Shown: piece by piece, positions 1 to 64,000 of the stretch | Layout: every line of letters starts with the position of its first letter | Numbering within the stretch: the stretch's first letter is position 1 | IMG/VR virus record: IMGVR_UViG_3300031963_009547 | Length of the DNA stretch: 64,000 bases | From: a virus | Reading direction: 5' to 3' (one strand) | The notes under the pieces: model-generated | What the model was told of the DNA's origin: nothing | Seen by the model: only the letters and a program-made list of their open reading frames with translations | Database searches by the model: none | Made by a program: the position numbers and the translations under genes

Positions 1-654
1 GAATTAAAAAGATTCAACCAAATTAATTCATATATCTTAAAAGAGCAACCTGAAGCACCTACAGAACCTGAAGGTGGTGTGCCACCGGCACCAGAAGCAC
101 CTATTGAAGGTGATGCACCACCGGCACCTGATGCTGCCGCACCAGCTCCTGAAGCACCGGCAGCAGATGCAGGAGCTGCTCCAACTGAAGTTCCTGAACC
201 TGTAGATGTGGAAAACGACCCGGATGTAGAAGAGGTTGATGCTGAAAAACCTGAGGATGAGGAAACTGAAGAAATTGATATCACTGACCTTGTAACATCA
301 CAACAAGAAATTCAGGCAAAACAAGATGAGTTCATGAATGATATGTTTTCAAAAATTGATGATTTGGCATCAAAATTAGAAAACATGGACCAAATCATGA
401 GTAAGATAAATGACTTAGAAGCTAAATTTGATAAGTACAGAGAAAAAACACCTGAAGAGAAACTAATGTTACGTTCTTTAGATTCTTATCCTTACAATCA
501 AAAACTGACAGATTTCTTTCAAGATAAAGAAGAAGAGATGGAGAAAACAGGAAAAAATGAATATGTATTAACATCAGACGAGGTTGAGAACTTTTCTCCA
601 AATGAGGTAAAAAAAACATTTAATATATATGACGACGAGAATCCAAACATGTAA
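1..654 (+). CDS. Acidic, Pro/Ala/Glu-rich coiled-coil protein, 5'-truncated (possible head scaffold/internal protein)
   Basis: Frame +1 is open from base 1 (ELKRFNQINSYILKEQPEAP...), so the true start lies upstream of the window. Low-complexity PEA/E tract, then a coiled coil. Confidence 0.6.
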   Translation, partial: ELKRFNQINSYILKEQPEAPTEPEGGVPPAPEAPIEGDAPPAPDAAAPAPEAPAADAGAAPTEVPEPVDVENDPDVEEVDAEKPEDEETEEIDITDLVTSQQEIQAKQDEFMNDMFSKIDDLASKLENMDQIMSKINDLEAKFDKYREKTPEEKLMLRSLDSYPYNQKLTDFFQDKEEEMEKTGKNEYVLTSDEVENFSPNEVKKTFNIYDDENPNM

Positions 655-680
655 AAAATAATAGGATAAAGAATCATTAT

Positions 681-706
681 AAAGGGGGGCATAAGTCCCC
701 TTTTTT
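681..706 (+). terminator. Rho-independent terminator
   Basis: aaaggggggc-ataa-gtcccc followed by tttttt. Confidence 0.75.
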
Positions 707-708
707 AT

Positions 709-738
709 TTGACAAACTTAAATATTCACCTATATTTG
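709..738 (+). promoter_or_regulatory. Early/middle sigma70-type promoter, containing the Bacteroidota -7 element
   Basis: TTGACA-N16-TATATT. The second box extends to TATATTTG, which matches TAnnTTTG. Confidence 0.65.
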
Positions 739-773
739 TTGTAGATAAAAGAGTAATAATTAAAAATTTATTT

Positions 774-1628
774 ATGGCAAATTCAGTATTAGATTCAGTA
801 CTTGCGCAGTACGAAAAGAACTCAACAACTACGGGTTCACAAAAATCAAACATTTCACAAGAAGACAGATTGAAGAAGTATTTTTCAGCAATCCTTCAGA
901 AGAATGAAAAATCCGCATCACGACGTATTCGTATCTTACCTACAAAAGATGGTTCTTCACCATTTGTTGAAGTATGGTATCACGAAATCCAAGTAAACGG
1001 ACAATGGGTTAAGTTGTATGACCCTGAAAAAAATGACAACGAACGTTCACCTTTGACTGAAGTTTATAATGAACTTATTTCAACAGGTAAGAAAGAAGAC
1101 AAAGAATTGGCATCACAATACCGTTCACGTTTATTTTACATCGTAAAAGTAATTGACCGCGACAACGAACAAGATGGTGTTAAATTCTGGCGATTCAAAC
1201 ACAACTACAAACAAGAAGGTGTGTTAGATAAAATTCTTCCTATTTGGAAAGCTAAAGGTGATGTAACTGACGCCGAGAAAGGTCGTGACTTAATCATCGA
1301 GCTTACAAAAGCAAAAACACCACAAGGAAAAGAGTATACCGTTATTCAAACAATCATGTATGATGACCCTCAACCTTTACACGAGGATAAAGAAATCATG
1401 GAAGGATGGCTCCAAGATGAACTTACATGGAATGATGTGTATTCAAAAAAACCCGTAGAATATTTAGAAGCAGTTGCGGTTGGCGAAACACCAATGTGGT
1501 CATCTGAACTTAAAAAATATGTTTACGGTGAAGAAGCTGAAATTTCACTTGGAGGGGCAAAACAAGAAACACCAACTCCTGTTGACCCACAAGCGAACGA
1601 AGAACCAGCAGAAGATTTGCCATTCTAA
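774..1628 (+). CDS. Single-stranded DNA-binding protein, T4 gp32-like
   Basis: RIRILP...PFVEVWYH, 'GRDLIIELTK', acidic C-terminal tail ending EDLPF; lies upstream of the recombinase. Confidence 0.8.
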   Translation: MANSVLDSVLAQYEKNSTTTGSQKSNISQEDRLKKYFSAILQKNEKSASRRIRILPTKDGSSPFVEVWYHEIQVNGQWVKLYDPEKNDNERSPLTEVYNELISTGKKEDKELASQYRSRLFYIVKVIDRDNEQDGVKFWRFKHNYKQEGVLDKILPIWKAKGDVTDAEKGRDLIIELTKAKTPQGKEYTVIQTIMYDDPQPLHEDKEIMEGWLQDELTWNDVYSKKPVEYLEAVAVGETPMWSSELKKYVYGEEAEISLGGAKQETPTPVDPQANEEPAEDLPF

Positions 1629-1636
1629 ATTTAATT

Positions 1637-1678
1637 AAGCATGGATACTTTTAAACATATTGTATCCATGCTTTTTTT
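1637..1678 (+). terminator. Rho-independent terminator
   Basis: 12-bp stem aagcatggatac/gtatccatgctt followed by a T run. Confidence 0.75.
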
Positions 1679-1701
1679 ATAAACAAAATTAAAAACACAA
1701 A

Positions 1702-1923
1702 ATGAAACCAGTGATTGCAGAAAAATTAAAAGAAGCATTAGTTAAAAAATATGAAGCAGAAATTGCTGATGCTGAAGCAAGACTTTATGTTTATTTCACA
1801 AACCCTGTTGGGATTGGTGAACATCCACAACACACAGAAGAGATGGATAATTTAGTTGGACAACTTACAGATGCTAAAGATAAGTTGGAAACTATAACAA
1901 ATTTTAAAATTTACGAACTATAA
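1702..1923 (+). CDS. Small hypothetical phage protein
   Basis: 73-aa ORF with a NPVGIGEHP motif; TAATG overlap with the next gene. Confidence 0.7.
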   Translation: MKPVIAEKLKEALVKKYEAEIADAEARLYVYFTNPVGIGEHPQHTEEMDNLVGQLTDAKDKLETITNFKIYEL

Positions 1924-2930
1924 TGGCTATTAAAAAGAACGACTTTAGTTCACTTAAAAAGAAATTTTCCACATCGGCAAAGTATAAACCACAAAGATTC
2001 TTTGACCTTGGTGCGCCGTTTTTGGATGCGGTTGGTTTACCTGGTCCTGCGATGGGACACATCAATATGTTCTTAGGACATTCAGATACAGGTAAGACTA
2101 CAGCATTAGTTAAAACTGCGGTTGATGCTCAGAAGAAAGGTATTTTACCTGTATTCATCATCACTGAACAAAAATGGTCGTTTGACCACGCAAAATTAAT
2201 GGGTTTTGAATGTGAAGAAGTTGTTGATACAGAAACAGGAGAATTAGAGTGGGACGGTTTTTATATATTCAATAATAACTTTGATTATATTGAACAAATC
2301 ACAGATTACATCAATGATTTATTAGACGCTCAAGAAAAGGGTGATTTAGATTATTCATTGTGTATTATGTGGGACTCAGTTGGTTCTGTTCCTTGTAAAA
2401 TGACTTACGAAGGTAAAGGAGGTAAACAACACAACGCAAGTGTTTTGGCAGACAAGATTGGTATGGGTATTAACCAACGTATTTCAGGTTCACGTAAAGC
2501 TGACTCTAAATACGAAAACACCTTAATCATCGTTAACCAACCTTGGGTTGAATTACCTGATAATCCATTTGGACAACCTAAAATCAAAGCAAAAGGTGGT
2601 GAAGCTATTTGGTTGAACTCTTCATTAGTATTCTTATTTGGAAATCAAAAAGGTGCTGGTACTACGAAAATTACCGCAACTAAAGATAAGAGGACTGTGA
2701 AGTTTGCATCAAGAACAAAGGTATCGGTTATGAAAAACCACATTAACGGACTTGGTTTCGAAGATGGGAAGATTATCGTGACACCACACGGTTTCTTACC
2801 AGGAAAAGAAGCTTCCGAAGAAAAGGCATCAATCGAACAATACAAAAAAGAATATGCCGAGTACTGGAAGGAAATAATCGGAGTTGATGGTGACTTCGAT
2901 TTGAAAGCAGAAAAAGAAGAAGTAGAGTAG
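1923..2930 (+). CDS. uvsX: RecA/UvsX-like recombinase
   Basis: Walker A GHSDTGKT, Walker B IMWDSV, IIVNQ, KGGEA and KNH motifs of the RecA fold. Confidence 0.9.
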   Translation: MAIKKNDFSSLKKKFSTSAKYKPQRFFDLGAPFLDAVGLPGPAMGHINMFLGHSDTGKTTALVKTAVDAQKKGILPVFIITEQKWSFDHAKLMGFECEEVVDTETGELEWDGFYIFNNNFDYIEQITDYINDLLDAQEKGDLDYSLCIMWDSVGSVPCKMTYEGKGGKQHNASVLADKIGMGINQRISGSRKADSKYENTLIIVNQPWVELPDNPFGQPKIKAKGGEAIWLNSSLVFLFGNQKGAGTTKITATKDKRTVKFASRTKVSVMKNHINGLGFEDGKIIVTPHGFLPGKEASEEKASIEQYKKEYAEYWKEIIGVDGDFDLKAEKEEVE

Positions 2931-2951
2931 TAACAATTAAAAACAAAAAAA

Positions 2952-3959
2952 GTGACAAAAACCTTATTGGTTGATGGAAACAATTTGATTAAAATTGGTT
3001 TTCATGGGGTGAAAGATTACTTTCACAACGGACAACATATCGGTGCTATTTGGCACTTTTTGAATACTTTAAGAAAGTTCTTAGAAGAAAACAACTATAA
3101 CAAAGTTGTTGTATTTTGGGACAGTGATACGAATTCATCTCAAAGAAGGATTATCTACCCTAAGTATAAATTAAATCGTAAGGACGACTCTAATGAGTTT
3201 AAACAAGCTTCTTATGAAAGTCAGAAGCAACGAGTTAAACAATATCTTGAAGAGATGTTTGTTAGACAAGTTGAAGTTGAACATTCAGAGGCTGATGATT
3301 TAATTGCTTACTACTGTAAAATTTCTGAAGATGAGAATAAAACTATATTCTCAAGTGATAGAGACCTAACACAATTAATTTCTGAAAAGGTATCTATCTA
3401 TTCACCATCCACAAAAAGATATTATAAGATGGGGGACACAATCAAAATGAGTGATTTTGAAGTTCCCCACTTTAATGTCAAAACTATTAAAATCCTCACG
3501 GGAGATTCGTCCGATAATATTGATGGTATTTTTTATTTAGGTGAAAAGACACTATTTAAGTTTTTCCCTGAACTACTTGAAAGAGTAGTGGAAATACCCG
3601 ATATTTTAACAAAAGGTGAGGAACTTCTTAAAGAAAATAAGGACAATAAATCATTACAAAACCTTTTATCGGGCAAGACAAAAGAGGGAGTATTTGGTGA
3701 TGAATATTATGTAATAAACAAAAAACTAATTGATTTAGATGAACCACTGATAAATCAAGAAGGTAAAGATTTAGTTGATGCATATTATTCTGAATCGTTG
3801 GACCCTGATGGTAGGGGATATAAAAATCTAATTCGTATGATGATGGAAGACGGTTTATTTAAGTACCTACCAAAACAAGATGACGGTTGGATTTATTTTT
3901 TAAAACCATTTTTAAAGTTAACAAGAAAAGAAAAGTCAAAATTCAAAAACAAAAATTAA
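2952..3959 (+). CDS. 5'-3' exonuclease / T4 RNase H-like (PolA N-terminal-like) flap nuclease
   Basis: LLVDGNN, VVFWD, YPKYKLNR, EADDLIA, SSDRDLTQL, LTGDSSDNIDG. Confidence 0.9.
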   Translation: MTKTLLVDGNNLIKIGFHGVKDYFHNGQHIGAIWHFLNTLRKFLEENNYNKVVVFWDSDTNSSQRRIIYPKYKLNRKDDSNEFKQASYESQKQRVKQYLEEMFVRQVEVEHSEADDLIAYYCKISEDENKTIFSSDRDLTQLISEKVSIYSPSTKRYYKMGDTIKMSDFEVPHFNVKTIKILTGDSSDNIDGIFYLGEKTLFKFFPELLERVVEIPDILTKGEELLKENKDNKSLQNLLSGKTKEGVFGDEYYVINKKLIDLDEPLINQEGKDLVDAYYSESLDPDGRGYKNLIRMMMEDGLFKYLPKQDDGWIYFLKPFLKLTRKEKSKFKNKN

Positions 3960-3964
3960 AAATT

Positions 3965-4417
3965 ATGAAAGAACAAAACGACGTAACCAAAGTTGAATTT
4001 CTTATCACATTGAACAACAACTTTGTAGTTCAAAGATTCTTCAACGTTAAAGGGTACAACCCAAAAACAAAAGGGAGTGTTGAACTTATGAACTATATGT
4101 TCGGTTTAAGACAAGATTTGCAAACACAACTTAGAAACAAATGTGCTGTTTATATGTTGGAAAATAGATTCCAAATTGAAGAGGACCAATCGGTTCTTGA
4201 AACATCAAATACTGATGGACCTGAAACATTTAACATTATTTTAAGAGTCGGAAATGAGACAATTTGTCACTATGTGATTGACGGTAAATTGTACCCACCA
4301 AAGGTAAGATATACGCTGGATGTACGACCATCCATAAAAAACATATTAAGAGAGCTTACTGACATTTTTTCAGCTAAAAATTTATCTTACAATTACTTAA
4401 ACTATTCGTTAGTTTAA
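3965..4417 (+). CDS. Hypothetical protein
   Basis: The ATG at 3965, just after the previous stop, is a more plausible start than 3887. Confidence 0.65.
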   Translation: MKEQNDVTKVEFLITLNNNFVVQRFFNVKGYNPKTKGSVELMNYMFGLRQDLQTQLRNKCAVYMLENRFQIEEDQSVLETSNTDGPETFNIILRVGNETICHYVIDGKLYPPKVRYTLDVRPSIKNILRELTDIFSAKNLSYNYLNYSLV

Positions 4418-4456
4418 TCATATTTATCATATACAAAAAGAAAAAAATCATAGAAT

Positions 4457-5836
4457 ATGTCAGACAAAAAAAGCTTCGGATACTTAGGGAATACCTTTCA
4501 AATACAGTTATTAAACAACATCATTTTATATAAGGATTTCTCAAATTCGATTCTTGAAGTTATTGACCCACATTACTTTGATAACCAATATTTTCGTATT
4601 ATCTGTCAAATGATTAAGGAGTATTATTCAAAATACGAACATACTCCTACATTTGATACCTTAGAACAACTTACAAAGTCAGAAATCTCGTCTCCAATGG
4701 CTCAGAAGAGTGTTTTGGATACATTACAACAAGTAAAAGATGTATCTGATGAAGGGTCATCATTTGTTCAAGAGAAGTCATTAAAATTCTGTAAACAACA
4801 AGAATTACAGAAGGTTATGACTAAAGCTCAATCAATTATTGATAAGGGTGATTTTGAAAGTTATGACCACTTAGAGGAGATGGTAAGAGGAGCCTTACAG
4901 GTTGGTGAAGTTGATAAAGGAACAACCGACGTTTTCTTTAACCTTGAAGAGGTTTTAGATGACGACTATAGACACCCAATTCCAATTGGAATCCCTGGTA
5001 TTGATAATCTTCTTCGTGGAGGTTTGGCAAAGGGAGAAATTGGTGTTATATTAGCACCTACAGGAGTTGGTAAGTCTACATTTACTACAAAAATTGCAAA
5101 CCATGCATTCAACTTGGGTTATAATGTTTTACAAATATTTTTTGAAGACAACCCAAAAATTATCCAAAGAAAACATATTACACTTTGGACTGGAATGCAC
5201 CCTGACGATTTAACAGAAAATAGAGAAGATGTTCTTGAAAAAGTAAAACACATCCAATCTACAAGAAAAAATAAATTGATAATGAAAAAGTTACCATCTG
5301 ATACGGTCACTATGAACCAGATTAAAAATCAGGTTAGAAAAATGATTGCTGAGGGTAATAGAGTTGATATGATTATCTTGGACTACATCGATTGTGTTGT
5401 ACCTGATAAAATGTTGGGAGATGAGTGGAAAAGTGAGGGTTCGGTTATGAGAGCATTTGAGGCGATGTGTCACGAATTGGATATTGCTGGTTGGACGGCA
5501 ACACAAGGAAATCGTAATTCAATATCATCAGATGTTGTTACGACAGACCAAATGGGTGGGTCTATTAAAAAGGCTCAAGTTGGTCACGTAATTATTACGG
5601 TTGCTAAATCATTACAACAAAAAGAAATGAACTTGGCAACAATAGCGATTACAAAATCAAGAATCGGTAAAGACGGTATTGTGTTTGAGAATTGTAAATT
5701 CGACAATGCAATGCTTGAAATAGATACTGAACAAAGTGTTACTTTCTTAGGTTTGGAAGAACAGAAAGAAGAAAGAAACAGAAGTAGAATCAAAGAGCTT
5801 TTAGAAAAGAAAAAGCAAAAAGAACAACAATCTTAA
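4457..5836 (+). CDS. Replicative DNA helicase, DnaB/gp41-like
   Basis: Walker A APTGVGKS, IILDYID, WTATQGNR, KSRIG. Confidence 0.92.
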   Translation: MSDKKSFGYLGNTFQIQLLNNIILYKDFSNSILEVIDPHYFDNQYFRIICQMIKEYYSKYEHTPTFDTLEQLTKSEISSPMAQKSVLDTLQQVKDVSDEGSSFVQEKSLKFCKQQELQKVMTKAQSIIDKGDFESYDHLEEMVRGALQVGEVDKGTTDVFFNLEEVLDDDYRHPIPIGIPGIDNLLRGGLAKGEIGVILAPTGVGKSTFTTKIANHAFNLGYNVLQIFFEDNPKIIQRKHITLWTGMHPDDLTENREDVLEKVKHIQSTRKNKLIMKKLPSDTVTMNQIKNQVRKMIAEGNRVDMIILDYIDCVVPDKMLGDEWKSEGSVMRAFEAMCHELDIAGWTATQGNRNSISSDVVTTDQMGGSIKKAQVGHVIITVAKSLQQKEMNLATIAITKSRIGKDGIVFENCKFDNAMLEIDTEQSVTFLGLEEQKEERNRSRIKELLEKKKQKEQQS

Positions 5837-5850
5837 ATTAATTTAAAACT

Positions 5851-6798
5851 ATGGAAAAAATATTAACAGAAAATCCTGGTAGGTTCGTCATCTTCCCTAT
5901 TGAACACAATGATATATGGGAATTTTACAAACAACACCAAGCCGCATTTTGGACGGCAGAAGAAGTCGATTTAACAAATGACATCAGAGATTGGGAAAAT
6001 TTAACAGACAATGAAAAATTCTTTATTAAGAACGTATTGTCGTTTTTCGCAGCTTCAGATGGTATTGTAAATGAAAACTTAGCTGAAAACTTCTACCGTG
6101 AAGTTCAATATCCTGAGGCTAAGTTTTTCTACGGGTTCCAATTAGCGATGGAAAACATTCACTCATTAATGTATTCATTATTGATTGATACCTATATCTC
6201 TAATGCTAAAGAAAAGGACGAGTGTTTCAATGCAATTGACAGATTACCTGCGGTTCAAAAGAAAGCTAAATGGGCGTTAGAATGGATTGAAAAGGCGTCA
6301 TTTGCAGAAAGATTAGTTGCGTTTGCTGCTGTTGAAGGTATCTTCTTTTCTGGTTCATTCTGTTCTATTTTCTGGATGAAATCAAGAGGTATTATGCAAG
6401 GTTTGTGTAACGCGAATTCACTTATCTTTAAAGATGAAAACTTACACTGTGATTTTGCAATTCACTTATTAAATAATCATTTGGAGGAAAGACCATCTGA
6501 AAAAAGAATTAAAGAAATCTTACTTTCAGCTTTAGAAATTGAAAAAGAATTCATCACTGAATCACTTCCTGTATCACTAATTGGTATGAACTCAAACTTA
6601 ATGAAACAATATTTGGAGTTCGTTGTTGACGGGTTGTTGGTTAAGATGGGATGTAGTAAAGAATTTAATGTAGAGCAACCATTCAAGTTCATGGAACAAA
6701 TTGCGGTTGAAACTAAAGGTAATTTCTTTGAATCAAGAACGATGGAATACCAAAAAGCAAAGTTAAACGAAACTATAACATTCACAGACGATTTTTAA
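5851..6798 (+). CDS. nrdB: Ribonucleotide reductase class Ia, beta subunit
   Basis: [18 protein letters not shown] (iron ligands and radical Tyr), [15 protein letters not shown]. Confidence 0.95.
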
Positions 6799-6807
6799 AT
6801 TTATAAT

Positions 6808-9237
6808 ATGTCATTAAAAATAATTAAAAGAAATGGAGACCTTGTGGCGTTTAATCCACAAAAGATTTACAACCGTGTAAAGCGCTCCGCAAAAGGATTA
6901 AGTGTTAACTCTGATGAGATTTTTATCAAAGTTATTACTTCTGTACCGACAGAAGGCAAAGTCACCACTAAGGAGTTGGATAAGTTGATTTATGAAATTG
7001 CCGCGGCATATACTGGTAGCCATCACGACTATTCAAGACTTGCATCGTCTGTTGCCATTTCATCTTACCACAAAGAAACTTCAGATAGTTTTTGTGATAC
7101 TATGAAAGTATTACATGGCGATGGTATCATCCATGAAGAGCTAATGAACAAGATAAATCAATATGGTGAAGAAAACATTGACTCTATCATCAATCATGAA
7201 AATGATTATAACTTTGATTATTTTGCTTGGAGGTCTCTACAAGAAATGTATTTGTTAAAAAGACCAAACGGACAGGTTGTGGAACGACCACAACATATGT
7301 ATATGAGAGTTGCGTTGTGGGTTACGGATAGTTTAGAACAAGCTAAAGAATATTACACTTCTTTATCAAACCAACTAATTTCTAAGGCAACACCTATCAT
7401 GATTAACTCCGGTACAAAAGTTCCACAATTAGCATCTTGTGTATTACATTATAATGATTCAGATTCGAGAGAAGGTTTGTTAGGGACTTTGAGAGACATT
7501 TCAACATTCTCTTCAGACGCGGCAGGTATTGGACTTTCAATGTCAAACATCCGTAGTAAAGAAAGTAGAATTTCAACATCAGGTGGATATGCTGGTGGAC
7601 TTTTGAAATACTTAAAAATTGTTAATGAGTCACTTAGATTCTTTAACCAACAAGGGCGTAGACCTGGTAGTGCTGCTATCTATCTTGAACCATGGCACAA
7701 AGATATTTTTGATTTATTAGACATCAAAAAGAACACAGGTGCAGAAGAACTAAGAGCACGTGATTTATTTACGGCACTTTGGATTCCTGATAATTTTATG
7801 AAGGCGGTTAAAAACAATGCTGATTGGTATTTGTTCTGTCCTAATGATATTAAAAAAGCCGGATTGAAAGCATTACAAGAATGTTATGGTGAAGAATACG
7901 AAGAAGTATATAACACGGCAGTTAGTATGGGTCTCGGTAAAAAAGTTAAGGCTCAAGACATTTGGACTAAAATTGTTGAATCACAAGTAGAAACAGGTGT
8001 TCCTTATTTATGTTCTAAAGACAATGCGAATAGAAAAACTAACCACCAAAATATTGGGGTAATTAAACAATCTAACTTGTGTAATGAGATTTACCAATAC
8101 ACTGATGAGAAGACTACTGCGATTTGTACTTTATCATCTATGGTATTGAAAAACTTTGTAAAAGATGGTGAGTTTGATTTCAACTTGTTATATGAAGAAA
8201 CACGTAAAGTTGTAAGGTCATTAAACAAAGTAATTGATATTAATAACTACTCAACCGAAAAAGGTCGTAAAGGTGGTTTAGAGCAAAGAGCAATTGCTAT
8301 TGGAACGCAAGGTTTGGCTGATGTTTTCTATTTAATGGATTACACTTTTACATCCGATGAAGCGAAAAAATTAAATAAAGATATTTTTGAAACTATCTAT
8401 TACGCGGCAATTACAGAAAGTAATGTGTTATGCATGGAAGGTAAGTACCAACCTTATGACTTATTCAAAGGGTCACCTATGTCAAAAGGTATTTTCCAAT
8501 TTGATATGTGGAATGTTAATGAAACAGAACTTTCAGGAATGTGGGATTGGAACAAATTAAAGAAAAGTGTTTCTGATTATGGTGTTTGCAATTCATTATT
8601 TACCGCTCAAATGCCGGTAGCATCTTCAGCGAAAATCACAGGTTCATATGAAATGACAGAACCTGCACACTCAGCAATCTTTAACAGACGAGTTGTAGGT
8701 GGAGAAATTATGATTGTAAACAAATACCTTATCAATGACTTTGAAAAAATTGGTATTTGGTCTGAAGATTTAAAAAATGAAATTATCCTTAACGAAGGTT
8801 CAATTCAAAACATTAACTTCAATAATTACTTGGACTCTGAAGACAAGAACTATTTGAAAAAAGTAAAAAGAATTGAACACTTAATTCCTAAGTATAAAAC
8901 AATTTGGGAGATTTCACAAAAACAACTAATTGATATGGCTGCGGATAGAGCACCATTCATCGACCAATCACAGTCAATGAATATCTATATGGGTAATCCA
9001 ACTTTATCTAAAATCACATCATCTCACTTCCACTCTTGGGAAAGAGGTTTGAAAACTTTATGTTATTATGTAAGAACCAAAGCTATTTCAACAGGAGCTA
9101 AACACTTGGCAGTTGACGTATCAAAAATACAACAACCCAAAGTTAAAGTTGAAGTTCCCACTGTAAGTTATAGCGATATGAACTTACCACCAAAACCTGA
9201 AAATAGTGACTTTGATTGTTTTGGATGTTCATCCTAA
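6808..9237 (+). CDS. nrdA: Ribonucleotide reductase class Ia, alpha subunit with N-terminal ATP cone
   Basis: IIKRNG ATP cone, QLASC, SNLCNEI, MPVASS, DQSQSMN, YYVR, C-terminal CFGC. No intron or intein seen. Confidence 0.95.
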   Translation: MSLKIIKRNGDLVAFNPQKIYNRVKRSAKGLSVNSDEIFIKVITSVPTEGKVTTKELDKLIYEIAAAYTGSHHDYSRLASSVAISSYHKETSDSFCDTMKVLHGDGIIHEELMNKINQYGEENIDSIINHENDYNFDYFAWRSLQEMYLLKRPNGQVVERPQHMYMRVALWVTDSLEQAKEYYTSLSNQLISKATPIMINSGTKVPQLASCVLHYNDSDSREGLLGTLRDISTFSSDAAGIGLSMSNIRSKESRISTSGGYAGGLLKYLKIVNESLRFFNQQGRRPGSAAIYLEPWHKDIFDLLDIKKNTGAEELRARDLFTALWIPDNFMKAVKNNADWYLFCPNDIKKAGLKALQECYGEEYEEVYNTAVSMGLGKKVKAQDIWTKIVESQVETGVPYLCSKDNANRKTNHQNIGVIKQSNLCNEIYQYTDEKTTAICTLSSMVLKNFVKDGEFDFNLLYEETRKVVRSLNKVIDINNYSTEKGRKGGLEQRAIAIGTQGLADVFYLMDYTFTSDEAKKLNKDIFETIYYAAITESNVLCMEGKYQPYDLFKGSPMSKGIFQFDMWNVNETELSGMWDWNKLKKSVSDYGVCNSLFTAQMPVASSAKITGSYEMTEPAHSAIFNRRVVGGEIMIVNKYLINDFEKIGIWSEDLKNEIILNEGSIQNINFNNYLDSEDKNYLKKVKRIEHLIPKYKTIWEISQKQLIDMAADRAPFIDQSQSMNIYMGNPTLSKITSSHFHSWERGLKTLCYYVRTKAISTGAKHLAVDVSKIQQPKVKVEVPTVSYSDMNLPPKPENSDFDCFGCSS

Positions 9238-9247
9238 TTGCAACACT

Positions 9248-9274
9248 AATCCCGACACTATGTCGGGATTTTTT
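9248..9274 (+). terminator. Rho-independent terminator ending the replication block
   Basis: aatcccgaca-cta-tgtcgggatt followed by tttt. Confidence 0.8.
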
Positions 9275-9284
9275 ATTTCATAAC

Positions 9285-9317
9285 TATTTATTGAAAATAT
9301 CACGACACTATATTTAT
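9285..9317 (+). promoter_or_regulatory. Tandem TATTTAT boxes, putative late promoter of the baseplate operon
   Basis: TATTTAT at 9285 and 9311; the motif recurs in most intergenic gaps ahead of structural genes. Confidence 0.55.
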
Positions 9318-9322
9318 GTAAT

Positions 9323-9787
9323 ATGGCAAATGGCATTACGTATGGTATAAATTTTCCCTTTTTACAAAGTTCAAAAGGAAACTATTTAAAACTGACTGAA
9401 ACAACTGATGAAGAAATCAGAACAGACCTTGTACACTTATTATTAACAAGAAGGGGTTCACGATATTTTCTACCTGATTTTGGTACTCGTTTATATGAGT
9501 TTATTTTTGAACCACTTGATGGTGCAACGTTTGAAGAAATTAGAGCAGAGATTGAAGAACAGGTTGCAACTTACATACCAAACCTTACTATAAACAGTAT
9601 TACTGTTGAACCATATACTGAATCAGGTGATGTTGTGGGACAATTAGATTACGAACTATTAGGTCAAGCAAGTATTTATCGTATACCTGGTGCGAATACC
9701 GCAGAATACACAGCAAAAATAAAAATTGACTACACTAATGACGCTAGAGCATTCGGTAGTAGAGAATTTGTGATAATTAACATATAA
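9323..9787 (+). CDS. Baseplate wedge protein, T4 gp25-like
   Basis: LLLTRRGSRYFLPDFGTRLYEFIFEP. Confidence 0.88.
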   Translation: MANGITYGINFPFLQSSKGNYLKLTETTDEEIRTDLVHLLLTRRGSRYFLPDFGTRLYEFIFEPLDGATFEEIRAEIEEQVATYIPNLTINSITVEPYTESGDVVGQLDYELLGQASIYRIPGANTAEYTAKIKIDYTNDARAFGSREFVIINI

Positions 9788-9788
9788 G

Positions 9789-11627
9789 ATGGCAAACAAT
9801 AAAATTAATTATACTGATAGGGATTTTGAGGCAATTAGACAGAGTTTAATAGACTATACAAAACAGTACTACCCTGAACTTGTTCAAAACTTCAACGACG
9901 CTTCGGTTTTTTCAGTACTAATGGACTTGAATGCTGCGGTGGCCGACAATTTACATTATCACATCGATAGAAGTATACAAGAAACGGTACTTCAATATGC
10001 TCAACAAAAGTCTTCTATTTTTAATATTGCAAGAACTTATGGTTTAAAAATACCAGGATATAGACCTTCAGTTGCTGTTGTTGATATTTCTATAACAGTA
10101 CCACCTTTTGGGGATGCTGAAGATTTTAGATATTTAGGTGTTTTAAGAGCTGGCTCACAATTTAATGGAGGAGGTAATACATTCGAAACAGTATACGATA
10201 TAGATTTTTCAACACAATATAATCAAGAGGGTGAAGTTAATAGAACTAAAATACCGACTTTTGACTCTAACAACAAAATTATTAATTACGTTATTACAAA
10301 AAGAGAGGTAGTAGTAAATGGAACAACAAAAGTATATAAAAGAGTAATCAACCCTACAGATGTTGTACCATTTTTTAATTTTTTCTTACCTGAAAGAAAC
10401 GTTTTAGGTGTTACATCAATAATACAAAAAGACGGAACAGGATATCCTAACGTACCTAATTACACAGAATTTGCAACCTCAACTAATCGATGGTATGAAG
10501 TAGACGCACTAGCCGAAGATACTGTTTTTATAGAAGACCCAACGAAACCCGTAGACAATGCTGGTGTAAAAGTTGGAAAATACATTAAAACCGATAAGAG
10601 GTTTGTTACCGAATATACACCTGAAGGGTTTATGAAAGTCCAATTTGGGGCTGGTACTACAACACCAAATGACCAATTAACAAATTTTGCCAAAAATGGA
10701 ATAAAATTAGATTTGGCAAATTATCAAAATAACATAGGTTTAGGTCTAACGGTTCAACCAAATACAACAATATTTGTACAGTATAGAACTGGTGGTGGTT
10801 TAGCATCAAATGTCGGGGTTGGGGTTATTAATCAAGTTGGTACTATTGATTTTGCGGTTAATGGTCCATCGGATAGTATAAATTCAAACGTTATTAACTC
10901 ATTGACTGTTAATAATGTCACGGCAGCAATTGGAGGTTCAAATCCACCTTCCACTGAAGAAGTAAGAAACATGGTGGCGTTTAATTTTGCGGCCCAAAAA
11001 AGAGCGGTAACAGTAAATGACTATAAATCTCTTATTGATACTATGCCAGGTAGATTCGGTGCACCTGCTAAAGTTGCAATCACTGAAAATAATAATAAAA
11101 TTACAGTTCAAATTTTATCATACGACCAAAGTGGTAAACTTACACAAACGGTATCAAATAATTTAAAATCAAATCTTGCGACTTATCTTTCTAAATATAG
11201 GATGATTAATGACTACATCTCAATAGATGTTGCAAGAGTTATTGATTTGTCATTTGATATATATGTAGTATTAGAATCAAATGTAAATCGAGGTCAAGTT
11301 ATTACTGAAATAATTAATCAAGTCTCAAATTACATGGCACCTGAAAATAGAGATTTAGGTCAGAATGTTAATGTTTCAGAAGTAAGAAGATTAATACAAA
11401 ACACAGCCGGAGTACTCACACTTACAAATTTACAAGTATTTAACAAAGTTGGTGGACAATACTCAACATCAGAAACTTCACAAAGATATCTTGACCCTAA
11501 GACAAGAGAAATACAACTGATTGATGATACAATATATGCGGAGCCAACGCAAGTTTACCAAGTTAGATTTAACAACAAAGATATTAAAGTATTTGTTAAA
11601 AATTTAGCAACTGTAGATTTCTCATAA
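9789..11627 (+). CDS. Baseplate wedge protein, T4 gp6 / baseplate J-like
   Basis: YTDRDFEAIRQSL, IARTYG, YRTGGG..SNV, AIGGS, QKRAVTVNDY. Confidence 0.88.
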   Translation: MANNKINYTDRDFEAIRQSLIDYTKQYYPELVQNFNDASVFSVLMDLNAAVADNLHYHIDRSIQETVLQYAQQKSSIFNIARTYGLKIPGYRPSVAVVDISITVPPFGDAEDFRYLGVLRAGSQFNGGGNTFETVYDIDFSTQYNQEGEVNRTKIPTFDSNNKIINYVITKREVVVNGTTKVYKRVINPTDVVPFFNFFLPERNVLGVTSIIQKDGTGYPNVPNYTEFATSTNRWYEVDALAEDTVFIEDPTKPVDNAGVKVGKYIKTDKRFVTEYTPEGFMKVQFGAGTTTPNDQLTNFAKNGIKLDLANYQNNIGLGLTVQPNTTIFVQYRTGGGLASNVGVGVINQVGTIDFAVNGPSDSINSNVINSLTVNNVTAAIGGSNPPSTEEVRNMVAFNFAAQKRAVTVNDYKSLIDTMPGRFGAPAKVAITENNNKITVQILSYDQSGKLTQTVSNNLKSNLATYLSKYRMINDYISIDVARVIDLSFDIYVVLESNVNRGQVITEIINQVSNYMAPENRDLGQNVNVSEVRRLIQNTAGVLTLTNLQVFNKVGGQYSTSETSQRYLDPKTREIQLIDDTIYAEPTQVYQVRFNNKDIKVFVKNLATVDFS

Positions 11628-11630
11628 GAT

Positions 11631-11685
11631 TATTTATTTCCTATGTGTCTTACCTACTTTTAAAATGGGTAAAATAACTATTTAT
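11631..11685 (+). promoter_or_regulatory. Two TATTTAT boxes flanking a weak hairpin (putative late promoter)
   Basis: TATTTAT at 11631 and 11679, with an imperfect ttacc...ggtaa stem between them. Confidence 0.45.
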
Positions 11686-11698
11686 TTTTAAAAGACTA

Positions 11699-14600
11699 AT
11701 GACCAAAAGTTATAGGATAAGAACAGCACCGGGTACGGACAAAAATATTAGAGTCAATATTAATCAAGATTTTGACTTTTTAGAGATACTTTCTTTAAAA
11801 TTAAGACAAGAAGATGTCTACACGAGATTTTGTGCAGACTATGGAGTTGTGGCTGGTAGAGTCATAGTCAATGGAGGGTACGGAGTACCAAATGCGAATG
11901 TATCAATATTTGTTCCACTTGACGCAATAGATGAAAATGACCCTGTGATTTCCACACTTTATCCTTACACATCGGTTGATATTAAAAATGAAGATGGATA
12001 CCGTTATAATCTTTTACCATATAGACAAGAATACGGAGGACACACACCAACAGGTACATTTCCTGATAGAGAAGACGTTCTAACAAGAACCGAAGTTTTA
12101 GAAGTTTACGAAAAGTATTATAAGTTTACTGTAAAAACAAATGAAAGTGGTGACTTTATGATAATTGGAGCACCGCTAGGTATTCAAACCTTAGTTTTAG
12201 ATTTAGATTTATCAAACATAGGTTGTTTTTCATTAAGACCTGCTGATTTAATTAGGTCAGGTCTTGCAACTGCAGAACAATTTGATGGAGACCAATTTAA
12301 ATCATCAACAGATTTAGATTCATTACCACAATTAGTTAATATCAAACAAGATATTGAAGTAACTTCTTTTTGGGGTGAAAATGAAATATGTAATATTGGT
12401 ATAACAAGAGCTGACTTTGATTTAAGAGAATTTGGAATTGATATTAAACCTCACGCGGTTTTTATGGGCTCTATATTTTCAACCGCGGACGAAGACTTTT
12501 TGAAGACTAACTGTAAACCTAAAAAAGATTCAGGTAATTTATGTGATTTAGTTACAGGTGCGGGTAGCATTTTAGCCATTAGACAAACAATTAACTATGA
12601 TGTTGATGGTAGACCTATTTTAGAGCAGTTTAGTTTACCTGAGGGTGGTAAAGTGATAGATGACGACGGTACATGGTTAGTTGAGGTACCGATGAACTTG
12701 GATTATGTTACAACAAACGAGTTCGGAGAGCAAATTTTATCTAATGACCCATCTGTCGGTATACCAACAAAGGCAAAGTACCGTTTTAGAATACAATATC
12801 AAAACGAAGATGGATTAGAAAATAATATTTTAAGGGCAGATTATTTAGTTCCAAATATTAAAGAATGGGGATGGACAGGAAGTAACCCACCCGCGGGTTC
12901 ATCGGCACAACTTCAATCTTATGCATTTAGTTTAGATTGGAATGATTACGGTGATAGTAGTACAACAATTGGTCAACAAATGATTAATGAAGCAATTAAT
13001 TGTGAAGACAGATTCTATGAGTTTAACTATAATAAAGTCTATACGATTGCTAATTTTTTAGACAGATGGAAATGGGGGTTCAATAGAAGTAGACATTTAG
13101 GTATCAAAGAAATTACGGATAGAGGGTGTACCACAACAACAAATAGATTTCCTGTAAATGACGGTGTAAAAAACTTTGACTTCATATTTTTCTTATTCAA
13201 TTTATTAATTACTATCCTTACACCTGTATTTGTTGCGTTAATACCGGTTCTTCACGTTTTAGCATTAGCATGGCCAATATTAAAGTGGGTTATTGCTATT
13301 ATGTTTCCAGCATATCTTATATTTCAAGCCGTACAATATGCTATCGCGGCCGCAGCGGCATTCCCAGCGGTAGGTTTAATTGTGGTTAATGCTTTAGTTG
13401 CTGTTATATTAGCTGCCGCCGCAGTTTTATTTGCGGTAAAAGTTGCTCCCATGTTGGTTAAATTTAAGTTTAAAGGAATAACATTACCGATGATGTCATA
13501 TCCTGATTGTGAGGCGTGTCCTTGTGATATGGACGATTTACAGATGGACGATGTCCAAGGTAATATTTTTGGAGGTGGAGGTAATCAACAGGCAAAAATA
13601 GGTAAGTATACTGTAAACAGTAGAACTAGTGGTTCCATTCTAGCGGACACAAACTCAAATCAACTATTTCTTAGTGCACCAAACACCAATCTTTGTAACT
13701 TTGATTCAAATGGGGACCAAATAATACAATCAGGTTACCCAACATATTTCTGTACTATAGACCCTGAAAGTTATTCGGGTAGTGAAAACAAAAGAAACAC
13801 GAAGTATCAAGCAGATAGTTTCGGTATTAGATACGGTATGGCAGGATACCCAACAGCACCTGAAGTGGGAATGCCTGTGGTTACTAAGTTTTCCGAAGAT
13901 AAGTACTTCCCAAATAGAGATGTAACGTTATCTCAATCTTTTAATTTAGCAAACCTTAGAATAAGATATTTTGATACGACAGCACCAAATATCATTAAGA
14001 CAACGATTAATACTAACAACCCACCAATTTATGATAACATAATGATGTTGATTGTTGACCAAAATACTATTTCTCAAATGACATCGGGTAGTTTGGTTAC
14101 TTTTACTAATCCTGACAATATAAATGATATTAATATGACTGGCGCATCGGTTACAAACCAATTCGGTAGTAATTCAATTACAGGTAGTACACAAGCATCA
14201 ACCACAGTACAAATCACTTACATAAATCAAAATGGAAACCCACAAACGGTTCAAGTACAGATAACAGGAAACACAGATGGAAAAGAATATCTTTATAAAA
14301 CGGGTATAGAATATTTCCAAGTGGTTACAGGTATGACTTTAAATAATTTGGATTTACTGACAAATGGAATTAAGTTAAACAACCAACCAAACCCTAACTC
14401 ACAACTTGATACTACAAATATAATTAGAAAGTATATTTTAAATAAATTACAAAGAATAACATACGAAGATAACTCAGGTTCAGGAGATAACGGACAATTT
14501 AGAAATGAAGTAATAAACCCACTTACTATAATGGGTGATAGTTGGAAAAATTTAGAAATTGTGTTTTTAGTAAGGGGTGTTGACCCTTATACCGATACAC

Positions 14601-16702
14601 AAAATATCGAATATGATTTATCAAGACTATTTGGTTATAGTTTTGGACAAGGACCAAAAGTTTCAGGACAATTCTATATGAATATACCAATTCAACCAAA
14701 CTCAGGTTCTGGTACTTGGTGGTATGATAGTAAAACTCCTGAATCACACAACGTCACTTATCCCACATCAAAACTATACCATCAGACATTCAATTTTAAT
14801 ACAGGTACACAATTTAGTTCAGTTACATCTAATAATATTAGATATTATTCATCTTTAGATAAATCTACTAACACCATTACTGCAAATGGTGGATTTCCTT
14901 TATCAACATACACTGCAAGTGGTTTAGGTATTGATGATAATGGAAACGGAACACAACAGATAAGATTCTACGGGACATCATATCAGGGAAGAGTTGAAGG
15001 TGGGGCTTTAATGGCATCAAGCAACAGTGTTAGTAACAACACGATTACCTCATTCAGTAATTATAACGGTAGATTATATAGTCCTGTTTATGGTTCAATT
15101 TCTTATACCATACCATCAGGGGCGAACCCTAAATTACTATTAAGGTCAGACAGATTACCAACTTCAGATGTACAACAAACATTTGGTACTCGCTCGATGT
15201 TACTCCACCAAAATGATAAGTTTGCTATCTATATCTACAACAGTAGCGGACCATCGACTGTATTTTCGGTTACTGCGACTGACACCACAAATAATGCTCA
15301 AGACTTTGGCCCTGATGGGCCACAAACTACTGCGAGCAGCGTGTTATCCACTTTTGATTGTGCAGGAATGGTACCTTTAGATTGTTATCAAGTTGACACA
15401 ACGACTAATACGTTTAGTGTTTTATCACCATGTACTCAAAATCAAGACCCAGTAAGAATTAAATCAGGGTGTTACCAGTTTATTCAAAAACCATACGTGG
15501 CTAATATTACTAAAGATTTAGAAAATTTCTCAGAGTGGAAAGCAAGATTTAGAATGATGTTTGGTGCGTGTAGAGGTATTTTCTCACACGTTTTTCAAAA
15601 TAATTGGGTCAATGGAACACTATATATGTTTTCGTTTAAAAAACAAACAATAGTATCAATTTTAGGTCAACCAAAAAAATACAAGTATTGTGGTACATAC
15701 GAGAGTAATGTTAGACCAGGACAAGGTCCAATTTATTATACATCAGGTTCAACTAATTCGTTCTTTTATCGTTCAACACCTTACAATGGTACAAATTTCG
15801 TTGGACAAATACCAAAACAAGGTTCATACTTAAATCCAACACCCGTTCCTGTTGATTTTGGAGGCGCAAACGATAGAAACATCATGTTCCCAACTACAAT
15901 CATGGACTTAGGACCAAGGGACGAGTTTTCTTTTGAAATTTGTGCAAACCCTAATCTTCAAGGATATTTGGTAGATACATTAAAATCTACATCATTTAAT
16001 GATACGTCAGATTTATTACAGTTATTTATAATATCTCGTTTGATTAATACAAACTTCTTAGGTGCTTTATTAGGTTTAGGTGACGCATCAATCAATAAAA
16101 TGTTTTCAAGAAGTGACGATAGATTGGATGGTGATTTAACACAACTATTTAGTATTAATTCTGAATATGGTGTTGAAGGATTTAGTGAAGATGAATACGA
16201 TGGAGTAAATGACATTTATATTGCAACCTCAGGACCTGCAACCTTAGGGGTATTCTTTACATCTAGTACCGAGAACAGAGTAGAATTATCACCTGGAGTT
16301 ACAACATTTACACCACAACTCACCAATTTATTTGGATATCCTGGCACACAAGAAGTACCATTCTACCAGTGGCAACTAAACCAACAACAAGTACCGACTA
16401 TTTTTGGTTCAGATATAAATGATTGGAATACAAACTTGATAGGTGGAGGTTTTTACAAACAAAAATATCAAGGACTAAGTTTCAAATATAGTTCACTTTC
16501 ACAATATTTTAACAATTTAACCACAGGTCAAAAAGGGTTTATTTATAATTCTAACGCGTCGGGTAATGATATTACTTTTCCTCCTGGGCAATCAAATAGT
16601 TTCTTAGTTGGTGCACCATACCATTTTTATTTTGGATTAAATAAAGGTAAAAGTTCAATTAACAGATACATAACAAAATATATTTTGAATCAAGATGTCT
16701 AA
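11699..16702 (+). CDS. Large baseplate/tail-associated structural protein (1667 aa) with an internal hydrophobic segment
   Basis: Follows gp6. N-terminal beta-sandwich-like region (GRVIVNGGYGVPNANVSIF...TNESGDFMI), a ~90-aa hydrophobic block, and an N/T/S/G-rich remainder. Confidence 0.6.
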   Translation: MTKSYRIRTAPGTDKNIRVNINQDFDFLEILSLKLRQEDVYTRFCADYGVVAGRVIVNGGYGVPNANVSIFVPLDAIDENDPVISTLYPYTSVDIKNEDGYRYNLLPYRQEYGGHTPTGTFPDREDVLTRTEVLEVYEKYYKFTVKTNESGDFMIIGAPLGIQTLVLDLDLSNIGCFSLRPADLIRSGLATAEQFDGDQFKSSTDLDSLPQLVNIKQDIEVTSFWGENEICNIGITRADFDLREFGIDIKPHAVFMGSIFSTADEDFLKTNCKPKKDSGNLCDLVTGAGSILAIRQTINYDVDGRPILEQFSLPEGGKVIDDDGTWLVEVPMNLDYVTTNEFGEQILSNDPSVGIPTKAKYRFRIQYQNEDGLENNILRADYLVPNIKEWGWTGSNPPAGSSAQLQSYAFSLDWNDYGDSSTTIGQQMINEAINCEDRFYEFNYNKVYTIANFLDRWKWGFNRSRHLGIKEITDRGCTTTTNRFPVNDGVKNFDFIFFLFNLLITILTPVFVALIPVLHVLALAWPILKWVIAIMFPAYLIFQAVQYAIAAAAAFPAVGLIVVNALVAVILAAAAVLFAVKVAPMLVKFKFKGITLPMMSYPDCEACPCDMDDLQMDDVQGNIFGGGGNQQAKIGKYTVNSRTSGSILADTNSNQLFLSAPNTNLCNFDSNGDQIIQSGYPTYFCTIDPESYSGSENKRNTKYQADSFGIRYGMAGYPTAPEVGMPVVTKFSEDKYFPNRDVTLSQSFNLANLRIRYFDTTAPNIIKTTINTNNPPIYDNIMMLIVDQNTISQMTSGSLVTFTNPDNINDINMTGASVTNQFGSNSITGSTQASTTVQITYINQNGNPQTVQVQITGNTDGKEYLYKTGIEYFQVVTGMTLNNLDLLTNGIKLNNQPNPNSQLDTTNIIRKYILNKLQRITYEDNSGSGDNGQFRNEVINPLTIMGDSWKNLEIVFLVRGVDPYTDTQNIEYDLSRLFGYSFGQGPKVSGQFYMNIPIQPNSGSGTWWYDSKTPESHNVTYPTSKLYHQTFNFNTGTQFSSVTSNNIRYYSSLDKSTNTITANGGFPLSTYTASGLGIDDNGNGTQQIRFYGTSYQGRVEGGALMASSNSVSNNTITSFSNYNGRLYSPVYGSISYTIPSGANPKLLLRSDRLPTSDVQQTFGTRSMLLHQNDKFAIYIYNSSGPSTVFSVTATDTTNNAQDFGPDGPQTTASSVLSTFDCAGMVPLDCYQVDTTTNTFSVLSPCTQNQDPVRIKSGCYQFIQKPYVANITKDLENFSEWKARFRMMFGACRGIFSHVFQNNWVNGTLYMFSFKKQTIVSILGQPKKYKYCGTYESNVRPGQGPIYYTSGSTNSFFYRSTPYNGTNFVGQIPKQGSYLNPTPVPVDFGGANDRNIMFPTTIMDLGPRDEFSFEICANPNLQGYLVDTLKSTSFNDTSDLLQLFIISRLINTNFLGALLGLGDASINKMFSRSDDRLDGDLTQLFSINSEYGVEGFSEDEYDGVNDIYIATSGPATLGVFFTSSTENRVELSPGVTTFTPQLTNLFGYPGTQEVPFYQWQLNQQQVPTIFGSDINDWNTNLIGGGFYKQKYQGLSFKYSSLSQYFNNLTTGQKGFIYNSNASGNDITFPPGQSNSFLVGAPYHFYFGLNKGKSSINRYITKYILNQDV

Positions 16703-18443
16703 TGAAAATGAAATATTAATTGTTTTAGGTTCAAAACAATTTGCCGGAAACACCGACAAGGATATTTGGATTCAACCGCCTCTTATTGGAGACATGAGAA
16801 CTATGGTTGAAGGTGATAGGTCTTTAACTATTAATTTAGCCCAACAATTTGACACAGAAAGACAAACAAGTGATGTGTTTAGAATTTCAGGTAAAATTAC
16901 AAATGTTTTTCGTAACGTAATATCAGGTGCCTGTTCATATACACCATTTAAAAATATACTTTATTATACTAATGCTATTGCAAATGCCACATCGAACTTA
17001 ATACCCGGGTCTAACGTAGATTGGGAAGGGTATCCTCAATTTGATGAATTTACTTTTGTTAGATATAGTGCCATTACAGGCCACAGAAACTTCATAACAA
17101 AAAGTGCTAGTTCATATAATTGGATGTTAAATTTAACCTACCCTTTTAGTAGTGATACGACACAACCAATGGCATATACAAATGAAAAATACGGAGTTAC
17201 AGTAAACTTCACAGCCTCTGACGGTATACCATTTGTAATTGATACAGGACAAGTTGATGGTAAAAATGTTGTGTACTTTTATTGTGGAACCAAACATAAT
17301 TTAAGTGTTGGACAATGGGTAGAGTTAGAAATACCTTTAGTACCGGGTGGTTTAGGAGGTAAAAAACTGTATCAAGTTTTTTCACTTGGTGATGGTACAT
17401 ATCGTTCGGAAGAAACTGTATTTACAATATTTAATCTGAAATTTCCAGTAAACCAAACAACAACAGGATTTTATGGTACATTTAAAAGAGTGTCAAACAT
17501 TGTAAATAGTGGTGAAACTAAATCAATTTATTATGTAAGATTACATAAAGTAATAGCAGAACACAAAGACTTTGTTATAAATCAAGCCGGTTTTGAAAAT
17601 AATCCTTTCAGTACTAAGACAAAATTAGAATATTCAGCTTTAACACCAAACAACACACAAAGAATTTCAGTTAAAGAAGGTACTAAAACATTTAGTTTCA
17701 CACTAAACAAAGATATATCTATAAATGGTTATAAAGATAATAATGGAAAACCAATAACCGAATTATTTTTAACCACAACCCAAAGAGGGTATATGGGTTG
17801 GTTTAATCCACCTGCGATAAACGCTAATAATAATCAAACGGCAATTGACATTGGTTGGGGATTTAACATTTTAGTGAACACTGTTGATAGTTGGTGGGAC
17901 CATTTCAATACAACAAATAAAGATATTATTCCATTAAATTCATACGAACAACCACAAGGTAGTGGTCAGTACTTTTATTATAATGATTTTTTAAGTAATG
18001 GTGATATTATAAAAGGTGATTTTTGTGAGTATAACTTTATTGAACAACAGGAGTACGTTTTATCACCGATGTATCATAAATATTCTTTTAATAATTCATA
18101 TTTCTTAGATAATTCACCAATAAATTTACCAAGTGGGTATCTCTATGAACCACATGCGTCAATACCTATTAGAGTATTTAGCGATTATTTAGAATTTGGT
18201 TCATCAACCAATACAGATAATATACCAACATATGCTTGGTTCTCTGAATATGAACAAACATTCTTTTGGAGGGATATCTATTCATATGGATTTATAGACT
18301 CAGAGGGTTTAGGTGTGGACTACCCTTTTGTAAATGGCGCTCATTACCCGTTCAAATCAGTTTTGTTTTTACAGAAACCAATACAGAAACAAGAATTTGT
18401 AACAACAATCATAAACGACCTATTAGTAGACGACTGTGAATAA
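16695..18443 (+). CDS. Putative structural protein (baseplate region)
   Basis: 582 aa, overlap-coupled within the structural operon, beta/aromatic-rich. Confidence 0.55.
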   Translation: MSNENEILIVLGSKQFAGNTDKDIWIQPPLIGDMRTMVEGDRSLTINLAQQFDTERQTSDVFRISGKITNVFRNVISGACSYTPFKNILYYTNAIANATSNLIPGSNVDWEGYPQFDEFTFVRYSAITGHRNFITKSASSYNWMLNLTYPFSSDTTQPMAYTNEKYGVTVNFTASDGIPFVIDTGQVDGKNVVYFYCGTKHNLSVGQWVELEIPLVPGGLGGKKLYQVFSLGDGTYRSEETVFTIFNLKFPVNQTTTGFYGTFKRVSNIVNSGETKSIYYVRLHKVIAEHKDFVINQAGFENNPFSTKTKLEYSALTPNNTQRISVKEGTKTFSFTLNKDISINGYKDNNGKPITELFLTTTQRGYMGWFNPPAINANNNQTAIDIGWGFNILVNTVDSWWDHFNTTNKDIIPLNSYEQPQGSGQYFYYNDFLSNGDIIKGDFCEYNFIEQQEYVLSPMYHKYSFNNSYFLDNSPINLPSGYLYEPHASIPIRVFSDYLEFGSSTNTDNIPTYAWFSEYEQTFFWRDIYSYGFIDSEGLGVDYPFVNGAHYPFKSVLFLQKPIQKQEFVTTIINDLLVDDCE

Positions 18444-19281
18444 TAACTATTATAGATTTACTCTTAATCCTAACGATACCGAAATCAATATTCCTATTGA
18501 GATTACTTTTGATATGGAAGGTAGAGAACAAGCTGTTGAAGAATTTGAAAAAACTGCAGTACAAAAAGTTTTGAATGGTATTGAAGATTTTGAAATTGGT
18601 AGATTTGCCCATGCTCCGTGGGACACTGACCCCGATAAAACTGAGATAAATTATACCTTTAATTTCTTTAATCCTAATTTACCTACGGACTTTATTGTAA
18701 ACCCACCATCAGCAACAGATTGGTTAGACGACTATGAATATGCAACATTTACAAATAATGAGATTTATTACTTCTCAAACGCATTCAAGGGCTCATTCTT
18801 CAAATTAGATTTCTATGATAGTAAAGTTAATGAAAGTCAAAAAATATTGTTTAGTGTTATCTTACCTACACAACAAGGTCAAAAAGAAACAGGGACAATA
18901 GGACCACCACTTAATCCGACTACAGTCATGGTTAAAAAACCAAAATACATTTTAGATTATACAGGGCAAGATAAAGAAGGTTTCTTTTTTTATTGGTTGA
19001 AGAATCAAGATTATATTTCACAAACTGAGTTTTTTATGTCTTGTAAATTCTTTAATGCTAAAAAAGGTCAGTTCGTTAGAATGATTAACGAACCCCAATC
19101 TAACTTCGTAGGTCCAAATCAATTTAATTTTAATAAAGAAATATACTTTTATTATAAAGTAACTTTTGATTATAGTAGTTATGAATATAAGGTATATAGA
19201 GAAACTCCTGGACTTGTAAGAGTAGGGGTCGGTCAAACAGCCTCAGAGGCTATAACTTGGTATGAATATATTAACCCATAA
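18436..19281 (+). CDS. Putative structural protein
   Basis: 281 aa, overlap-coupled within the structural operon. Confidence 0.55.
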   Translation: MNNNYYRFTLNPNDTEINIPIEITFDMEGREQAVEEFEKTAVQKVLNGIEDFEIGRFAHAPWDTDPDKTEINYTFNFFNPNLPTDFIVNPPSATDWLDDYEYATFTNNEIYYFSNAFKGSFFKLDFYDSKVNESQKILFSVILPTQQGQKETGTIGPPLNPTTVMVKKPKYILDYTGQDKEGFFFYWLKNQDYISQTEFFMSCKFFNAKKGQFVRMINEPQSNFVGPNQFNFNKEIYFYYKVTFDYSSYEYKVYRETPGLVRVGVGQTASEAITWYEYINP

Positions 19282-20423
19282 TGGAATCAGAAAAATTTAG
19301 TATAAAAATATCACCAGAAGTATTAAATGGTGATTTGTTTGCTTCTGTTTATACGGCTTCTACAATATACAATTTGCCTCAAAATGGGATACCAACCTCA
19401 TCAACACCATTTACCGCGATTACTCAAGACTACGTAGTTTATTCAGGTATGTCAGAAATTTTAAGTGGAGGGACAAATGGAGACTCACTACTTACAGGTT
19501 TAACAATACCCGTTTTTTTTACACAAACTTATAATGATATAGGTTATTATTCAGAGTTTGATGGGTTAATGTACCAAAAAGATATTGTTACAAATTTTTT
19601 ATATTCAGGCGATGATACTACTAATTTATTTTCAGTTAGCCTTTATAATACATCGGGGGACTTTACAGAAAGTTATCTAGATTTTACAACATTTAGTGTT
19701 GATTGGGGTGACGGTAGTACATCTCAAATATTAACAACTTCACAACAAAATCACGTTTATACCAATCCAGGTAATTATGTAATTACTTTATCAGGCGCAA
19801 ATCCTTGGGGGGTGACTACGGTTTCTAAACCTATAACCATACCATTATTACCGGCATTTGTACCAAACCCTAATGGTACTATAGTATTTACACCACAAGG
19901 GGGGAATTGGACTAATATACCTGTGTCATCAGATTATATTTTTCCACTTGATTCTAATATTAGTGCGACATATCAAGCATCTTCTAACTGGACAACAGTG
20001 CCATTTGTCGTATCAGGTTATACTAAATCTAAAATACAAGACTTAAAAAGATATGGACCTGACCCTTTTACTGTGGGTTATGTTTTTACAAAAAACAATC
20101 AATTTTACGGACAAATAGATTCTATACAAAACGAAATTACAGGTTATACTATTGAGAACATCACATACTTTGATTTACCGGATGGTAAAACTTTTTATGT
20201 TATGAATAGTGATGGTTTAAAGGTAAGTGATTTAAATGTTTCTGTTATTACTAAAAACGAACAATTGTTAGATTTTGTAATGGCACCACAAATACAGACA
20301 GACATTTATGTTGAAAGAGGAAAATATAGTGCGTTTGAGGTTTTGGAAAGATTAGGTGAAGTAGACAATATAGGTGATTTAGAACAATATGGATACGGGT
20401 TCTTCAAAATTAATAACGCATAA
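19281..20423 (+). CDS. Structural protein with a PKD (Ig-like) domain
   Basis: VDWGDGSTS...HVYTNPGNYVITLSG, the PKD signature. Confidence 0.7.
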   Translation: MESEKFSIKISPEVLNGDLFASVYTASTIYNLPQNGIPTSSTPFTAITQDYVVYSGMSEILSGGTNGDSLLTGLTIPVFFTQTYNDIGYYSEFDGLMYQKDIVTNFLYSGDDTTNLFSVSLYNTSGDFTESYLDFTTFSVDWGDGSTSQILTTSQQNHVYTNPGNYVITLSGANPWGVTTVSKPITIPLLPAFVPNPNGTIVFTPQGGNWTNIPVSSDYIFPLDSNISATYQASSNWTTVPFVVSGYTKSKIQDLKRYGPDPFTVGYVFTKNNQFYGQIDSIQNEITGYTIENITYFDLPDGKTFYVMNSDGLKVSDLNVSVITKNEQLLDFVMAPQIQTDIYVERGKYSAFEVLERLGEVDNIGDLEQYGYGFFKINNA

Positions 20424-20438
20424 AAAATACAGATAAAC

Positions 20439-20446
20439 TATTTATA
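20439..20446 (+). promoter_or_regulatory. TATTTATA putative late promoter
   Basis: Ends 10 nt upstream of the ATG at 20457. Confidence 0.55.
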
Positions 20447-20456
20447 AAATAAAAAA

Positions 20457-21365
20457 ATGGCATTAGGAACATATGGTATTGTAAGACCCTCAGATGTATC
20501 ACCAGCCGACGTTGATATAATTTTACACTATACTCCAAGTAGAGATGTGACAGATAACTTTTTACTTAAAAAGTTAAATTCACAAAGTATATTAACACCA
20601 TACTTTCATAGTGCAGATACTGGTGGTAATACAGGTGTTGAGGTACTTGGTGGTTTATATAATTTGAAACTACCGGCAAGTGAATTTAATAAAAAGGGAA
20701 TTTATACTTTATATATAAAACCTGCAGAAATAAGAACTACAATTACAGATTGTGGTGTTTTATCGGCACTACCTAATGTTAAAGGTATTATCATTGATAT
20801 TAACCAAGTACCTGCTCAATTCAGAAATAAATTCACAAATCAAGGGTTAGTAGGGTTTAGAGTGGAATACTTAAACCAAGATGGAAGTAAAATACCTAAT
20901 TTTTATAGAATTATTACATCATCTTTTTTCTGTGAACCTGTAGTTACCGAACAAGTAAACTCATCACAAAAAACAATAAGATATCGCTATGTTGATGCTG
21001 GTAGCGATTTAGTATTTTGTACTTTATCACCATCATCATCACCTACAAACAAACCAACGTCAACACCTTTTATAGGTCAACCTAATCAAAATATTATCGT
21101 TTCAAATACATTCTTCAATCCGATAACAATTGATATTCAAATGGCAGATTACGATTTAGATACAATGGCAATTGCTCTTTATGGTAATCAAACTAAGAGT
21201 ATGGAAGATGGTATTTACACATTATACGATAGTAATAATAATATTTACAAACAATACAACTTGTTTGAGGTTAGGGATAACTTTAATGAACTACTTTATG
21301 AAGTTAGACAAGATAGGGGAGCTAACATAGATTTCAGTAAAAACTTTACAAATATTATTACTTAA
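20457..21365 (+). CDS. Putative structural (baseplate) protein
   Basis: 302 aa, preceded by TATTTATA, TAATG-coupled to the next gene. Confidence 0.55.
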   Translation: MALGTYGIVRPSDVSPADVDIILHYTPSRDVTDNFLLKKLNSQSILTPYFHSADTGGNTGVEVLGGLYNLKLPASEFNKKGIYTLYIKPAEIRTTITDCGVLSALPNVKGIIIDINQVPAQFRNKFTNQGLVGFRVEYLNQDGSKIPNFYRIITSSFFCEPVVTEQVNSSQKTIRYRYVDAGSDLVFCTLSPSSSPTNKPTSTPFIGQPNQNIIVSNTFFNPITIDIQMADYDLDTMAIALYGNQTKSMEDGIYTLYDSNNNIYKQYNLFEVRDNFNELLYEVRQDRGANIDFSKNFTNIIT

Positions 21366-24300
21366 TGGCAAATAAAATTTTCTTCCCACCTATTGGAACC
21401 AATACTTTCGCAGATAATATTGTCGGTGTTCAAATTACCGATGGTGGTGGTTTAACGCAAGGAAATTTTCAATTTACATCTGCAATATATGAAAAATCAA
21501 ATAGAAAATTTGATACGGGTGTTTTTTCAGAAGGGTATACTTTAGAAAATCTTAAAATTGATAACATTGAACAGGCAAAAAGAATTATTGAAAAAAACTT
21601 TAAGGTTTATCCTAATTATGATTTATCGGAAGTAACGAGTTTTTCTCTATATGGTTCGTTGGCTAAAAGATTGTCCGCATCGGCGATTAAAATAATCAAT
21701 AATTTTCCAGCTGCGATTGAAATAATGGCTCGACATCAATCAGGATTATTTGTTGGGGATACGGCATTTAATATTACATATGACAGTGTTGAAGACGAAA
21801 CAACATTTGATATGAATAGTGCTTTATTTAGAAATCCATTTGAAGTTGATTTTTCTGTAAATGCAAGAAGAAATATTGAGGTAAAACCATTCCCTATACA
21901 TCCTATTAGGGCACTAACTTCGGAGTTTGAAAACTACGCTTTGTATTTTGATACACTGGATGTTGAATATCCATTGACAGATTTTACACCGACGATAAGT
22001 ATGTCAGGTGGAAATGTTACATTAACTGTACTTGGAAATCCTTTTAGTGGTTTAACCGCCACAACAGCTTCACTTATATTAAAACCTAACAACACTAAGA
22101 CACAAGAAATATTTAATGATGCATTTGATGAGGTTGAAAAATTTCTTTTAAATCAAAATACCTCACCAAAATATACTGCTAAATTTTCTTATCCTGATTA
22201 TGATGATAATGGTGTATTAACATTGTATAATAGAAAAGTAACTTGGACATTAAGTACATTTTGGAACCTCGATATCAGTAGTAGTAGATTCAACAAATAT
22301 TTGGATGAACTTCAATTGATTGCTGAAAAGTTAGATGAATATAAAACAAATCTTATAAGTAGATTTTTAATAACGGGGGCATTCAAAGAATTTGATACAA
22401 CGGACCAAAAAATAGAAAAAGTTTTACAAATTTATGGTAGAAGTTTTGATGAGGTTAAAAAGTTTATAGACAGTTTAGCATACGTTAATTCAGTTAACTA
22501 CCAAGTAGGAAACGATATACCATCTCAATTATTATCAAACTTAGCGCAAACATTAGGTATTAATCCTAATATTTCACCTATCACAAATGAAGGGTTTTTA
22601 ACATCAGTTTTTAATCCAACACCACAACAGATTTATCAAGGACAAAAAAACACACCAACACCAACAGAACTTAATTACCAATATTATAAAAATTTAATAT
22701 TGAACGCAGCTTACATGTTCAAAACAAAAGGAACAAGACAATCCTTAGAATATGTGATGAGATTTATAGGCGCACCTGATGCGTTAGTCGAGTTCAACGA
22801 AATAATTTATGTTGCTGATACTAAAATCAACGTTAACAAATTTAATCAACAATATGCTCAGATTTCAGGAGGTACTAAATTTGAGACAACACCTAGTTTA
22901 GATAACAGTAATATTTTTAGTATTCAAGGTGTAACATATACGGGATACACTAGTAGTGGTGTAATCAAATTTATTAATACGACACTCGATGACTACGGTG
23001 TTGATTCAGATGGATATCCTAAAAGTCCACAACAAACACAAGACAACTTCTTCCAAAAAGGAGCAGGTTGGTTTGAAAAAAGCCCAAAACACCGTTCAGT
23101 AGAAACTGTTGATGTGGCAAATTCACAATTCACGGGTTCGAATCCATATCTGATTACAGAAGTTGCTCCGTTTAATTTTGGACAAGAGTATATGAATACT
23201 CTTAGAAAGTTCCCTGATATGAATGTTGGATACACATTAACAAGGGTATCTGATAATCAAAAATCTTGGCCTGTTAATCAAGTAGGGACACGTAAAAATA
23301 ATTCAAATTTCAACGGTGTTGATTATTCAGTGAATGACGATAAGTTAGTAATTAACTCTAAAAACATAGAGTTATATATGAATATGGGACAAGGTATTAC
23401 ATACGACGTATGGGATATGTCTGTGAAATATAATTACCCAATACCTAATTCAGGACTTACCGCTCCTTACCCTTATCCTGGTGATATAGATTGGACTATA
23501 ATAAATCCAAAACCAAAAGAAAAAACATTCTTTGAGTTTGCACAAACTTTCTACAACAACTTTATCAATGTGAGAAATAGACAAACAATATTTGATGGTA
23601 AAACAGGAGGGTATCCAACTTTACAATCTATATATTGGAAATATTTGCAATCACAACAAACGGTAGGTATTCCATCAAATGAATACACCTACCAAAAAAT
23701 GATTGACTTTACTTTGGGTATTGGTGATTACTGGCAAAGATTGTTAGAACAAGTAGTTCCTGGTACAACATTGTGGTTAACAGGTCAAAAAATGGAAAAC
23801 TCTATTTTCCACAGACAAAAATATGTTTGGAGAAGACAAAGAGGTTGTCAGTTTATTCCTGTTGATTGTGTTCCTTGTAGATACACAGGACAACCATTCG
23901 CTTACGACTGTATAGACCAAACTCTTCAGTGTAGTTTGATTTTAGATGGTGCAAATGTTTTACAGACACTATTGGCGTCCCAACTTAGCACTAGTGGATA
24001 TACACAAAATCAGTGCGATTTAAATAGTATAGTATCTAATTGGTATGTTGATTGCCGTTTGGATAATCAAGTGTTAGTACAATCTCAATTCTACACAGGA
24101 TATGGTATAAATGATTACCCAACCCAAACACAATTATTAAACGCATTAGATACAGAACTAGAAGAATTATACCAACACGGGCTAAACTATTATTTTGCTG
24201 GTAATACGTTAATTGTGAGTAATTCAACATGTTATGATGATTTTACAAATAGTACTTTATCATTAAACATAGGTTTAGATATTGATATAAATTGTACACC

Positions 24301-24727
24301 ATCTTCCGCAACACCAACTCCAACTCCTACACCAACTCCTACACCTACACCTACGGCAACACCATCGTATGTGAATGCAATTTTCAATTTTGGTGCACCA
24401 ATTACCTCAACACCTAATAATGTTAGTTTTGTGTTTAGAATAAATGGTGGTTCTTGGGTATATATTAATAACCAAACTGTAGGAAACAAACCTTCATCAA
24501 CTCAATTGTATAACACATACCTTAATTCATTTATTACTGGAGATATACTTGAATTTGGTATTTTAAATACTTCAGGTAATAATGTGACTTTCGGACTTGG
24601 TAATAACTCAGGTATATATACAGGTTATTGTGGATTAATTTCTTACTACACTTATACTATACCAAGTACAAACTTTGCTCTGTACATAAACATACAAGAC
24701 ACTGGAAGTGGATATGTAATTTGTTAA
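21365..24727 (+). CDS. Baseplate wedge protein (gp7 / P2 gpI-like core) with a C-terminal (PT)n linker and beta domain
   Basis: LSNLAQTLG...FKTKGTRQSLEYVMRFIG wedge motif, Cys-rich C-terminal region, TPTPTP linker. Confidence 0.65.
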   Translation: MANKIFFPPIGTNTFADNIVGVQITDGGGLTQGNFQFTSAIYEKSNRKFDTGVFSEGYTLENLKIDNIEQAKRIIEKNFKVYPNYDLSEVTSFSLYGSLAKRLSASAIKIINNFPAAIEIMARHQSGLFVGDTAFNITYDSVEDETTFDMNSALFRNPFEVDFSVNARRNIEVKPFPIHPIRALTSEFENYALYFDTLDVEYPLTDFTPTISMSGGNVTLTVLGNPFSGLTATTASLILKPNNTKTQEIFNDAFDEVEKFLLNQNTSPKYTAKFSYPDYDDNGVLTLYNRKVTWTLSTFWNLDISSSRFNKYLDELQLIAEKLDEYKTNLISRFLITGAFKEFDTTDQKIEKVLQIYGRSFDEVKKFIDSLAYVNSVNYQVGNDIPSQLLSNLAQTLGINPNISPITNEGFLTSVFNPTPQQIYQGQKNTPTPTELNYQYYKNLILNAAYMFKTKGTRQSLEYVMRFIGAPDALVEFNEIIYVADTKINVNKFNQQYAQISGGTKFETTPSLDNSNIFSIQGVTYTGYTSSGVIKFINTTLDDYGVDSDGYPKSPQQTQDNFFQKGAGWFEKSPKHRSVETVDVANSQFTGSNPYLITEVAPFNFGQEYMNTLRKFPDMNVGYTLTRVSDNQKSWPVNQVGTRKNNSNFNGVDYSVNDDKLVINSKNIELYMNMGQGITYDVWDMSVKYNYPIPNSGLTAPYPYPGDIDWTIINPKPKEKTFFEFAQTFYNNFINVRNRQTIFDGKTGGYPTLQSIYWKYLQSQQTVGIPSNEYTYQKMIDFTLGIGDYWQRLLEQVVPGTTLWLTGQKMENSIFHRQKYVWRRQRGCQFIPVDCVPCRYTGQPFAYDCIDQTLQCSLILDGANVLQTLLASQLSTSGYTQNQCDLNSIVSNWYVDCRLDNQVLVQSQFYTGYGINDYPTQTQLLNALDTELEELYQHGLNYYFAGNTLIVSNSTCYDDFTNSTLSLNIGLDIDINCTPSSATPTPTPTPTPTPTPTATPSYVNAIFNFGAPITSTPNNVSFVFRINGGSWVYINNQTVGNKPSSTQLYNTYLNSFITGDILEFGILNTSGNNVTFGLGNNSGIYTGYCGLISYYTYTIPSTNFALYINIQDTGSGYVIC
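24308..24366 (+). repeat. (Pro-Thr)n coding repeat
   Basis: [19 protein letters not shown]. Confidence 0.9.
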
Positions 24728-24740
24728 AATTAATTAAAGA

Positions 24741-27700
24741 ATGGCTTGTGTTTCAGGATTAACGAATGGTGTTTATAGTTATATTGATTGTTGTGGTATA
24801 CCAAGATATGGTGCATCAGTAGGTGAAAGTATATGTTTAGATGAAACTTATACTGGTTCATCCTCCGGTGTTTATATCGCGACAGGGCAAACTTGTACCC
24901 AAAACTGTAATCAAGGACCATTAGGGTATAGTTTTATAGTGTCGGGTGTTTGTTCAGCAGCGACAGGTTCAGTAATATTTTCACCTTTTGGTGGTACACC
25001 TCCTTATACGATTGATAACATTACACCTGGTAGTATATCAGCTCAAACATCATTTGGTCAAATTACATTTACGGGATTAACTGGAGGTACCTACGTATTT
25101 AGACTCAATGACACATTAGGGTTACAAAATAACGAATTATATATTAATGTTGCGGTTACACCTTGTTTTGAGGCTAATATTATAAACGCTAGTGGAACAA
25201 CTTGTGGAGACACTAACGGTTTTTTACAAGTCACAGGAACCACAACAGGTTCACCTTATACGATACTATTTTATAAAGACGGAGTTTTACAGAGCGTCGA
25301 TACCACAAATACATTACCATTCGATTATGATAGTTTAGGTGATGGTATATATTATGCAACTATTATTGATAATGGGGGTGCTAGCGCTAACACTGAAAAT
25401 GCGGTAATAAGTGCGAGTACATCAGTCGATTTTGGTTTTTGGGTTGTAGATACGTCAAACTGTACAACTAACTGGGGTAAATTAGCGGTGACAGGTATTA
25501 CAGGAACTGGACCATATACGTATTTGTGGAATAACGGAGAAACAACACAACTTATTACGGGATTAACACAAGGAATTTATTCTTGTACTGTTACAGATTC
25601 TTTAGGATGTGAAACAACTAAGTCGCAAACCGTTGGGGTTGCAGCACCATTAGGACTGTCATTTTTAAGTGCGGTCCAACCTACATGTTTTTCATCAGAT
25701 GGTTCATTAACATTTACAATAAGTGGAGGTTCACAACCACTATATTTCTCCGCAACATCAAGTCAAGTTGGGTATACCCTATCAGATACATTTACATTAT
25801 CTGGTCTACCATCAGGAAATTACAACGTCTTAGTTAGGGACGCAAATTTCTGTCAAATAGTAGTTAATGGAAATTTACTACCACCAAACGGATTTAGTGT
25901 GGTTGGGACTACGGTGACAAATTCATCTTGTAATATAACTAACGGTTCAATTGATGTTAGTATTGCAGGTGCGAACGCTTTTTATACGTACTCACTTTCG
26001 GGGTTAACTGGTAATACAATTCAAACAAATACATCACAAAACCAATCTTATAGTTTTAATAATCTTCAAAACGACACATACTTACTAACCATAAGTGGTA
26101 GTGGTACACAATGTGTATATACAGAAACTATTACTTTAAGTTCTACCGAAAAGTTTCAAATTAATGTATCAACCACAGGTTCAACTTGTGGTCAAACAAA
26201 TGGGACTGCTGATGTTTTGTTATCAACGGGATACACATTACCATTAAATTATGTTTTGAGTAATGGTAATCAGATACTAAATACAACTTTAACTTCAACA
26301 ACATATAATAATTTATCAAGTGGTTCTTATACTATAACAATAACTGATAATGACGGATGTTCCGTATCTACAGGATTTACTATTAGTAGTGGTGGAAGTT
26401 TATTAACAGGAATAAATACTACAAACTGTACAAATGGTAACAATGGAAGTGCCTCAGTTGTAATTTACGACGGTGAGCCACCATTTAGTTATTTATGGTC
26501 AAACGGTAGTACTGGTTCGTCAATAAGTAACCTTTCATCTGGTTTATATGATGTTACAATTACAGATGCATCGGGATGTACCGACACACAATACTTCACA
26601 TTAAATTGTACTGGAAACCTCATCAATAATTACCAAACATTTAATCTTTGTGCAAATACGTTTACAACAACAAGCGGTAACCAAAGAGGTATGTTGGAAA
26701 TGTTAAATGAAGGTTATTTAGATATTACTTCGGGTTATACTAATTGCACATTCAACTCTGCTATTTTTACTTGTGAAATAATAGTTAATGGTAGTGCGTT
26801 TACTGAAACATTCTACACAGCAACAACCCTTAATGATGTTCCACAAGACACTTTGTGGCAATCAACAATTGAATCAATACTTTCAGGTATAACTGAAATA
26901 CAATCATATCAAATAGATTTATTGAACAATACTTTAACTATTACGTCTGATTGTGATGGTGATTACGACCCACTTGCGGATGCTGATTTTAGTTTAGGTT
27001 TAGAAATCGTGTATGACGTTACTTGTTCAGGTTATTTATTCCCAACGCCAACACCTACTGCAACACCTACCGCAACACCAACACCTACGGCTACGCCAAC
27101 ACCAACACCAACACCTACCGCAACACCTACCGCAACGCCGACACCAACACCAACACCTACCGCAACGCCGACACCTACACCTACTGCGACGCCTACTCCT
27201 ACGCCGACCGCAACTCCGACCCCAACACCTACGCCAACGCCAACACCGGTATACTATAATCTTCAATTAAGTATAACAAATGAGACTGCAACATTAAGTA
27301 CTTTCAATATATCATATAGTGTGGATAGTGGTTCAACATGGAATTTATGGCAAAATACAACAACAACAAATCATCCAACATATACTAATTTTGGTGGGTT
27401 AACATTCTTACCTGGCACTGATGTTGAAATAGCATTAACGAATAGTTCAGATAATGATATTTCTTTTGGTGTTGGATTTATTCCATTATTGAGTGTCGGT
27501 GATTATACTTCACTTTGTGGTAAATCTAACCCATTAATTGTACCAACAATAACTGGTAATACTAGTTACTATTTAAATCTCGCAGTTTCAGGAGCAACTT
27601 ATGTGAGTTGCCCATTGCCTACACCAACGCCAACGCCAACGCCAACTGCGACACCTACACCTACGGCAACACCAACTCCTACACCAACGCCAACGCCAAC

Positions 27701-28451
27701 TGCGACACCAACACCTACACCTACGGCAACACCAACTCCTACACCAACGCCAACACCAACTCCAGGGTATCTCGCAAGATTTCCATCAACAACATGGGTT
27801 GATTCAAGTGGAGGTCAATGGGCAACACCACAAATACAGTCAGGTAATTTGAACTATGCAGGAGCACCTAATGAAACGTTAACAATAAGATTTACTTTAC
27901 CTAATTTGATAAGATTTTCAGGTGGTTCATCAATCAACGGAGTATTATATGATGAATATAGTGCAAACACTTTTACCGTTACTACTAACGGTTCAGGTAC
28001 AGGAACATTATCATTCGTAACAAGTGCAAACACTACATCGTCAACATTCGGTCAAAAAGTTGCTTTATTTGAAATAATTGCGTCTTCATCCGGTTCTACC
28101 ATAAATCCTGCTAGTGGTTCTAATAGATTATTATATAGGTACACTAATCCTATTTTTGGAGGTAGACCTTGGATTGGAAACAATGTAATTTCAGCAACTA
28201 CAAGTGGGGATGCGTGTAATAATATAGCGTATGAAACGATATATAGAATCGACACATTTAGTATTCCACCAAACGTAGGAGCCAATGTTTATTCTGGTGA
28301 CACAGGTACAAACCTTGTTAATGGAGACAACAAATGGATTGCAATTACTTATCCTACCGCTCCAAGTGATGAATTAGGTAATTATAATACTAAATATGTA
28401 ATCCAAGTTGATGCCTCAGGTGTGATAACAAATATTCAAACTTGCCCATAA
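24741..28451 (+). CDS. Cys-rich SprB-repeat tail appendage/adhesin with two long (PT)n mucin-like tracts
   Basis: Repeated GGTPPY / [10 protein letters not shown]...[17 protein letters not shown] / [16 protein letters not shown] units (SprB-repeat pattern), plus PT/PTA tracts. Confidence 0.7.
27041..27248 (+). repeat. (Pro-Thr/Ala)n coding repeat, ~69 aa
   Basis: [16 protein letters not shown]...; synonymous codons vary, so the repeat is conserved at the protein level. Confidence 0.9.
27618..27764 (+). repeat. (Pro-Thr/Ala)n coding repeat, ~49 aa
   Basis: [18 protein letters not shown]... Confidence 0.9.
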
Positions 28452-28738
28452 TGCCATCACAACTAATCATATCGGGGGAGACGGGAGGAACACCTCCTTA
28501 TCAGTTTTATGTATGTGACCAATATATGAATAACTGCTTCTTGTTGGGACCAACAGGTGGTACATTTACATTAAATGCTTTTTTTTCAACTGCTCAAGTA
28601 TTACTTATAAAAGTTGTTGACAGTACTGGATGTATGACATTCAAACTTGTATACTGTCCATTCGATACGTTCTTTATATTAACTGAGACAGGTCTCATAA
28701 TAACCACAGAAAGTGGTGATAGTTTAGTTTGGATATAA
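28451..28738 (+). CDS. Small single SprB/Ig-like domain protein (putative adaptor 1)
   Basis: GGTPPYQFYVCD...KVVDSTGC, C-terminal ILTETG.IITTESG. ATG at 28451 overlaps the upstream TAA. Confidence 0.6.
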   Translation: MPSQLIISGETGGTPPYQFYVCDQYMNNCFLLGPTGGTFTLNAFFSTAQVLLIKVVDSTGCMTFKLVYCPFDTFFILTETGLIITTESGDSLVWI

Positions 28739-29023
28739 ATGTTAATTACAATTACAGGTATAACAAGCGGAAGTAGTCCATATAACATATACATATGTGA
28801 TTCAAATAACACTGCTTGTTTTTATGTAAGTGGAGTGACATCAATACCACCTTCAGTTGTGATAGATACTGATAATTTTTTTCCTAATGCACCTGCGGTG
28901 TATCTTAAAATTTTAGACGGTACTTTATGTGAGAAATTATATTTATTAGAATGTGGAGTATATAACTTCCAAGACACTAATATTTTTATTTTTATGGACG
29001 GTAATATTAATGTCTTCCAATAA
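28739..29023 (+). CDS. Small single SprB/Ig-like domain protein (putative adaptor 2)
   Basis: ITSGSSPYNIYICD...LKILDGTLC, C-terminal YNFQD..IFIFMDG; paralog of 28451 and 36694. Confidence 0.6.
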   Translation: MLITITGITSGSSPYNIYICDSNNTACFYVSGVTSIPPSVVIDTDNFFPNAPAVYLKILDGTLCEKLYLLECGVYNFQDTNIFIFMDGNINVFQ

Positions 29024-29035
29024 TTATTTCCACAA

Positions 29036-29043
29036 TATTTATA
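29036..29043 (+). promoter_or_regulatory. TATTTATA putative late promoter
   Basis: Ends 7 nt upstream of the ATG at 29051. Confidence 0.5.
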
Positions 29044-29050
29044 AAGTGAT

Positions 29051-32000
29051 ATGCCAACTTATAATAGACTAACCGACAGAACCCTAGCCACGGGTGTAAC
29101 TCTTACTGATTTAATTCACATAGTAATTACTGGTGACACCTCTCAAAACGCTGCAGGGTCATCTTATAAAGCAACGATTGCCCAATTAGCAAGTATTCTA
29201 ACCGGTGCTACGGGTACTGCAGGAACTGCAGGAACTTCAGGAACAAATGGTACTAGTGGTGCAAACGGAACTTCAGGTACGAATGGTACTAGTGGAGTTG
29301 GAACTAATGGTACTTCTGGAAGTTCAGGATTGTCGGGTACAAATGGAACGTCAGGTACTAGTGGTAGTTCAGGTATTGATGGTACGTCTGGTTCTTCTGG
29401 CTCAAGCGGAATATCGGGAACATCTGGTTCTTCTGGTATTAATGGAACTTCCGGCTCAAGCGGATTATCAGGAACATCTGGCTCTTCTGGTTCAAGTGGT
29501 AGTTCAGGTATTGATGGTACGTCTGGTTCTTCTGGCTCAAGCGGATTATCAGGAACATCTGGCTCTTCTGGTTCAAGTGGAATATCGGGAACATCTGGTT
29601 CTTCTGGTATTAATGGAACTTCCGGCTCAAGTGGATTATCAGGAACATCGGGCTCTTCTGGCATTAATGGAACTTCTGGTTCAAGCGGATTATCAGGAAC
29701 ATCTGGCTCTTCTGGTTCAAGTGGAATATCGGGAACATCTGGTTCTTCTGGTATTAATGGAACTTCCGGCTCAAGTGGATTATCAGGAACATCGGGCTCT
29801 TCTGGCATTAATGGAACTTCTGGTTCAAGCGGAACTTCTGGTTCAAGCGGAACTTCTGGTTCATCGGGAACTAACGGAACATCAGGTATTTCTGGTGTAG
29901 ATGGTACTAACGGAACATCAGGAACCAATGGAACCAGCGGCACTAATGGTAGTTCAGGGACATCGGGTTCTTCTGGCATTAACGGAACGTCCGGTTCAAG
30001 TGGAATATCGGGAACATCGGGTTCTTCAGGCACAAGTGGTTCTTCAGGTATTAATGGAACAAATGGTACTTCAGGTTCTTCAGGTACTAGCGGTTCATCA
30101 GGTTCTAGTGGTGTCGGATTCAATGCTATCCAAACACCATCACTTACAAGAGTATTAACTTCTGATGGTACAACAACAGGTGCAATTGCACAATCAGGTT
30201 TAACATATAATGGTTCACAATTAACAGTTAGTGGTCTTACATATACGAGTGGTATAACATCGGTAAGTGGTATTATTTTTAAACAAGTAACTATTAATGG
30301 TTCTTATACTGCAACCACAGATGATTACATGATTGATATAACAGGCGGTACATTTACCGTATCATTACCAACTGCGGTAGGTCAACAAGGTAGATTATAC
30401 GTAATTAAAAATAATGGTGGAGGTGCTGTTACTGTGGACCCGTTCGGTAGTGAAACTATTGATGGTAAACCATTTGTGATTTTAGGTGAAACAAATAGTA
30501 TTCAATTAGCAAGTAATGGAACTGAATGGGTTGCTTTAGGGTATAACATATCAACAGTAAACTCATCAACAGGCGTATTTGAATTTACAGGATTAACTAT
30601 TGCGTCACCAACAACATTTACCGTGGCACCTGTTAAAGGATGGATTGTTGATGATACAACAAATCCTTTATCACCACAACTTTATTATCTATCATATACA
30701 GGTGGTACATATACCGCGACATATGTTACCGCTAGTACTGAAACTTGGATTTATGTGACAAGTGGGGGAACAATAGTACAATCAAATATTCCTTTAACGG
30801 ACCAAGAAAGAAGACAAAACATTGCTTTAGGTAAATTGGGTCATGCAAATAAAACATCAATCATTAATGCGTTTTCTCAACCTGATTTTGTTTTATCACC
30901 GTTATCACAACTTCGTGATATGTTCGAACCTATTAATTTGATAAATGGGGGAATAACAGCATCTCCAAATGGTACCAATTTAAGTTTTAATACAAGTGCA
31001 GGTTATTTACATGGATTAGGGATTAATTTTGCAAATGATACATTAAATCCTGATTCATTATACGTTTCAGGAACAAATCCTTGTACTTTTCAATATAGAA
31101 CACAAACGGGTGGAACTGCGACTAACGTAACGGTAATTGACCCTACAAAATATGATGTTGGGGGTGTTATAACAACACTATCAGGGACTAAAGCAACAAA
31201 CCAAAGAATATATTTGGTTCAAAATGGTGTGTTCAGAGTTCAATACGGACAAACTGAATATTCAACATTAGCACAAGCAGTTGCGGGTCTTGCAACCGAA
31301 CAATATGTTGAATTTTCAAACTTTAATACTAACGGTATTTTAATTGGTGTTATATCTGTATTAAGTTCAGCTACTGATTTAAGTGATACTTCTAAAGCAT
31401 TATTTTTTAGAGCATCAAAATTTGGTGAGTCAACAGGAGCAGCTGGAGGTAGTGCAACGACAAACTTGCAACAAGCATATAATAATTCAGCAGAACCTGA
31501 AATTTTAACCAATTCAACATTAGGAGCTGTAACAATTAAAAATGGTTCAGGTAATCCAGATTCGACATCAAGTTTACTTGAGGGTCTAAACTCATCTGGT
31601 GGGGTTACATCATTTATCCGTGCTAACGGGTCATTATCAGCAACTACCATTTCAGCAACAACAATATCTGCAACAACATACCAAAACTTACCAAGCGATG
31701 TGGTAATTATTAACTCAACACAGATTCAATCAGGATTTACAGGTGGAGTATTATTCCAAAGTTCGGCAAGTACTGTAAGTCAAACTACTGGATTTACTTG
31801 GGATAATGTAAATAAAAGGTTGGGAATTGGGACTAACTCCCCTCTCTACGACTTAGACGTTTATGGGTCTATCTATCAAAAAACCGGAGAATTATTAATT
31901 ACATCCACAGGTGGTGTTAACAAAGAAGGACCATTTATTGCGTCAAGTGGTGGTGACGAGGTAAGCTCTGATAGAAAAATCCAATTAGGCATTTCAGACA

Positions 32001-33010
32001 ATTCAACTGTACCTGTCGGTATTAATATGTTTGTAACTAACAATTCATTCCCACCAAGCTACATAAACTTCAGAGTAAACAATGCGGATTTAGTTATGAT
32101 GTCCGGTAGTTCTGTTATAATTAGCGGTAATACTCATACAAATGGTATGACAGCAACCACAATTTCTGCAACTACATTATCGACCATTACCGCTAACACA
32201 AATACTATATCAATATTTTCTGCAACTACAGGTACAACCACATCATATTTAGGGTTAGATTCAAATAATAGGGTTATCAAGGCAACAGTGCCAGGCTCCA
32301 ATAATCAGTTATTAACTTCAAATGGGTCGGGGTTAATAAATGCCCAATCAGGATTAACCTATGATGGGTCAACATTAAGATTATTGTATCAATCCGGAGA
32401 TGAAGGTGGTGAAATGTTATTAAGTAAACCTGTTACTAATACCTCAATTTCGGGAACAGGAGTTAGTATTGATGTTTATCAAAATAAATATCGTATATTT
32501 GAACAAGGTGGGTCTGCTAGAGGGGCATATATAGATATTACTGATTTAGATACTTCTGTCGGTGTTAATTTGGCACCATGGAGATATTTGTATGTTACAA
32601 GAGCAACGTCTAATCAAACAATTGGAAGTGGTACATGGGCCAATATCGACATTATATTTAATAATCAAGTAGTATCAAAGGGAATTACTTATAACACAAG
32701 TACAGGTAGAGCGACTTTACCTCCTGGTGTATATAGAATTACCGCTCAACTTGCTTGGCAGGCGGCAGCAGTATACACGATTCAATTTTCTTGTTACGAT
32801 AGCTCAAACAATCAATTGGGTCCTACTGTTGAAATGATACAATCGACAAACAGTACTAATAACATTTCAAATGGTTATTTAGATTTTATCTATACGGTAA
32901 CTAATACGATTGATGTTAAGATTAAAACCACTAATAGTACAAATGCTTTAAGTGGTGAACAGATTAGATTTGATTTGAACACTTCAATGATTATCCAACA
33001 AATAGGTTAA
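29051..33010 (+). CDS. Tail fibre with a Pro-free Gly-X-Y (collagen-like) Ser/Thr-rich stalk and a C-terminal C1q/BclA-like domain
   Basis: ~100 G-X-Y triplets (GTS/GSS/GIN), a fibre domain (VSLPTA...VIKN...ETIDG), a RLGIGTNSP.YDLDV shaft motif, and C-terminal IIFNN...YNTSTG...PGVYRI. Confidence 0.72.
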   Translation: MPTYNRLTDRTLATGVTLTDLIHIVITGDTSQNAAGSSYKATIAQLASILTGATGTAGTAGTSGTNGTSGANGTSGTNGTSGVGTNGTSGSSGLSGTNGTSGTSGSSGIDGTSGSSGSSGISGTSGSSGINGTSGSSGLSGTSGSSGSSGSSGIDGTSGSSGSSGLSGTSGSSGSSGISGTSGSSGINGTSGSSGLSGTSGSSGINGTSGSSGLSGTSGSSGSSGISGTSGSSGINGTSGSSGLSGTSGSSGINGTSGSSGTSGSSGTSGSSGTNGTSGISGVDGTNGTSGTNGTSGTNGSSGTSGSSGINGTSGSSGISGTSGSSGTSGSSGINGTNGTSGSSGTSGSSGSSGVGFNAIQTPSLTRVLTSDGTTTGAIAQSGLTYNGSQLTVSGLTYTSGITSVSGIIFKQVTINGSYTATTDDYMIDITGGTFTVSLPTAVGQQGRLYVIKNNGGGAVTVDPFGSETIDGKPFVILGETNSIQLASNGTEWVALGYNISTVNSSTGVFEFTGLTIASPTTFTVAPVKGWIVDDTTNPLSPQLYYLSYTGGTYTATYVTASTETWIYVTSGGTIVQSNIPLTDQERRQNIALGKLGHANKTSIINAFSQPDFVLSPLSQLRDMFEPINLINGGITASPNGTNLSFNTSAGYLHGLGINFANDTLNPDSLYVSGTNPCTFQYRTQTGGTATNVTVIDPTKYDVGGVITTLSGTKATNQRIYLVQNGVFRVQYGQTEYSTLAQAVAGLATEQYVEFSNFNTNGILIGVISVLSSATDLSDTSKALFFRASKFGESTGAAGGSATTNLQQAYNNSAEPEILTNSTLGAVTIKNGSGNPDSTSSLLEGLNSSGGVTSFIRANGSLSATTISATTISATTYQNLPSDVVIINSTQIQSGFTGGVLFQSSASTVSQTTGFTWDNVNKRLGIGTNSPLYDLDVYGSIYQKTGELLITSTGGVNKEGPFIASSGGDEVSSDRKIQLGISDNSTVPVGINMFVTNNSFPPSYINFRVNNADLVMMSGSSVIISGNTHTNGMTATTISATTLSTITANTNTISIFSATTGTTTSYLGLDSNNRVIKATVPGSNNQLLTSNGSGLINAQSGLTYDGSTLRLLYQSGDEGGEMLLSKPVTNTSISGTGVSIDVYQNKYRIFEQGGSARGAYIDITDLDTSVGVNLAPWRYLYVTRATSNQTIGSGTWANIDIIFNNQVVSKGITYNTSTGRATLPPGVYRITAQLAWQAAAVYTIQFSCYDSSNNQLGPTVEMIQSTNSTNNISNGYLDFIYTVTNTIDVKIKTTNSTNALSGEQIRFDLNTSMIIQQIG
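29204..30118 (+). repeat. Gly-X-Y 9-bp-period repeat with higher-order tandem duplications
   Basis: Recurrent ggaacatctggttcttctggtattaatggaacttccggctcaag units. Confidence 0.9.
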
Positions 33011-33013
33011 GTA

Positions 33014-33041
33014 TTGTTTTTTTATGGTTATAACTTATCAT
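33014..33041 (+). promoter_or_regulatory. Possible sigma70-type promoter for the glycosyltransferase pair
   Basis: TTGTTT-N16-TATCAT, the same spacing as the promoters at 709 and 43691. Confidence 0.35.
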
Positions 33042-33055
33042 AAAGAAAAAAACTT

Positions 33056-34252
33056 ATGAAAATATTTGTTCAAATTGCGTCTTATAGAGACCCCGAACTT
33101 TTACCGACAATTAGAGACTGTATTTCAAAGGCAAAACATCCCGAAAATTTAACATTCGGTATTTGTTGGCAACGAGATGAAAGTGAATCAATGGAAGAAT
33201 TTGCAAATGACCCAAGATTCAAAATCTTAGATTACCATTGGTCAAAAAGTAAAGGTTTATGTTGGGCTCGTTCAGAAATTCAAAAATTATGGGAAGGTGA
33301 AGAATACACACTTCAATTAGACTCACATCATAGATTTTTACAAGATTGGGATACTGAGTTAATTGAAATGATGAAATTAACAGGTTCAGAAAAACCAATC
33401 ATCACATCATATGCAGGAATGTATAGACCAAGTGATAATCAATTATTAAATGTTGAACCATATAAAATGGTTGCATCAAACTTCACCCCCGGAGGAACAA
33501 TTCTTTTTAGGCCACATACAATTGAAAATTGGCAAAATTTAGATAAACCAATTCCCGCAAGATTTGTTAGCGGACATTTCTTTTTTACGATTGGAAAACA
33601 TTGTGAAGAATATAAGTATGACCCAAACATTTATTTTGCTGGTGATGAAATAAGTTTATCAATTCGTTCATTTACGTTAGGTTATGATTTATTCCACCCA
33701 CATAAAACCGTTGTATGGCATGAATATACAAGAGAAGGTAGAACAAAACATTGGACCGACTTTAATACAGAAAATTTAAGTACAGGGGTTGTTGAAAAAC
33801 CTTGGTGGGAAATGGACAATGACTCAAAAAGAAGATTGAGACATATGTTACAAGAAGAAGATAACAATATTGATTTAGGTGTTTATGGTCTTGGTGAAGT
33901 AAGAACCCACCACGATTATGAATTATACGCTGGAATTAACTTTAAAGAAAGAATGTTACACCCGAGTACAATTAAAGGTAAAAATCCGCCAATTAATGAT
34001 GAAACTGAGTGGTATTTAAAACAAAAAGAAGTTTACGACTTAGAATTAGAAATTCCATATACCGAAAACTTTAAGTTTATTTATATTGGAGTGGAAGATG
34101 AAAATGGAGATGTTATTTACAGACATGATTTAACAACATATCAAGAAAAATTAAATGTAAAAATTGAAAGTTACGAAAAACCAAGAAAATGGGTTTATTG
34201 GGTTAACGACATAAACGGAGAATGGTCGACAAGACTAGATTATTTATTATGA
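33056..34252 (+). CDS. GT60-like polypeptide/hydroxyproline alpha-GlcNAc transferase (Pfam 'GlcNAc' family)
   Basis: IFVQIASYRDPEL..TI, GICWQ, SKGLCWAR, LQLDSHHRF..DWD, FVSGHFFF, YFAGDEISLSIRSFTLGYDLF.P...VVWHEY, the hallmark motifs of Gnt1/GT60 enzymes. Confidence 0.85.
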   Translation: MKIFVQIASYRDPELLPTIRDCISKAKHPENLTFGICWQRDESESMEEFANDPRFKILDYHWSKSKGLCWARSEIQKLWEGEEYTLQLDSHHRFLQDWDTELIEMMKLTGSEKPIITSYAGMYRPSDNQLLNVEPYKMVASNFTPGGTILFRPHTIENWQNLDKPIPARFVSGHFFFTIGKHCEEYKYDPNIYFAGDEISLSIRSFTLGYDLFHPHKTVVWHEYTREGRTKHWTDFNTENLSTGVVEKPWWEMDNDSKRRLRHMLQEEDNNIDLGVYGLGEVRTHHDYELYAGINFKERMLHPSTIKGKNPPINDETEWYLKQKEVYDLELEIPYTENFKFIYIGVEDENGDVIYRHDLTTYQEKLNVKIESYEKPRKWVYWVNDINGEWSTRLDYLL

Positions 34253-35046
34253 ATATAGGAGCATTTTATCAATCGGGTTATAAATTAGTTGCCTGTTATA
34301 AAGCATTAGAACAATTACGAAAAATTTATCCAAGTATACCCGTAGCGTTATATGAAGACGGTTCGGATATATTAAAACCAGTTGCAGAAAAATTCAATTG
34401 TGTTTATAAAAGAACAGATGTTTTAGGTCAAAACTTAAGACATTCAGGTAGACCTGTTGTTGGTCTTGAAAGTAATTTAGCGTGGCTAAAAAGAATTTAT
34501 GATGCTTGTACCACAACACTAAAAGATGTTGAATGGGTGATACACTATGAAGATGATGTATGGTGTAAAATGGAAATAACAAAACCACCAAAGCATGACA
34601 TAGCGGGAGCAAATGGACCTGCATACACTGAAGGATTATACCAATACTTAAAAGATAGATTCTACGTAACAGACGAATCGAGAAACCATTGGTCACAATT
34701 AGGCTCACTTCAAAGTTATGGTGGTTGTGGAGGAACAATTTTTAGAAGAGAAGCATTTATTGATGCTTACAACCGATTAGATGAAATTGATTGGGAAAAA
34801 ATACAACAATTAGATACAAGACCTATCGAATGGTCTGATGCAAGTTTATCATTTATCATGCAACACGCAGGTTATACAAGTAGTATTTGGAATGATTGGG
34901 CACAATACGATAGTAAAAATCAAGGAAACTGGTTTGATAAAACAGGTTGGAGTGTACCGATGGAAGAGCAGCCTGACGTTGCTTTTATTCATTTATACAA
35001 ACATTTTTACAATTATGAACCTGAAGACATAGATTTAGATTTATAA
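34249..35046 (+). CDS. GT-A fold glycosyltransferase (GT31-like features)
   Basis: IHYEDDVW (DxD-like), YGGCGGTIFRREAF, WSDASLS..MQHAG, C-terminal FIHLYK. ATG at 34249 overlaps the upstream TGA (ATGA). Confidence 0.6.
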   Translation: MNIGAFYQSGYKLVACYKALEQLRKIYPSIPVALYEDGSDILKPVAEKFNCVYKRTDVLGQNLRHSGRPVVGLESNLAWLKRIYDACTTTLKDVEWVIHYEDDVWCKMEITKPPKHDIAGANGPAYTEGLYQYLKDRFYVTDESRNHWSQLGSLQSYGGCGGTIFRREAFIDAYNRLDEIDWEKIQQLDTRPIEWSDASLSFIMQHAGYTSSIWNDWAQYDSKNQGNWFDKTGWSVPMEEQPDVAFIHLYKHFYNYEPEDIDLDL

Positions 35047-35060
35047 AATAAACTTTTGAT

Positions 35061-35068
35061 TATTTATA
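35061..35068 (+). promoter_or_regulatory. TATTTATA putative late promoter
   Basis: Resumes the structural operon after the GT cassette. Confidence 0.5.
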
Positions 35069-35087
35069 TAATAAAGTTAATACCTGA

Positions 35088-36692
35088 ATGGCAAATGTAG
35101 TTTTTAGTAGTTGTTGTTATAATTTTGTGTTTAGTGCCACGACTTTTCCAGTTACGGCTGCAACAAATACAGTTTATGTTATTAGCGGAGATACAAATAT
35201 CCCAAATGGGTGTTATAAAGTTGTAACAGGAGTTACCGCGAGTACAATATCGACGACAGTCACTGGAACTGCAACATCAGGCACATCCTGTAATGACCCA
35301 TCTTGTTTAGACTGCTGCTCAAGTACATTATGTATTGACATCAATAATTCGACCTATAGCGGATATAGTGGAAATTACCAAATAAGAGGTGGTTATAACA
35401 GTTATCCTTATTGGTCAGGAGGTACGGGTAACTCGGGATTTATTTATTATAATGGAACATTTTGGTGTTTATCTGCAACTTTAGGTGGTAGTTGTCTATT
35501 CTTTGGTTCAAATCCAACATCATCATTATGTCCTGATTTAGATGAAACAATAATGTACACGGGTAGTTGTTCAACACCAACCCCACCTTTAGACCCATGT
35601 TCATCTTTGGACTTTGATGTTTTATTGGAATGCGATATAACAACACCAACCCCCACACCAACTCCAACACCAACCCCCACACCAACTCCGACTCCAACAC
35701 CTACCGCAAATATTTGTAGTGGATTTACGGCTAATATTACAATAGATACGGTTACACCGACACCAACTCCAACACCGACCCCAACTCCAACACCTACACC
35801 ATCAATTACTACATCGGCGGACACAGTGACGTTTGTTGTTGATAGTGGTTTCTTTGAGTGTGGTAATATAAAAGAATTAAGGGATTGTAATACAGGTGAA
35901 ATGTATTACATTAGTGGTCCATTATATATTTCAGGTACAAGTGCTTCTACAGTTACCACAACAGGTACAACGGTTTATGGTATTATAAATGGAAATACTG
36001 TATGTGCTACATATATCCAAAATAGTAATGGTAGTGCAAATGCTTATGTACAATACATAATAACAGCATACACTGGAAGTTGTTCGGTACTTTGTGTTAC
36101 ACCAACACCAACTCCTACCGCAACTCCAACTCCGACACCAACTCCGACACCAACACCAACTCCAACACCTACATATGCGTTCGGAACTTTATTTGTCTTC
36201 ACTTCGTGTACATCTAATAGTATGATTACACAGACAGCATATCCACCGAACAACGTTTCAGTTGGTCAACTATTAAAAACAACAAGTGGTGATTGTTACA
36301 CTTACGTTGGAAATTATATAAATTACGTTGCACCATCAGGATTTGTGGTGGCTAACATAAACGAGTTTACGGCAACTACTGCCACAACTTACACTGATTG
36401 TGTTGATTGTTTAACTGTGATACCTACCACATCTTCATTTAAAACATGGAACGGAAAAGGAGGTTTCTCCTTAAATTGTCCTGTATGTCAAATAACAGAC
36501 TTTGGAAAAGGATTAACTTTCTATACGTCTAATTTGATTACAACTCTTACAACTGGAGTATATGTATTCTCAGACAGCGGATTAACAAGACCAATAGTTG
36601 AAGACTTCATCCAATACGAAAATTACATTTATAGTGTAGGTAAAGATGGTATGTTAACACAAAATTGTAGAGTAAACGGAAATTGTAAGTAA
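35088..36692 (+). CDS. Cys-rich structural protein with three (PT)n tracts
   Basis: Many Cys ([15 protein letters not shown]), PT tracts at ~35643, ~35753 and ~36098. Confidence 0.65.
35643..36173 (+). repeat. Three (Pro-Thr)n tracts
   Basis: TPTPTP... at ~35643-35706, ~35753-35801 and ~36098-36173. Confidence 0.85.
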
Positions 36693-36693
36693 T

Positions 36694-36981
36694 ATGTCAG
36701 TATTAGTAACTATAAATTCAATAACATCAGGTACCGCACCCTACGACATTTGGGTGTGTGATGATTGTAGCACAGGGGCTATTTGTCAGTATATTGCAAC
36801 AACATCAACAGTACCCTATAGTTTTACATTACCTACTGTGTTTGAAACATACCCATCATATGTAATAAAACTTATAGACGATAATGGGTGTATATATTGT
36901 AACGAACAGTGTTACTATAAACAGTTTGAAGACGGAGATTGTTTTGAATTTATGAGCAACGAACCATACGAATTTGAATAA
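36694..36981 (+). CDS. Small single SprB/Ig-like domain protein (putative adaptor 3)
   Basis: ITSGTAPYDIWVCD...IKLIDDNGC, C-terminal KQFEDG.CFEFMS. Confidence 0.6.
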   Translation: MSVLVTINSITSGTAPYDIWVCDDCSTGAICQYIATTSTVPYSFTLPTVFETYPSYVIKLIDDNGCIYCNEQCYYKQFEDGDCFEFMSNEPYEFE

Positions 36982-37005
36982 ACATTGATATATATTAAAT
37001 AAAAA

Positions 37006-38646
37006 ATGGCAACTTTAACATCAAGGACATTAGCAAGTGGAGCAAGTTTAAATGACCTTATACACATTGTAATAACAGGTGACACCTCACAGAGCGCAAA
37101 TGGTTCATCATATAAGGCGAACCTTAGTCAGTTATTACCTTTGTTTACTGGAAGTACAAATACTTTTGTAACGGGTGGTACGTATAATAACACCACAGGT
37201 AATGCTACATTTACTAATAATGCGGGTACTTCATTTACTGTTACTGGTTTTACAACAGGAACAACTCAGGTATTATTGACAGGGGGTACCTATAATAATA
37301 CTACAGGTGTTGCAACTTTCACAAACTCAACAGGTGGTACTTTTACAGTTAGTGGATTCACAACAGGAGCAACCAGTGGTACTGAAGTATTTGTTACAGG
37401 AGGAACTTATAATAACTCTACTGGTACTGCAATATTTACAAACACAACTGGAGGTACATTTAACGTAACAGGTTTTACAACAGGAGCAACCAGTGGTACT
37501 GAAGTATTTGTTACCGGAGGTACAGTTAACTCTACGGGAGGAACTGCCACATTTACTAACTCTACAGGTGGTACATTTACTATTACAGGTATGACAACAC
37601 CGTTTAGTGGTGGTTCAGGTAACTGTATTAATAGTTTATATACCGATAACATATATGCTTGTAATAATGAAATAACTGTTCACCATAGAGTCCAATCAAC
37701 AGGTTCAGACGCTCAAAACATATTAAGTTTTGCTTGGGGATTAACTAACGTTGCTTCGGGTAATTATTCATTCGCCTTTGGTACTGGCACAACCGCTTCA
37801 GGATTAGCCTCACATGCCGAAGGTATAGATACTTTAGGTATTGGTGATTTTTCACATGCCGAAGGAAACATAACAAGAGCGCCGGGAGAAAGTGCTCATA
37901 GTGAGGGATACTCAACAAATGCATCAGGTAATTATTCACACGCCGAAGGAACTGGAACCGGTTCATTTGGAATCGCTTCACACGCAGAAGGAACTGGCTC
38001 TATAGCGAGTGGAAATTACTCTCATGCCGAAGGTTCATCAACAGCTAGTGGTATATTTTCACATGCTGAAGGTGATAGTACAGTAGCCTCAGGTCAATAT
38101 TCACATTCACAAAATAAAGGTGCAATAGCAAGTGGAGATGATTCACACGCTGGTGGGGTCGGAAGTATTGCTTATGGTATTGTTTCATTTTCACATGGTG
38201 ATACTAATGAAGCTAACAGTGGTTTATCTGTTGCGTTAGGTGGTCAAAGAAATATTATTTCTTCTACTGGTGATACTAATAGTGGTGGTATATTTGCCGG
38301 AAAGTATAATGTAATTTCAGGTTTAACGGGTAGTGACCCTGTTTATAACTCAACTATTATTGGAGGTACAGGAAATACGGTAAACTCATTTAATTCGGCA
38401 ATTATCTCAAGTGAAAAATCAATCATAACTGCCGACCATACGGTAATAATAGGGGGGTCAAATATTACAGGTAATACAGGTGATACTGTTTATGTACCAA
38501 ATTTAGTAATATCTAAAAATTATAACTATACACCAACGGGTACTGCCGATACGACAGGAGAACCTGGTTCGGTAACTTGGGATAATACTTACTTTTATTA
38601 TAAAACGAATACAGGGTGGAGAAGAATAAGCGGAACAACTTGGTAA
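37006..38646 (+). CDS. Tail fibre/adhesin with YadA-head-like (beta-roll) repeats
   Basis: N-terminus shared with the 29051 fibre, four GGTYNN.TG.ATFTN repeats, ~14-aa ASGNYSHAEG repeats, C-terminal G.VTWDNTYFYYKT..GWRR. Confidence 0.72.
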   Translation: MATLTSRTLASGASLNDLIHIVITGDTSQSANGSSYKANLSQLLPLFTGSTNTFVTGGTYNNTTGNATFTNNAGTSFTVTGFTTGTTQVLLTGGTYNNTTGVATFTNSTGGTFTVSGFTTGATSGTEVFVTGGTYNNSTGTAIFTNTTGGTFNVTGFTTGATSGTEVFVTGGTVNSTGGTATFTNSTGGTFTITGMTTPFSGGSGNCINSLYTDNIYACNNEITVHHRVQSTGSDAQNILSFAWGLTNVASGNYSFAFGTGTTASGLASHAEGIDTLGIGDFSHAEGNITRAPGESAHSEGYSTNASGNYSHAEGTGTGSFGIASHAEGTGSIASGNYSHAEGSSTASGIFSHAEGDSTVASGQYSHSQNKGAIASGDDSHAGGVGSIAYGIVSFSHGDTNEANSGLSVALGGQRNIISSTGDTNSGGIFAGKYNVISGLTGSDPVYNSTIIGGTGNTVNSFNSAIISSEKSIITADHTVIIGGSNITGNTGDTVYVPNLVISKNYNYTPTGTADTTGEPGSVTWDNTYFYYKTNTGWRRISGTTW

Positions 38647-38647
38647 T

Positions 38648-40246
38648 ATGGGACTTTTAAGTGGTAATAGTTGTAATATAATAACATTGTTTCCTTTAGG
38701 GTTAGAGTGTAACTCAATTAATGCGTCAACACCGCAATCAAGTAATGGTGTTGTTACATTATACATAACAGGTGGAACACCACCATATAATGTTACGTGG
38801 AACACAGGTGCTCAAGGAACACTTCTAACAAGTCTTACACCTGGCGAATACACGGCAACTGTAGTTGACTATTATGGTGACTTTACCGGTACTACAACCT
38901 GTACTGTAGATTATGATAGTTTCTATTTAGAGCAATTTGAGGATTGTTCTAATAGTGGTACATATGCTTATTATTTAGCAAACTTAGTAAATCCTCAATT
39001 CAGTGCAAGTTCTGTTTACGAATTAACAACACAAGTTGGTTGTTGGACAAATAGTGGAACTACATTATATACAGGACAAACGTATATCAATAGTTTCGCT
39101 GATATATTATCAGGACCATATTCAGGTTGTTCAGAATGTTTACCACCAACACAACCAACACCTACGTACCCTTCACAACTTTGTTTCCAACAAACACAAG
39201 GTACTACATTAACTCAAGTAGATTTTTCATCAGGCTCAACGATAAATGGATACCCATCATGGACAAGTATTACTCCATCATATTTAATGTATTACAATAC
39301 AGGTAGTACAAGATGGGAAGTAAGTGGATATACTAATGGAACTGTTTATAGAATATCACCATCAACACCACCTACAGGAAGTTGGGTCATAACAGGACCA
39401 AATGCATTTAACACTTCAATTAACGTTGTGACTGGTGCTTGTGGTAATCCACCACTTACACTTACGGTAAACGCTAATAACCCATTGTGTTCAACACAAG
39501 CTAATGGTTCTGTAACTATAGTGGGTAACGGAGGAGTACCTTCATATACTTATTCATTAAATGGTGTTACATACCAAAACTCAAGTACATTCTTAAATTT
39601 AAATTCAGGAACATATACCGCTTACATTAAAGATTCTTTAGGTACAATAGCAACCCAAACGTTCACATTAACATCACAACAAAACTTCCAAAACTACAAT
39701 GTTAATTTAGTTCTCACACAAGGAAATACGGTTTCTGTTGGTAATTCGTTTACTAAAACATCAACTTGGTCTATAAGTGTTTCTCCAAGTCCACTCCCTG
39801 CTGGAGTTACTGTTAATATGAATTTATTATTTAATATTGGTTGGACTGGGTACACAGCAACACCTACAATCGGACCAACAATAACTAATTCTATAACCAC
39901 AAACAGTAATCCAAATACAACTGTTAGTTTGGTTTCAAGTGGTAATACTACAGGAACAACAATTTTAAGACCTGGTTGTGAAGGTGCATTTATTAATACA
40001 AGTGCAAGAACAACCACATACTCAGTACAATTATCAACCAACGGATTAGCATCGGGTACTGTCGTACAATATATAAACACACCATGTGGTGAAATTAATG
40101 GATGTCCAAACAGTGGAGTCTTAAAAGATACATTATCATTACAGAACATAACGATTTCACCAAACCAATGTAGAAGTATTAGTAGTAACGTTGCACCACA
40201 AACAACGACACTAACGAAGACAGGTATTATTTGTGAAAGAGAATAA
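38648..40246 (+). CDS. Cys-containing SprB-repeat structural protein
   Basis: ITGGTPPYNVTW...LTPGEYTATVVD and NGGVPSYTYSLNG...LNSGTYTAYIKDSLG. Confidence 0.65.
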   Translation: MGLLSGNSCNIITLFPLGLECNSINASTPQSSNGVVTLYITGGTPPYNVTWNTGAQGTLLTSLTPGEYTATVVDYYGDFTGTTTCTVDYDSFYLEQFEDCSNSGTYAYYLANLVNPQFSASSVYELTTQVGCWTNSGTTLYTGQTYINSFADILSGPYSGCSECLPPTQPTPTYPSQLCFQQTQGTTLTQVDFSSGSTINGYPSWTSITPSYLMYYNTGSTRWEVSGYTNGTVYRISPSTPPTGSWVITGPNAFNTSINVVTGACGNPPLTLTVNANNPLCSTQANGSVTIVGNGGVPSYTYSLNGVTYQNSSTFLNLNSGTYTAYIKDSLGTIATQTFTLTSQQNFQNYNVNLVLTQGNTVSVGNSFTKTSTWSISVSPSPLPAGVTVNMNLLFNIGWTGYTATPTIGPTITNSITTNSNPNTTVSLVSSGNTTGTTILRPGCEGAFINTSARTTTYSVQLSTNGLASGTVVQYINTPCGEINGCPNSGVLKDTLSLQNITISPNQCRSISSNVAPQTTTLTKTGIICERE

Positions 40247-40261
40247 AAAAAGAAAAAAAGA

Positions 40262-40269
40262 TATTTATA
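40262..40269 (+). promoter_or_regulatory. TATTTATA putative late promoter
   Basis: Immediately upstream of the ATG at 40274. Confidence 0.45.
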
Positions 40270-40273
40270 AAAT

Positions 40274-42481
40274 ATGTCTTACATAATTAAAAATACGGCA
40301 GCATTAATTAACACGTTAGTAACTGACGCGGGTAGAAAAAAAATATCACAAGGTAAATTTGATATTTCATATTTCCAAGTTGGAGATAGTGAGGTTTGTT
40401 ATAACTGTGTTAATAATTTGGACCCCGTAAATTTGAATGTATTGATGCCACAATTTAATACTCAAAATTTGGCACCAGTACCACAAAAAAATAGAATGGA
40501 AATTAAATACCCAATCTATTTGGATTCAACATCAGGTAGTACGTTTGGTATTCCATTTGATGCATCGTATATTGATAGTGTATATAACTCTGCGGCACCA
40601 AGAGGTTTCTTTACGGGTTCAACAGGGACACCGGTGACATATAGTGCTTATACTTCTTCAGCTTACACTATTAACCCAAATTTTGTTGTACAAAACGCAG
40701 GTATTACATCAGGTACTGTAATAACCATTTCAGGAACATCAATCAACCCGAGTGTTTCAGGTACGGTGACACCTGGTATGTTTATGACATTATTTACTAA
40801 TGGAAGTATATCTCCTATACAAAATTCAGGACCACTATTTACCTATTTAGTTGTTGGTGTAACTGGAGACACCTCTACAGGTGGTACAATCACAATTCAA
40901 GTTGATAGACAATTACCTAACTTAGGTACTATGGGTATTACAGGATTTTCACAGACACTATTCTACCCAAGTGGTATGACGGTATTATATGATACTGTAA
41001 CCCCTGAACCGTTTTGGGCAAATGATGTGATTAATTTTGAAACAAATTGTGACGTTTCACAAAGAAATGTTAATGTTTGGAATATGAACATTCCATGGAC
41101 TGAGTCACCTGCAGGTTTATTTAGTAATGCTTACGAAGATTACAATTATTTTAAATCTACAGCTTATACAGGTTCTAAAGAATATTTTGGATATAATTCA
41201 AATACAGGTCAAGAGGATACTGATAGTACATTTTACTATAACTCTTTCTCTGAAAAAATAATTTTATCTCCGTCTGACCAAAAATCAATAGCTATTGTCC
41301 ATTATACAAACCAAGCTATAGATAATTTCTATGGTGAAAAATTTGCACAAGAAGAATATGATGCAAATAATCCAGGTGGTACAGGCCAAGCAAGAAACTT
41401 TAAAGTAAGTATTCCGTGGTTAATGTGGCATAAAAATTCAGGAGCAACGATTGGTGAAGAATTTTATACAGACCCATCAGGATTTACAAGTTTGAATTTA
41501 TTTGAACCACATTATATTGAATCTAAAAAAGACCCTAACTTTAATGAACCGGGTTTAAGATACTATCATCTATGGGATACACACCCAAATACTAATGGTT
41601 ACCCTAATAGAGTTGGTAAAGTATTCCCTGACTACAAAATGATTATTTTTGATGACGATGAAATAGTTGCCGCGTTGAATTACAAATCAAATAGAAGTTG
41701 GACTTTACCGGCACCTAAGTTAGGATTAGTAACACCAAACACATTTAGTGGTGTATTAGGTGGGACAGCGGGATTAATAACCGGTAATACTGAAGTTTTA
41801 CACCTTACTTACATTTTCACCAATACTGCTTTCACACAATCATTACACTGTAATTATTATTCAACAATTACTGGTAACGACCAAAGTTTATTACCAGGAG
41901 CTTCTGATGTATTAATTAGATTTGGAAACGAGTTCCCGTTCTTACAAAACACTTATACATCGCCAAGCGGATTTACAGCAACAGGATTAAAAATAATAGC
42001 ACAAAAAGTATCAACAGGTACAACAAGACCGGTGGCAACTTCATGGAAAGAAATTAATGTAACATCACAGTTATCCGCAACAACAGTAGGAGGTAGACTG
42101 ACATCCTCAGGATTAACTAACACTACTATACAACTTACTAAGTCAATGTATGACACTGCAAGTACTTATAACTTAAGTAATTACTTAAATTTAGTTCCTC
42201 TTGGGTCTACAGGACTTACCTTAAATTTTGGTGGAGAATACTTCTTCTTTGGAAATATCCAAACCGATATTCAGGCTACAATTTACGTAATGAACTTCCT
42301 ATGTAATTTAGGACAAACACAATTCTTTGATTCATCCAATCCGACATGGACAGGTAACAATCCTTATGTGACTGAAGTTGGACTTTACAATGCAGATAAA
42401 GAACTTATGGTTATATCTAAGATACAATCTCCTGAGAAACGTCAGGGAATACAACAGTATCCGATAAAGTTAGATTTTTAA
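40274..42481 (+). CDS. Baseplate / tail-fibre attachment protein (P2 gpH N-terminal-like motifs split by a large insertion)
   Basis: N-terminal VTDAGRKKI...YFQVGDSE and C-terminal YVTEVGLYN..KELMVISK. Confidence 0.6.
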   Translation: MSYIIKNTAALINTLVTDAGRKKISQGKFDISYFQVGDSEVCYNCVNNLDPVNLNVLMPQFNTQNLAPVPQKNRMEIKYPIYLDSTSGSTFGIPFDASYIDSVYNSAAPRGFFTGSTGTPVTYSAYTSSAYTINPNFVVQNAGITSGTVITISGTSINPSVSGTVTPGMFMTLFTNGSISPIQNSGPLFTYLVVGVTGDTSTGGTITIQVDRQLPNLGTMGITGFSQTLFYPSGMTVLYDTVTPEPFWANDVINFETNCDVSQRNVNVWNMNIPWTESPAGLFSNAYEDYNYFKSTAYTGSKEYFGYNSNTGQEDTDSTFYYNSFSEKIILSPSDQKSIAIVHYTNQAIDNFYGEKFAQEEYDANNPGGTGQARNFKVSIPWLMWHKNSGATIGEEFYTDPSGFTSLNLFEPHYIESKKDPNFNEPGLRYYHLWDTHPNTNGYPNRVGKVFPDYKMIIFDDDEIVAALNYKSNRSWTLPAPKLGLVTPNTFSGVLGGTAGLITGNTEVLHLTYIFTNTAFTQSLHCNYYSTITGNDQSLLPGASDVLIRFGNEFPFLQNTYTSPSGFTATGLKIIAQKVSTGTTRPVATSWKEINVTSQLSATTVGGRLTSSGLTNTTIQLTKSMYDTASTYNLSNYLNLVPLGSTGLTLNFGGEYFFFGNIQTDIQATIYVMNFLCNLGQTQFFDSSNPTWTGNNPYVTEVGLYNADKELMVISKIQSPEKRQGIQQYPIKLDF

Positions 42482-42487
42482 CCTTTT

Positions 42488-43093
42488 ATGGCAGAAAAAC
42501 ATGATTTAAAGAACTCACCAAAAGTTCTTGGTTTAGACATTTCCACAAAAACGATTGGGTGGAGTTTATTTGATATTCAAACACAACAACTATTAGAATT
42601 AACACACTTCTCACCAGTTATTAAACCAAAACCTGAAGATAAGATTGAAGAGTTATTATTAAAGGTAATCGGATTTGAAGAAAAACTAAGAGGATATCAA
42701 AATTTAGGTATCACAAAAGTTGTAATCGAAGAACCATTATTAAATTCAAATAATGTATGGACTGTAGGTACTCTTTTGAGATATAATTCAATGATTACAA
42801 AATCTATCTATGATATATTAGGAATTGTGCCAAACTATATATCGACATACAACTCAAGAAAATTTGCTTGGCCAGACTTAATTCAAAAAAATGATAAGGA
42901 TAAGTACGTTTTATTTGGAGGATTACCAAAGGATGTAGACAAAAAAGAACTTATTTGGAAGAGAGTATCCGACAAAGAACCTCAAATTACATGGCACTAC
43001 ACCAAAAACAACACATTAAAGAAAGAATGTTTTGATATGGCAGATTCTTATACTTGTGTTCTTGGATATATGAAACAAGAAAAAATTTGGTGA
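42488..43093 (+). CDS. RuvC-like Holliday junction resolvase
   Basis: VLGLDISTKTIGW, VVIEEP, C-terminal DMADS. Confidence 0.78.
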   Translation: MAEKHDLKNSPKVLGLDISTKTIGWSLFDIQTQQLLELTHFSPVIKPKPEDKIEELLLKVIGFEEKLRGYQNLGITKVVIEEPLLNSNNVWTVGTLLRYNSMITKSIYDILGIVPNYISTYNSRKFAWPDLIQKNDKDKYVLFGGLPKDVDKKELIWKRVSDKEPQITWHYTKNNTLKKECFDMADSYTCVLGYMKQEKIW

Positions 43094-43110
43094 TTTTTCA
43101 ACCAACGGTA

Positions 43111-43118
43111 TATTTATA
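43111..43118 (+). promoter_or_regulatory. TATTTATA putative late promoter
   Basis: Upstream of the stand-alone ORF at 43145. Confidence 0.5.
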
Positions 43119-43144
43119 TGTAAATAAAGAAAAAACATTTAAAA

Positions 43145-43648
43145 ATGAAAAGAATAGTAAGACTTACAGAATCTGATTTGGTTAGAATGGTTAAAAAAGT
43201 TATTTCTGAACAAGACCTATCAGAAAAACTTAATTTTGAAGATTATTATAAAGAAATATTACCTCAATTAATACTAAAAATTCAACCTAAAATAAACTCA
43301 GTTTTAGGTACAGACCAATTTGTTTTGTTACCGGTTGTTAAAAACGGAAACATATCTTTCAACGTTCTAAATAAGAAACACCCAATGAAAAATAGAAGAG
43401 AAGCTTTTGGTGATAATACATACAAAATAGACAGTGCTTATCCGTTGCAAAATGCTACTAAATTCACACGATGGTTAGAAAGACAAGCAATCTATGTTGA
43501 AAGTTTATTCAGTGATACTGATAGATTATATTTCCCTAAACTAAATAAACTTGAAGATGGATGGTTAGAACGTCCTTGGTTAGAAGGTGTAGAAGAGTTT
43601 ATCGTCTCAAGTGATTGGTTTAACAAGGCTATGAAATACCAAAAATAA
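43145..43648 (+). CDS. Hypothetical protein with an N-terminal 'RLTESDLVRMVKKVISEQ' leader (putative head-internal protein)
   Basis: Has its own TATTTATA box and terminator; amphipathic leader ending in E. Confidence 0.6.
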   Translation: MKRIVRLTESDLVRMVKKVISEQDLSEKLNFEDYYKEILPQLILKIQPKINSVLGTDQFVLLPVVKNGNISFNVLNKKHPMKNRREAFGDNTYKIDSAYPLQNATKFTRWLERQAIYVESLFSDTDRLYFPKLNKLEDGWLERPWLEGVEEFIVSSDWFNKAMKYQK

Positions 43649-43657
43649 TAGTATTTT

Positions 43658-43685
43658 AAACCCACCCCACAAAGGTGGGTTTTTT
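43658..43685 (+). terminator. Rho-independent terminator
   Basis: aaacccacc-ccacaaa-ggtgggttt followed by a T run. Confidence 0.75.
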
Positions 43686-43690
43686 GTTAA

Positions 43691-43718
43691 TTGACAATCC
43701 ACATAAAATTCTTATCTT
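43691..43718 (+). promoter_or_regulatory. Sigma70-type promoter
   Basis: TTGACA-N16-TATCTT upstream of the primase. Confidence 0.6.
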
Positions 43719-43724
43719 TTATAT

Positions 43725-44642
43725 GTGGAAGCAGAAGAGTTAATCATAGACCTTATTGGTAATATTTTTGGTGAGCCAAAGATGATAAATGAAATTAGAG
43801 GACAAATCTCGGTTGATTGTCCTGTGTGCTCATATACCATTAAAGGTCTTGATAAGTTAGATGGAAAAGGAAATCTTGAGATTAACTATCAAGGACACGT
43901 TTACAAGTGTTGGGCTTGTGCTGAAACACATGGAACTCACGGACACTTAGGAAAACTTATAGATAAGTTTGGCTCCAAAAAAGATAAAAAAATCTATAAG
44001 TTAATTAAACCAGACGAGTTTGAAAAAAAGGAAAAGGTTTATAAAAAACTTGAACTACCAAAAGAATATAAAAAATTTGACGAGATACACCCACTTCACA
44101 TACCAAGAAAAGAAGCTCTGAACTATTTGAAAAAAAGAGGTATCACCGATGATATTATTGAAAAGTATCAAATTGGTTTATGTTTAGAAGGTGAATATGC
44201 TGGTAGAATTATCGTCCCATCTTTTAATAAGAAAGGTGAATTAAACTTTTTTGTATCAAGGTCGTGGAACCCACGAAGCAAATTGAAATATAAAAATCCA
44301 GAAGCATCAAAAGACTTTTTAATTTTCAATGAGAGTTTAATTGATTGGAAAAAAGACATATACCTTGTTGAAGGAGTCTTTGATAGTTTTTTCTTGGACA
44401 ATTCAATTTGTTTATTAGGAAAGTTTTTAACAGACAACCTTTGGGAAAAACTATATTCAAAGGCAAAGAAAAATATTATAGTTTGTTTAGATGGTGATGC
44501 TTACACTGACGCCAAAAACCTATACGACAAACTAAACGGAGGTGCTTTATATAACAGAGTTAAGTTAGTGAAGTTACCAAAAGATAAAGATGTATGTGAC
44601 CTTAAAGGTGACATTGAAAAATATTACGTAGAATTTAAATGA
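43725..44642 (+). CDS. DNA primase (zinc finger + TOPRIM)
   Basis: CPVC...CWAC, YLKKRGI, RIIVP, KYKNP, LVEGVFD, CLDGDA. Confidence 0.88.
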   Translation: MEAEELIIDLIGNIFGEPKMINEIRGQISVDCPVCSYTIKGLDKLDGKGNLEINYQGHVYKCWACAETHGTHGHLGKLIDKFGSKKDKKIYKLIKPDEFEKKEKVYKKLELPKEYKKFDEIHPLHIPRKEALNYLKKRGITDDIIEKYQIGLCLEGEYAGRIIVPSFNKKGELNFFVSRSWNPRSKLKYKNPEASKDFLIFNESLIDWKKDIYLVEGVFDSFFLDNSICLLGKFLTDNLWEKLYSKAKKNIIVCLDGDAYTDAKNLYDKLNGGALYNRVKLVKLPKDKDVCDLKGDIEKYYVEFK

Positions 44643-45505
44643 TAGATTTAACAGAAGTAGCAAAAGAAATACGAGACATTATATCCGAAAAACAAAAAGA
44701 GTTTCAATTAACTTTTGAGGAAGATAAACACAAATACACAATGTTAGATGTAAATGGTGTTGTTAGAGACGATTTTCCATCTGTATCAAAAGTAATGAAG
44801 TTGTTTTATGACGAGTTTCCCGCTGAAGAAGTGGCAAAAAAACTTGCAAAGGGTAATCCTTATGTTATGCACACTTATTTAGAAGAATGGAAACAATCTG
44901 GTATTATCTCAACAAATATGGGTAGTAGAGTTCACTATGAACTTGAATTAGAAACCATTAACAAATTCAAAATAAATAAAGAGGTTCGACAACCATTGTT
45001 TGAATGTGATTTAGAACTCACCATGAAAGGTGATAGAATGATAAAGGCTGGTAAAAAGTTTTTATCATTAATGGAAGAACGAGGCGCGGTATTACTCGAT
45101 ACGGAGATTGTTTTAGGGCATCCTGAATTAGGATATACCGGTCAACCCGATAAAGTTTGGTTAATGTTTAATAAACAAAAAACAGGTTTTGGTATTGTAA
45201 TTACGGATTGGAAAACCAACAAGGAAAAAAACATGGAGGTTAATGATTACACAAAACCAATGAAAAAACCTTTTGAAAAACTACCAAACAACGCTCTTGG
45301 TCACTACAACACACAATTACCTTTTTATGGTAAGTTATTATTAAAGATGTTGGAAGGTACTAAATACGGGAACATTCCTTTAATGGGTGGAGTAATAGTT
45401 CATCTAAATGAAAACTTAGAGTTCAAAGAATACCGTATACCAAGAGATGTTGTTGATACAATCTTGAAAATGGATATGTCTAAGTATTTGACTAAATTAA
45501 ACTAA
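44639..45505 (+). CDS. PD-(D/E)xK exonuclease (Cas4/RecB-like)
   Basis: PSVS, GSRVH, GQPD, ITDWKTNK, HYNTQLPFY. Confidence 0.8.
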   Translation: MIDLTEVAKEIRDIISEKQKEFQLTFEEDKHKYTMLDVNGVVRDDFPSVSKVMKLFYDEFPAEEVAKKLAKGNPYVMHTYLEEWKQSGIISTNMGSRVHYELELETINKFKINKEVRQPLFECDLELTMKGDRMIKAGKKFLSLMEERGAVLLDTEIVLGHPELGYTGQPDKVWLMFNKQKTGFGIVITDWKTNKEKNMEVNDYTKPMKKPFEKLPNNALGHYNTQLPFYGKLLLKMLEGTKYGNIPLMGGVIVHLNENLEFKEYRIPRDVVDTILKMDMSKYLTKLN

Positions 45506-45516
45506 TAAATTATATT
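45488..45516 (+). promoter_or_regulatory. Sigma70-type promoter
   Basis: TTGACT-N17-TATATT. Confidence 0.5.
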
Positions 45517-45521
45517 GTATT

Positions 45522-45614
45522 ATGCAAATAACAATTACACCTACGTGGGTAACAACAACGAGTTGGGACCGATTATTACCGATTAAAATAAATGTAAATT
45601 ATATAATAAAATGA
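45522..45614 (+). CDS. Unannotated 30-aa ORF
   Basis: MQITITPTWVTTTSWDRLLPIKINVNYIIK*; follows the promoter, ATGA overlap with 45611. Confidence 0.45.
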   Translation: MQITITPTWVTTTSWDRLLPIKINVNYIIK

Positions 45615-45829
45615 GCGATGAAATTATTCAACCAAGAATCAATCTAAAAGAACAACCGACTATTGTTTGTGGTGATTGTGGAGGTATGTACTTCAAAGAA
45701 GTTACGATGTTAAAAAAAGTATCAAAAATTTTAACAGGGGCTTCCGAAGATACTATTGTACCATTCCCAACTTACATATGTAATAAATGTGGATTTGTGA
45801 ATGAGGAATTCCAATTATTTGATAACTAA
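45611..45829 (+). CDS. Small zinc-ribbon protein
   Basis: CGDCG...CNKCG. Confidence 0.7.
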   Translation: MSDEIIQPRINLKEQPTIVCGDCGGMYFKEVTMLKKVSKILTGASEDTIVPFPTYICNKCGFVNEEFQLFDN

Positions 45830-45975
45830 TGGAAATAGGAAAATTGACTATAAGTGAGGCGTATCCATATCTTAAAGATGTGGCACTTGCTTATGGTCTT
45901 AAATTAAATAGGGCAAAAGATTTTAAATTCGCAAGAATTATTTTAGCAAACCTTTATAGTAGAGAATTGATATGA
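45829..45975 (+). CDS. Unannotated 48-aa hypothetical protein
   Basis: MEIGKLTISEAYPYLKDVALAYGLKLNRAKDFKFARIILANLYSRELI*; TAATG and ATGA coupling on either side. Confidence 0.6.
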   Translation: MEIGKLTISEAYPYLKDVALAYGLKLNRAKDFKFARIILANLYSRELI

Positions 45976-46211
45976 CACACAAAGAATTTTATTTTTGGTT
46001 AGAAGGATATCTTCATGGAAGGTTAGAAGATGAAAAACTTGAGATTGCACCAATCATTGAAAAAATGAACGAGGTTAAAGAAGATAGTAAAATTGGTATT
46101 GCAGAACCATTCAGAGTTCCGATGCCAATCAACCCTTTTCCAAATGACTCAGACCCATACAGACCACCATACGAAGTATATTGCGGAGACAAAACACAAT
46201 TAAATGATTAA
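45972..46211 (+). CDS. Hypothetical protein
   Basis: 79 aa, MTHKEFYFWLEGY start, overlap-coupled. Confidence 0.6.
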   Translation: MTHKEFYFWLEGYLHGRLEDEKLEIAPIIEKMNEVKEDSKIGIAEPFRVPMPINPFPNDSDPYRPPYEVYCGDKTQLND

Positions 46212-46983
46212 GAAACTTATACACTTTTCAGACTTACATATCCGTCTTTTTAAAGACCACGATTTGTATAAATCTATTTTGGAAACGGCAATAGAACAGT
46301 GGAGAGAATTAAATCCTGATAGGATTGTATTCACTGGTGACCTAGTACACTCTAAAAACCAAATGACACCCGAACTTATTGAGATGGTTAGATGGTTATT
46401 GACTGAATGTTCATACATCGCAAAAACAATCATTATTCCTGGTAACCACGACTTTTTGGTAAATAACACGGAAAGATTAGATGCACTTTCACCTATCATT
46501 AGTTCACTTAATAGTGATAACATTTCTTACTATAAAGACAGAGGTGTATATGAAGATGAAAACATCAGTTGGTGTGTTTATTCACAATATCAAGGAAACA
46601 TTCCACCTGATTTAACTGAATCAAAGGGAAGACGAATTGGATTATTTCATGGACCAATTCAAGGAATGAAAACTGACTTAGGGTTTGACTTTGGTGAAGA
46701 GGCTTATGATGTTGAAAAGTTTGATGGACTTGAAACCGTATTATGTGGTGATATTCACAAACGACAAGAGTTCAAGTTTAAGACTGGTAAAGGTTATATG
46801 ATTGGAAGTCCTATACAACAAAATATTGGTGAAAGTATTGGACGACATGGTTATGGGATTTATGATGTAGAAACAAAAGATTATACTTATGTTGATTTAG
46901 ATAATCCAAAACCATTTTTAAAGTTCTCCATAAAATCATTTGAAGATATTGAAAGTGGAACAGAAAAACTCCAAAATATATAA
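46204..46983 (+). CDS. Mre11/SbcD (gp47-like) nuclease subunit
   Basis: HFSDLH, FTGDLVH, PGNHD, LFHG, CGDIHKRQ, GSPIQQN metallophosphoesterase motifs. Confidence 0.88.
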   Translation: MIKKLIHFSDLHIRLFKDHDLYKSILETAIEQWRELNPDRIVFTGDLVHSKNQMTPELIEMVRWLLTECSYIAKTIIIPGNHDFLVNNTERLDALSPIISSLNSDNISYYKDRGVYEDENISWCVYSQYQGNIPPDLTESKGRRIGLFHGPIQGMKTDLGFDFGEEAYDVEKFDGLETVLCGDIHKRQEFKFKTGKGYMIGSPIQQNIGESIGRHGYGIYDVETKDYTYVDLDNPKPFLKFSIKSFEDIESGTEKLQNI

Positions 46984-47725
46984 CAAAGAAACAATGCAGA
47001 CAGTGTCTGCATATTGTTCTGCAAATAACATTGAAGATATTGATGACTTTATCTATAAATGTTTCAAACAAGGATTTGATATAAAGAAGTATGGTCTTTT
47101 GGGAAAACCACTTAATGAAGGTGAAAAACACTTAAATACGGGTGGGATTGAAGAAAAACAGGTGGAAAATGAGGTAATTCGAGAAATACGGGTGGAAGTA
47201 CCAGTCGAAGTAATCAAAGAGGTTGAGAAAATAGTTGAGGTTCCTGTTGAAGTTATTAAAGAAGTACCGGTTGAAAAAGTGGTAATACAAGAGGTAATTA
47301 AAGAGGTTCCTGTGGAAAGAGTGGTTGAAAAAATAATTCAAACCTCTGATGATACCCAGATAAATGAACTATTGTCAAAAATAGAACAGTTAAACGGAGA
47401 AATTTCGATTAAGTGTCTTGAAATTGACAATATTAGACAAGAATTTTCCACTAAAACGGAAGAAATGGAAAATATTTTCCAAGATAAAATGTCTAAAAAG
47501 GATGTAGAGTTAGACGAACTTAGACGTAATTTAGACATTCCCGTAACAAATGATAGGTTAAATATGTTACAACAAACAATTCAAAACCTTAATTCTGAAA
47601 TAAGGGATTTGAAAAAGAAAAATGAAGAATTAGAAAATAAACTGTTAGCACAACCAAAAGAAAGTGACTTTACAAGAGCTCGTTTTCATGGAAGTTCTAA
47701 CCTAAACGATGGATTATATAAATAA
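46940..47725 (+). CDS. EVPV (articulin/alveolin-like) repeat and coiled-coil protein
   Basis: VEVPVEVIKEVEKIVEVPVEVIKEVPVEKVV..., then heptads. The start may be further downstream (46956 or 46993). Confidence 0.6.
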   Translation: MKILKVEQKNSKIYNKETMQTVSAYCSANNIEDIDDFIYKCFKQGFDIKKYGLLGKPLNEGEKHLNTGGIEEKQVENEVIREIRVEVPVEVIKEVEKIVEVPVEVIKEVPVEKVVIQEVIKEVPVERVVEKIIQTSDDTQINELLSKIEQLNGEISIKCLEIDNIRQEFSTKTEEMENIFQDKMSKKDVELDELRRNLDIPVTNDRLNMLQQTIQNLNSEIRDLKKKNEELENKLLAQPKESDFTRARFHGSSNLNDGLYK

Positions 47726-47727
47726 CT

Positions 47728-48075
47728 ATGAATCTTTTAATTTGGGCGGTCGTAGCCTATGGAATGACGACAATTTTAGTGTATGGGTCTATATTTAATG
47801 GACTAAGAAATGGAATTCATAAATGGGGTAATAACAAGTCATTACCATTTAACTTTTTAGGGAAGTTCTTATCAGGTTTGATATCTTGTGTGATGTGTAC
47901 TTCTACATGGGTTGGATTCTTTTTATCATTGGCATATTTTTCACCTAACGTGGAAATTAATGGACTTAATAAAATAATTTCAGTATTCTTTGATGGTATG
48001 TTAGCCGCAGGTTTTGTGTGGGGTATTAACGGAATAATTGAATGGTTTGAAGAAAATAGACCTAGTAACAAATAA
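47728..48075 (+). CDS. Membrane protein, DUF1360-like
   Basis: Hydrophobic helices, LISCVMCTSTWVG (CxxCxSxW). Confidence 0.6.
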   Translation: MNLLIWAVVAYGMTTILVYGSIFNGLRNGIHKWGNNKSLPFNFLGKFLSGLISCVMCTSTWVGFFLSLAYFSPNVEINGLNKIISVFFDGMLAAGFVWGINGIIEWFEENRPSNK

Positions 48076-48094
48076 TAATTAAATAAAATAAAAA

Positions 48095-48340
48095 ATGGGA
48101 AAAGCAGCAAAAGAACACCGACTAAAAGTTTTGAAAAGAAATCGTAGAATGCAACATGAGAAAAACAAAATCTCAAAAGAATGGAACGTTGCGATGCAAG
48201 AGCAAATGGAGAAATTGAGAGAAGAGTTCGCAAAAATGTCAGCAGAAACTGAAAATAATTTAACGGTAGAAAACACAGATGAAGTTGAAACAACAAACGC
48301 GGAAGAACAACAATCAACTGAACCTGTTCCAGCCAACTAA
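48095..48340 (+). CDS. Hypothetical protein, basic N-terminus and acidic C-terminus
   Basis: 81 aa, A-rich leader. Confidence 0.55.
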   Translation: MGKAAKEHRLKVLKRNRRMQHEKNKISKEWNVAMQEQMEKLREEFAKMSAETENNLTVENTDEVETTNAEEQQSTEPVPAN

Positions 48341-48359
48341 ACCATTTAATTACGATATA

Positions 48360-50690
48360 ATGTCAAAAGACCTTGATTTTTCAAAGTTTATAAATCCAAC
48401 TATTCAAGTTGTTTGGGAAGATTTGCCTGAAAACTTTACACAAGACAAAATTAAAAGTGTTAAACATTACTTTTCTAAAAAGTATAACACGACTAATGTC
48501 AATGTATTAACAAAGGCTAAAATCACAAACACAGATGAGGTTCAAACGGTAGACGTATCAGTTAACATAACTGACGCAAACTACCAGTTGGGTTTAATGA
48601 AACAATATTTGGAAGGTAAAGGTCTTACAGGTCATACCGATGAAATCCTTTCAATTAACAAAATAGTTGAAAACAAGATTTTAGAAAAACACGAAGAAAC
48701 CACACAATTCAAAAAGTGGTATATAAAAAACATTGAGTTCTCAAACTTCTTGTCTTATGGTGAAAACCAAAGACTGGATTTTGAAAAACTTAATGGTATC
48801 GTCGTTGTTGAATCCGACCCACCAAACTTTGGAGGTAAAACGGTTTTATCTGTAGACCTTTTGATGTTCTTATTCTTCAATGAAACAACCAAAACAACAA
48901 AGGCTGAAGAAATATTCAATCGATTTACTGATAAAGATAAAGTTTATGTAAAAGGTGAAGTATCAATTGATGGTGAAGATTACATCATCGTTAGAACTAT
49001 CGAAAGAAAGTTGTCTAAGAAAGGTGAATGGAATGTAAAAACAGAATTAGACTTCTTTAAAAAACTATCGGACGGTAGTTTACAAAACTTTACAGGTGAA
49101 CAAAGACGTGAAACCGAAGCGTTCATCAAAACTTCTATTGGCACAAAAGAAGACTTCTTAATGACCATTCTTACAACCGCATCAAATCTTGAAGAATTGT
49201 TGGAAGCAAAACCAACTGCTCGTGGTCAGGTGTTATCAAGGTTTATGGGATTGGAATTTTTGAAAAGAAAAGAAGAAGTTGCAAAAGAAGTATATGGAGA
49301 TTTTTCAAAATCAAAAATGTCTAATGTATATTCTTCACAACAACTTAAAGATAACAACGAAGAGTTGAAAAATACAATTTCTGACAATTTGAAAAAAATT
49401 GAAGAAGTTAAAATTGAGTTGAAAGATATTGAGGATAAAATCAAAAAAGGGAAAGAGTATCGGGATGATATGTTAAAGAAAAAACATTCTGATATCGACC
49501 AAGAAATTTCTGTATTGAATCCTGAAAAAACACAAGAAGAAATCAATACCATCAACTATGAAAAAAGTACATTCATATCTAAAATAAATGAACTTAAAGT
49601 AGTTGAACCATCTCATTTTTATTATGAAGAAACACATGATAAAGTTAAAGAGGAGATAGATGTTCTTTATAAAGAGATTGTTAAAATTGATACAGAAATA
49701 TCATCAATCAACAAATTGAAGTCATCTGTTGAAGGTGGAATCAAATGTGAACATTGTGGAATTGAGTTAATGAATGCGGCAATTACAAACGCCAAAATCG
49801 CCGAACTTGATGGATTAATCCTACAAAAAACCACAAATGAAGCAGCAATGACGGTTTTAAACCGCACGGAAGAAGGTTTCGTACAACTTAAAAAAGAGTT
49901 TGATGAATACGAAAAAAACAAACTCATAAAGGAAAAATACGAATTATCAGTTGAAAGTTGTGATTTGAAAATTGAAAGTTTTAATTCAAAACTTAAAAGA
50001 TATTTTGAGGTCCAAGATAAGATTAAAGACAATCAACAAATTGAAACAATGTTGATTAAAGCTGATATGAGATTGGAGGAACTTGAAACACAAAAGACAT
50101 CAAAGAAATCTGAAATCACAACACTTGAGGTGGGTAATACCAACAATCAAGAAAAAATTAAAAACAACCTTAAACTGATTGAACAAATCAAAAAAGAAGA
50201 GGAAAAAGAAAAGAACTTTAAGATTTACTTGGAGTTGTTCGGTAAGAACGGGATATCAAAAATGATTATGAAAACCATGATGCCACTAATCAATTCAGAA
50301 CTTCAAAGATTGATGGAGGATAGTTCATACTTCAAATTGGAGATTAGAATCAACGATAAAAATGAGGTAGAGTTTGTGATGATTGATAACTCAACAGGAA
50401 TTGAAAAGTTGATGGTTTCTGGTTCAGGTTTTGAACGTACAATTGCCTCATTAGCACTACGTTCCGTATTAAGTAAGATATGTAGTTTGCCAAAACCCAA
50501 TGTGATTGTCTTTGACGAAATTTTCGGCAAAATTAGTAACGATAACTTAGAAATGGTTGCCGAGTTCTTCATCAAAATTAAAGAGTATTTTGACAAAATC
50601 TTCGTAATAACTCATAATCCCCTTGTGAATCAATGGAATGATAGTGTTGTAAAAATAAAAAAAGAAAATAATGTTTCAAAAGTTTTGTAA
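48360..50690 (+). CDS. Rad50/SbcC (gp46-like) ATPase with an N-terminal extension
   Basis: IEFSNFLSYG, Walker A variant PPNFGGKT, Zn hook CEHC, signature SGSGFE, Walker B IVFDE, H-loop ITHN. Likely start is the ATG at 48360. Confidence 0.88.
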   Translation: MSKDLDFSKFINPTIQVVWEDLPENFTQDKIKSVKHYFSKKYNTTNVNVLTKAKITNTDEVQTVDVSVNITDANYQLGLMKQYLEGKGLTGHTDEILSINKIVENKILEKHEETTQFKKWYIKNIEFSNFLSYGENQRLDFEKLNGIVVVESDPPNFGGKTVLSVDLLMFLFFNETTKTTKAEEIFNRFTDKDKVYVKGEVSIDGEDYIIVRTIERKLSKKGEWNVKTELDFFKKLSDGSLQNFTGEQRRETEAFIKTSIGTKEDFLMTILTTASNLEELLEAKPTARGQVLSRFMGLEFLKRKEEVAKEVYGDFSKSKMSNVYSSQQLKDNNEELKNTISDNLKKIEEVKIELKDIEDKIKKGKEYRDDMLKKKHSDIDQEISVLNPEKTQEEINTINYEKSTFISKINELKVVEPSHFYYEETHDKVKEEIDVLYKEIVKIDTEISSINKLKSSVEGGIKCEHCGIELMNAAITNAKIAELDGLILQKTTNEAAMTVLNRTEEGFVQLKKEFDEYEKNKLIKEKYELSVESCDLKIESFNSKLKRYFEVQDKIKDNQQIETMLIKADMRLEELETQKTSKKSEITTLEVGNTNNQEKIKNNLKLIEQIKKEEEKEKNFKIYLELFGKNGISKMIMKTMMPLINSELQRLMEDSSYFKLEIRINDKNEVEFVMIDNSTGIEKLMVSGSGFERTIASLALRSVLSKICSLPKPNVIVFDEIFGKISNDNLEMVAEFFIKIKEYFDKIFVITHNPLVNQWNDSVVKIKKENNVSKVL

Positions 50691-50710
50691 CTAATTTAAA
50701 AAAATATTAG

Positions 50711-50718
50711 TATATTTG
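50711..50718 (+). promoter_or_regulatory. Bacteroidota-type -7 promoter element
   Basis: TATATTTG (TAnnTTTG) upstream of 50734. Confidence 0.5.
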
Positions 50719-50733
50719 TAATAAATTATACAA

Positions 50734-51405
50734 ATGGCACTTATTAAAAAAAATAAAAATCGTAAATCTACAGGGGCTTATAAAAGACTTGTGGGAAACC
50801 AACAAATCGCTGACCTTATGACCGCATTTCATGCTGCCGCAATTTGTAATGGAAATCAAGTAAGTGATAAATTAATAGTTAGTTATGAAGGGGAATTACC
50901 CATTTATAAAGGTAAAGAAGTAAATACACCAAACAAAACTTTAAAAGTCATTGAAAAAAATCCAAATGGTGTTATTATATTTGGTGGATACATCTCTTAT
51001 TCCAATGAAAATAGAAAAGAAAAAAAACAAGAGGTTGATGTAATAGTTTTTGTTGATGGTATATTTTATTGCTATGAAATAAAAGATGGTGATAACTTGG
51101 ATACTAAAAAATCTAAATCTGAAATTGATGTTATAGAATCTTTTATGAAATATTTTTCACAAAAAGGTAAAAAAGTTGAAGTTGGTTTAATTTCTGTTAA
51201 CATGGAGAACGGAAAACATCAAATTAAAGATAAAAGAATTAACGATTATATTATTTCTGGTTTAGATTTTTGTGATAAATTCGAATTTAACTTTAATAAA
51301 TTTTTAAATTTACAAATAGATGAACAACCATATAATGAATTATTTGTGATTAAGGAAATGGAAAATATTATTTCTGAGCATAATAAAAAAAACAATAAAA
51401 AATAA
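50734..51405 (+). CDS. Putative type II restriction endonuclease (PD-(D/E)xK)
   Basis: EVDVIVFVDG..YCYEIKDGDNLDTKK, directly upstream of a methyltransferase. Confidence 0.55.
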   Translation: MALIKKNKNRKSTGAYKRLVGNQQIADLMTAFHAAAICNGNQVSDKLIVSYEGELPIYKGKEVNTPNKTLKVIEKNPNGVIIFGGYISYSNENRKEKKQEVDVIVFVDGIFYCYEIKDGDNLDTKKSKSEIDVIESFMKYFSQKGKKVEVGLISVNMENGKHQIKDKRINDYIISGLDFCDKFEFNFNKFLNLQIDEQPYNELFVIKEMENIISEHNKKNNKK

Positions 51406-51420
51406 AATATTTATATAATT

Positions 51421-52239
51421 ATGAAACCTTTATGCAAATGGTCCGGTGGTAAAAGGAATGAAATTGAAACATTTAAAGAATTTTACCCAAAAAACTATAA
51501 AAGATATATTGAACCTTTTGCTGGTGGTGCTGCGGTTTTTTTCGATTTAAACCATAAAGGTGAGAATGTAATAAATGATATTCATAGTGATTTGATTAAT
51601 TTTTATAGACAAATAAAAAATGGACATGCTAAAGAAATACATAACATTTTAAGTGGTTGGGAAATCAATGAAAATACATATTATTATGTTAGGGGAGGAG
51701 GTAAAAAATTACCAAATGGTAGTGATGTCTTTAAACCCCAAAATGATATAGAAAAAGCCGCTCAATTTATCTTCCTAAGAAGAACTTGTTTTCGAGGTAT
51801 GATAAGATATAATAGTAATGGTGGTTTTAATGTTCCTTGGGGTAAATATAAAAGTGTAAATTTTGATGATTTACTTAATGAAGAATACACGTCTTTATTA
51901 GAAAGAACAATAATAATGGAAGGTGATTATAAAGATGTATTTGATAATTACAATGGTGAAGAAAATTTTATTTTTATCGACCAACCTTATGATTCAACTT
52001 TTAATGATTATGGTGGTGATAATTTTACACGACAAAATCAATTAGAATTATTCGAAAAATTTAAATCATCTAAAAGTAAGTGTATGATGATTGTGGGAGG
52101 TAGTGATTTTATAAGAGATTTATATAAAGATTATATTATCTATGAATACCCAAAAAAATATAGTTTTAAAATTTATGCAGGAAGAATTGGAGAAGAAATT
52201 AATGTTAACCACTTAGTAATTACTAATTACAGACACTAA
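51421..52239 (+). CDS. DNA adenine methyltransferase, Dam/D12 family
   Basis: KWSGGK, YIEPFAGGAAV, INDI, FRGMIRYN..GGFNVPWG, catalytic motif variant DQPY. Confidence 0.88.
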   Translation: MKPLCKWSGGKRNEIETFKEFYPKNYKRYIEPFAGGAAVFFDLNHKGENVINDIHSDLINFYRQIKNGHAKEIHNILSGWEINENTYYYVRGGGKKLPNGSDVFKPQNDIEKAAQFIFLRRTCFRGMIRYNSNGGFNVPWGKYKSVNFDDLLNEEYTSLLERTIIMEGDYKDVFDNYNGEENFIFIDQPYDSTFNDYGGDNFTRQNQLELFEKFKSSKSKCMMIVGGSDFIRDLYKDYIIYEYPKKYSFKIYAGRIGEEINVNHLVITNYRH

Positions 52240-52243
52240 AAAA

Positions 52244-52768
52244 ATGACCCTAACTTATTCTAAAAAAGGTGTAACCTTTTCACCACTATCTACGTATACA
52301 ATGTTAGATGGAACTATGGTTGCAATTTACCAAGGTTCAAGAGGTGATAACCCTGAACTTGACTTTATTGTAAAATACAAAGAAACTAACAAACGATTAA
52401 GAACACCAAGTCATACACACTGGATTACTGACCTTTTAGTTAAATGTGAATACAATAAAGAACTTGTTGGTGCGTTTGTAAAAAAAGTATTATCTTTGTA
52501 TGAAACAACCGAACCTTTCAACACCACAGAAGAAAGAGATAATTACGAACTTAATTTTTACAAAAACCATTTAAGTGAGTTCAATGTTTTAGACAATCAT
52601 GGGTATTATAAGATGGATACCCTTGTGAGTTTTATTGAGTTATTTACCATCTGCGAAAAACAAACAAAAGATGCATATATGTTCAAAACACTATTAGGTT
52701 TAGTGTTAGAATATTGCGAAGGAAAAAAGGATTTTTACCAAATTGTATCATATTCAAAACGAGTTTAA
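52244..52768 (+). CDS. Hypothetical protein downstream of the methyltransferase
   Basis: 174 aa, QGSRG..PELDFIVKY...RTPSHTHW. Confidence 0.6.
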   Translation: MTLTYSKKGVTFSPLSTYTMLDGTMVAIYQGSRGDNPELDFIVKYKETNKRLRTPSHTHWITDLLVKCEYNKELVGAFVKKVLSLYETTEPFNTTEERDNYELNFYKNHLSEFNVLDNHGYYKMDTLVSFIELFTICEKQTKDAYMFKTLLGLVLEYCEGKKDFYQIVSYSKRV

Positions 52769-52777
52769 AAGATATTT

Positions 52778-53380
52778 ATGAGAAAGAAAAAAACAGAAAT
52801 GGAATCACAAGACAAGAGATATATGCTTTTTATTTTTGGTGATTTCACAGAGATGGAAAACTTTATTGACGACATTTCGTATCAGTTAGTAACGGTAGTT
52901 TCTAGCGAATACCTGAAGTTCAATTATGGTGAGTTTGGAATGGTTTTACACTTTAGAACCAAAGAAACTTTCAGTGAACTAAAAGAGTATGTCGATATGT
53001 GTTTAGACGGAGTAGTAGAACAGTACTTTTTGATGGAAGCAACAGAAAACGTGGACATTAAAATGGACCGAAAATTGAAGAAAGATTTTTTGAATATTGA
53101 TGGAGTAAAAAAAGAGAACAAGAACAAAAAAGTAGACGTAGAAAAATTAAGTGAAGAAAAGAAGAAAAAATTAGGTGATATGATGGAATTTATTTTACCT
53201 TTGTCGGAAACAAATTTTGAGTTCCCGATTAGGGTTGAAAGACCACAAAAACCAAAACCAACAGTGGACCAAATTTTAGAAAAGATAACAGAGAAAGGAA
53301 TTGAGTCATTAACAAAAGAAGAGAAACAAATTTTAGACAATTATGGAAAGAGAGAGAATGGAGGAAATAAAATCAACTAA
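52778..53380 (+). CDS. Hypothetical protein with a C-terminal DUF6576-like motif
   Basis: VDQILEKITEKGIESLTKEEKQIL; the start may be 52799. Confidence 0.55.
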   Translation: MRKKKTEMESQDKRYMLFIFGDFTEMENFIDDISYQLVTVVSSEYLKFNYGEFGMVLHFRTKETFSELKEYVDMCLDGVVEQYFLMEATENVDIKMDRKLKKDFLNIDGVKKENKNKKVDVEKLSEEKKKKLGDMMEFILPLSETNFEFPIRVERPQKPKPTVDQILEKITEKGIESLTKEEKQILDNYGKRENGGNKIN

Positions 53381-54158
53381 CCCCTTGAATCAGGACGAGA
53401 TTCAAATTTACCTTAAAGACATCCGAAAATTAAAAGTAATGACACCCGAGAGAGAAAGACTTTTGGCGGAGCGCATTTCATCAACGGATTGTACTGACCG
53501 TGAAAAAGAAGCAATTCACAAAGAAATGCTTGAAGGTAATTTACGTTTTGTGATTACAGTCGCAAAACAATACCAAAATCAAGGAATTGATTTATCTGAC
53601 TTAATTGCTGAAGGAAACTACGGGTTGATGAAAGCAATTAAAAACTTTGATTGGACCAAAAACAATCGTTTTATATCATATGCTGTATGGTGGATTAAAC
53701 AATCTATCCTACAAACACTAAACGACAACTCTCGTACTATTCGTCTCCCTGTTAACGTCGTTCAAGAGATGCAAAAAGAAAAAAGGGAGAACGAAAAAAC
53801 AAACAAGGAATTATCTAGCAAATTTGCAACACTTCCAAGAATGATTGACCTTGATATGCATATCAACGAAGATGGTGATACATTGATTGATGTAATTAAA
53901 AACGACAACGTGGAAGCTCCTGATGAAATATTCAACACCAAAGATGTATTGAAACAAAAAATGATGGATATCATGTCTGTCTTGGATGAGCGTGAAAAAG
54001 TAATCGTTGAAGATTATTATGGAATTACTGGTACACCTCGTACTTTGGAAGACATCGGTTCTGACTTTGGATTAACAAAAGAACGTGTCCGTCAGATTAA
54101 AGAAAAGGCTCTTCGTAAATTAAGAAACGAATGTTCAGATTTATTTGAATATTTATGA
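53343..54158 (+). CDS. RNA polymerase sigma70 factor, RpoD-like (Bacteroidota type, no region 1.1)
   Basis: YLKDI, NLRFVITVAKQYQNQG, DLIAEGNYGL, FISYAVWWIKQSI, RTIRLP, region 4.2 TLEDIG..FGLTKERVRQIKEKALRKLR. Confidence 0.92.
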   Translation: MERERMEEIKSTNPLNQDEIQIYLKDIRKLKVMTPERERLLAERISSTDCTDREKEAIHKEMLEGNLRFVITVAKQYQNQGIDLSDLIAEGNYGLMKAIKNFDWTKNNRFISYAVWWIKQSILQTLNDNSRTIRLPVNVVQEMQKEKRENEKTNKELSSKFATLPRMIDLDMHINEDGDTLIDVIKNDNVEAPDEIFNTKDVLKQKMMDIMSVLDEREKVIVEDYYGITGTPRTLEDIGSDFGLTKERVRQIKEKALRKLRNECSDLFEYL

Positions 54159-54161
54159 TAC

Positions 54162-54292
54162 TAAAGGGTTGAACCGAGATTACCCTTACAACTCGGCGGA
54201 AGGTACCTGATGTTACCAAGGTGAAACTCCTCAATTTTATCTATATGGTAAGATGAAACTACACTCCCCCATCGGCGCCGGTGGGGGTTTTT
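54162..54292 (+). ncRNA. Candidate structured small RNA (H-type pseudoknot and hairpins)
   Basis: TATTTAT at 54150-54156, AAGGGT/ACCCTT stem crossed by CCGAG/CTCGG, higher GC than the genome, no substantial ORF, ends in a terminator. Confidence 0.45.
54266..54292 (+). terminator. Rho-independent terminator
   Basis: cccccatcg-gcgc-cggtggggg followed by ttttt. Confidence 0.75.
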
Positions 54293-54328
54293 CTTTATCT
54301 TTAATATTTATCTATTATAGTTATTGAT

Positions 54329-55495
54329 ATGAAAGACAAATTATTACCGTGGTTTTTATTATTTTGTGCTCTTGGACTATCAGGAACTGCTGCTTATTAT
54401 AGTGTTGTTGGTTTATCTGTGGTCTTTGTTGGTGTAGCATTACCTGTTATTATAATGGGTGGATTTTTAGAAATATCAAAACTGGCAATTGCAACATATC
54501 TACATGACAAGTGGAAAGAAACATACGGTGTTTTAAAGATATATTTAACATTAGCACTTATAACCTTGTCACTTATAACATCATTAGGCATCTACGGACT
54601 TTTAAGTACAGGATTTTCAACCAACATTGCAAAACTTGAAATCGGTCAAAAGGAAGTAAAAAACATTGAAGTTAAAAAAGAAAGATTTGAGGAAATCAAA
54701 AATGAATACCAAAAAGAAAAACAAACCTTAGATAAAGATATTTCTAAATTAAGAAGTGCGCTATCAACAAACACCACAACCCAAAGTATTGATAGACAAA
54801 CGGGTCAGGTTGTAACAAGAGCAAATAACGCTAATCGTAAATCATTTGAAACTCAATTACAACTGGCAATTGAAAATCGTGACAAAATGTCAGGTAAAGT
54901 GGATGCACTTAATGACAGTATTACTGCTTTAGATATACAAATACTAAACATGGAGTCTGAAGAAATATCGGGTAATGAACTTGGTACTATTAAATATATA
55001 AGTGAAATGACTGGATGGAGTGTTAAAAAAACCGCTAACATATTCATATTAATTCTAATTTTTGTGTTTGACCCATTGGCTATTACATTAGTTATTGCAA
55101 CAAACCAAGCATTCAAAAATAATAGAAAAGATGAGGAAGATGATTCCCCAAAACAAGAAGTCACCCCCCAAGTCACCCCCCAAGTCACCCCCCAACTTCC
55201 CCACGAACTTCCCCACGAACTTCCCCACGAACTTCCCCACCAAATAGATGAAGTAAATGTACCTGAAAGTTTATTAAGCATTGGTGATAGTTGGGAATGG
55301 ATGACTAAAGAAACTGAACCAGTAATTGAAGATGTCAAAGAAGAAGTCACAGAAGAAGTCACAGAAGATGTCACAGAAGAAATAATTGAACCTCAAGTAG
55401 AGGAAAATAAACCAGAACCCCAAAGAGAATTAAAAAGATTGTCTTACGGAAATAGAAATGGTAATGGAAGTGGTTTACGAATTAACAGATTTTAA
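54329..55495 (+). CDS. Multi-pass membrane protein with a coiled coil and low-complexity C-terminal tail
   Basis: Three N-terminal TM helices, coiled coil, TM ending IFVFDPLA; TATTTAT at 54305. Confidence 0.7.
   Translation: MKDKLLPWFLLFCALGLSGTAAYYSVVGLSVVFVGVALPVIIMGGFLEISKLAIATYLHDKWKETYGVLKIYLTLALITLSLITSLGIYGLLSTGFSTNIAKLEIGQKEVKNIEVKKERFEEIKNEYQKEKQTLDKDISKLRSALSTNTTTQSIDRQTGQVVTRANNANRKSFETQLQLAIENRDKMSGKVDALNDSITALDIQILNMESEEISGNELGTIKYISEMTGWSVKKTANIFILILIFVFDPLAITLVIATNQAFKNNRKDEEDDSPKQEVTPQVTPQVTPQLPHELPHELPHELPHQIDEVNVPESLLSIGDSWEWMTKETEPVIEDVKEEVTEEVTEDVTEEIIEPQVEENKPEPQRELKRLSYGNRNGNGSGLRINRF
55158..55380 (+). repeat. In-frame 12-bp tandem repeats (QVTP, LPHE, EEVT)
   Basis: (caagtcaccccc)n, (cttccccacgaa)n, (gaagaagtcaca)n. 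Confidence 0.85.
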
Positions 55496-56069
55496 TCCTG
55501 TAGGGGTTAATGACAAAAAAACACAAATTATTTTAACAGACACCAAAAGAGGTGTTAAAAACTATATCCAATCCTTAAGGTATAGATACAACAAAAAAAA
55601 TCCATATATCCCAAATTATGTGATATCCAAAACAGGAGAAGTCTATAAGATTATGGAACCCAATATGTATTCAAGGTTTTTAGATAATGAGACCTTAGAT
55701 AAAAAATCAATTGTTATTAGTTTAGAAAACTTTGGATGTCTTAAAAAAAATCCACTAGAAGATACATACGTTAATTGGATTGGGGATATTTATAAACAGA
55801 AGGCTTTTGAAAGAAAGTGGAGAGATTGTTTTTTTTGGGATAAATACGAAACAACACAAATGGATTCTTTGGTTTTACTATTAGATGAATTATGTGAAAA
55901 ATTCAAAATACCTAAAATAACAATAGGTCATAATGTTAGACAAGATGGGGTTGAGAATTTCAAAGGTATTGCAACAAGAAGTAATTATGATGTGGACTTT
56001 AAAGATGTTAATCCAGCCTTCGACTTTAAATTATTAGAAAAAAAACTAAAAAATGATGAATCAATATGA
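55458..56069 (+). CDS. N-acetylmuramoyl-L-alanine amidase-like protein (Amidase_2 fold), apparently degenerate
   Basis: KTQIILTDT, NYVISKTGEVY, SIVISLEN, Q.DSL..LL.EL...F.IP, KDVNPAFD. Confidence 0.6.
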   Translation: MVMEVVYELTDFNPVGVNDKKTQIILTDTKRGVKNYIQSLRYRYNKKNPYIPNYVISKTGEVYKIMEPNMYSRFLDNETLDKKSIVISLENFGCLKKNPLEDTYVNWIGDIYKQKAFERKWRDCFFWDKYETTQMDSLVLLLDELCEKFKIPKITIGHNVRQDGVENFKGIATRSNYDVDFKDVNPAFDFKLLEKKLKNDESI

Positions 56070-56604
56070 TGAAATAAAATCCTTGTTAAAGAAATCAAGG
56101 ATGTTGATGGAACAAGTTGAACCTTTAAATATGGCTAAAAGTATTGAGGACGAAATTGAAAACGATACCAATACAGATAATGCAGATATGGATGTCGAAA
56201 AAGTTAAAAAAGACAAAAGTAAAACCTATAGAATTTCAGGTGGTCTTTTAACTATGCACGGTAAAGATAAAAAAGACCTTGAACTTACAACTGAAGAAAA
56301 AACCGCATTTCAAGAAACAATGGATGAATTTGTTGATGAGGTATCAGATTTATCTGACTTCGGAGTTTTAAACCTTTATCAAAATGAAGTACAATGGAGC
56401 GGTAAAGTTATAGATTTCGACCTTGAATTTTTCTATTCAATTGGTGAAAACAACGGAGTATATGTTAATGGGGATATGATTAAGTTGGACGAAAAACTAA
56501 CTGAATTAATATCTAAATTAACAAGTTTTTATGAAAAGTTCAAAGCTAAATGGGCTAAAGTAATCTCAACAAGAAAGAAAACACAACAAACAACCGAAGA
56601 ATAA
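56053..56604 (+). CDS. Hypothetical protein (acidic, N-terminal E-ending leader)
   Basis: 183 aa, YDEIKSLLKKSRMLMEQ. Confidence 0.6.
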   Translation: MMNQYDEIKSLLKKSRMLMEQVEPLNMAKSIEDEIENDTNTDNADMDVEKVKKDKSKTYRISGGLLTMHGKDKKDLELTTEEKTAFQETMDEFVDEVSDLSDFGVLNLYQNEVQWSGKVIDFDLEFFYSIGENNGVYVNGDMIKLDEKLTELISKLTSFYEKFKAKWAKVISTRKKTQQTTEE

Positions 56605-56606
56605 TT

Positions 56607-56957
56607 ATGGAACTAATTAAAAAATATTGGAAACATGTTGTTGGTGTAATACTAGCTATAGGTGTGTTATATGGTGTAATTTATTTGGCAACCCCAAAAC
56701 CACAGATGTCTGAATTGGATAAGTATAAGTTGGAACAATTGGACCAAAACATCCAAAAATTACAAAAACTCCAACAAAGTTTAAATGATTCACTTACTGA
56801 TTATCAACACAAAATAGATGAGATTGATGACAAGATTGGTAAGATTAAAGTGGAAAGAAAAGAAGTTAATAACTTTTACACTCAGAAAAAAGAAGAAATA
56901 AAAAATGCCGACAAAAAACAAGTTGATAGTTTGTTGAGGGCGAGATACAATTTTTAA
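56607..56957 (+). CDS. N-terminal TM + coiled-coil protein (i-spanin-like)
   Basis: HVVGVILAIGVLYGVIYLA followed by heptads. Confidence 0.55.
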   Translation: MELIKKYWKHVVGVILAIGVLYGVIYLATPKPQMSELDKYKLEQLDQNIQKLQKLQQSLNDSLTDYQHKIDEIDDKIGKIKVERKEVNNFYTQKKEEIKNADKKQVDSLLRARYNF

Positions 56958-56961
56958 TATT

Positions 56962-57378
56962 ATGAAAAATATATTTTTATTATTGTTTGCTATTTTTGTT
57001 GTTAATGTTTCATTTGCACAACAAAAACCTAAAACAGAACCAACTGAAATGAGTATCCCTTATGACGTTGCACAAAAAATGTTGTTGGACTTAAATGACT
57101 ACGACAGATTAAAAGAATTATCTAAACTTGATAAAGAAGAAATCAAACAACTTAATAACAAGATTTTATTTTTGGAAAAAACAATTAACACTTGGGAGCA
57201 AAAGGACACGTTGAATAAGGAGATTATTTCAAACGTAGAACAAAAATTCAAAATTGTTAATGACCAAAACGATGAGTTAAGAAAAGAAGTTAAAAAATTG
57301 AAAGCTAAAAATACCATTACTCAAATTGTGAGTGGTGCACTTATCACAACATTAACAGTATTTAGTATAATGAAATAA
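56962..57378 (+). CDS. Signal peptide + coiled coil + C-terminal hydrophobic segment (spanin partner-like)
   Basis: MKNIFLLLFAIFVVNVSFA|QQ, C-terminal IVSGALITTLTVFSIMK. Confidence 0.55.
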   Translation: MKNIFLLLFAIFVVNVSFAQQKPKTEPTEMSIPYDVAQKMLLDLNDYDRLKELSKLDKEEIKQLNNKILFLEKTINTWEQKDTLNKEIISNVEQKFKIVNDQNDELRKEVKKLKAKNTITQIVSGALITTLTVFSIMK

Positions 57379-57626
57379 TGGCACTTTCAAGTACAGAAAA
57401 AAAAGAAATCGAATCTATGATAAGAAAAGAAATAAAGTCTTTTCTTAAAGCGGATACGGTAAAACAATTTGAAAACAATTTGATTGATGTTTTATCAAAG
57501 GAAGTAAAAAAGGGTAGATTAAGAGGTGATATAAACGATGTTGTTATAGATTTGACTACTGAATTTTATTATCAGTTGTGGTCAAAGAAAAATCAGTGGC
57601 AATCGGCATTAAAAAACAAAAGATGA
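57378..57626 (+). CDS. Hypothetical protein
   Basis: 82 aa, coupled on both sides. Confidence 0.6.
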   Translation: MALSSTEKKEIESMIRKEIKSFLKADTVKQFENNLIDVLSKEVKKGRLRGDINDVVIDLTTEFYYQLWSKKNQWQSALKNKR

Positions 57627-58198
57627 AACTAGATAAAGAATATTTGGATAGACTTATTTCTGAAGCTTTAAAAAAGAAAAAGGAAGAATCAAAAGAAGCC
57701 ACTGCAACAGGAGGTTTCGGTTATAGTGCACCTGCTTTCAGTATGTGGTCAAATGATGATAAGGCTAAATCTGAATACAAAAGACCAAAAGTAATAGAGG
57801 TTAGTGAGGAAGAAGAATATTGCGACGCTTGTGATAGAGTTAAATCCCAATGTGTGTGTCCCAAAAAAGTAGAAGCTACTGAAATGACATCAACCTCATC
57901 GGTTGGTATTTACGACGCTAATAGCTTTCAAGATAAAAATATGAAAGGTAATACAACTAAAGGACAAGGTAGGTCTTGGAAAAAAGCACAAATACCAGGA
58001 GGTCAATTTGTTTCTGTAAAAAAAGAATGTAAAACTTTCCCTTATTGTAATCAAGGAGACATCAAAGCATTAAATATTACTAAAAAACCAAAGAAAAATG
58101 CAATGTATGAAGCGATTGAAAACGTTTCTAAAAAGACTGGTTTAACTACAGAAGAAATAAAAAATATCCTAATTCAACACTTGGGTAGTAATTTATAA
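57623..58198 (+). CDS. Hypothetical protein with Cys motifs (putative head-internal protein)
   Basis: ATG at 57623 (ATGA overlap), CDAC..C.C, CKTFPYCNQG. Confidence 0.6.
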   Translation: MKLDKEYLDRLISEALKKKKEESKEATATGGFGYSAPAFSMWSNDDKAKSEYKRPKVIEVSEEEEYCDACDRVKSQCVCPKKVEATEMTSTSSVGIYDANSFQDKNMKGNTTKGQGRSWKKAQIPGGQFVSVKKECKTFPYCNQGDIKALNITKKPKKNAMYEAIENVSKKTGLTTEEIKNILIQHLGSNL

Positions 58199-58219
58199 AT
58201 TAAATGATATTTATTTAAT

Positions 58220-59461
58220 ATGGAAAGAGAAATTAAAAAAATCGTAGATAGAGTTTTATCTGAAGAAATAAATAAAACTTCAAATAGAATCAAAAATAGA
58301 ATTTTTGAAAACAAAGAAATGTGTTCAGAATGTGGTGGAATGATGTATGAAGGTGAATGTATGGAGTGTGGTACCATGTATGAAGGAGATATCACAGAAT
58401 TAGGTGGTATGGACGACGGACATCCATCTATGGGTAACATTAGACTATCGGATTATTCATTTGAAGAGTTGGATGATATTTTAAAAGGTAAATCAACTAA
58501 AAAAGGCAGACATCATAGTGAAGAAGATGATGAAGACGAATTTGATTTTGTTGAATTGGATTTGGATGAAGCTGAGTTGGAAGAAAAACTATTTGGTAAA
58601 CAACATAAAATTGACAAGAATGAAAACGGTAGAATAGACCGTGAAGATTTTACAATGTTGAGAGCAAAAAAATCCGAAACTAAAGAAGGTGCTAAACCTG
58701 ACTTTTTAGATTTAGATAATGATGGTGATAAAAAAGAACCAATGAAATCTGCTGCAAAACAAGCTAAAGGTAAAAAAGTTGAAGAGACTTATTACAGAAT
58801 CCAAAACTTCGGAAGTACTTTATTTACTGAAAATGAAATGGTTGATATGATTGAAAAAATCATTAAAGAAAATACTAAATACGAAAAAGGTAAAGTTTCA
58901 ACATCTAACGTATTAAAATCATCTTTAAATAAATCAGGTAAAGAAGAAAGTGATTACATTAAAAGTGTTACTAAAAAAATGAAAGAATATCTTAAAGATG
59001 GTTCTAAAGGTGACTACGAAATGAATCCTAAACATTTCCCAAAAGGAAATGGTGAGCTAGAAGAGATGGAAAAAATGGCATTTCAATTAACTGACGAAAA
59101 TGAAGATTTTAATTATGAAATTGCTGGTTTAAACATTCCTGTTCCTGATGCTATTGATTTTAATGACGAAAGAATGAATAAATACTACGAAGGTTCATCT
59201 GAAACAGGTAATGCTCCTGGTGGAAATGCACTTGAGTCAGACGCTAATTCTCGTTTCAATAAAATGAGAAAAAAACAAACATTAGACAAACTTAAAAAAC
59301 AATCTTATAATAAAGCCCCACAACCCGTGTTCAATGAAAAATCAGGTCAAGAAAAAGGTGAAGGGATTAAAATTAAGTTAGAGTCTACTGAAGACAAAAA
59401 AGTATTATCAGAAATTACAAAAATGAAAAATCTGATAGGATACAATCAAAAAACACAATAA
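58220..59461 (+). CDS. Charged modular protein with CxEC repeats and EF-hand-like loops (putative head-internal protein)
   Basis: CSECGG/CMECG, DKNENGRIDREDF, DLDNDGDKKE; TATTTAT at 58208. Confidence 0.6.
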   Translation: MEREIKKIVDRVLSEEINKTSNRIKNRIFENKEMCSECGGMMYEGECMECGTMYEGDITELGGMDDGHPSMGNIRLSDYSFEELDDILKGKSTKKGRHHSEEDDEDEFDFVELDLDEAELEEKLFGKQHKIDKNENGRIDREDFTMLRAKKSETKEGAKPDFLDLDNDGDKKEPMKSAAKQAKGKKVEETYYRIQNFGSTLFTENEMVDMIEKIIKENTKYEKGKVSTSNVLKSSLNKSGKEESDYIKSVTKKMKEYLKDGSKGDYEMNPKHFPKGNGELEEMEKMAFQLTDENEDFNYEIAGLNIPVPDAIDFNDERMNKYYEGSSETGNAPGGNALESDANSRFNKMRKKQTLDKLKKQSYNKAPQPVFNEKSGQEKGEGIKIKLESTEDKKVLSEITKMKNLIGYNQKTQ

Positions 59462-59502
59462 TTAAATCTACAATTTATTTAGACTCATATTATTATTAAA
59501 AC

Positions 59503-60012
59503 ATGGAATTTAATAATAATATGGGTCGTTTTTTTGATTGGTTAGCCAAACCAATGGATGACGAAGACATAACTGCTTGGTACTTAGCAAATAATATTAC
59601 CTCAGAACACACAGAATTATTTAGAGATTTTTGCCTTTCGTTTTACTATCTGATTAATGAAACATATCTTGGTGATGATGATGGAATCGTGAACGAGACT
59701 AGAGTTGGTATGACAGTACAACAAAAAAAAGACCACTTTAATTGGTGTTGGAAAAAAACGATTGAGAATTTTGAGAAGGAATCAATATATTTTATTTTTA
59801 AAGAAGACGACATTAATTTTTTTGAATCGTTTTTCTTTGAAATATTTTACCAACAAAAAGACGAAAACATTAAAGGGACGATTGAACTATTCCTGACTCA
59901 ACTTTTCAATAGAAAGGGTAAAAAAACAAAATCAGACATAGAAATCTTTACTGATTTATATAAACTTTTAGAGAGGTCTTTAAAAATAGAACCTAAAAAC
60001 TTTACATACTAA
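59503..60012 (+). CDS. Hypothetical protein
   Basis: 169-aa Phe-rich ORF. Confidence 0.6.
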   Translation: MEFNNNMGRFFDWLAKPMDDEDITAWYLANNITSEHTELFRDFCLSFYYLINETYLGDDDGIVNETRVGMTVQQKKDHFNWCWKKTIENFEKESIYFIFKEDDINFFESFFFEIFYQQKDENIKGTIELFLTQLFNRKGKKTKSDIEIFTDLYKLLERSLKIEPKNFTY

Positions 60013-60063
60013 TTTTAGTCTGTATTTTTTGATTAAAAATAAATAAATAGAATTTTATAAAAA

Positions 60064-60243
60064 ATGGAAACTTTAGAAAAAATTAAAACATTAGTTGAAA
60101 CGTTATCAGTTGATACTGCAAAATTTTATAGCGGAAATAAATCAGCCGGAATTAGAGCTAGAAAAACTTCACAAGAATTAAAAGCATTAGCACAACAACT
60201 TAGAACTGAAATTTTAAATCATAACAAAGAAAATAATGCATAA
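60064..60243 (+). CDS. Histone H1-like protein, Hc1 family (not in the ORF track)
   Basis: METLEKIKTLVETLSVDTAKFYSGNKSAGIRARKTSQELKALAQQLRTEILNHNKENNA; GNKxAGxRARK signature. Confidence 0.8.
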   Translation: METLEKIKTLVETLSVDTAKFYSGNKSAGIRARKTSQELKALAQQLRTEILNHNKENNA

Positions 60244-60433
60244 TATCTTACATTATTTGTTCTTATTTATTTTTGTATTTTCAGTACTTGGATTTTTAAG
60301 ACTCATTATAAGTTTTTTTAAATCGGTGTTTTCAACACCACCCACACCTTTTGAACAGACAACTACAGAATTGTTTATCAACGGAGGTTTTGTGGCTTAC
60401 ATCATAACATTTTTAATATATTTAATTTCATGA
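60236..60433 (+). CDS. Small two-TM membrane protein
   Basis: Two hydrophobic segments. Confidence 0.6.
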   Translation: MHNILHYLFLFIFVFSVLGFLRLIISFFKSVFSTPPTPFEQTTTELFINGGFVAYIITFLIYLIS

Positions 60434-60867
60434 TTTATAGTGAATTTATAACAACAACCTCAAATTATTTAAAATCTGTTAGAATTTTAAAAGATTATGT
60501 TACCTTTGACATGACCTTTCCTTCATCTTGGTTGTTACCAAAAAAAGGACCTGCAGAAATTGAAATTTTACAAAACTCAGACAAAGATGGTTCTATAATT
60601 ACATCTTTTGTCTGTCAAAACAAAACAAAATTGATAGATGTAATTGAAAATACAATTCAAAACGTTATTAAAACAAACATAGAAAGAGAAGAAAAAGAAA
60701 GACTTTTCAAAAACAAAGTACATGAGTTAAAACAAATTTTCGAAAAAGAAAATTTAGAAAACCTTAAGGGGTTAAAGTTTGATTTAGAAGAATTTGCAAA
60801 TTTATTAACACAATCAGATGACGAAGTTAACACCGAAGTTGGAGAAGGAGATTCAACAACTAAATGA
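60430..60867 (+). CDS. Hypothetical protein
   Basis: 145 aa, ATGA-coupled. Confidence 0.6.
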   Translation: MIYSEFITTTSNYLKSVRILKDYVTFDMTFPSSWLLPKKGPAEIEILQNSDKDGSIITSFVCQNKTKLIDVIENTIQNVIKTNIEREEKERLFKNKVHELKQIFEKENLENLKGLKFDLEEFANLLTQSDDEVNTEVGEGDSTTK

Positions 60868-61024
60868 TGAACGAGAAAGATTAATGAAACAAGCTGAGGA
60901 GTATAAACAAGAATTATACTCCCAGCTTAAATCATTAGATAAATCACAAGTAAGAAACACAATACACGAAGAACAAAAATATTCTTTATGGAACAGAATT
61001 ATAACGGTATTGGGGATGAAATAA
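60818..61024 (+). CDS. Hypothetical coiled-coil protein
   Basis: 68 aa, overlapping its neighbours. Confidence 0.5.
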   Translation: MTKLTPKLEKEIQQLNDERERLMKQAEEYKQELYSQLKSLDKSQVRNTIHEEQKYSLWNRIITVLGMK

Positions 61025-61209
61025 AAAAATTAGCAGAAGTAGTTGAAATTTTAGATAACAGTTTTTTTTATTCAAATCAAACGGATGTAACAATTACATT
61101 AGATGAGAACAGGTTCCAAAAAATATTATTATATTTAAATCACAAAACAACGGACAAAAAATGTATAGTATCAATAGGTAATACTAACTTTACCTTTTTG
61201 AAAAAGTAG
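60988..61209 (+). CDS. Hypothetical protein
   Basis: 73 aa. Confidence 0.5.
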   Translation: MEQNYNGIGDEIKKLAEVVEILDNSFFYSNQTDVTITLDENRFQKILLYLNHKTTDKKCIVSIGNTNFTFLKK

Positions 61210-61831
61210 TTTTCAATCTATATAGTCTTTTTTTGTCAAATCCCTTTTTTTCCATAATATCATACAACCATTTTCTTTGAGCTGAGGACACATCTTTAAC
61301 AAAGATAGCATCCTTTCTATTATGACTATAGAAATAATCTTGTAGAACGTCTAAAAATCTGTTTGACTCGTCACTATCCTTTAAAGAAAATACATTCACA
61401 TCATCATCTATCTGTACACATATTTTGTTATTTAGTGTAAATATATTTTTCAAGTCTTTTGATTTACAGTAAGACTTTAAAAAGTTATCAAAATTTATCT
61501 TTTCTTGTTTTTGCCAATCAAAAATTAACTCCTCAACCTTGTATTTTTTAATATTTAAAAAAACATATTCAGGATTTTCTAAATTAACTGGACTATTGCG
61601 TCCATAATCATCGGTAATATATAAACTAGGTTGAAATGATTGATTTTTAGATAATAAACCTAGTTCATAATCTGATGGTTCAGCATTTTCAATTCTTTTT
61701 TCAAAAACAACGTTATTTTCTTTTATCATACGATTAAAAAAATTAGTTGCTTGTTTTTCTGTGACGTAACGTTTGATAATTTTTTTTCTTTTCCTATTCT
61801 TAAAAAGAACAATTATGTAGTTATCTTTCAT
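61190..61831 (-). CDS. Hypothetical protein on the minus strand
   Basis: 213-aa ORF with reversed strand skew (T-rich + strand) and no competing + ORF. Confidence 0.75.
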   Translation of the reverse strand: MKDNYIIVLFKNRKRKKIIKRYVTEKQATNFFNRMIKENNVVFEKRIENAEPSDYELGLLSKNQSFQPSLYITDDYGRNSPVNLENPEYVFLNIKKYKVEELIFDWQKQEKINFDNFLKSYCKSKDLKNIFTLNNKICVQIDDDVNVFSLKDSDESNRFLDVLQDYFYSHNRKDAIFVKDVSSAQRKWLYDIMEKKGFDKKRLYRLKTTFSKR

Positions 61832-62819
61832 GAAAAATTATTATGACATTTTAGGGGTCTCTGAAACATCATCACAGGATGAAATTAAAAAGGCGTATAG
61901 ACAATTATCTAAACAATATCATCCAGATGTAAACCCTGAAGGTGAAGAAAAGTTTAAAGAGGTTTCTGAGGCGTATGAAAATATAGGTGATGAAACAAAA
62001 CGAAGAGACTACGACAATAGAAGAAATAACCCATTTGCAAATATGGGCGGACATGGAAATTATGACTTCAATAGTATCTTTGAAGAAATGATGGGAGGTC
62101 ATAGACAACAAAGGGCAAGACGAGCACCAGATAAAATAATAAATGTTGACATTAATCCTATTGAATCATACTTGGGGGTAAAAAAAGAAATAAAATACGA
62201 TTATAAAGAGATATGTACACCTTGTAATGGTGATGGGGGTCAAACTTCTATATGTAATACTTGTCGTGGAGTTGGTACAATTACACAACGAGTGGGTAAC
62301 GGTATGTTCAACCAAATAGTACAAACACAATGTCCAAGTTGTTTTGGAAAAGGAAAAATTATTATCAATCCTTGTAATAATTGTTATGGTCAAGGTATTT
62401 TGATAAAAAACGAGACATTACTAGTTACAATACCAAAAAATGTTGATAATGGAAATTTTATGAGAGTACCAGCTAAAGGAGACTTTAATCAAAATATGAA
62501 GTTAAGAGGAGACCTTGTATTACAAATAAATCTTTTTAGTAATGATGGATTCGAAAAGAATGGTAATGACTTGATTTATTATTTGAAATTGAACGTGTTA
62601 GATATTATACTACAAAAACAAATAAAATTACCACATCCCGAAGGTGAGTTACTTATTAACTTACCCAAAAATATTAGTTCTGAAAAACCATTAAGATTGG
62701 TTAAAAAAGGATATAGGGGTGATAGTAATAGTGGGGATTTCTATGTAAAAATGAATATTACAAACGAAATTGATTTACCACAAGAAAAAATTGACCAAAT
62801 ACAGGAGATATTAAAATAA
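61830..62819 (+). CDS. dnaJ: DnaJ (Hsp40) chaperone, type I
   Basis: NYYDILGV, HPD motif, G/F-rich region, four CxxCxGxG repeats, C-terminal domain. Confidence 0.93.
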   Translation: MKNYYDILGVSETSSQDEIKKAYRQLSKQYHPDVNPEGEEKFKEVSEAYENIGDETKRRDYDNRRNNPFANMGGHGNYDFNSIFEEMMGGHRQQRARRAPDKIINVDINPIESYLGVKKEIKYDYKEICTPCNGDGGQTSICNTCRGVGTITQRVGNGMFNQIVQTQCPSCFGKGKIIINPCNNCYGQGILIKNETLLVTIPKNVDNGNFMRVPAKGDFNQNMKLRGDLVLQINLFSNDGFEKNGNDLIYYLKLNVLDIILQKQIKLPHPEGELLINLPKNISSEKPLRLVKKGYRGDSNSGDFYVKMNITNEIDLPQEKIDQIQEILK

Positions 62820-62969
62820 ATCCGCTAAGTATTTAACAATTGTAATTGTACCAACAACACTTGAGAGTAAAATATATAAACCTAACACTAACAGACCTTG
62901 TTGTGTTGTAGATAATCCTTTTTTACATTGTTTACATCCGGTAACTTCTGTTGCTTTTTCTTTTTCCAT
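62811..62969 (-). CDS. Unannotated 52-aa CxxC + single-TM protein
   Basis: MEKEKATEVTGCKQCKKGLSTTQQGLLVLGLYILLSSVVGTITIVKYLADLF*; minus-strand TATTTAT at 63000-63006. Confidence 0.65.
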   Translation of the reverse strand: MEKEKATEVTGCKQCKKGLSTTQQGLLVLGLYILLSSVVGTITIVKYLADLF

Positions 62970-62993
62970 AACTATATTTTAATTAATCATTAG

Positions 62994-63024
62994 TTGAAAA
63001 TAAATATCAAAAAAACTATATTTG
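62994..63024. promoter_or_regulatory. Overlapping divergent promoters
   Basis: + strand: TTGAAA-N17-TATATTTG toward 63029. - strand: TATTTAT at 63000-63006 toward 62969. Confidence 0.5.
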
Positions 63025-63028
63025 TAAT

Positions 63029-63868
63029 ATGTTAAGTTATATCGGAGGAAAAAGTAAGATAGGAAAGTGGATTGTCCCTTTCTATGATAAAGATATGGAG
63101 GTCTATTTAGAGACTTTTGGTGGAATGTTTTGGTGTTTCTATAATATGGACCTAAAACAGTTTCCAAACCTAAAGAAAGTTGTTTATAATGACTTTAATC
63201 CACTAAACTACAATCTATTCAAGTGTGTTCAAAACCCAACTGAATTGTTAAGAGCAATCAACTCTATTGATTGTCAAAAACAAGGTGTGGACATTACACC
63301 TGAAATATACAAACAACAATTTATCAGCTTTCAGGCTGAATTATTTGGTGAAAATTTCAGCGTAGAACCTGGTGATTATGAAGCTGCTGCTAAATATGTT
63401 TATATCCTAACACAGGTCTTTAGTGGGTCAAAACCTGAAACATCAAACTTTATTGACCTTAAAGGTAAGTATAAATCAAAATACCTTACATTTAGAGACA
63501 AGTTATCAAAACCTGATTGGGTTGAACATTTCTTAAAGATTACAGATGTAGAAAATATGGATTTTGCTGACGTGATACAGAAATACGATTCACCATCAAC
63601 TTACATTTATTTGGACCCACCATACTGGAAGACAGAAAATTACTACTCCAACCACGATTTTGATAGAAAAGACCACGAAAGATTAGCAAACGTTTTACAC
63701 AATATACAAGGTAAATTTTCGTTATCGTATTATGATTTTGAACTATTACACCAATGGTTTCCTGAAGACCAATATACTTGGGTGAAAAAAGAGTTTGCTA
63801 AAGCGGCTTCGGCTAAGAAGGGGGAGAAACAAAATATGGGTGAAGAATTACTCATTATGAACTACTAA
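63029..63868 (+). CDS. DNA adenine methyltransferase, Dam/D12 family (orphan)
   Basis: SYIGGKS, ETFGG, VYNDFN, IYLDPPY, FSLSY, ELLIMNY. Confidence 0.88.
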   Translation: MLSYIGGKSKIGKWIVPFYDKDMEVYLETFGGMFWCFYNMDLKQFPNLKKVVYNDFNPLNYNLFKCVQNPTELLRAINSIDCQKQGVDITPEIYKQQFISFQAELFGENFSVEPGDYEAAAKYVYILTQVFSGSKPETSNFIDLKGKYKSKYLTFRDKLSKPDWVEHFLKITDVENMDFADVIQKYDSPSTYIYLDPPYWKTENYYSNHDFDRKDHERLANVLHNIQGKFSLSYYDFELLHQWFPEDQYTWVKKEFAKAASAKKGEKQNMGEELLIMNY

Positions 63869-63914
63869 TTATTATTTTTATTAAATTTGTAATATTTATT
63901 ATATAAAAACAGTT

Positions 63915-64000
63915 ATGAATATGCGTTTTACATCTATATTGAAAGATTTGATTGTTGAGTCATCAAGATTTCAAGTATTATATGACAAATTTGTTAAAGC
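63915..64000 (+). CDS. Partial ORF running off the window
   Basis: MNMRFTSILKDLIVESSRFQVLYDKFVK..., preceded by TATTTAT at 63893. Confidence 0.55.
   Translation, partial: MNMRFTSILKDLIVESSRFQVLYDKFVK

Follow-up and report, generated by a model that had tools for sequence, protein, structure and literature searches.

What would a phage do with two coupled glycosyltransferase genes in the middle of its tail-appendage block? The question arises from the window analysed here, the whole of a 64-kb stretch of DNA (64,000 nucleotides; IMG/VR record IMGVR_UViG_3300031963_009547), which derives from a large uncultured freshwater jumbo phage, probably with a freshwater Bacteroidota host. All features discussed below lie on the + strand. 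The genes flanking the enzyme pair are fibre- or adhesin-like, with SprB repeats, a YadA-head repeat and PHROG tail-fibre matches, and a baseplate wedge gene lies upstream. Since a mucin-initiator-like enzyme and a second sugar-adding enzyme stand beside fibre genes with Pro-Thr tracts, the phage probably sugar-coats its own fibres, and we regard the locus as a probable virion O-glycosylation cassette. In the specific form that we cautiously favour over its negation, the first enzyme primes Thr residues in the Pro-Thr linkers of the phage's own fibres and the second extends the glycan.

The first enzyme (33056-34252, 398 aa) is a true member of GT60. It matches the PF11397 HMM at 2.2e-66 (225.1 bits, cut-off 21), a family with 7130 matches in the protein collection, and phrog_24687 at 1e-103. 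Residues D89-S90-H91 form the DxH that replaces the DxD of GT-A enzymes and is confined to GT27 and GT60 (PMC7185993), and both this triplet and W221-H222-E223 are invariant in an alignment of 17 phage sequences. The closest structure to the AF2 model (pLDDT 85.8) is mGalNAc-T1 with a mucin glycopeptide (8v9q; Z 21.5, 275 aa), followed by T. gondii GalNAc-T3 (8uhv; Z 20.0), and the next GT-A fold after the GT27 matches reaches only Z 16.1. The GT27 alignments stop near residues 303-321, at the end of the GT-A domain (1-~320), beyond which the chain continues into an extra six-strand beta domain of ~75 aa (325-398). Pfam finds no ricin-type lectin domain, and inspection of the translation by eye shows no hydrophobic N-terminus. 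The GT60 enzymes characterised so far act as polypeptide alpha-GlcNAc-transferases and likewise have no ricin domain (PMC8724618; PMC9472816), and the acceptors of all of them are proteins (PMC7185993; PMC9472816; PMC8724618). The phage enzyme is probably a soluble initiator, with a predicted activity as a polypeptide Thr/Ser alpha-HexNAc (GlcNAc) transferase.

The second glycosyltransferase (34249-35046, 265 aa) follows at once: the GT60 ORF ends in ...TTATGA, whose ATGA supplies the start codon of the second ORF (34249) and gives an overlap of 4 nt, and homologues of the second ORF start at the same Met. Its family is harder to fix. The ORF has no Pfam match at E<=0.1 and no PHROG match, GT31 chains are absent from a profile search of PDB sequences (E<=10), and we therefore rejected GT31 membership at the sequence level. 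The ranking of folds gives weak backing to a GT31-like label: for an AF2 model with a pLDDT of 92.9, the five best VIA rows are all GT31 (CHSY3 N-domain, Z 14.4; C1GalT1, 12.8; B3GalT5, 12.6; Manic Fringe, 12.6; B3GalT6, 12.0), with GT8 LgtC next to them at Z 11.9 and many GT-A folds at Z 10-12; Foldseek matches mix GT31 and GT6. The DxD-type metal motif and the C-terminal His of metal-dependent GT-A enzymes are both present, the former as YEDDVW, in which E101 and D103 do not vary across 31 sequences and D102 hardly does, and the latter as H248, invariant in the same set. The protein is probably a glycan extender. The first-pass annotation had placed two coupled glycosyltransferases at these positions and called them GT60 and, less firmly, GT31-like; the coordinates and the GT60 call hold, whereas the GT31-like call keeps weak backing from the fold ranking and none from sequence membership.

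The same annotation had proposed a eukaryote-like pair of initiator and extender, and here the two enzyme assignments stand but the partnership does not. The second enzyme is absent in seven close relatives, and in other relatives an HtrL_YibB gene (next to a different GT60, ~41% identical) or a GT29-like gene takes its place, so the slot may contain GT60 by itself, GT60 plus an HtrL-type gene, or the GT29-like gene. A dedicated extender is thus not conserved together with the initiator among close relatives, the two do not form a fixed unit or a conserved two-step pathway, and the second enzyme is an accessory rather than a set partner of GT60. In two relatives, on contigs only 10% complete, the Cys-rich Pro-Thr protein described below is kept while the GT29-like gene occupies the enzyme slot. 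Exchange of the glycosyltransferase beside a conserved candidate acceptor suggests that glycans diversify here much as they do at O-antigen loci.

The candidate acceptors carry six Pro-Thr tracts in three genes, as originally reported, and no further ORF of >=100 aa in the window has such a tract. Every Thr in (PT)n lies in a T-P-x-P context, and the sequon of GT27 is T/S-P-x-P (bioRxiv 10.1101/2020.06.25.171371); an initiating-type polypeptide HexNAc-transferase is therefore encoded together with sequon-bearing acceptor domains, in genes that flank it. The prime candidate is a Cys-rich protein of 534 aa (35088-36692) with no Pfam or PHROG match, whose three linkers of 23, 17 and 25 aa are encoded at nt ~35640-35708, 35754-35804 and 36099-36173. 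Its gene directly follows the glycosyltransferase genes in about 30 related loci, and across family members of 52-90% identity the linkers are conserved in place and in length (22-24, 12-20 and 19-27 aa), as are 27 Cys columns. At the DNA level the tracts repeat imperfectly (TRF: 66-84% matches for periods of 6 and 12 nt), which, together with the conserved linker lengths of this family, points to selection on the protein. Two tracts of 69 and 49 aa (nt 27041-27248 and 27617-27764 by TRF) belong to a 1236-aa SprB-repeat, fibre- or adhesin-like protein (24741-28451; PF13573, 5e-13), in whose relatives tract length ranges from 30 to 96 aa. The sixth, of 24 aa, is C-terminal (nt ~24309-24380) in a conserved 1120-aa protein encoded downstream of the baseplate genes (21365-24727). 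Two paralogous single-domain ORFs of ~95 aa (28442-28738 and 28739-29023; a third paralogue aligns at 36694-36981) have counterparts fused to a Pro-Thr tract in some relatives, namely the 172-aa proteins encoded just upstream of GT60 in L012 and L002. The block ends with two fibre/adhesin-like proteins (37006-40246; YadA-head and SprB repeats by Pfam and PHROG), in which the tract scan found no Pro-Thr tracts.

A further candidate acceptor is the 1319-aa fibre encoded at 29051-33010. Its Ser/Thr-rich region of ~300 aa (about nt 29195-30120) had been described as a mucin-like Gly-Ser/Thr stalk, a description that we revise: it is a strict, long uninterrupted Gly-X-Y repeat, with in-register runs of 33 and 270 residues, and the protein matches Pfam Collagen (PF01391, 4.5e-41) and PHROG tail-fibre families (up to 3.9e-58). 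The gene has undergone recent internal duplications (TRF: 144-nt period, 99% matches). That Thr/Ser residues of this collagen-like repeat are the main or an additional target, which would be compatible with modification of the Pro-Thr linkers, gains from the position of the gene, which ends 45 nt before GT60, from collagen-like genes just upstream of GT60 in many relatives and from a precedent in C. difficile, where the GT-A enzyme SgtA, encoded beside bclA3, modifies Thr in GPT collagen repeats with beta-GlcNAc (PMC7157674). We consider it unlikely, however, as large collagen-like fibres occur with no GT60 within 10 kb in three relatives, which also leaves the earlier link between this region and the enzymes unsupported, many GT60 loci have no collagen-like gene and a folded triple helix would poorly suit a peptide groove that prefers T-P-x-P.

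For modification of the Pro-Thr linkers, the steps would run as follows. Late in infection, soluble GT60 would act in the host cytoplasm and move alpha-HexNAc, most likely GlcNAc from UDP-GlcNAc, to Thr of the (Pro-Thr)n linkers, first in the Cys-rich protein and further in the SprB-repeat and 1120-aa proteins. The GT31-like enzyme would then put a second sugar on this primer, and the chain may be lengthened by further glycosyltransferases encoded in the genome. The linkers may thereby become stiff, hydrated, and protease-resistant or masked.

Accessory genes accumulate readily in tail-fibre modules, so the adjacency of enzymes and Pro-Thr genes could by itself be positional. Using the 21365-24727 gene as a lineage marker, 491 related stretches were found in IMG/VR. 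All 27 (PT)5 DNA matches of a 292-kb relative (99% complete) fall inside the two genes flanking its enzyme pair, and a 229-kb relative has the same pattern. In several other phage lineages (loci L022, L034, L038/L044 and L040), GT60 is adjoined by unrelated Pro-Thr proteins, which share no detectable homology beyond the tracts, while unrelated tail-fibre loci without GT60 have none (0/48 with a Pro-Thr tract). Gene neighbourhood thus backs the link that the first-pass annotation drew between the enzymes and the Pro-Thr tracts, across many phage lineages and, as an independent line, in bacteria, but the link has exceptions on both sides: 14 of 45 related phage loci have the enzymes and no Pro-Thr tract within 10 kb, three related contigs (58-98 kb, 17-58% complete) have no tracts at all, and 13 relatives have tracts, mostly short, with no GT60 within 10 kb. 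At one locus (L014) the GT60 gene lies away from fibres, beside replication genes and a carbamoyltransferase gene.

In bacteria of several phyla, GT60 is adjoined by small Pro-Thr proteins. Strict Pro-Thr tracts fall in a same-strand gene adjoining GT60 at 7-8 of 12 tract-bearing bacterial loci (2.3 expected); the sole (PT)4 site of one 4.4-Mb genome adjoins GT60, as does one of three in another. It is conceivable, though we would not yet back it, that GT60 and (Pro-Thr)n proteins form a widespread, undescribed cytoplasmic mucin-type O-glycosylation module of prokaryotes and phages, acting on fibre linkers in phages and, in bacteria, on small Pro-Thr proteins that start with a Tat-like SRRxF(V/L)K signal and would be exported after modification, and that the eukaryotic GT27/GT60 initiators descended from this module.

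These patterns also bear on whether the tracts are simply unmodified, extended interdomain linkers and the glycosyltransferases morons that serve another purpose in a hypervariable fibre region. The persistence of tracts in relatives without GT60 in the sampled DNA, the free exchange of slot contents and the wide variation in tract length of the SprB protein would fit. Such an explanation nevertheless seems improbable to us, given that some glycosyltransferase family always occupies the slot, that bacterial genomes very poor in Pro-Thr sites show the association too, away from phage fibre modules, and that linker lengths in the Cys-rich family are conserved over imperfectly repeated DNA.

The domain of the second enzyme is found elsewhere fused to GT25, GT4, GT6, methyltransferase and Wzy_C domains, and, in clusters that always start with GT60, it is joined to or neighbours GT25, GT4, GT6, GT11, methyltransferase and Glf genes, which speaks for an extender role; the scanned ORFs of these clusters include no Wzx, Wzy or phosphoglycosyl-transferase. 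Some features would suit a non-protein target and an incidental place among fibre genes. The target could be glycans of the host envelope (LPS, capsule or lipid-linked sugars), with exclusion or receptor masking as the purpose, or the bases of phage DNA. Such distant cassettes with GT25 (an LPS family), GT11, methyltransferase and Glf resemble O-antigen loci, one protein joins the second enzyme's domain to an O-antigen-ligase (Wzy_C) domain, the GT60 gene of phage XacN1 lies near DNA polymerase and RNase H genes and phage glycosyltransferases often modify DNA (PMC12619734). We nevertheless doubt such a target, since the GT60 fold is nearest specifically to polypeptide GalNAc-transferases, characterised GT60 enzymes all use protein acceptors, flippase, polymerase and priming enzyme are missing from the scanned ORFs and the repeated GT60/Pro-Thr adjacency in bacteria would go unexplained.

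Virion-protein glycosylation by phage enzymes has been shown in few phages, all with other enzyme families. If glycosylation of the Pro-Thr linkers is correct, a mucin-type initiator would provide a second, apparently widespread route, offer an explanation, open to testing, of why Pro-Thr linkers are common in fibre and adhesin proteins, bear on how receptor-binding appendages of abundant freshwater phages are protected or masked, and trace eukaryotic mucin-type initiation back to prokaryotes and their viruses.

Among known systems, Freeman and colleagues reportedly described virion glycosylation in mycobacteriophages in 2023 (cited in PMC12619734), at the C-termini of capsid and tail-tube proteins, and chlorovirus PBCV-1 encodes the glycosylation of its own capsid, with Vp54 as acceptor. 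The likeness is that virus-encoded cytoplasmic glycosyltransferases decorate the virus's own structural proteins, as proposed here from genes, whereas the enzyme families and acceptor sites differ and neither Pro-Thr tracts nor GT60 are known to be described for these systems. SgtA/BclA3 of C. difficile likewise sets a soluble GT-A enzyme, which O-links GlcNAc to Thr, beside a repetitive Thr-rich fibre substrate, but the linkage is beta, the enzyme belongs to another GT family, and the acceptor is a GPT collagen repeat at the surface of a bacterial spore (PMC7157674). The Xanthomonas jumbo phage XacN1 encodes a GT60 homologue, ORF334 (38% identity over 98% of the query), and has (PT)4 tracts in several large proteins, one adjoining baseplate wedge genes; its virions, which serve as a cultured proxy, yield two periodic acid-Schiff-positive bands of unassigned protein identity (PMC5852040), a stain that gives indirect evidence of glycan. 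It differs in that ORF334 lies beside carbamoyltransferase and replication genes rather than fibres, with no homologue of the second enzyme.

With animal GT27 and the GT31 enzyme C1GalT1, the phage pair shares initiator-then-extender logic: enzyme 1 is nearest GalNAc-T1 (Z 21.5), C1GalT1 is second-best for enzyme 2 (Z 12.8) and (PT)n puts T-P-x-P at each Thr. Unlike in animals, enzyme 2 has no GT31 sequence membership, there is no Golgi, transmembrane stem or lectin domain, and the extender is dispensable in close relatives of this phage. The protist GT60 enzymes (T. cruzi OGNT; Dictyostelium pp-alphaGlcNAcT2 and Gnt1) differ in being neither phage-encoded nor extended by a C-terminal beta domain of ~75 aa, and the predicted phage acceptors are virion fibre linkers. 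They nonetheless share with the phage enzyme its HMM family, the DxH motif, a GT-A fold near GT27 and the absence of a ricin domain; the candidate acceptors are likewise Thr/Pro-rich and, like Gnt1, the phage GT60 is a soluble enzyme that would work in the cytoplasm.

The window comes from a large uncultured phage with 33% GC. Replication genes (DnaB, RNR, gp32-like and primase) are present in it, as is a baseplate wedge gene followed by a long same-strand run of fibre and adhesin-like genes. All of the ORFs on which the first-pass annotation relied are found where it placed them, and the six Pro-Thr tracts it described lie in three genes: one of 24 aa in 21365-24727 (a 1120-aa protein), two of 69 and 49 aa in 24741-28451 (a SprB-repeat protein) and three of 23, 17 and 25 aa in 35088-36692 (a Cys-rich protein of 534 aa). 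No Pro-Thr tract occurs in any other window ORF of at least 100 aa. The TGA stop of the enzyme 1 gene (33056-34252) falls inside an ATGA whose ATG, at 34249, begins the enzyme 2 gene (34249-35046), and this Met is also the start site in homologues of enzyme 2. Scans for promoters, terminators and TAnnTTTG gave no signal above chance. Among isolated phages no near relative of the window turned up at either the DNA or the protein level, and relatives G006, G007 and G001 were used as proxies for the complete genome. A D12-class N6-adenine DNA methyltransferase gene (51421-52239; PF02086, 1.8e-46) suggests that the phage may protect its DNA by methylation. Three paralogous ORFs of ~95 aa follow fibre genes (28442-28738, 28739-29023 and 36694-36981) and share the motif TSGT-PY...VCD...C...IK..D..GC; in loci L002 and L012 this domain is joined to a Pro-Thr tract directly upstream of GT60.

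Enzyme 1 belongs to GT60, as first proposed: it scores 225 bits with PF11397 (2.2e-66; cut-off 21) and also matches a PHROG family of glycosyltransferases (1e-103). Residues D89-S90-H91 and W221-H222-E223 are kept in 17 phage homologues with identities down to 36%, and having DxH instead of DxD sets GT27 and GT60 apart (PMC7185993). PDB sequence and profile searches gave no match for either enzyme. The AF2 model of enzyme 1 (pLDDT 85.8) is closest to mouse GalNAc-T1 with bound mucin glycopeptide (Z 21.5 over 275 residues) and then to Toxoplasma gondii GalNAc-T3 (Z 20.0), with the next GT-A fold at 16.1. Past about residue 320 the model has a six-strand beta domain (325-398) at the place of the GT27 ricin lectin, which is absent from GT60 as described (PMC8724618). 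No signal peptide or membrane stem is visible by eye in the translation, and the enzyme would therefore act in the cytoplasm. Among isolated phages a GT60 homologue was found only in four jumbo phages of Xanthomonas and Stenotrophomonas.

Enzyme 2 has no relatives in Pfam, PHROG or PDB sequences; 526 were found when 1.84 billion representative sequences were searched with its profile. Its model is a confident GT-A fold (pLDDT 92.9) whose five top VIA matches are all GT31: the CHSY3 N-domain (14.4), C1GalT1 (12.8), B3GalT5 (12.6), Manic Fringe (12.6) and B3GalT6 (12.0). Other GT-A folds come next with scores of 10-12, and Foldseek returns GT31 and GT6 mixed. Residues E101, D103 and H248 do not vary among homologues, and D102 hardly varies. 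The GT31-like label thus stands as a description of the fold but not as family membership, and enzyme 2, judged from its model, belongs to a GT-A family with a GT31-like fold and no Pfam or PDB match. In some relatives the domain is fused to GT25, GT4, GT6, methyltransferase, DUF3431 or Wzy_C domains, which fits a glycan-extending module. Two such proteins are P0290, which combines it with a Wzy_C O-antigen-ligase domain, and P0261, an intein-bearing protein of 1212 aa that also has methyltransferase and GT4 domains. We considered whether enzyme 2 is a galactofuranosyl-transferase. The GT31 Galf-transferase GfsA matches its model with Z 11.9, and a gene for Glf (UDP-galactopyranose mutase) adjoins an enzyme 2 homologue in 7 loci, including L018:10807-11910, L037:2274-3353 and L041:12161-13246, which hints at galactofuranose in some cassettes. 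For the window lineage the assignment fails on phage genes alone, as the 99%-complete relative G006 lacks Glf.

The first-pass annotation read the two enzymes as an initiator and an extender. GT60 is present in 42 of the 45 IMG/VR loci retrieved with enzyme 2, a count that, like the other phage counts here, is inflated by relatedness, the bacterial data being the more independent part. Distant loci have a larger cassette of GT60, a GT4-like gene, GT25 and enzyme 2. L041 derives from a complete genome of 335 kb, in which the cassette runs on to GT11, a methyltransferase and UDP-galactopyranose mutase. A reverse scan for relatives, with the conserved 1120-aa neighbour (21365-24727) as lineage marker, shows that a fixed pair is too strict a description: enzyme 2 is missing or replaced in close relatives. 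GT60 stands alone directly ahead of the Cys-rich protein in L184, L188, L189, L201, L203, L241 and L244. Other relatives have a different GT60 (~41% identity) with an HtrL_YibB gene after it (L213:20721-21512 (+)), for which homology to enzyme 2 was ruled out (hhalign probability 0.1), and two lack GT60 and carry a GT29-like (sialyltransferase family) gene in the slot (L204:18378-18965 (-)). These variations indicate that the slot is a swappable glycosyltransferase cassette; its commonest head is GT60, and enzyme 2 is an accessory. The fibre protein 37006-38646 proved a poor lineage marker, having a promiscuous domain common to unrelated phages, and the 52 loci found with it were reused as a background set.

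From the gene neighbourhood we infer that the Pro-Thr proteins are the probable acceptor. All 27 of the (PT)5 DNA-pattern matches in G006 (292 kb, 99% complete) are inside the two genes flanking the pair, and all 20 in G007 are in two genes within ~3 kb of it. GT60 cassettes in L022, L034, L038/L044 and L040 directly adjoin genes for Pro-Thr-rich proteins of a different make-up; apart from the tracts, no homology between these and the window's Pro-Thr proteins could be detected. In the background tail-fibre loci, a tract is present in 0/48 unrelated loci without GT60 and in 4/4 with it. Among members of the Cys-rich family that are 52-90% identical, three Pro-Thr linkers stay fixed in place and length and 27 Cys columns are conserved. 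The tracts repeat imperfectly at the DNA level (66-84% matches for 6- and 12-nt periods by TRF) and mix synonymous codons, which suggests that the protein sequence is under selection and argues against recent slippage. Every Thr of (PT)n is in a T-P-x-P context, the sequon used by GT27 enzymes, which are the closest in structure (bioRxiv 10.1101/2020.06.25.171371). The cultured Xanthomonas jumbo phage XacN1 encodes a GT60 homologue (ORF334), several of its large proteins contain (PT)4 tracts, the gene for one of them following baseplate wedge genes, and its virions give two Schiff-positive bands (PMC5852040). The large XacN1 proteins with Pro-Thr tracts include ORF325, ORF384 and ORF232/236/237. 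Of the 28 Cys in the protein encoded by 35088-36692, relatives conserve 27. This is unusual for a protein made in the cytoplasm; the residues might serve as metal ligands or pair into disulfides once the cell has lysed.

The association is incomplete in both directions. No tract lies within 10 kb in 14 of the 45 loci with the enzymes, and none occurs anywhere on three enzyme-bearing contigs (58-98 kb; 17-58% complete). Conversely, tracts, for the most part 10-14 aa long, occur in thirteen relatives with no GT60 within 10 kb (in one it lies elsewhere on the contig), and two of the three linkers persist in L204, where GT60 is locally absent. In XacN1 and L014, GT60 adjoins replication genes.

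A second possible acceptor, by analogy, is the fibre encoded by 29051-33010. Its repeat region, earlier described as a Gly-Ser/Thr stalk, instead resembles collagen, with Gly-X-Y triplets that stay in register over 270 residues and a Pfam Collagen match at 4.5e-41. Clostridioides difficile SgtA, a GT-A enzyme encoded beside bclA3, adds GlcNAc to Thr of GPT collagen repeats (PMC7157674). This link is weaker because collagen-like fibres also occur without GT60 nearby (L252, L253 and L228). Gly-X-Y length varies from 36 to 756 residues among relatives, and a nearly perfect recent duplication in the region (29529-29896; 144-nt period, 99% matches) implies that fibre length is changing fast.

GT60 is also widespread in bacteria. 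Wrong-frame translations of high-GC loci contain spurious runs rich in P/A/S, and the tract rule was therefore made stricter for bacterial loci. Strict tracts were found in 12 of 80, in the adjacent same-strand gene in 7-8 of the 12 versus 2.3 expected. Whole-genome site counts sharpen the association: the single (PT)4 site of G015 (4.4 Mb) is beside GT60, as is one of three in G018, and two of eight in G016 are within 3.5 kb. Several partners are small proteins with an N-terminal Tat-like SRRxF(V/L)K followed by nearly pure Pro-Thr sequence. Small GT60 neighbours that consist almost entirely of Pro-Thr tracts, at L121:11496-12047, L126:11563-12240, L146:11524-11991 and L116:10042-10518, come from Caulobacterales, Acidimicrobiaceae, Mycobacteriaceae and an unclassified MAG; the first three have the Tat-like start, and L146 has two tandem GT60 paralogues. 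Such loci may constitute an undescribed bacterial 'mucin' module. L149, L155 and L165 (Achromobacter, Paraburkholderia) have long tracts of 27-96 aa on the strand opposite to GT60, at a distance of ~4 kb. L125 (Saprospiraceae MAG, 3-Mb contig) and L127 (Planctomycetaceae MAG) show a phage-like order of Pro-Thr protein, GT60, large protein and a common ~135-aa protein; L125, within a bacterial contig, may be a prophage or a clue to the host (Bacteroidota, Saprospiraceae).

The locus is real and coherent, and we regard its predicted role in virion O-glycosylation as somewhat favored. Our literature search found no paper tying GT60 to Pro-Thr proteins of phages or bacteria. The window adds (i) an accessory GT31-like partner and its fusions, (ii) a swappable slot, (iii) Pro-Thr tracts confined genome-wide to cassette neighbours, (iv) bacterial genomes with a single Pro-Thr site and (v) Tat-like bacterial partners. 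Virion glycosylation by phage-encoded enzymes is known in mycobacteriophages, as relayed in PMC12619734, and is suspected for XacN1 (PMC5852040). The logic proposed for the window system is that of mucin-type initiation and extension, but the phage version would act in the bacterial cytoplasm and on the linkers of phage fibres.
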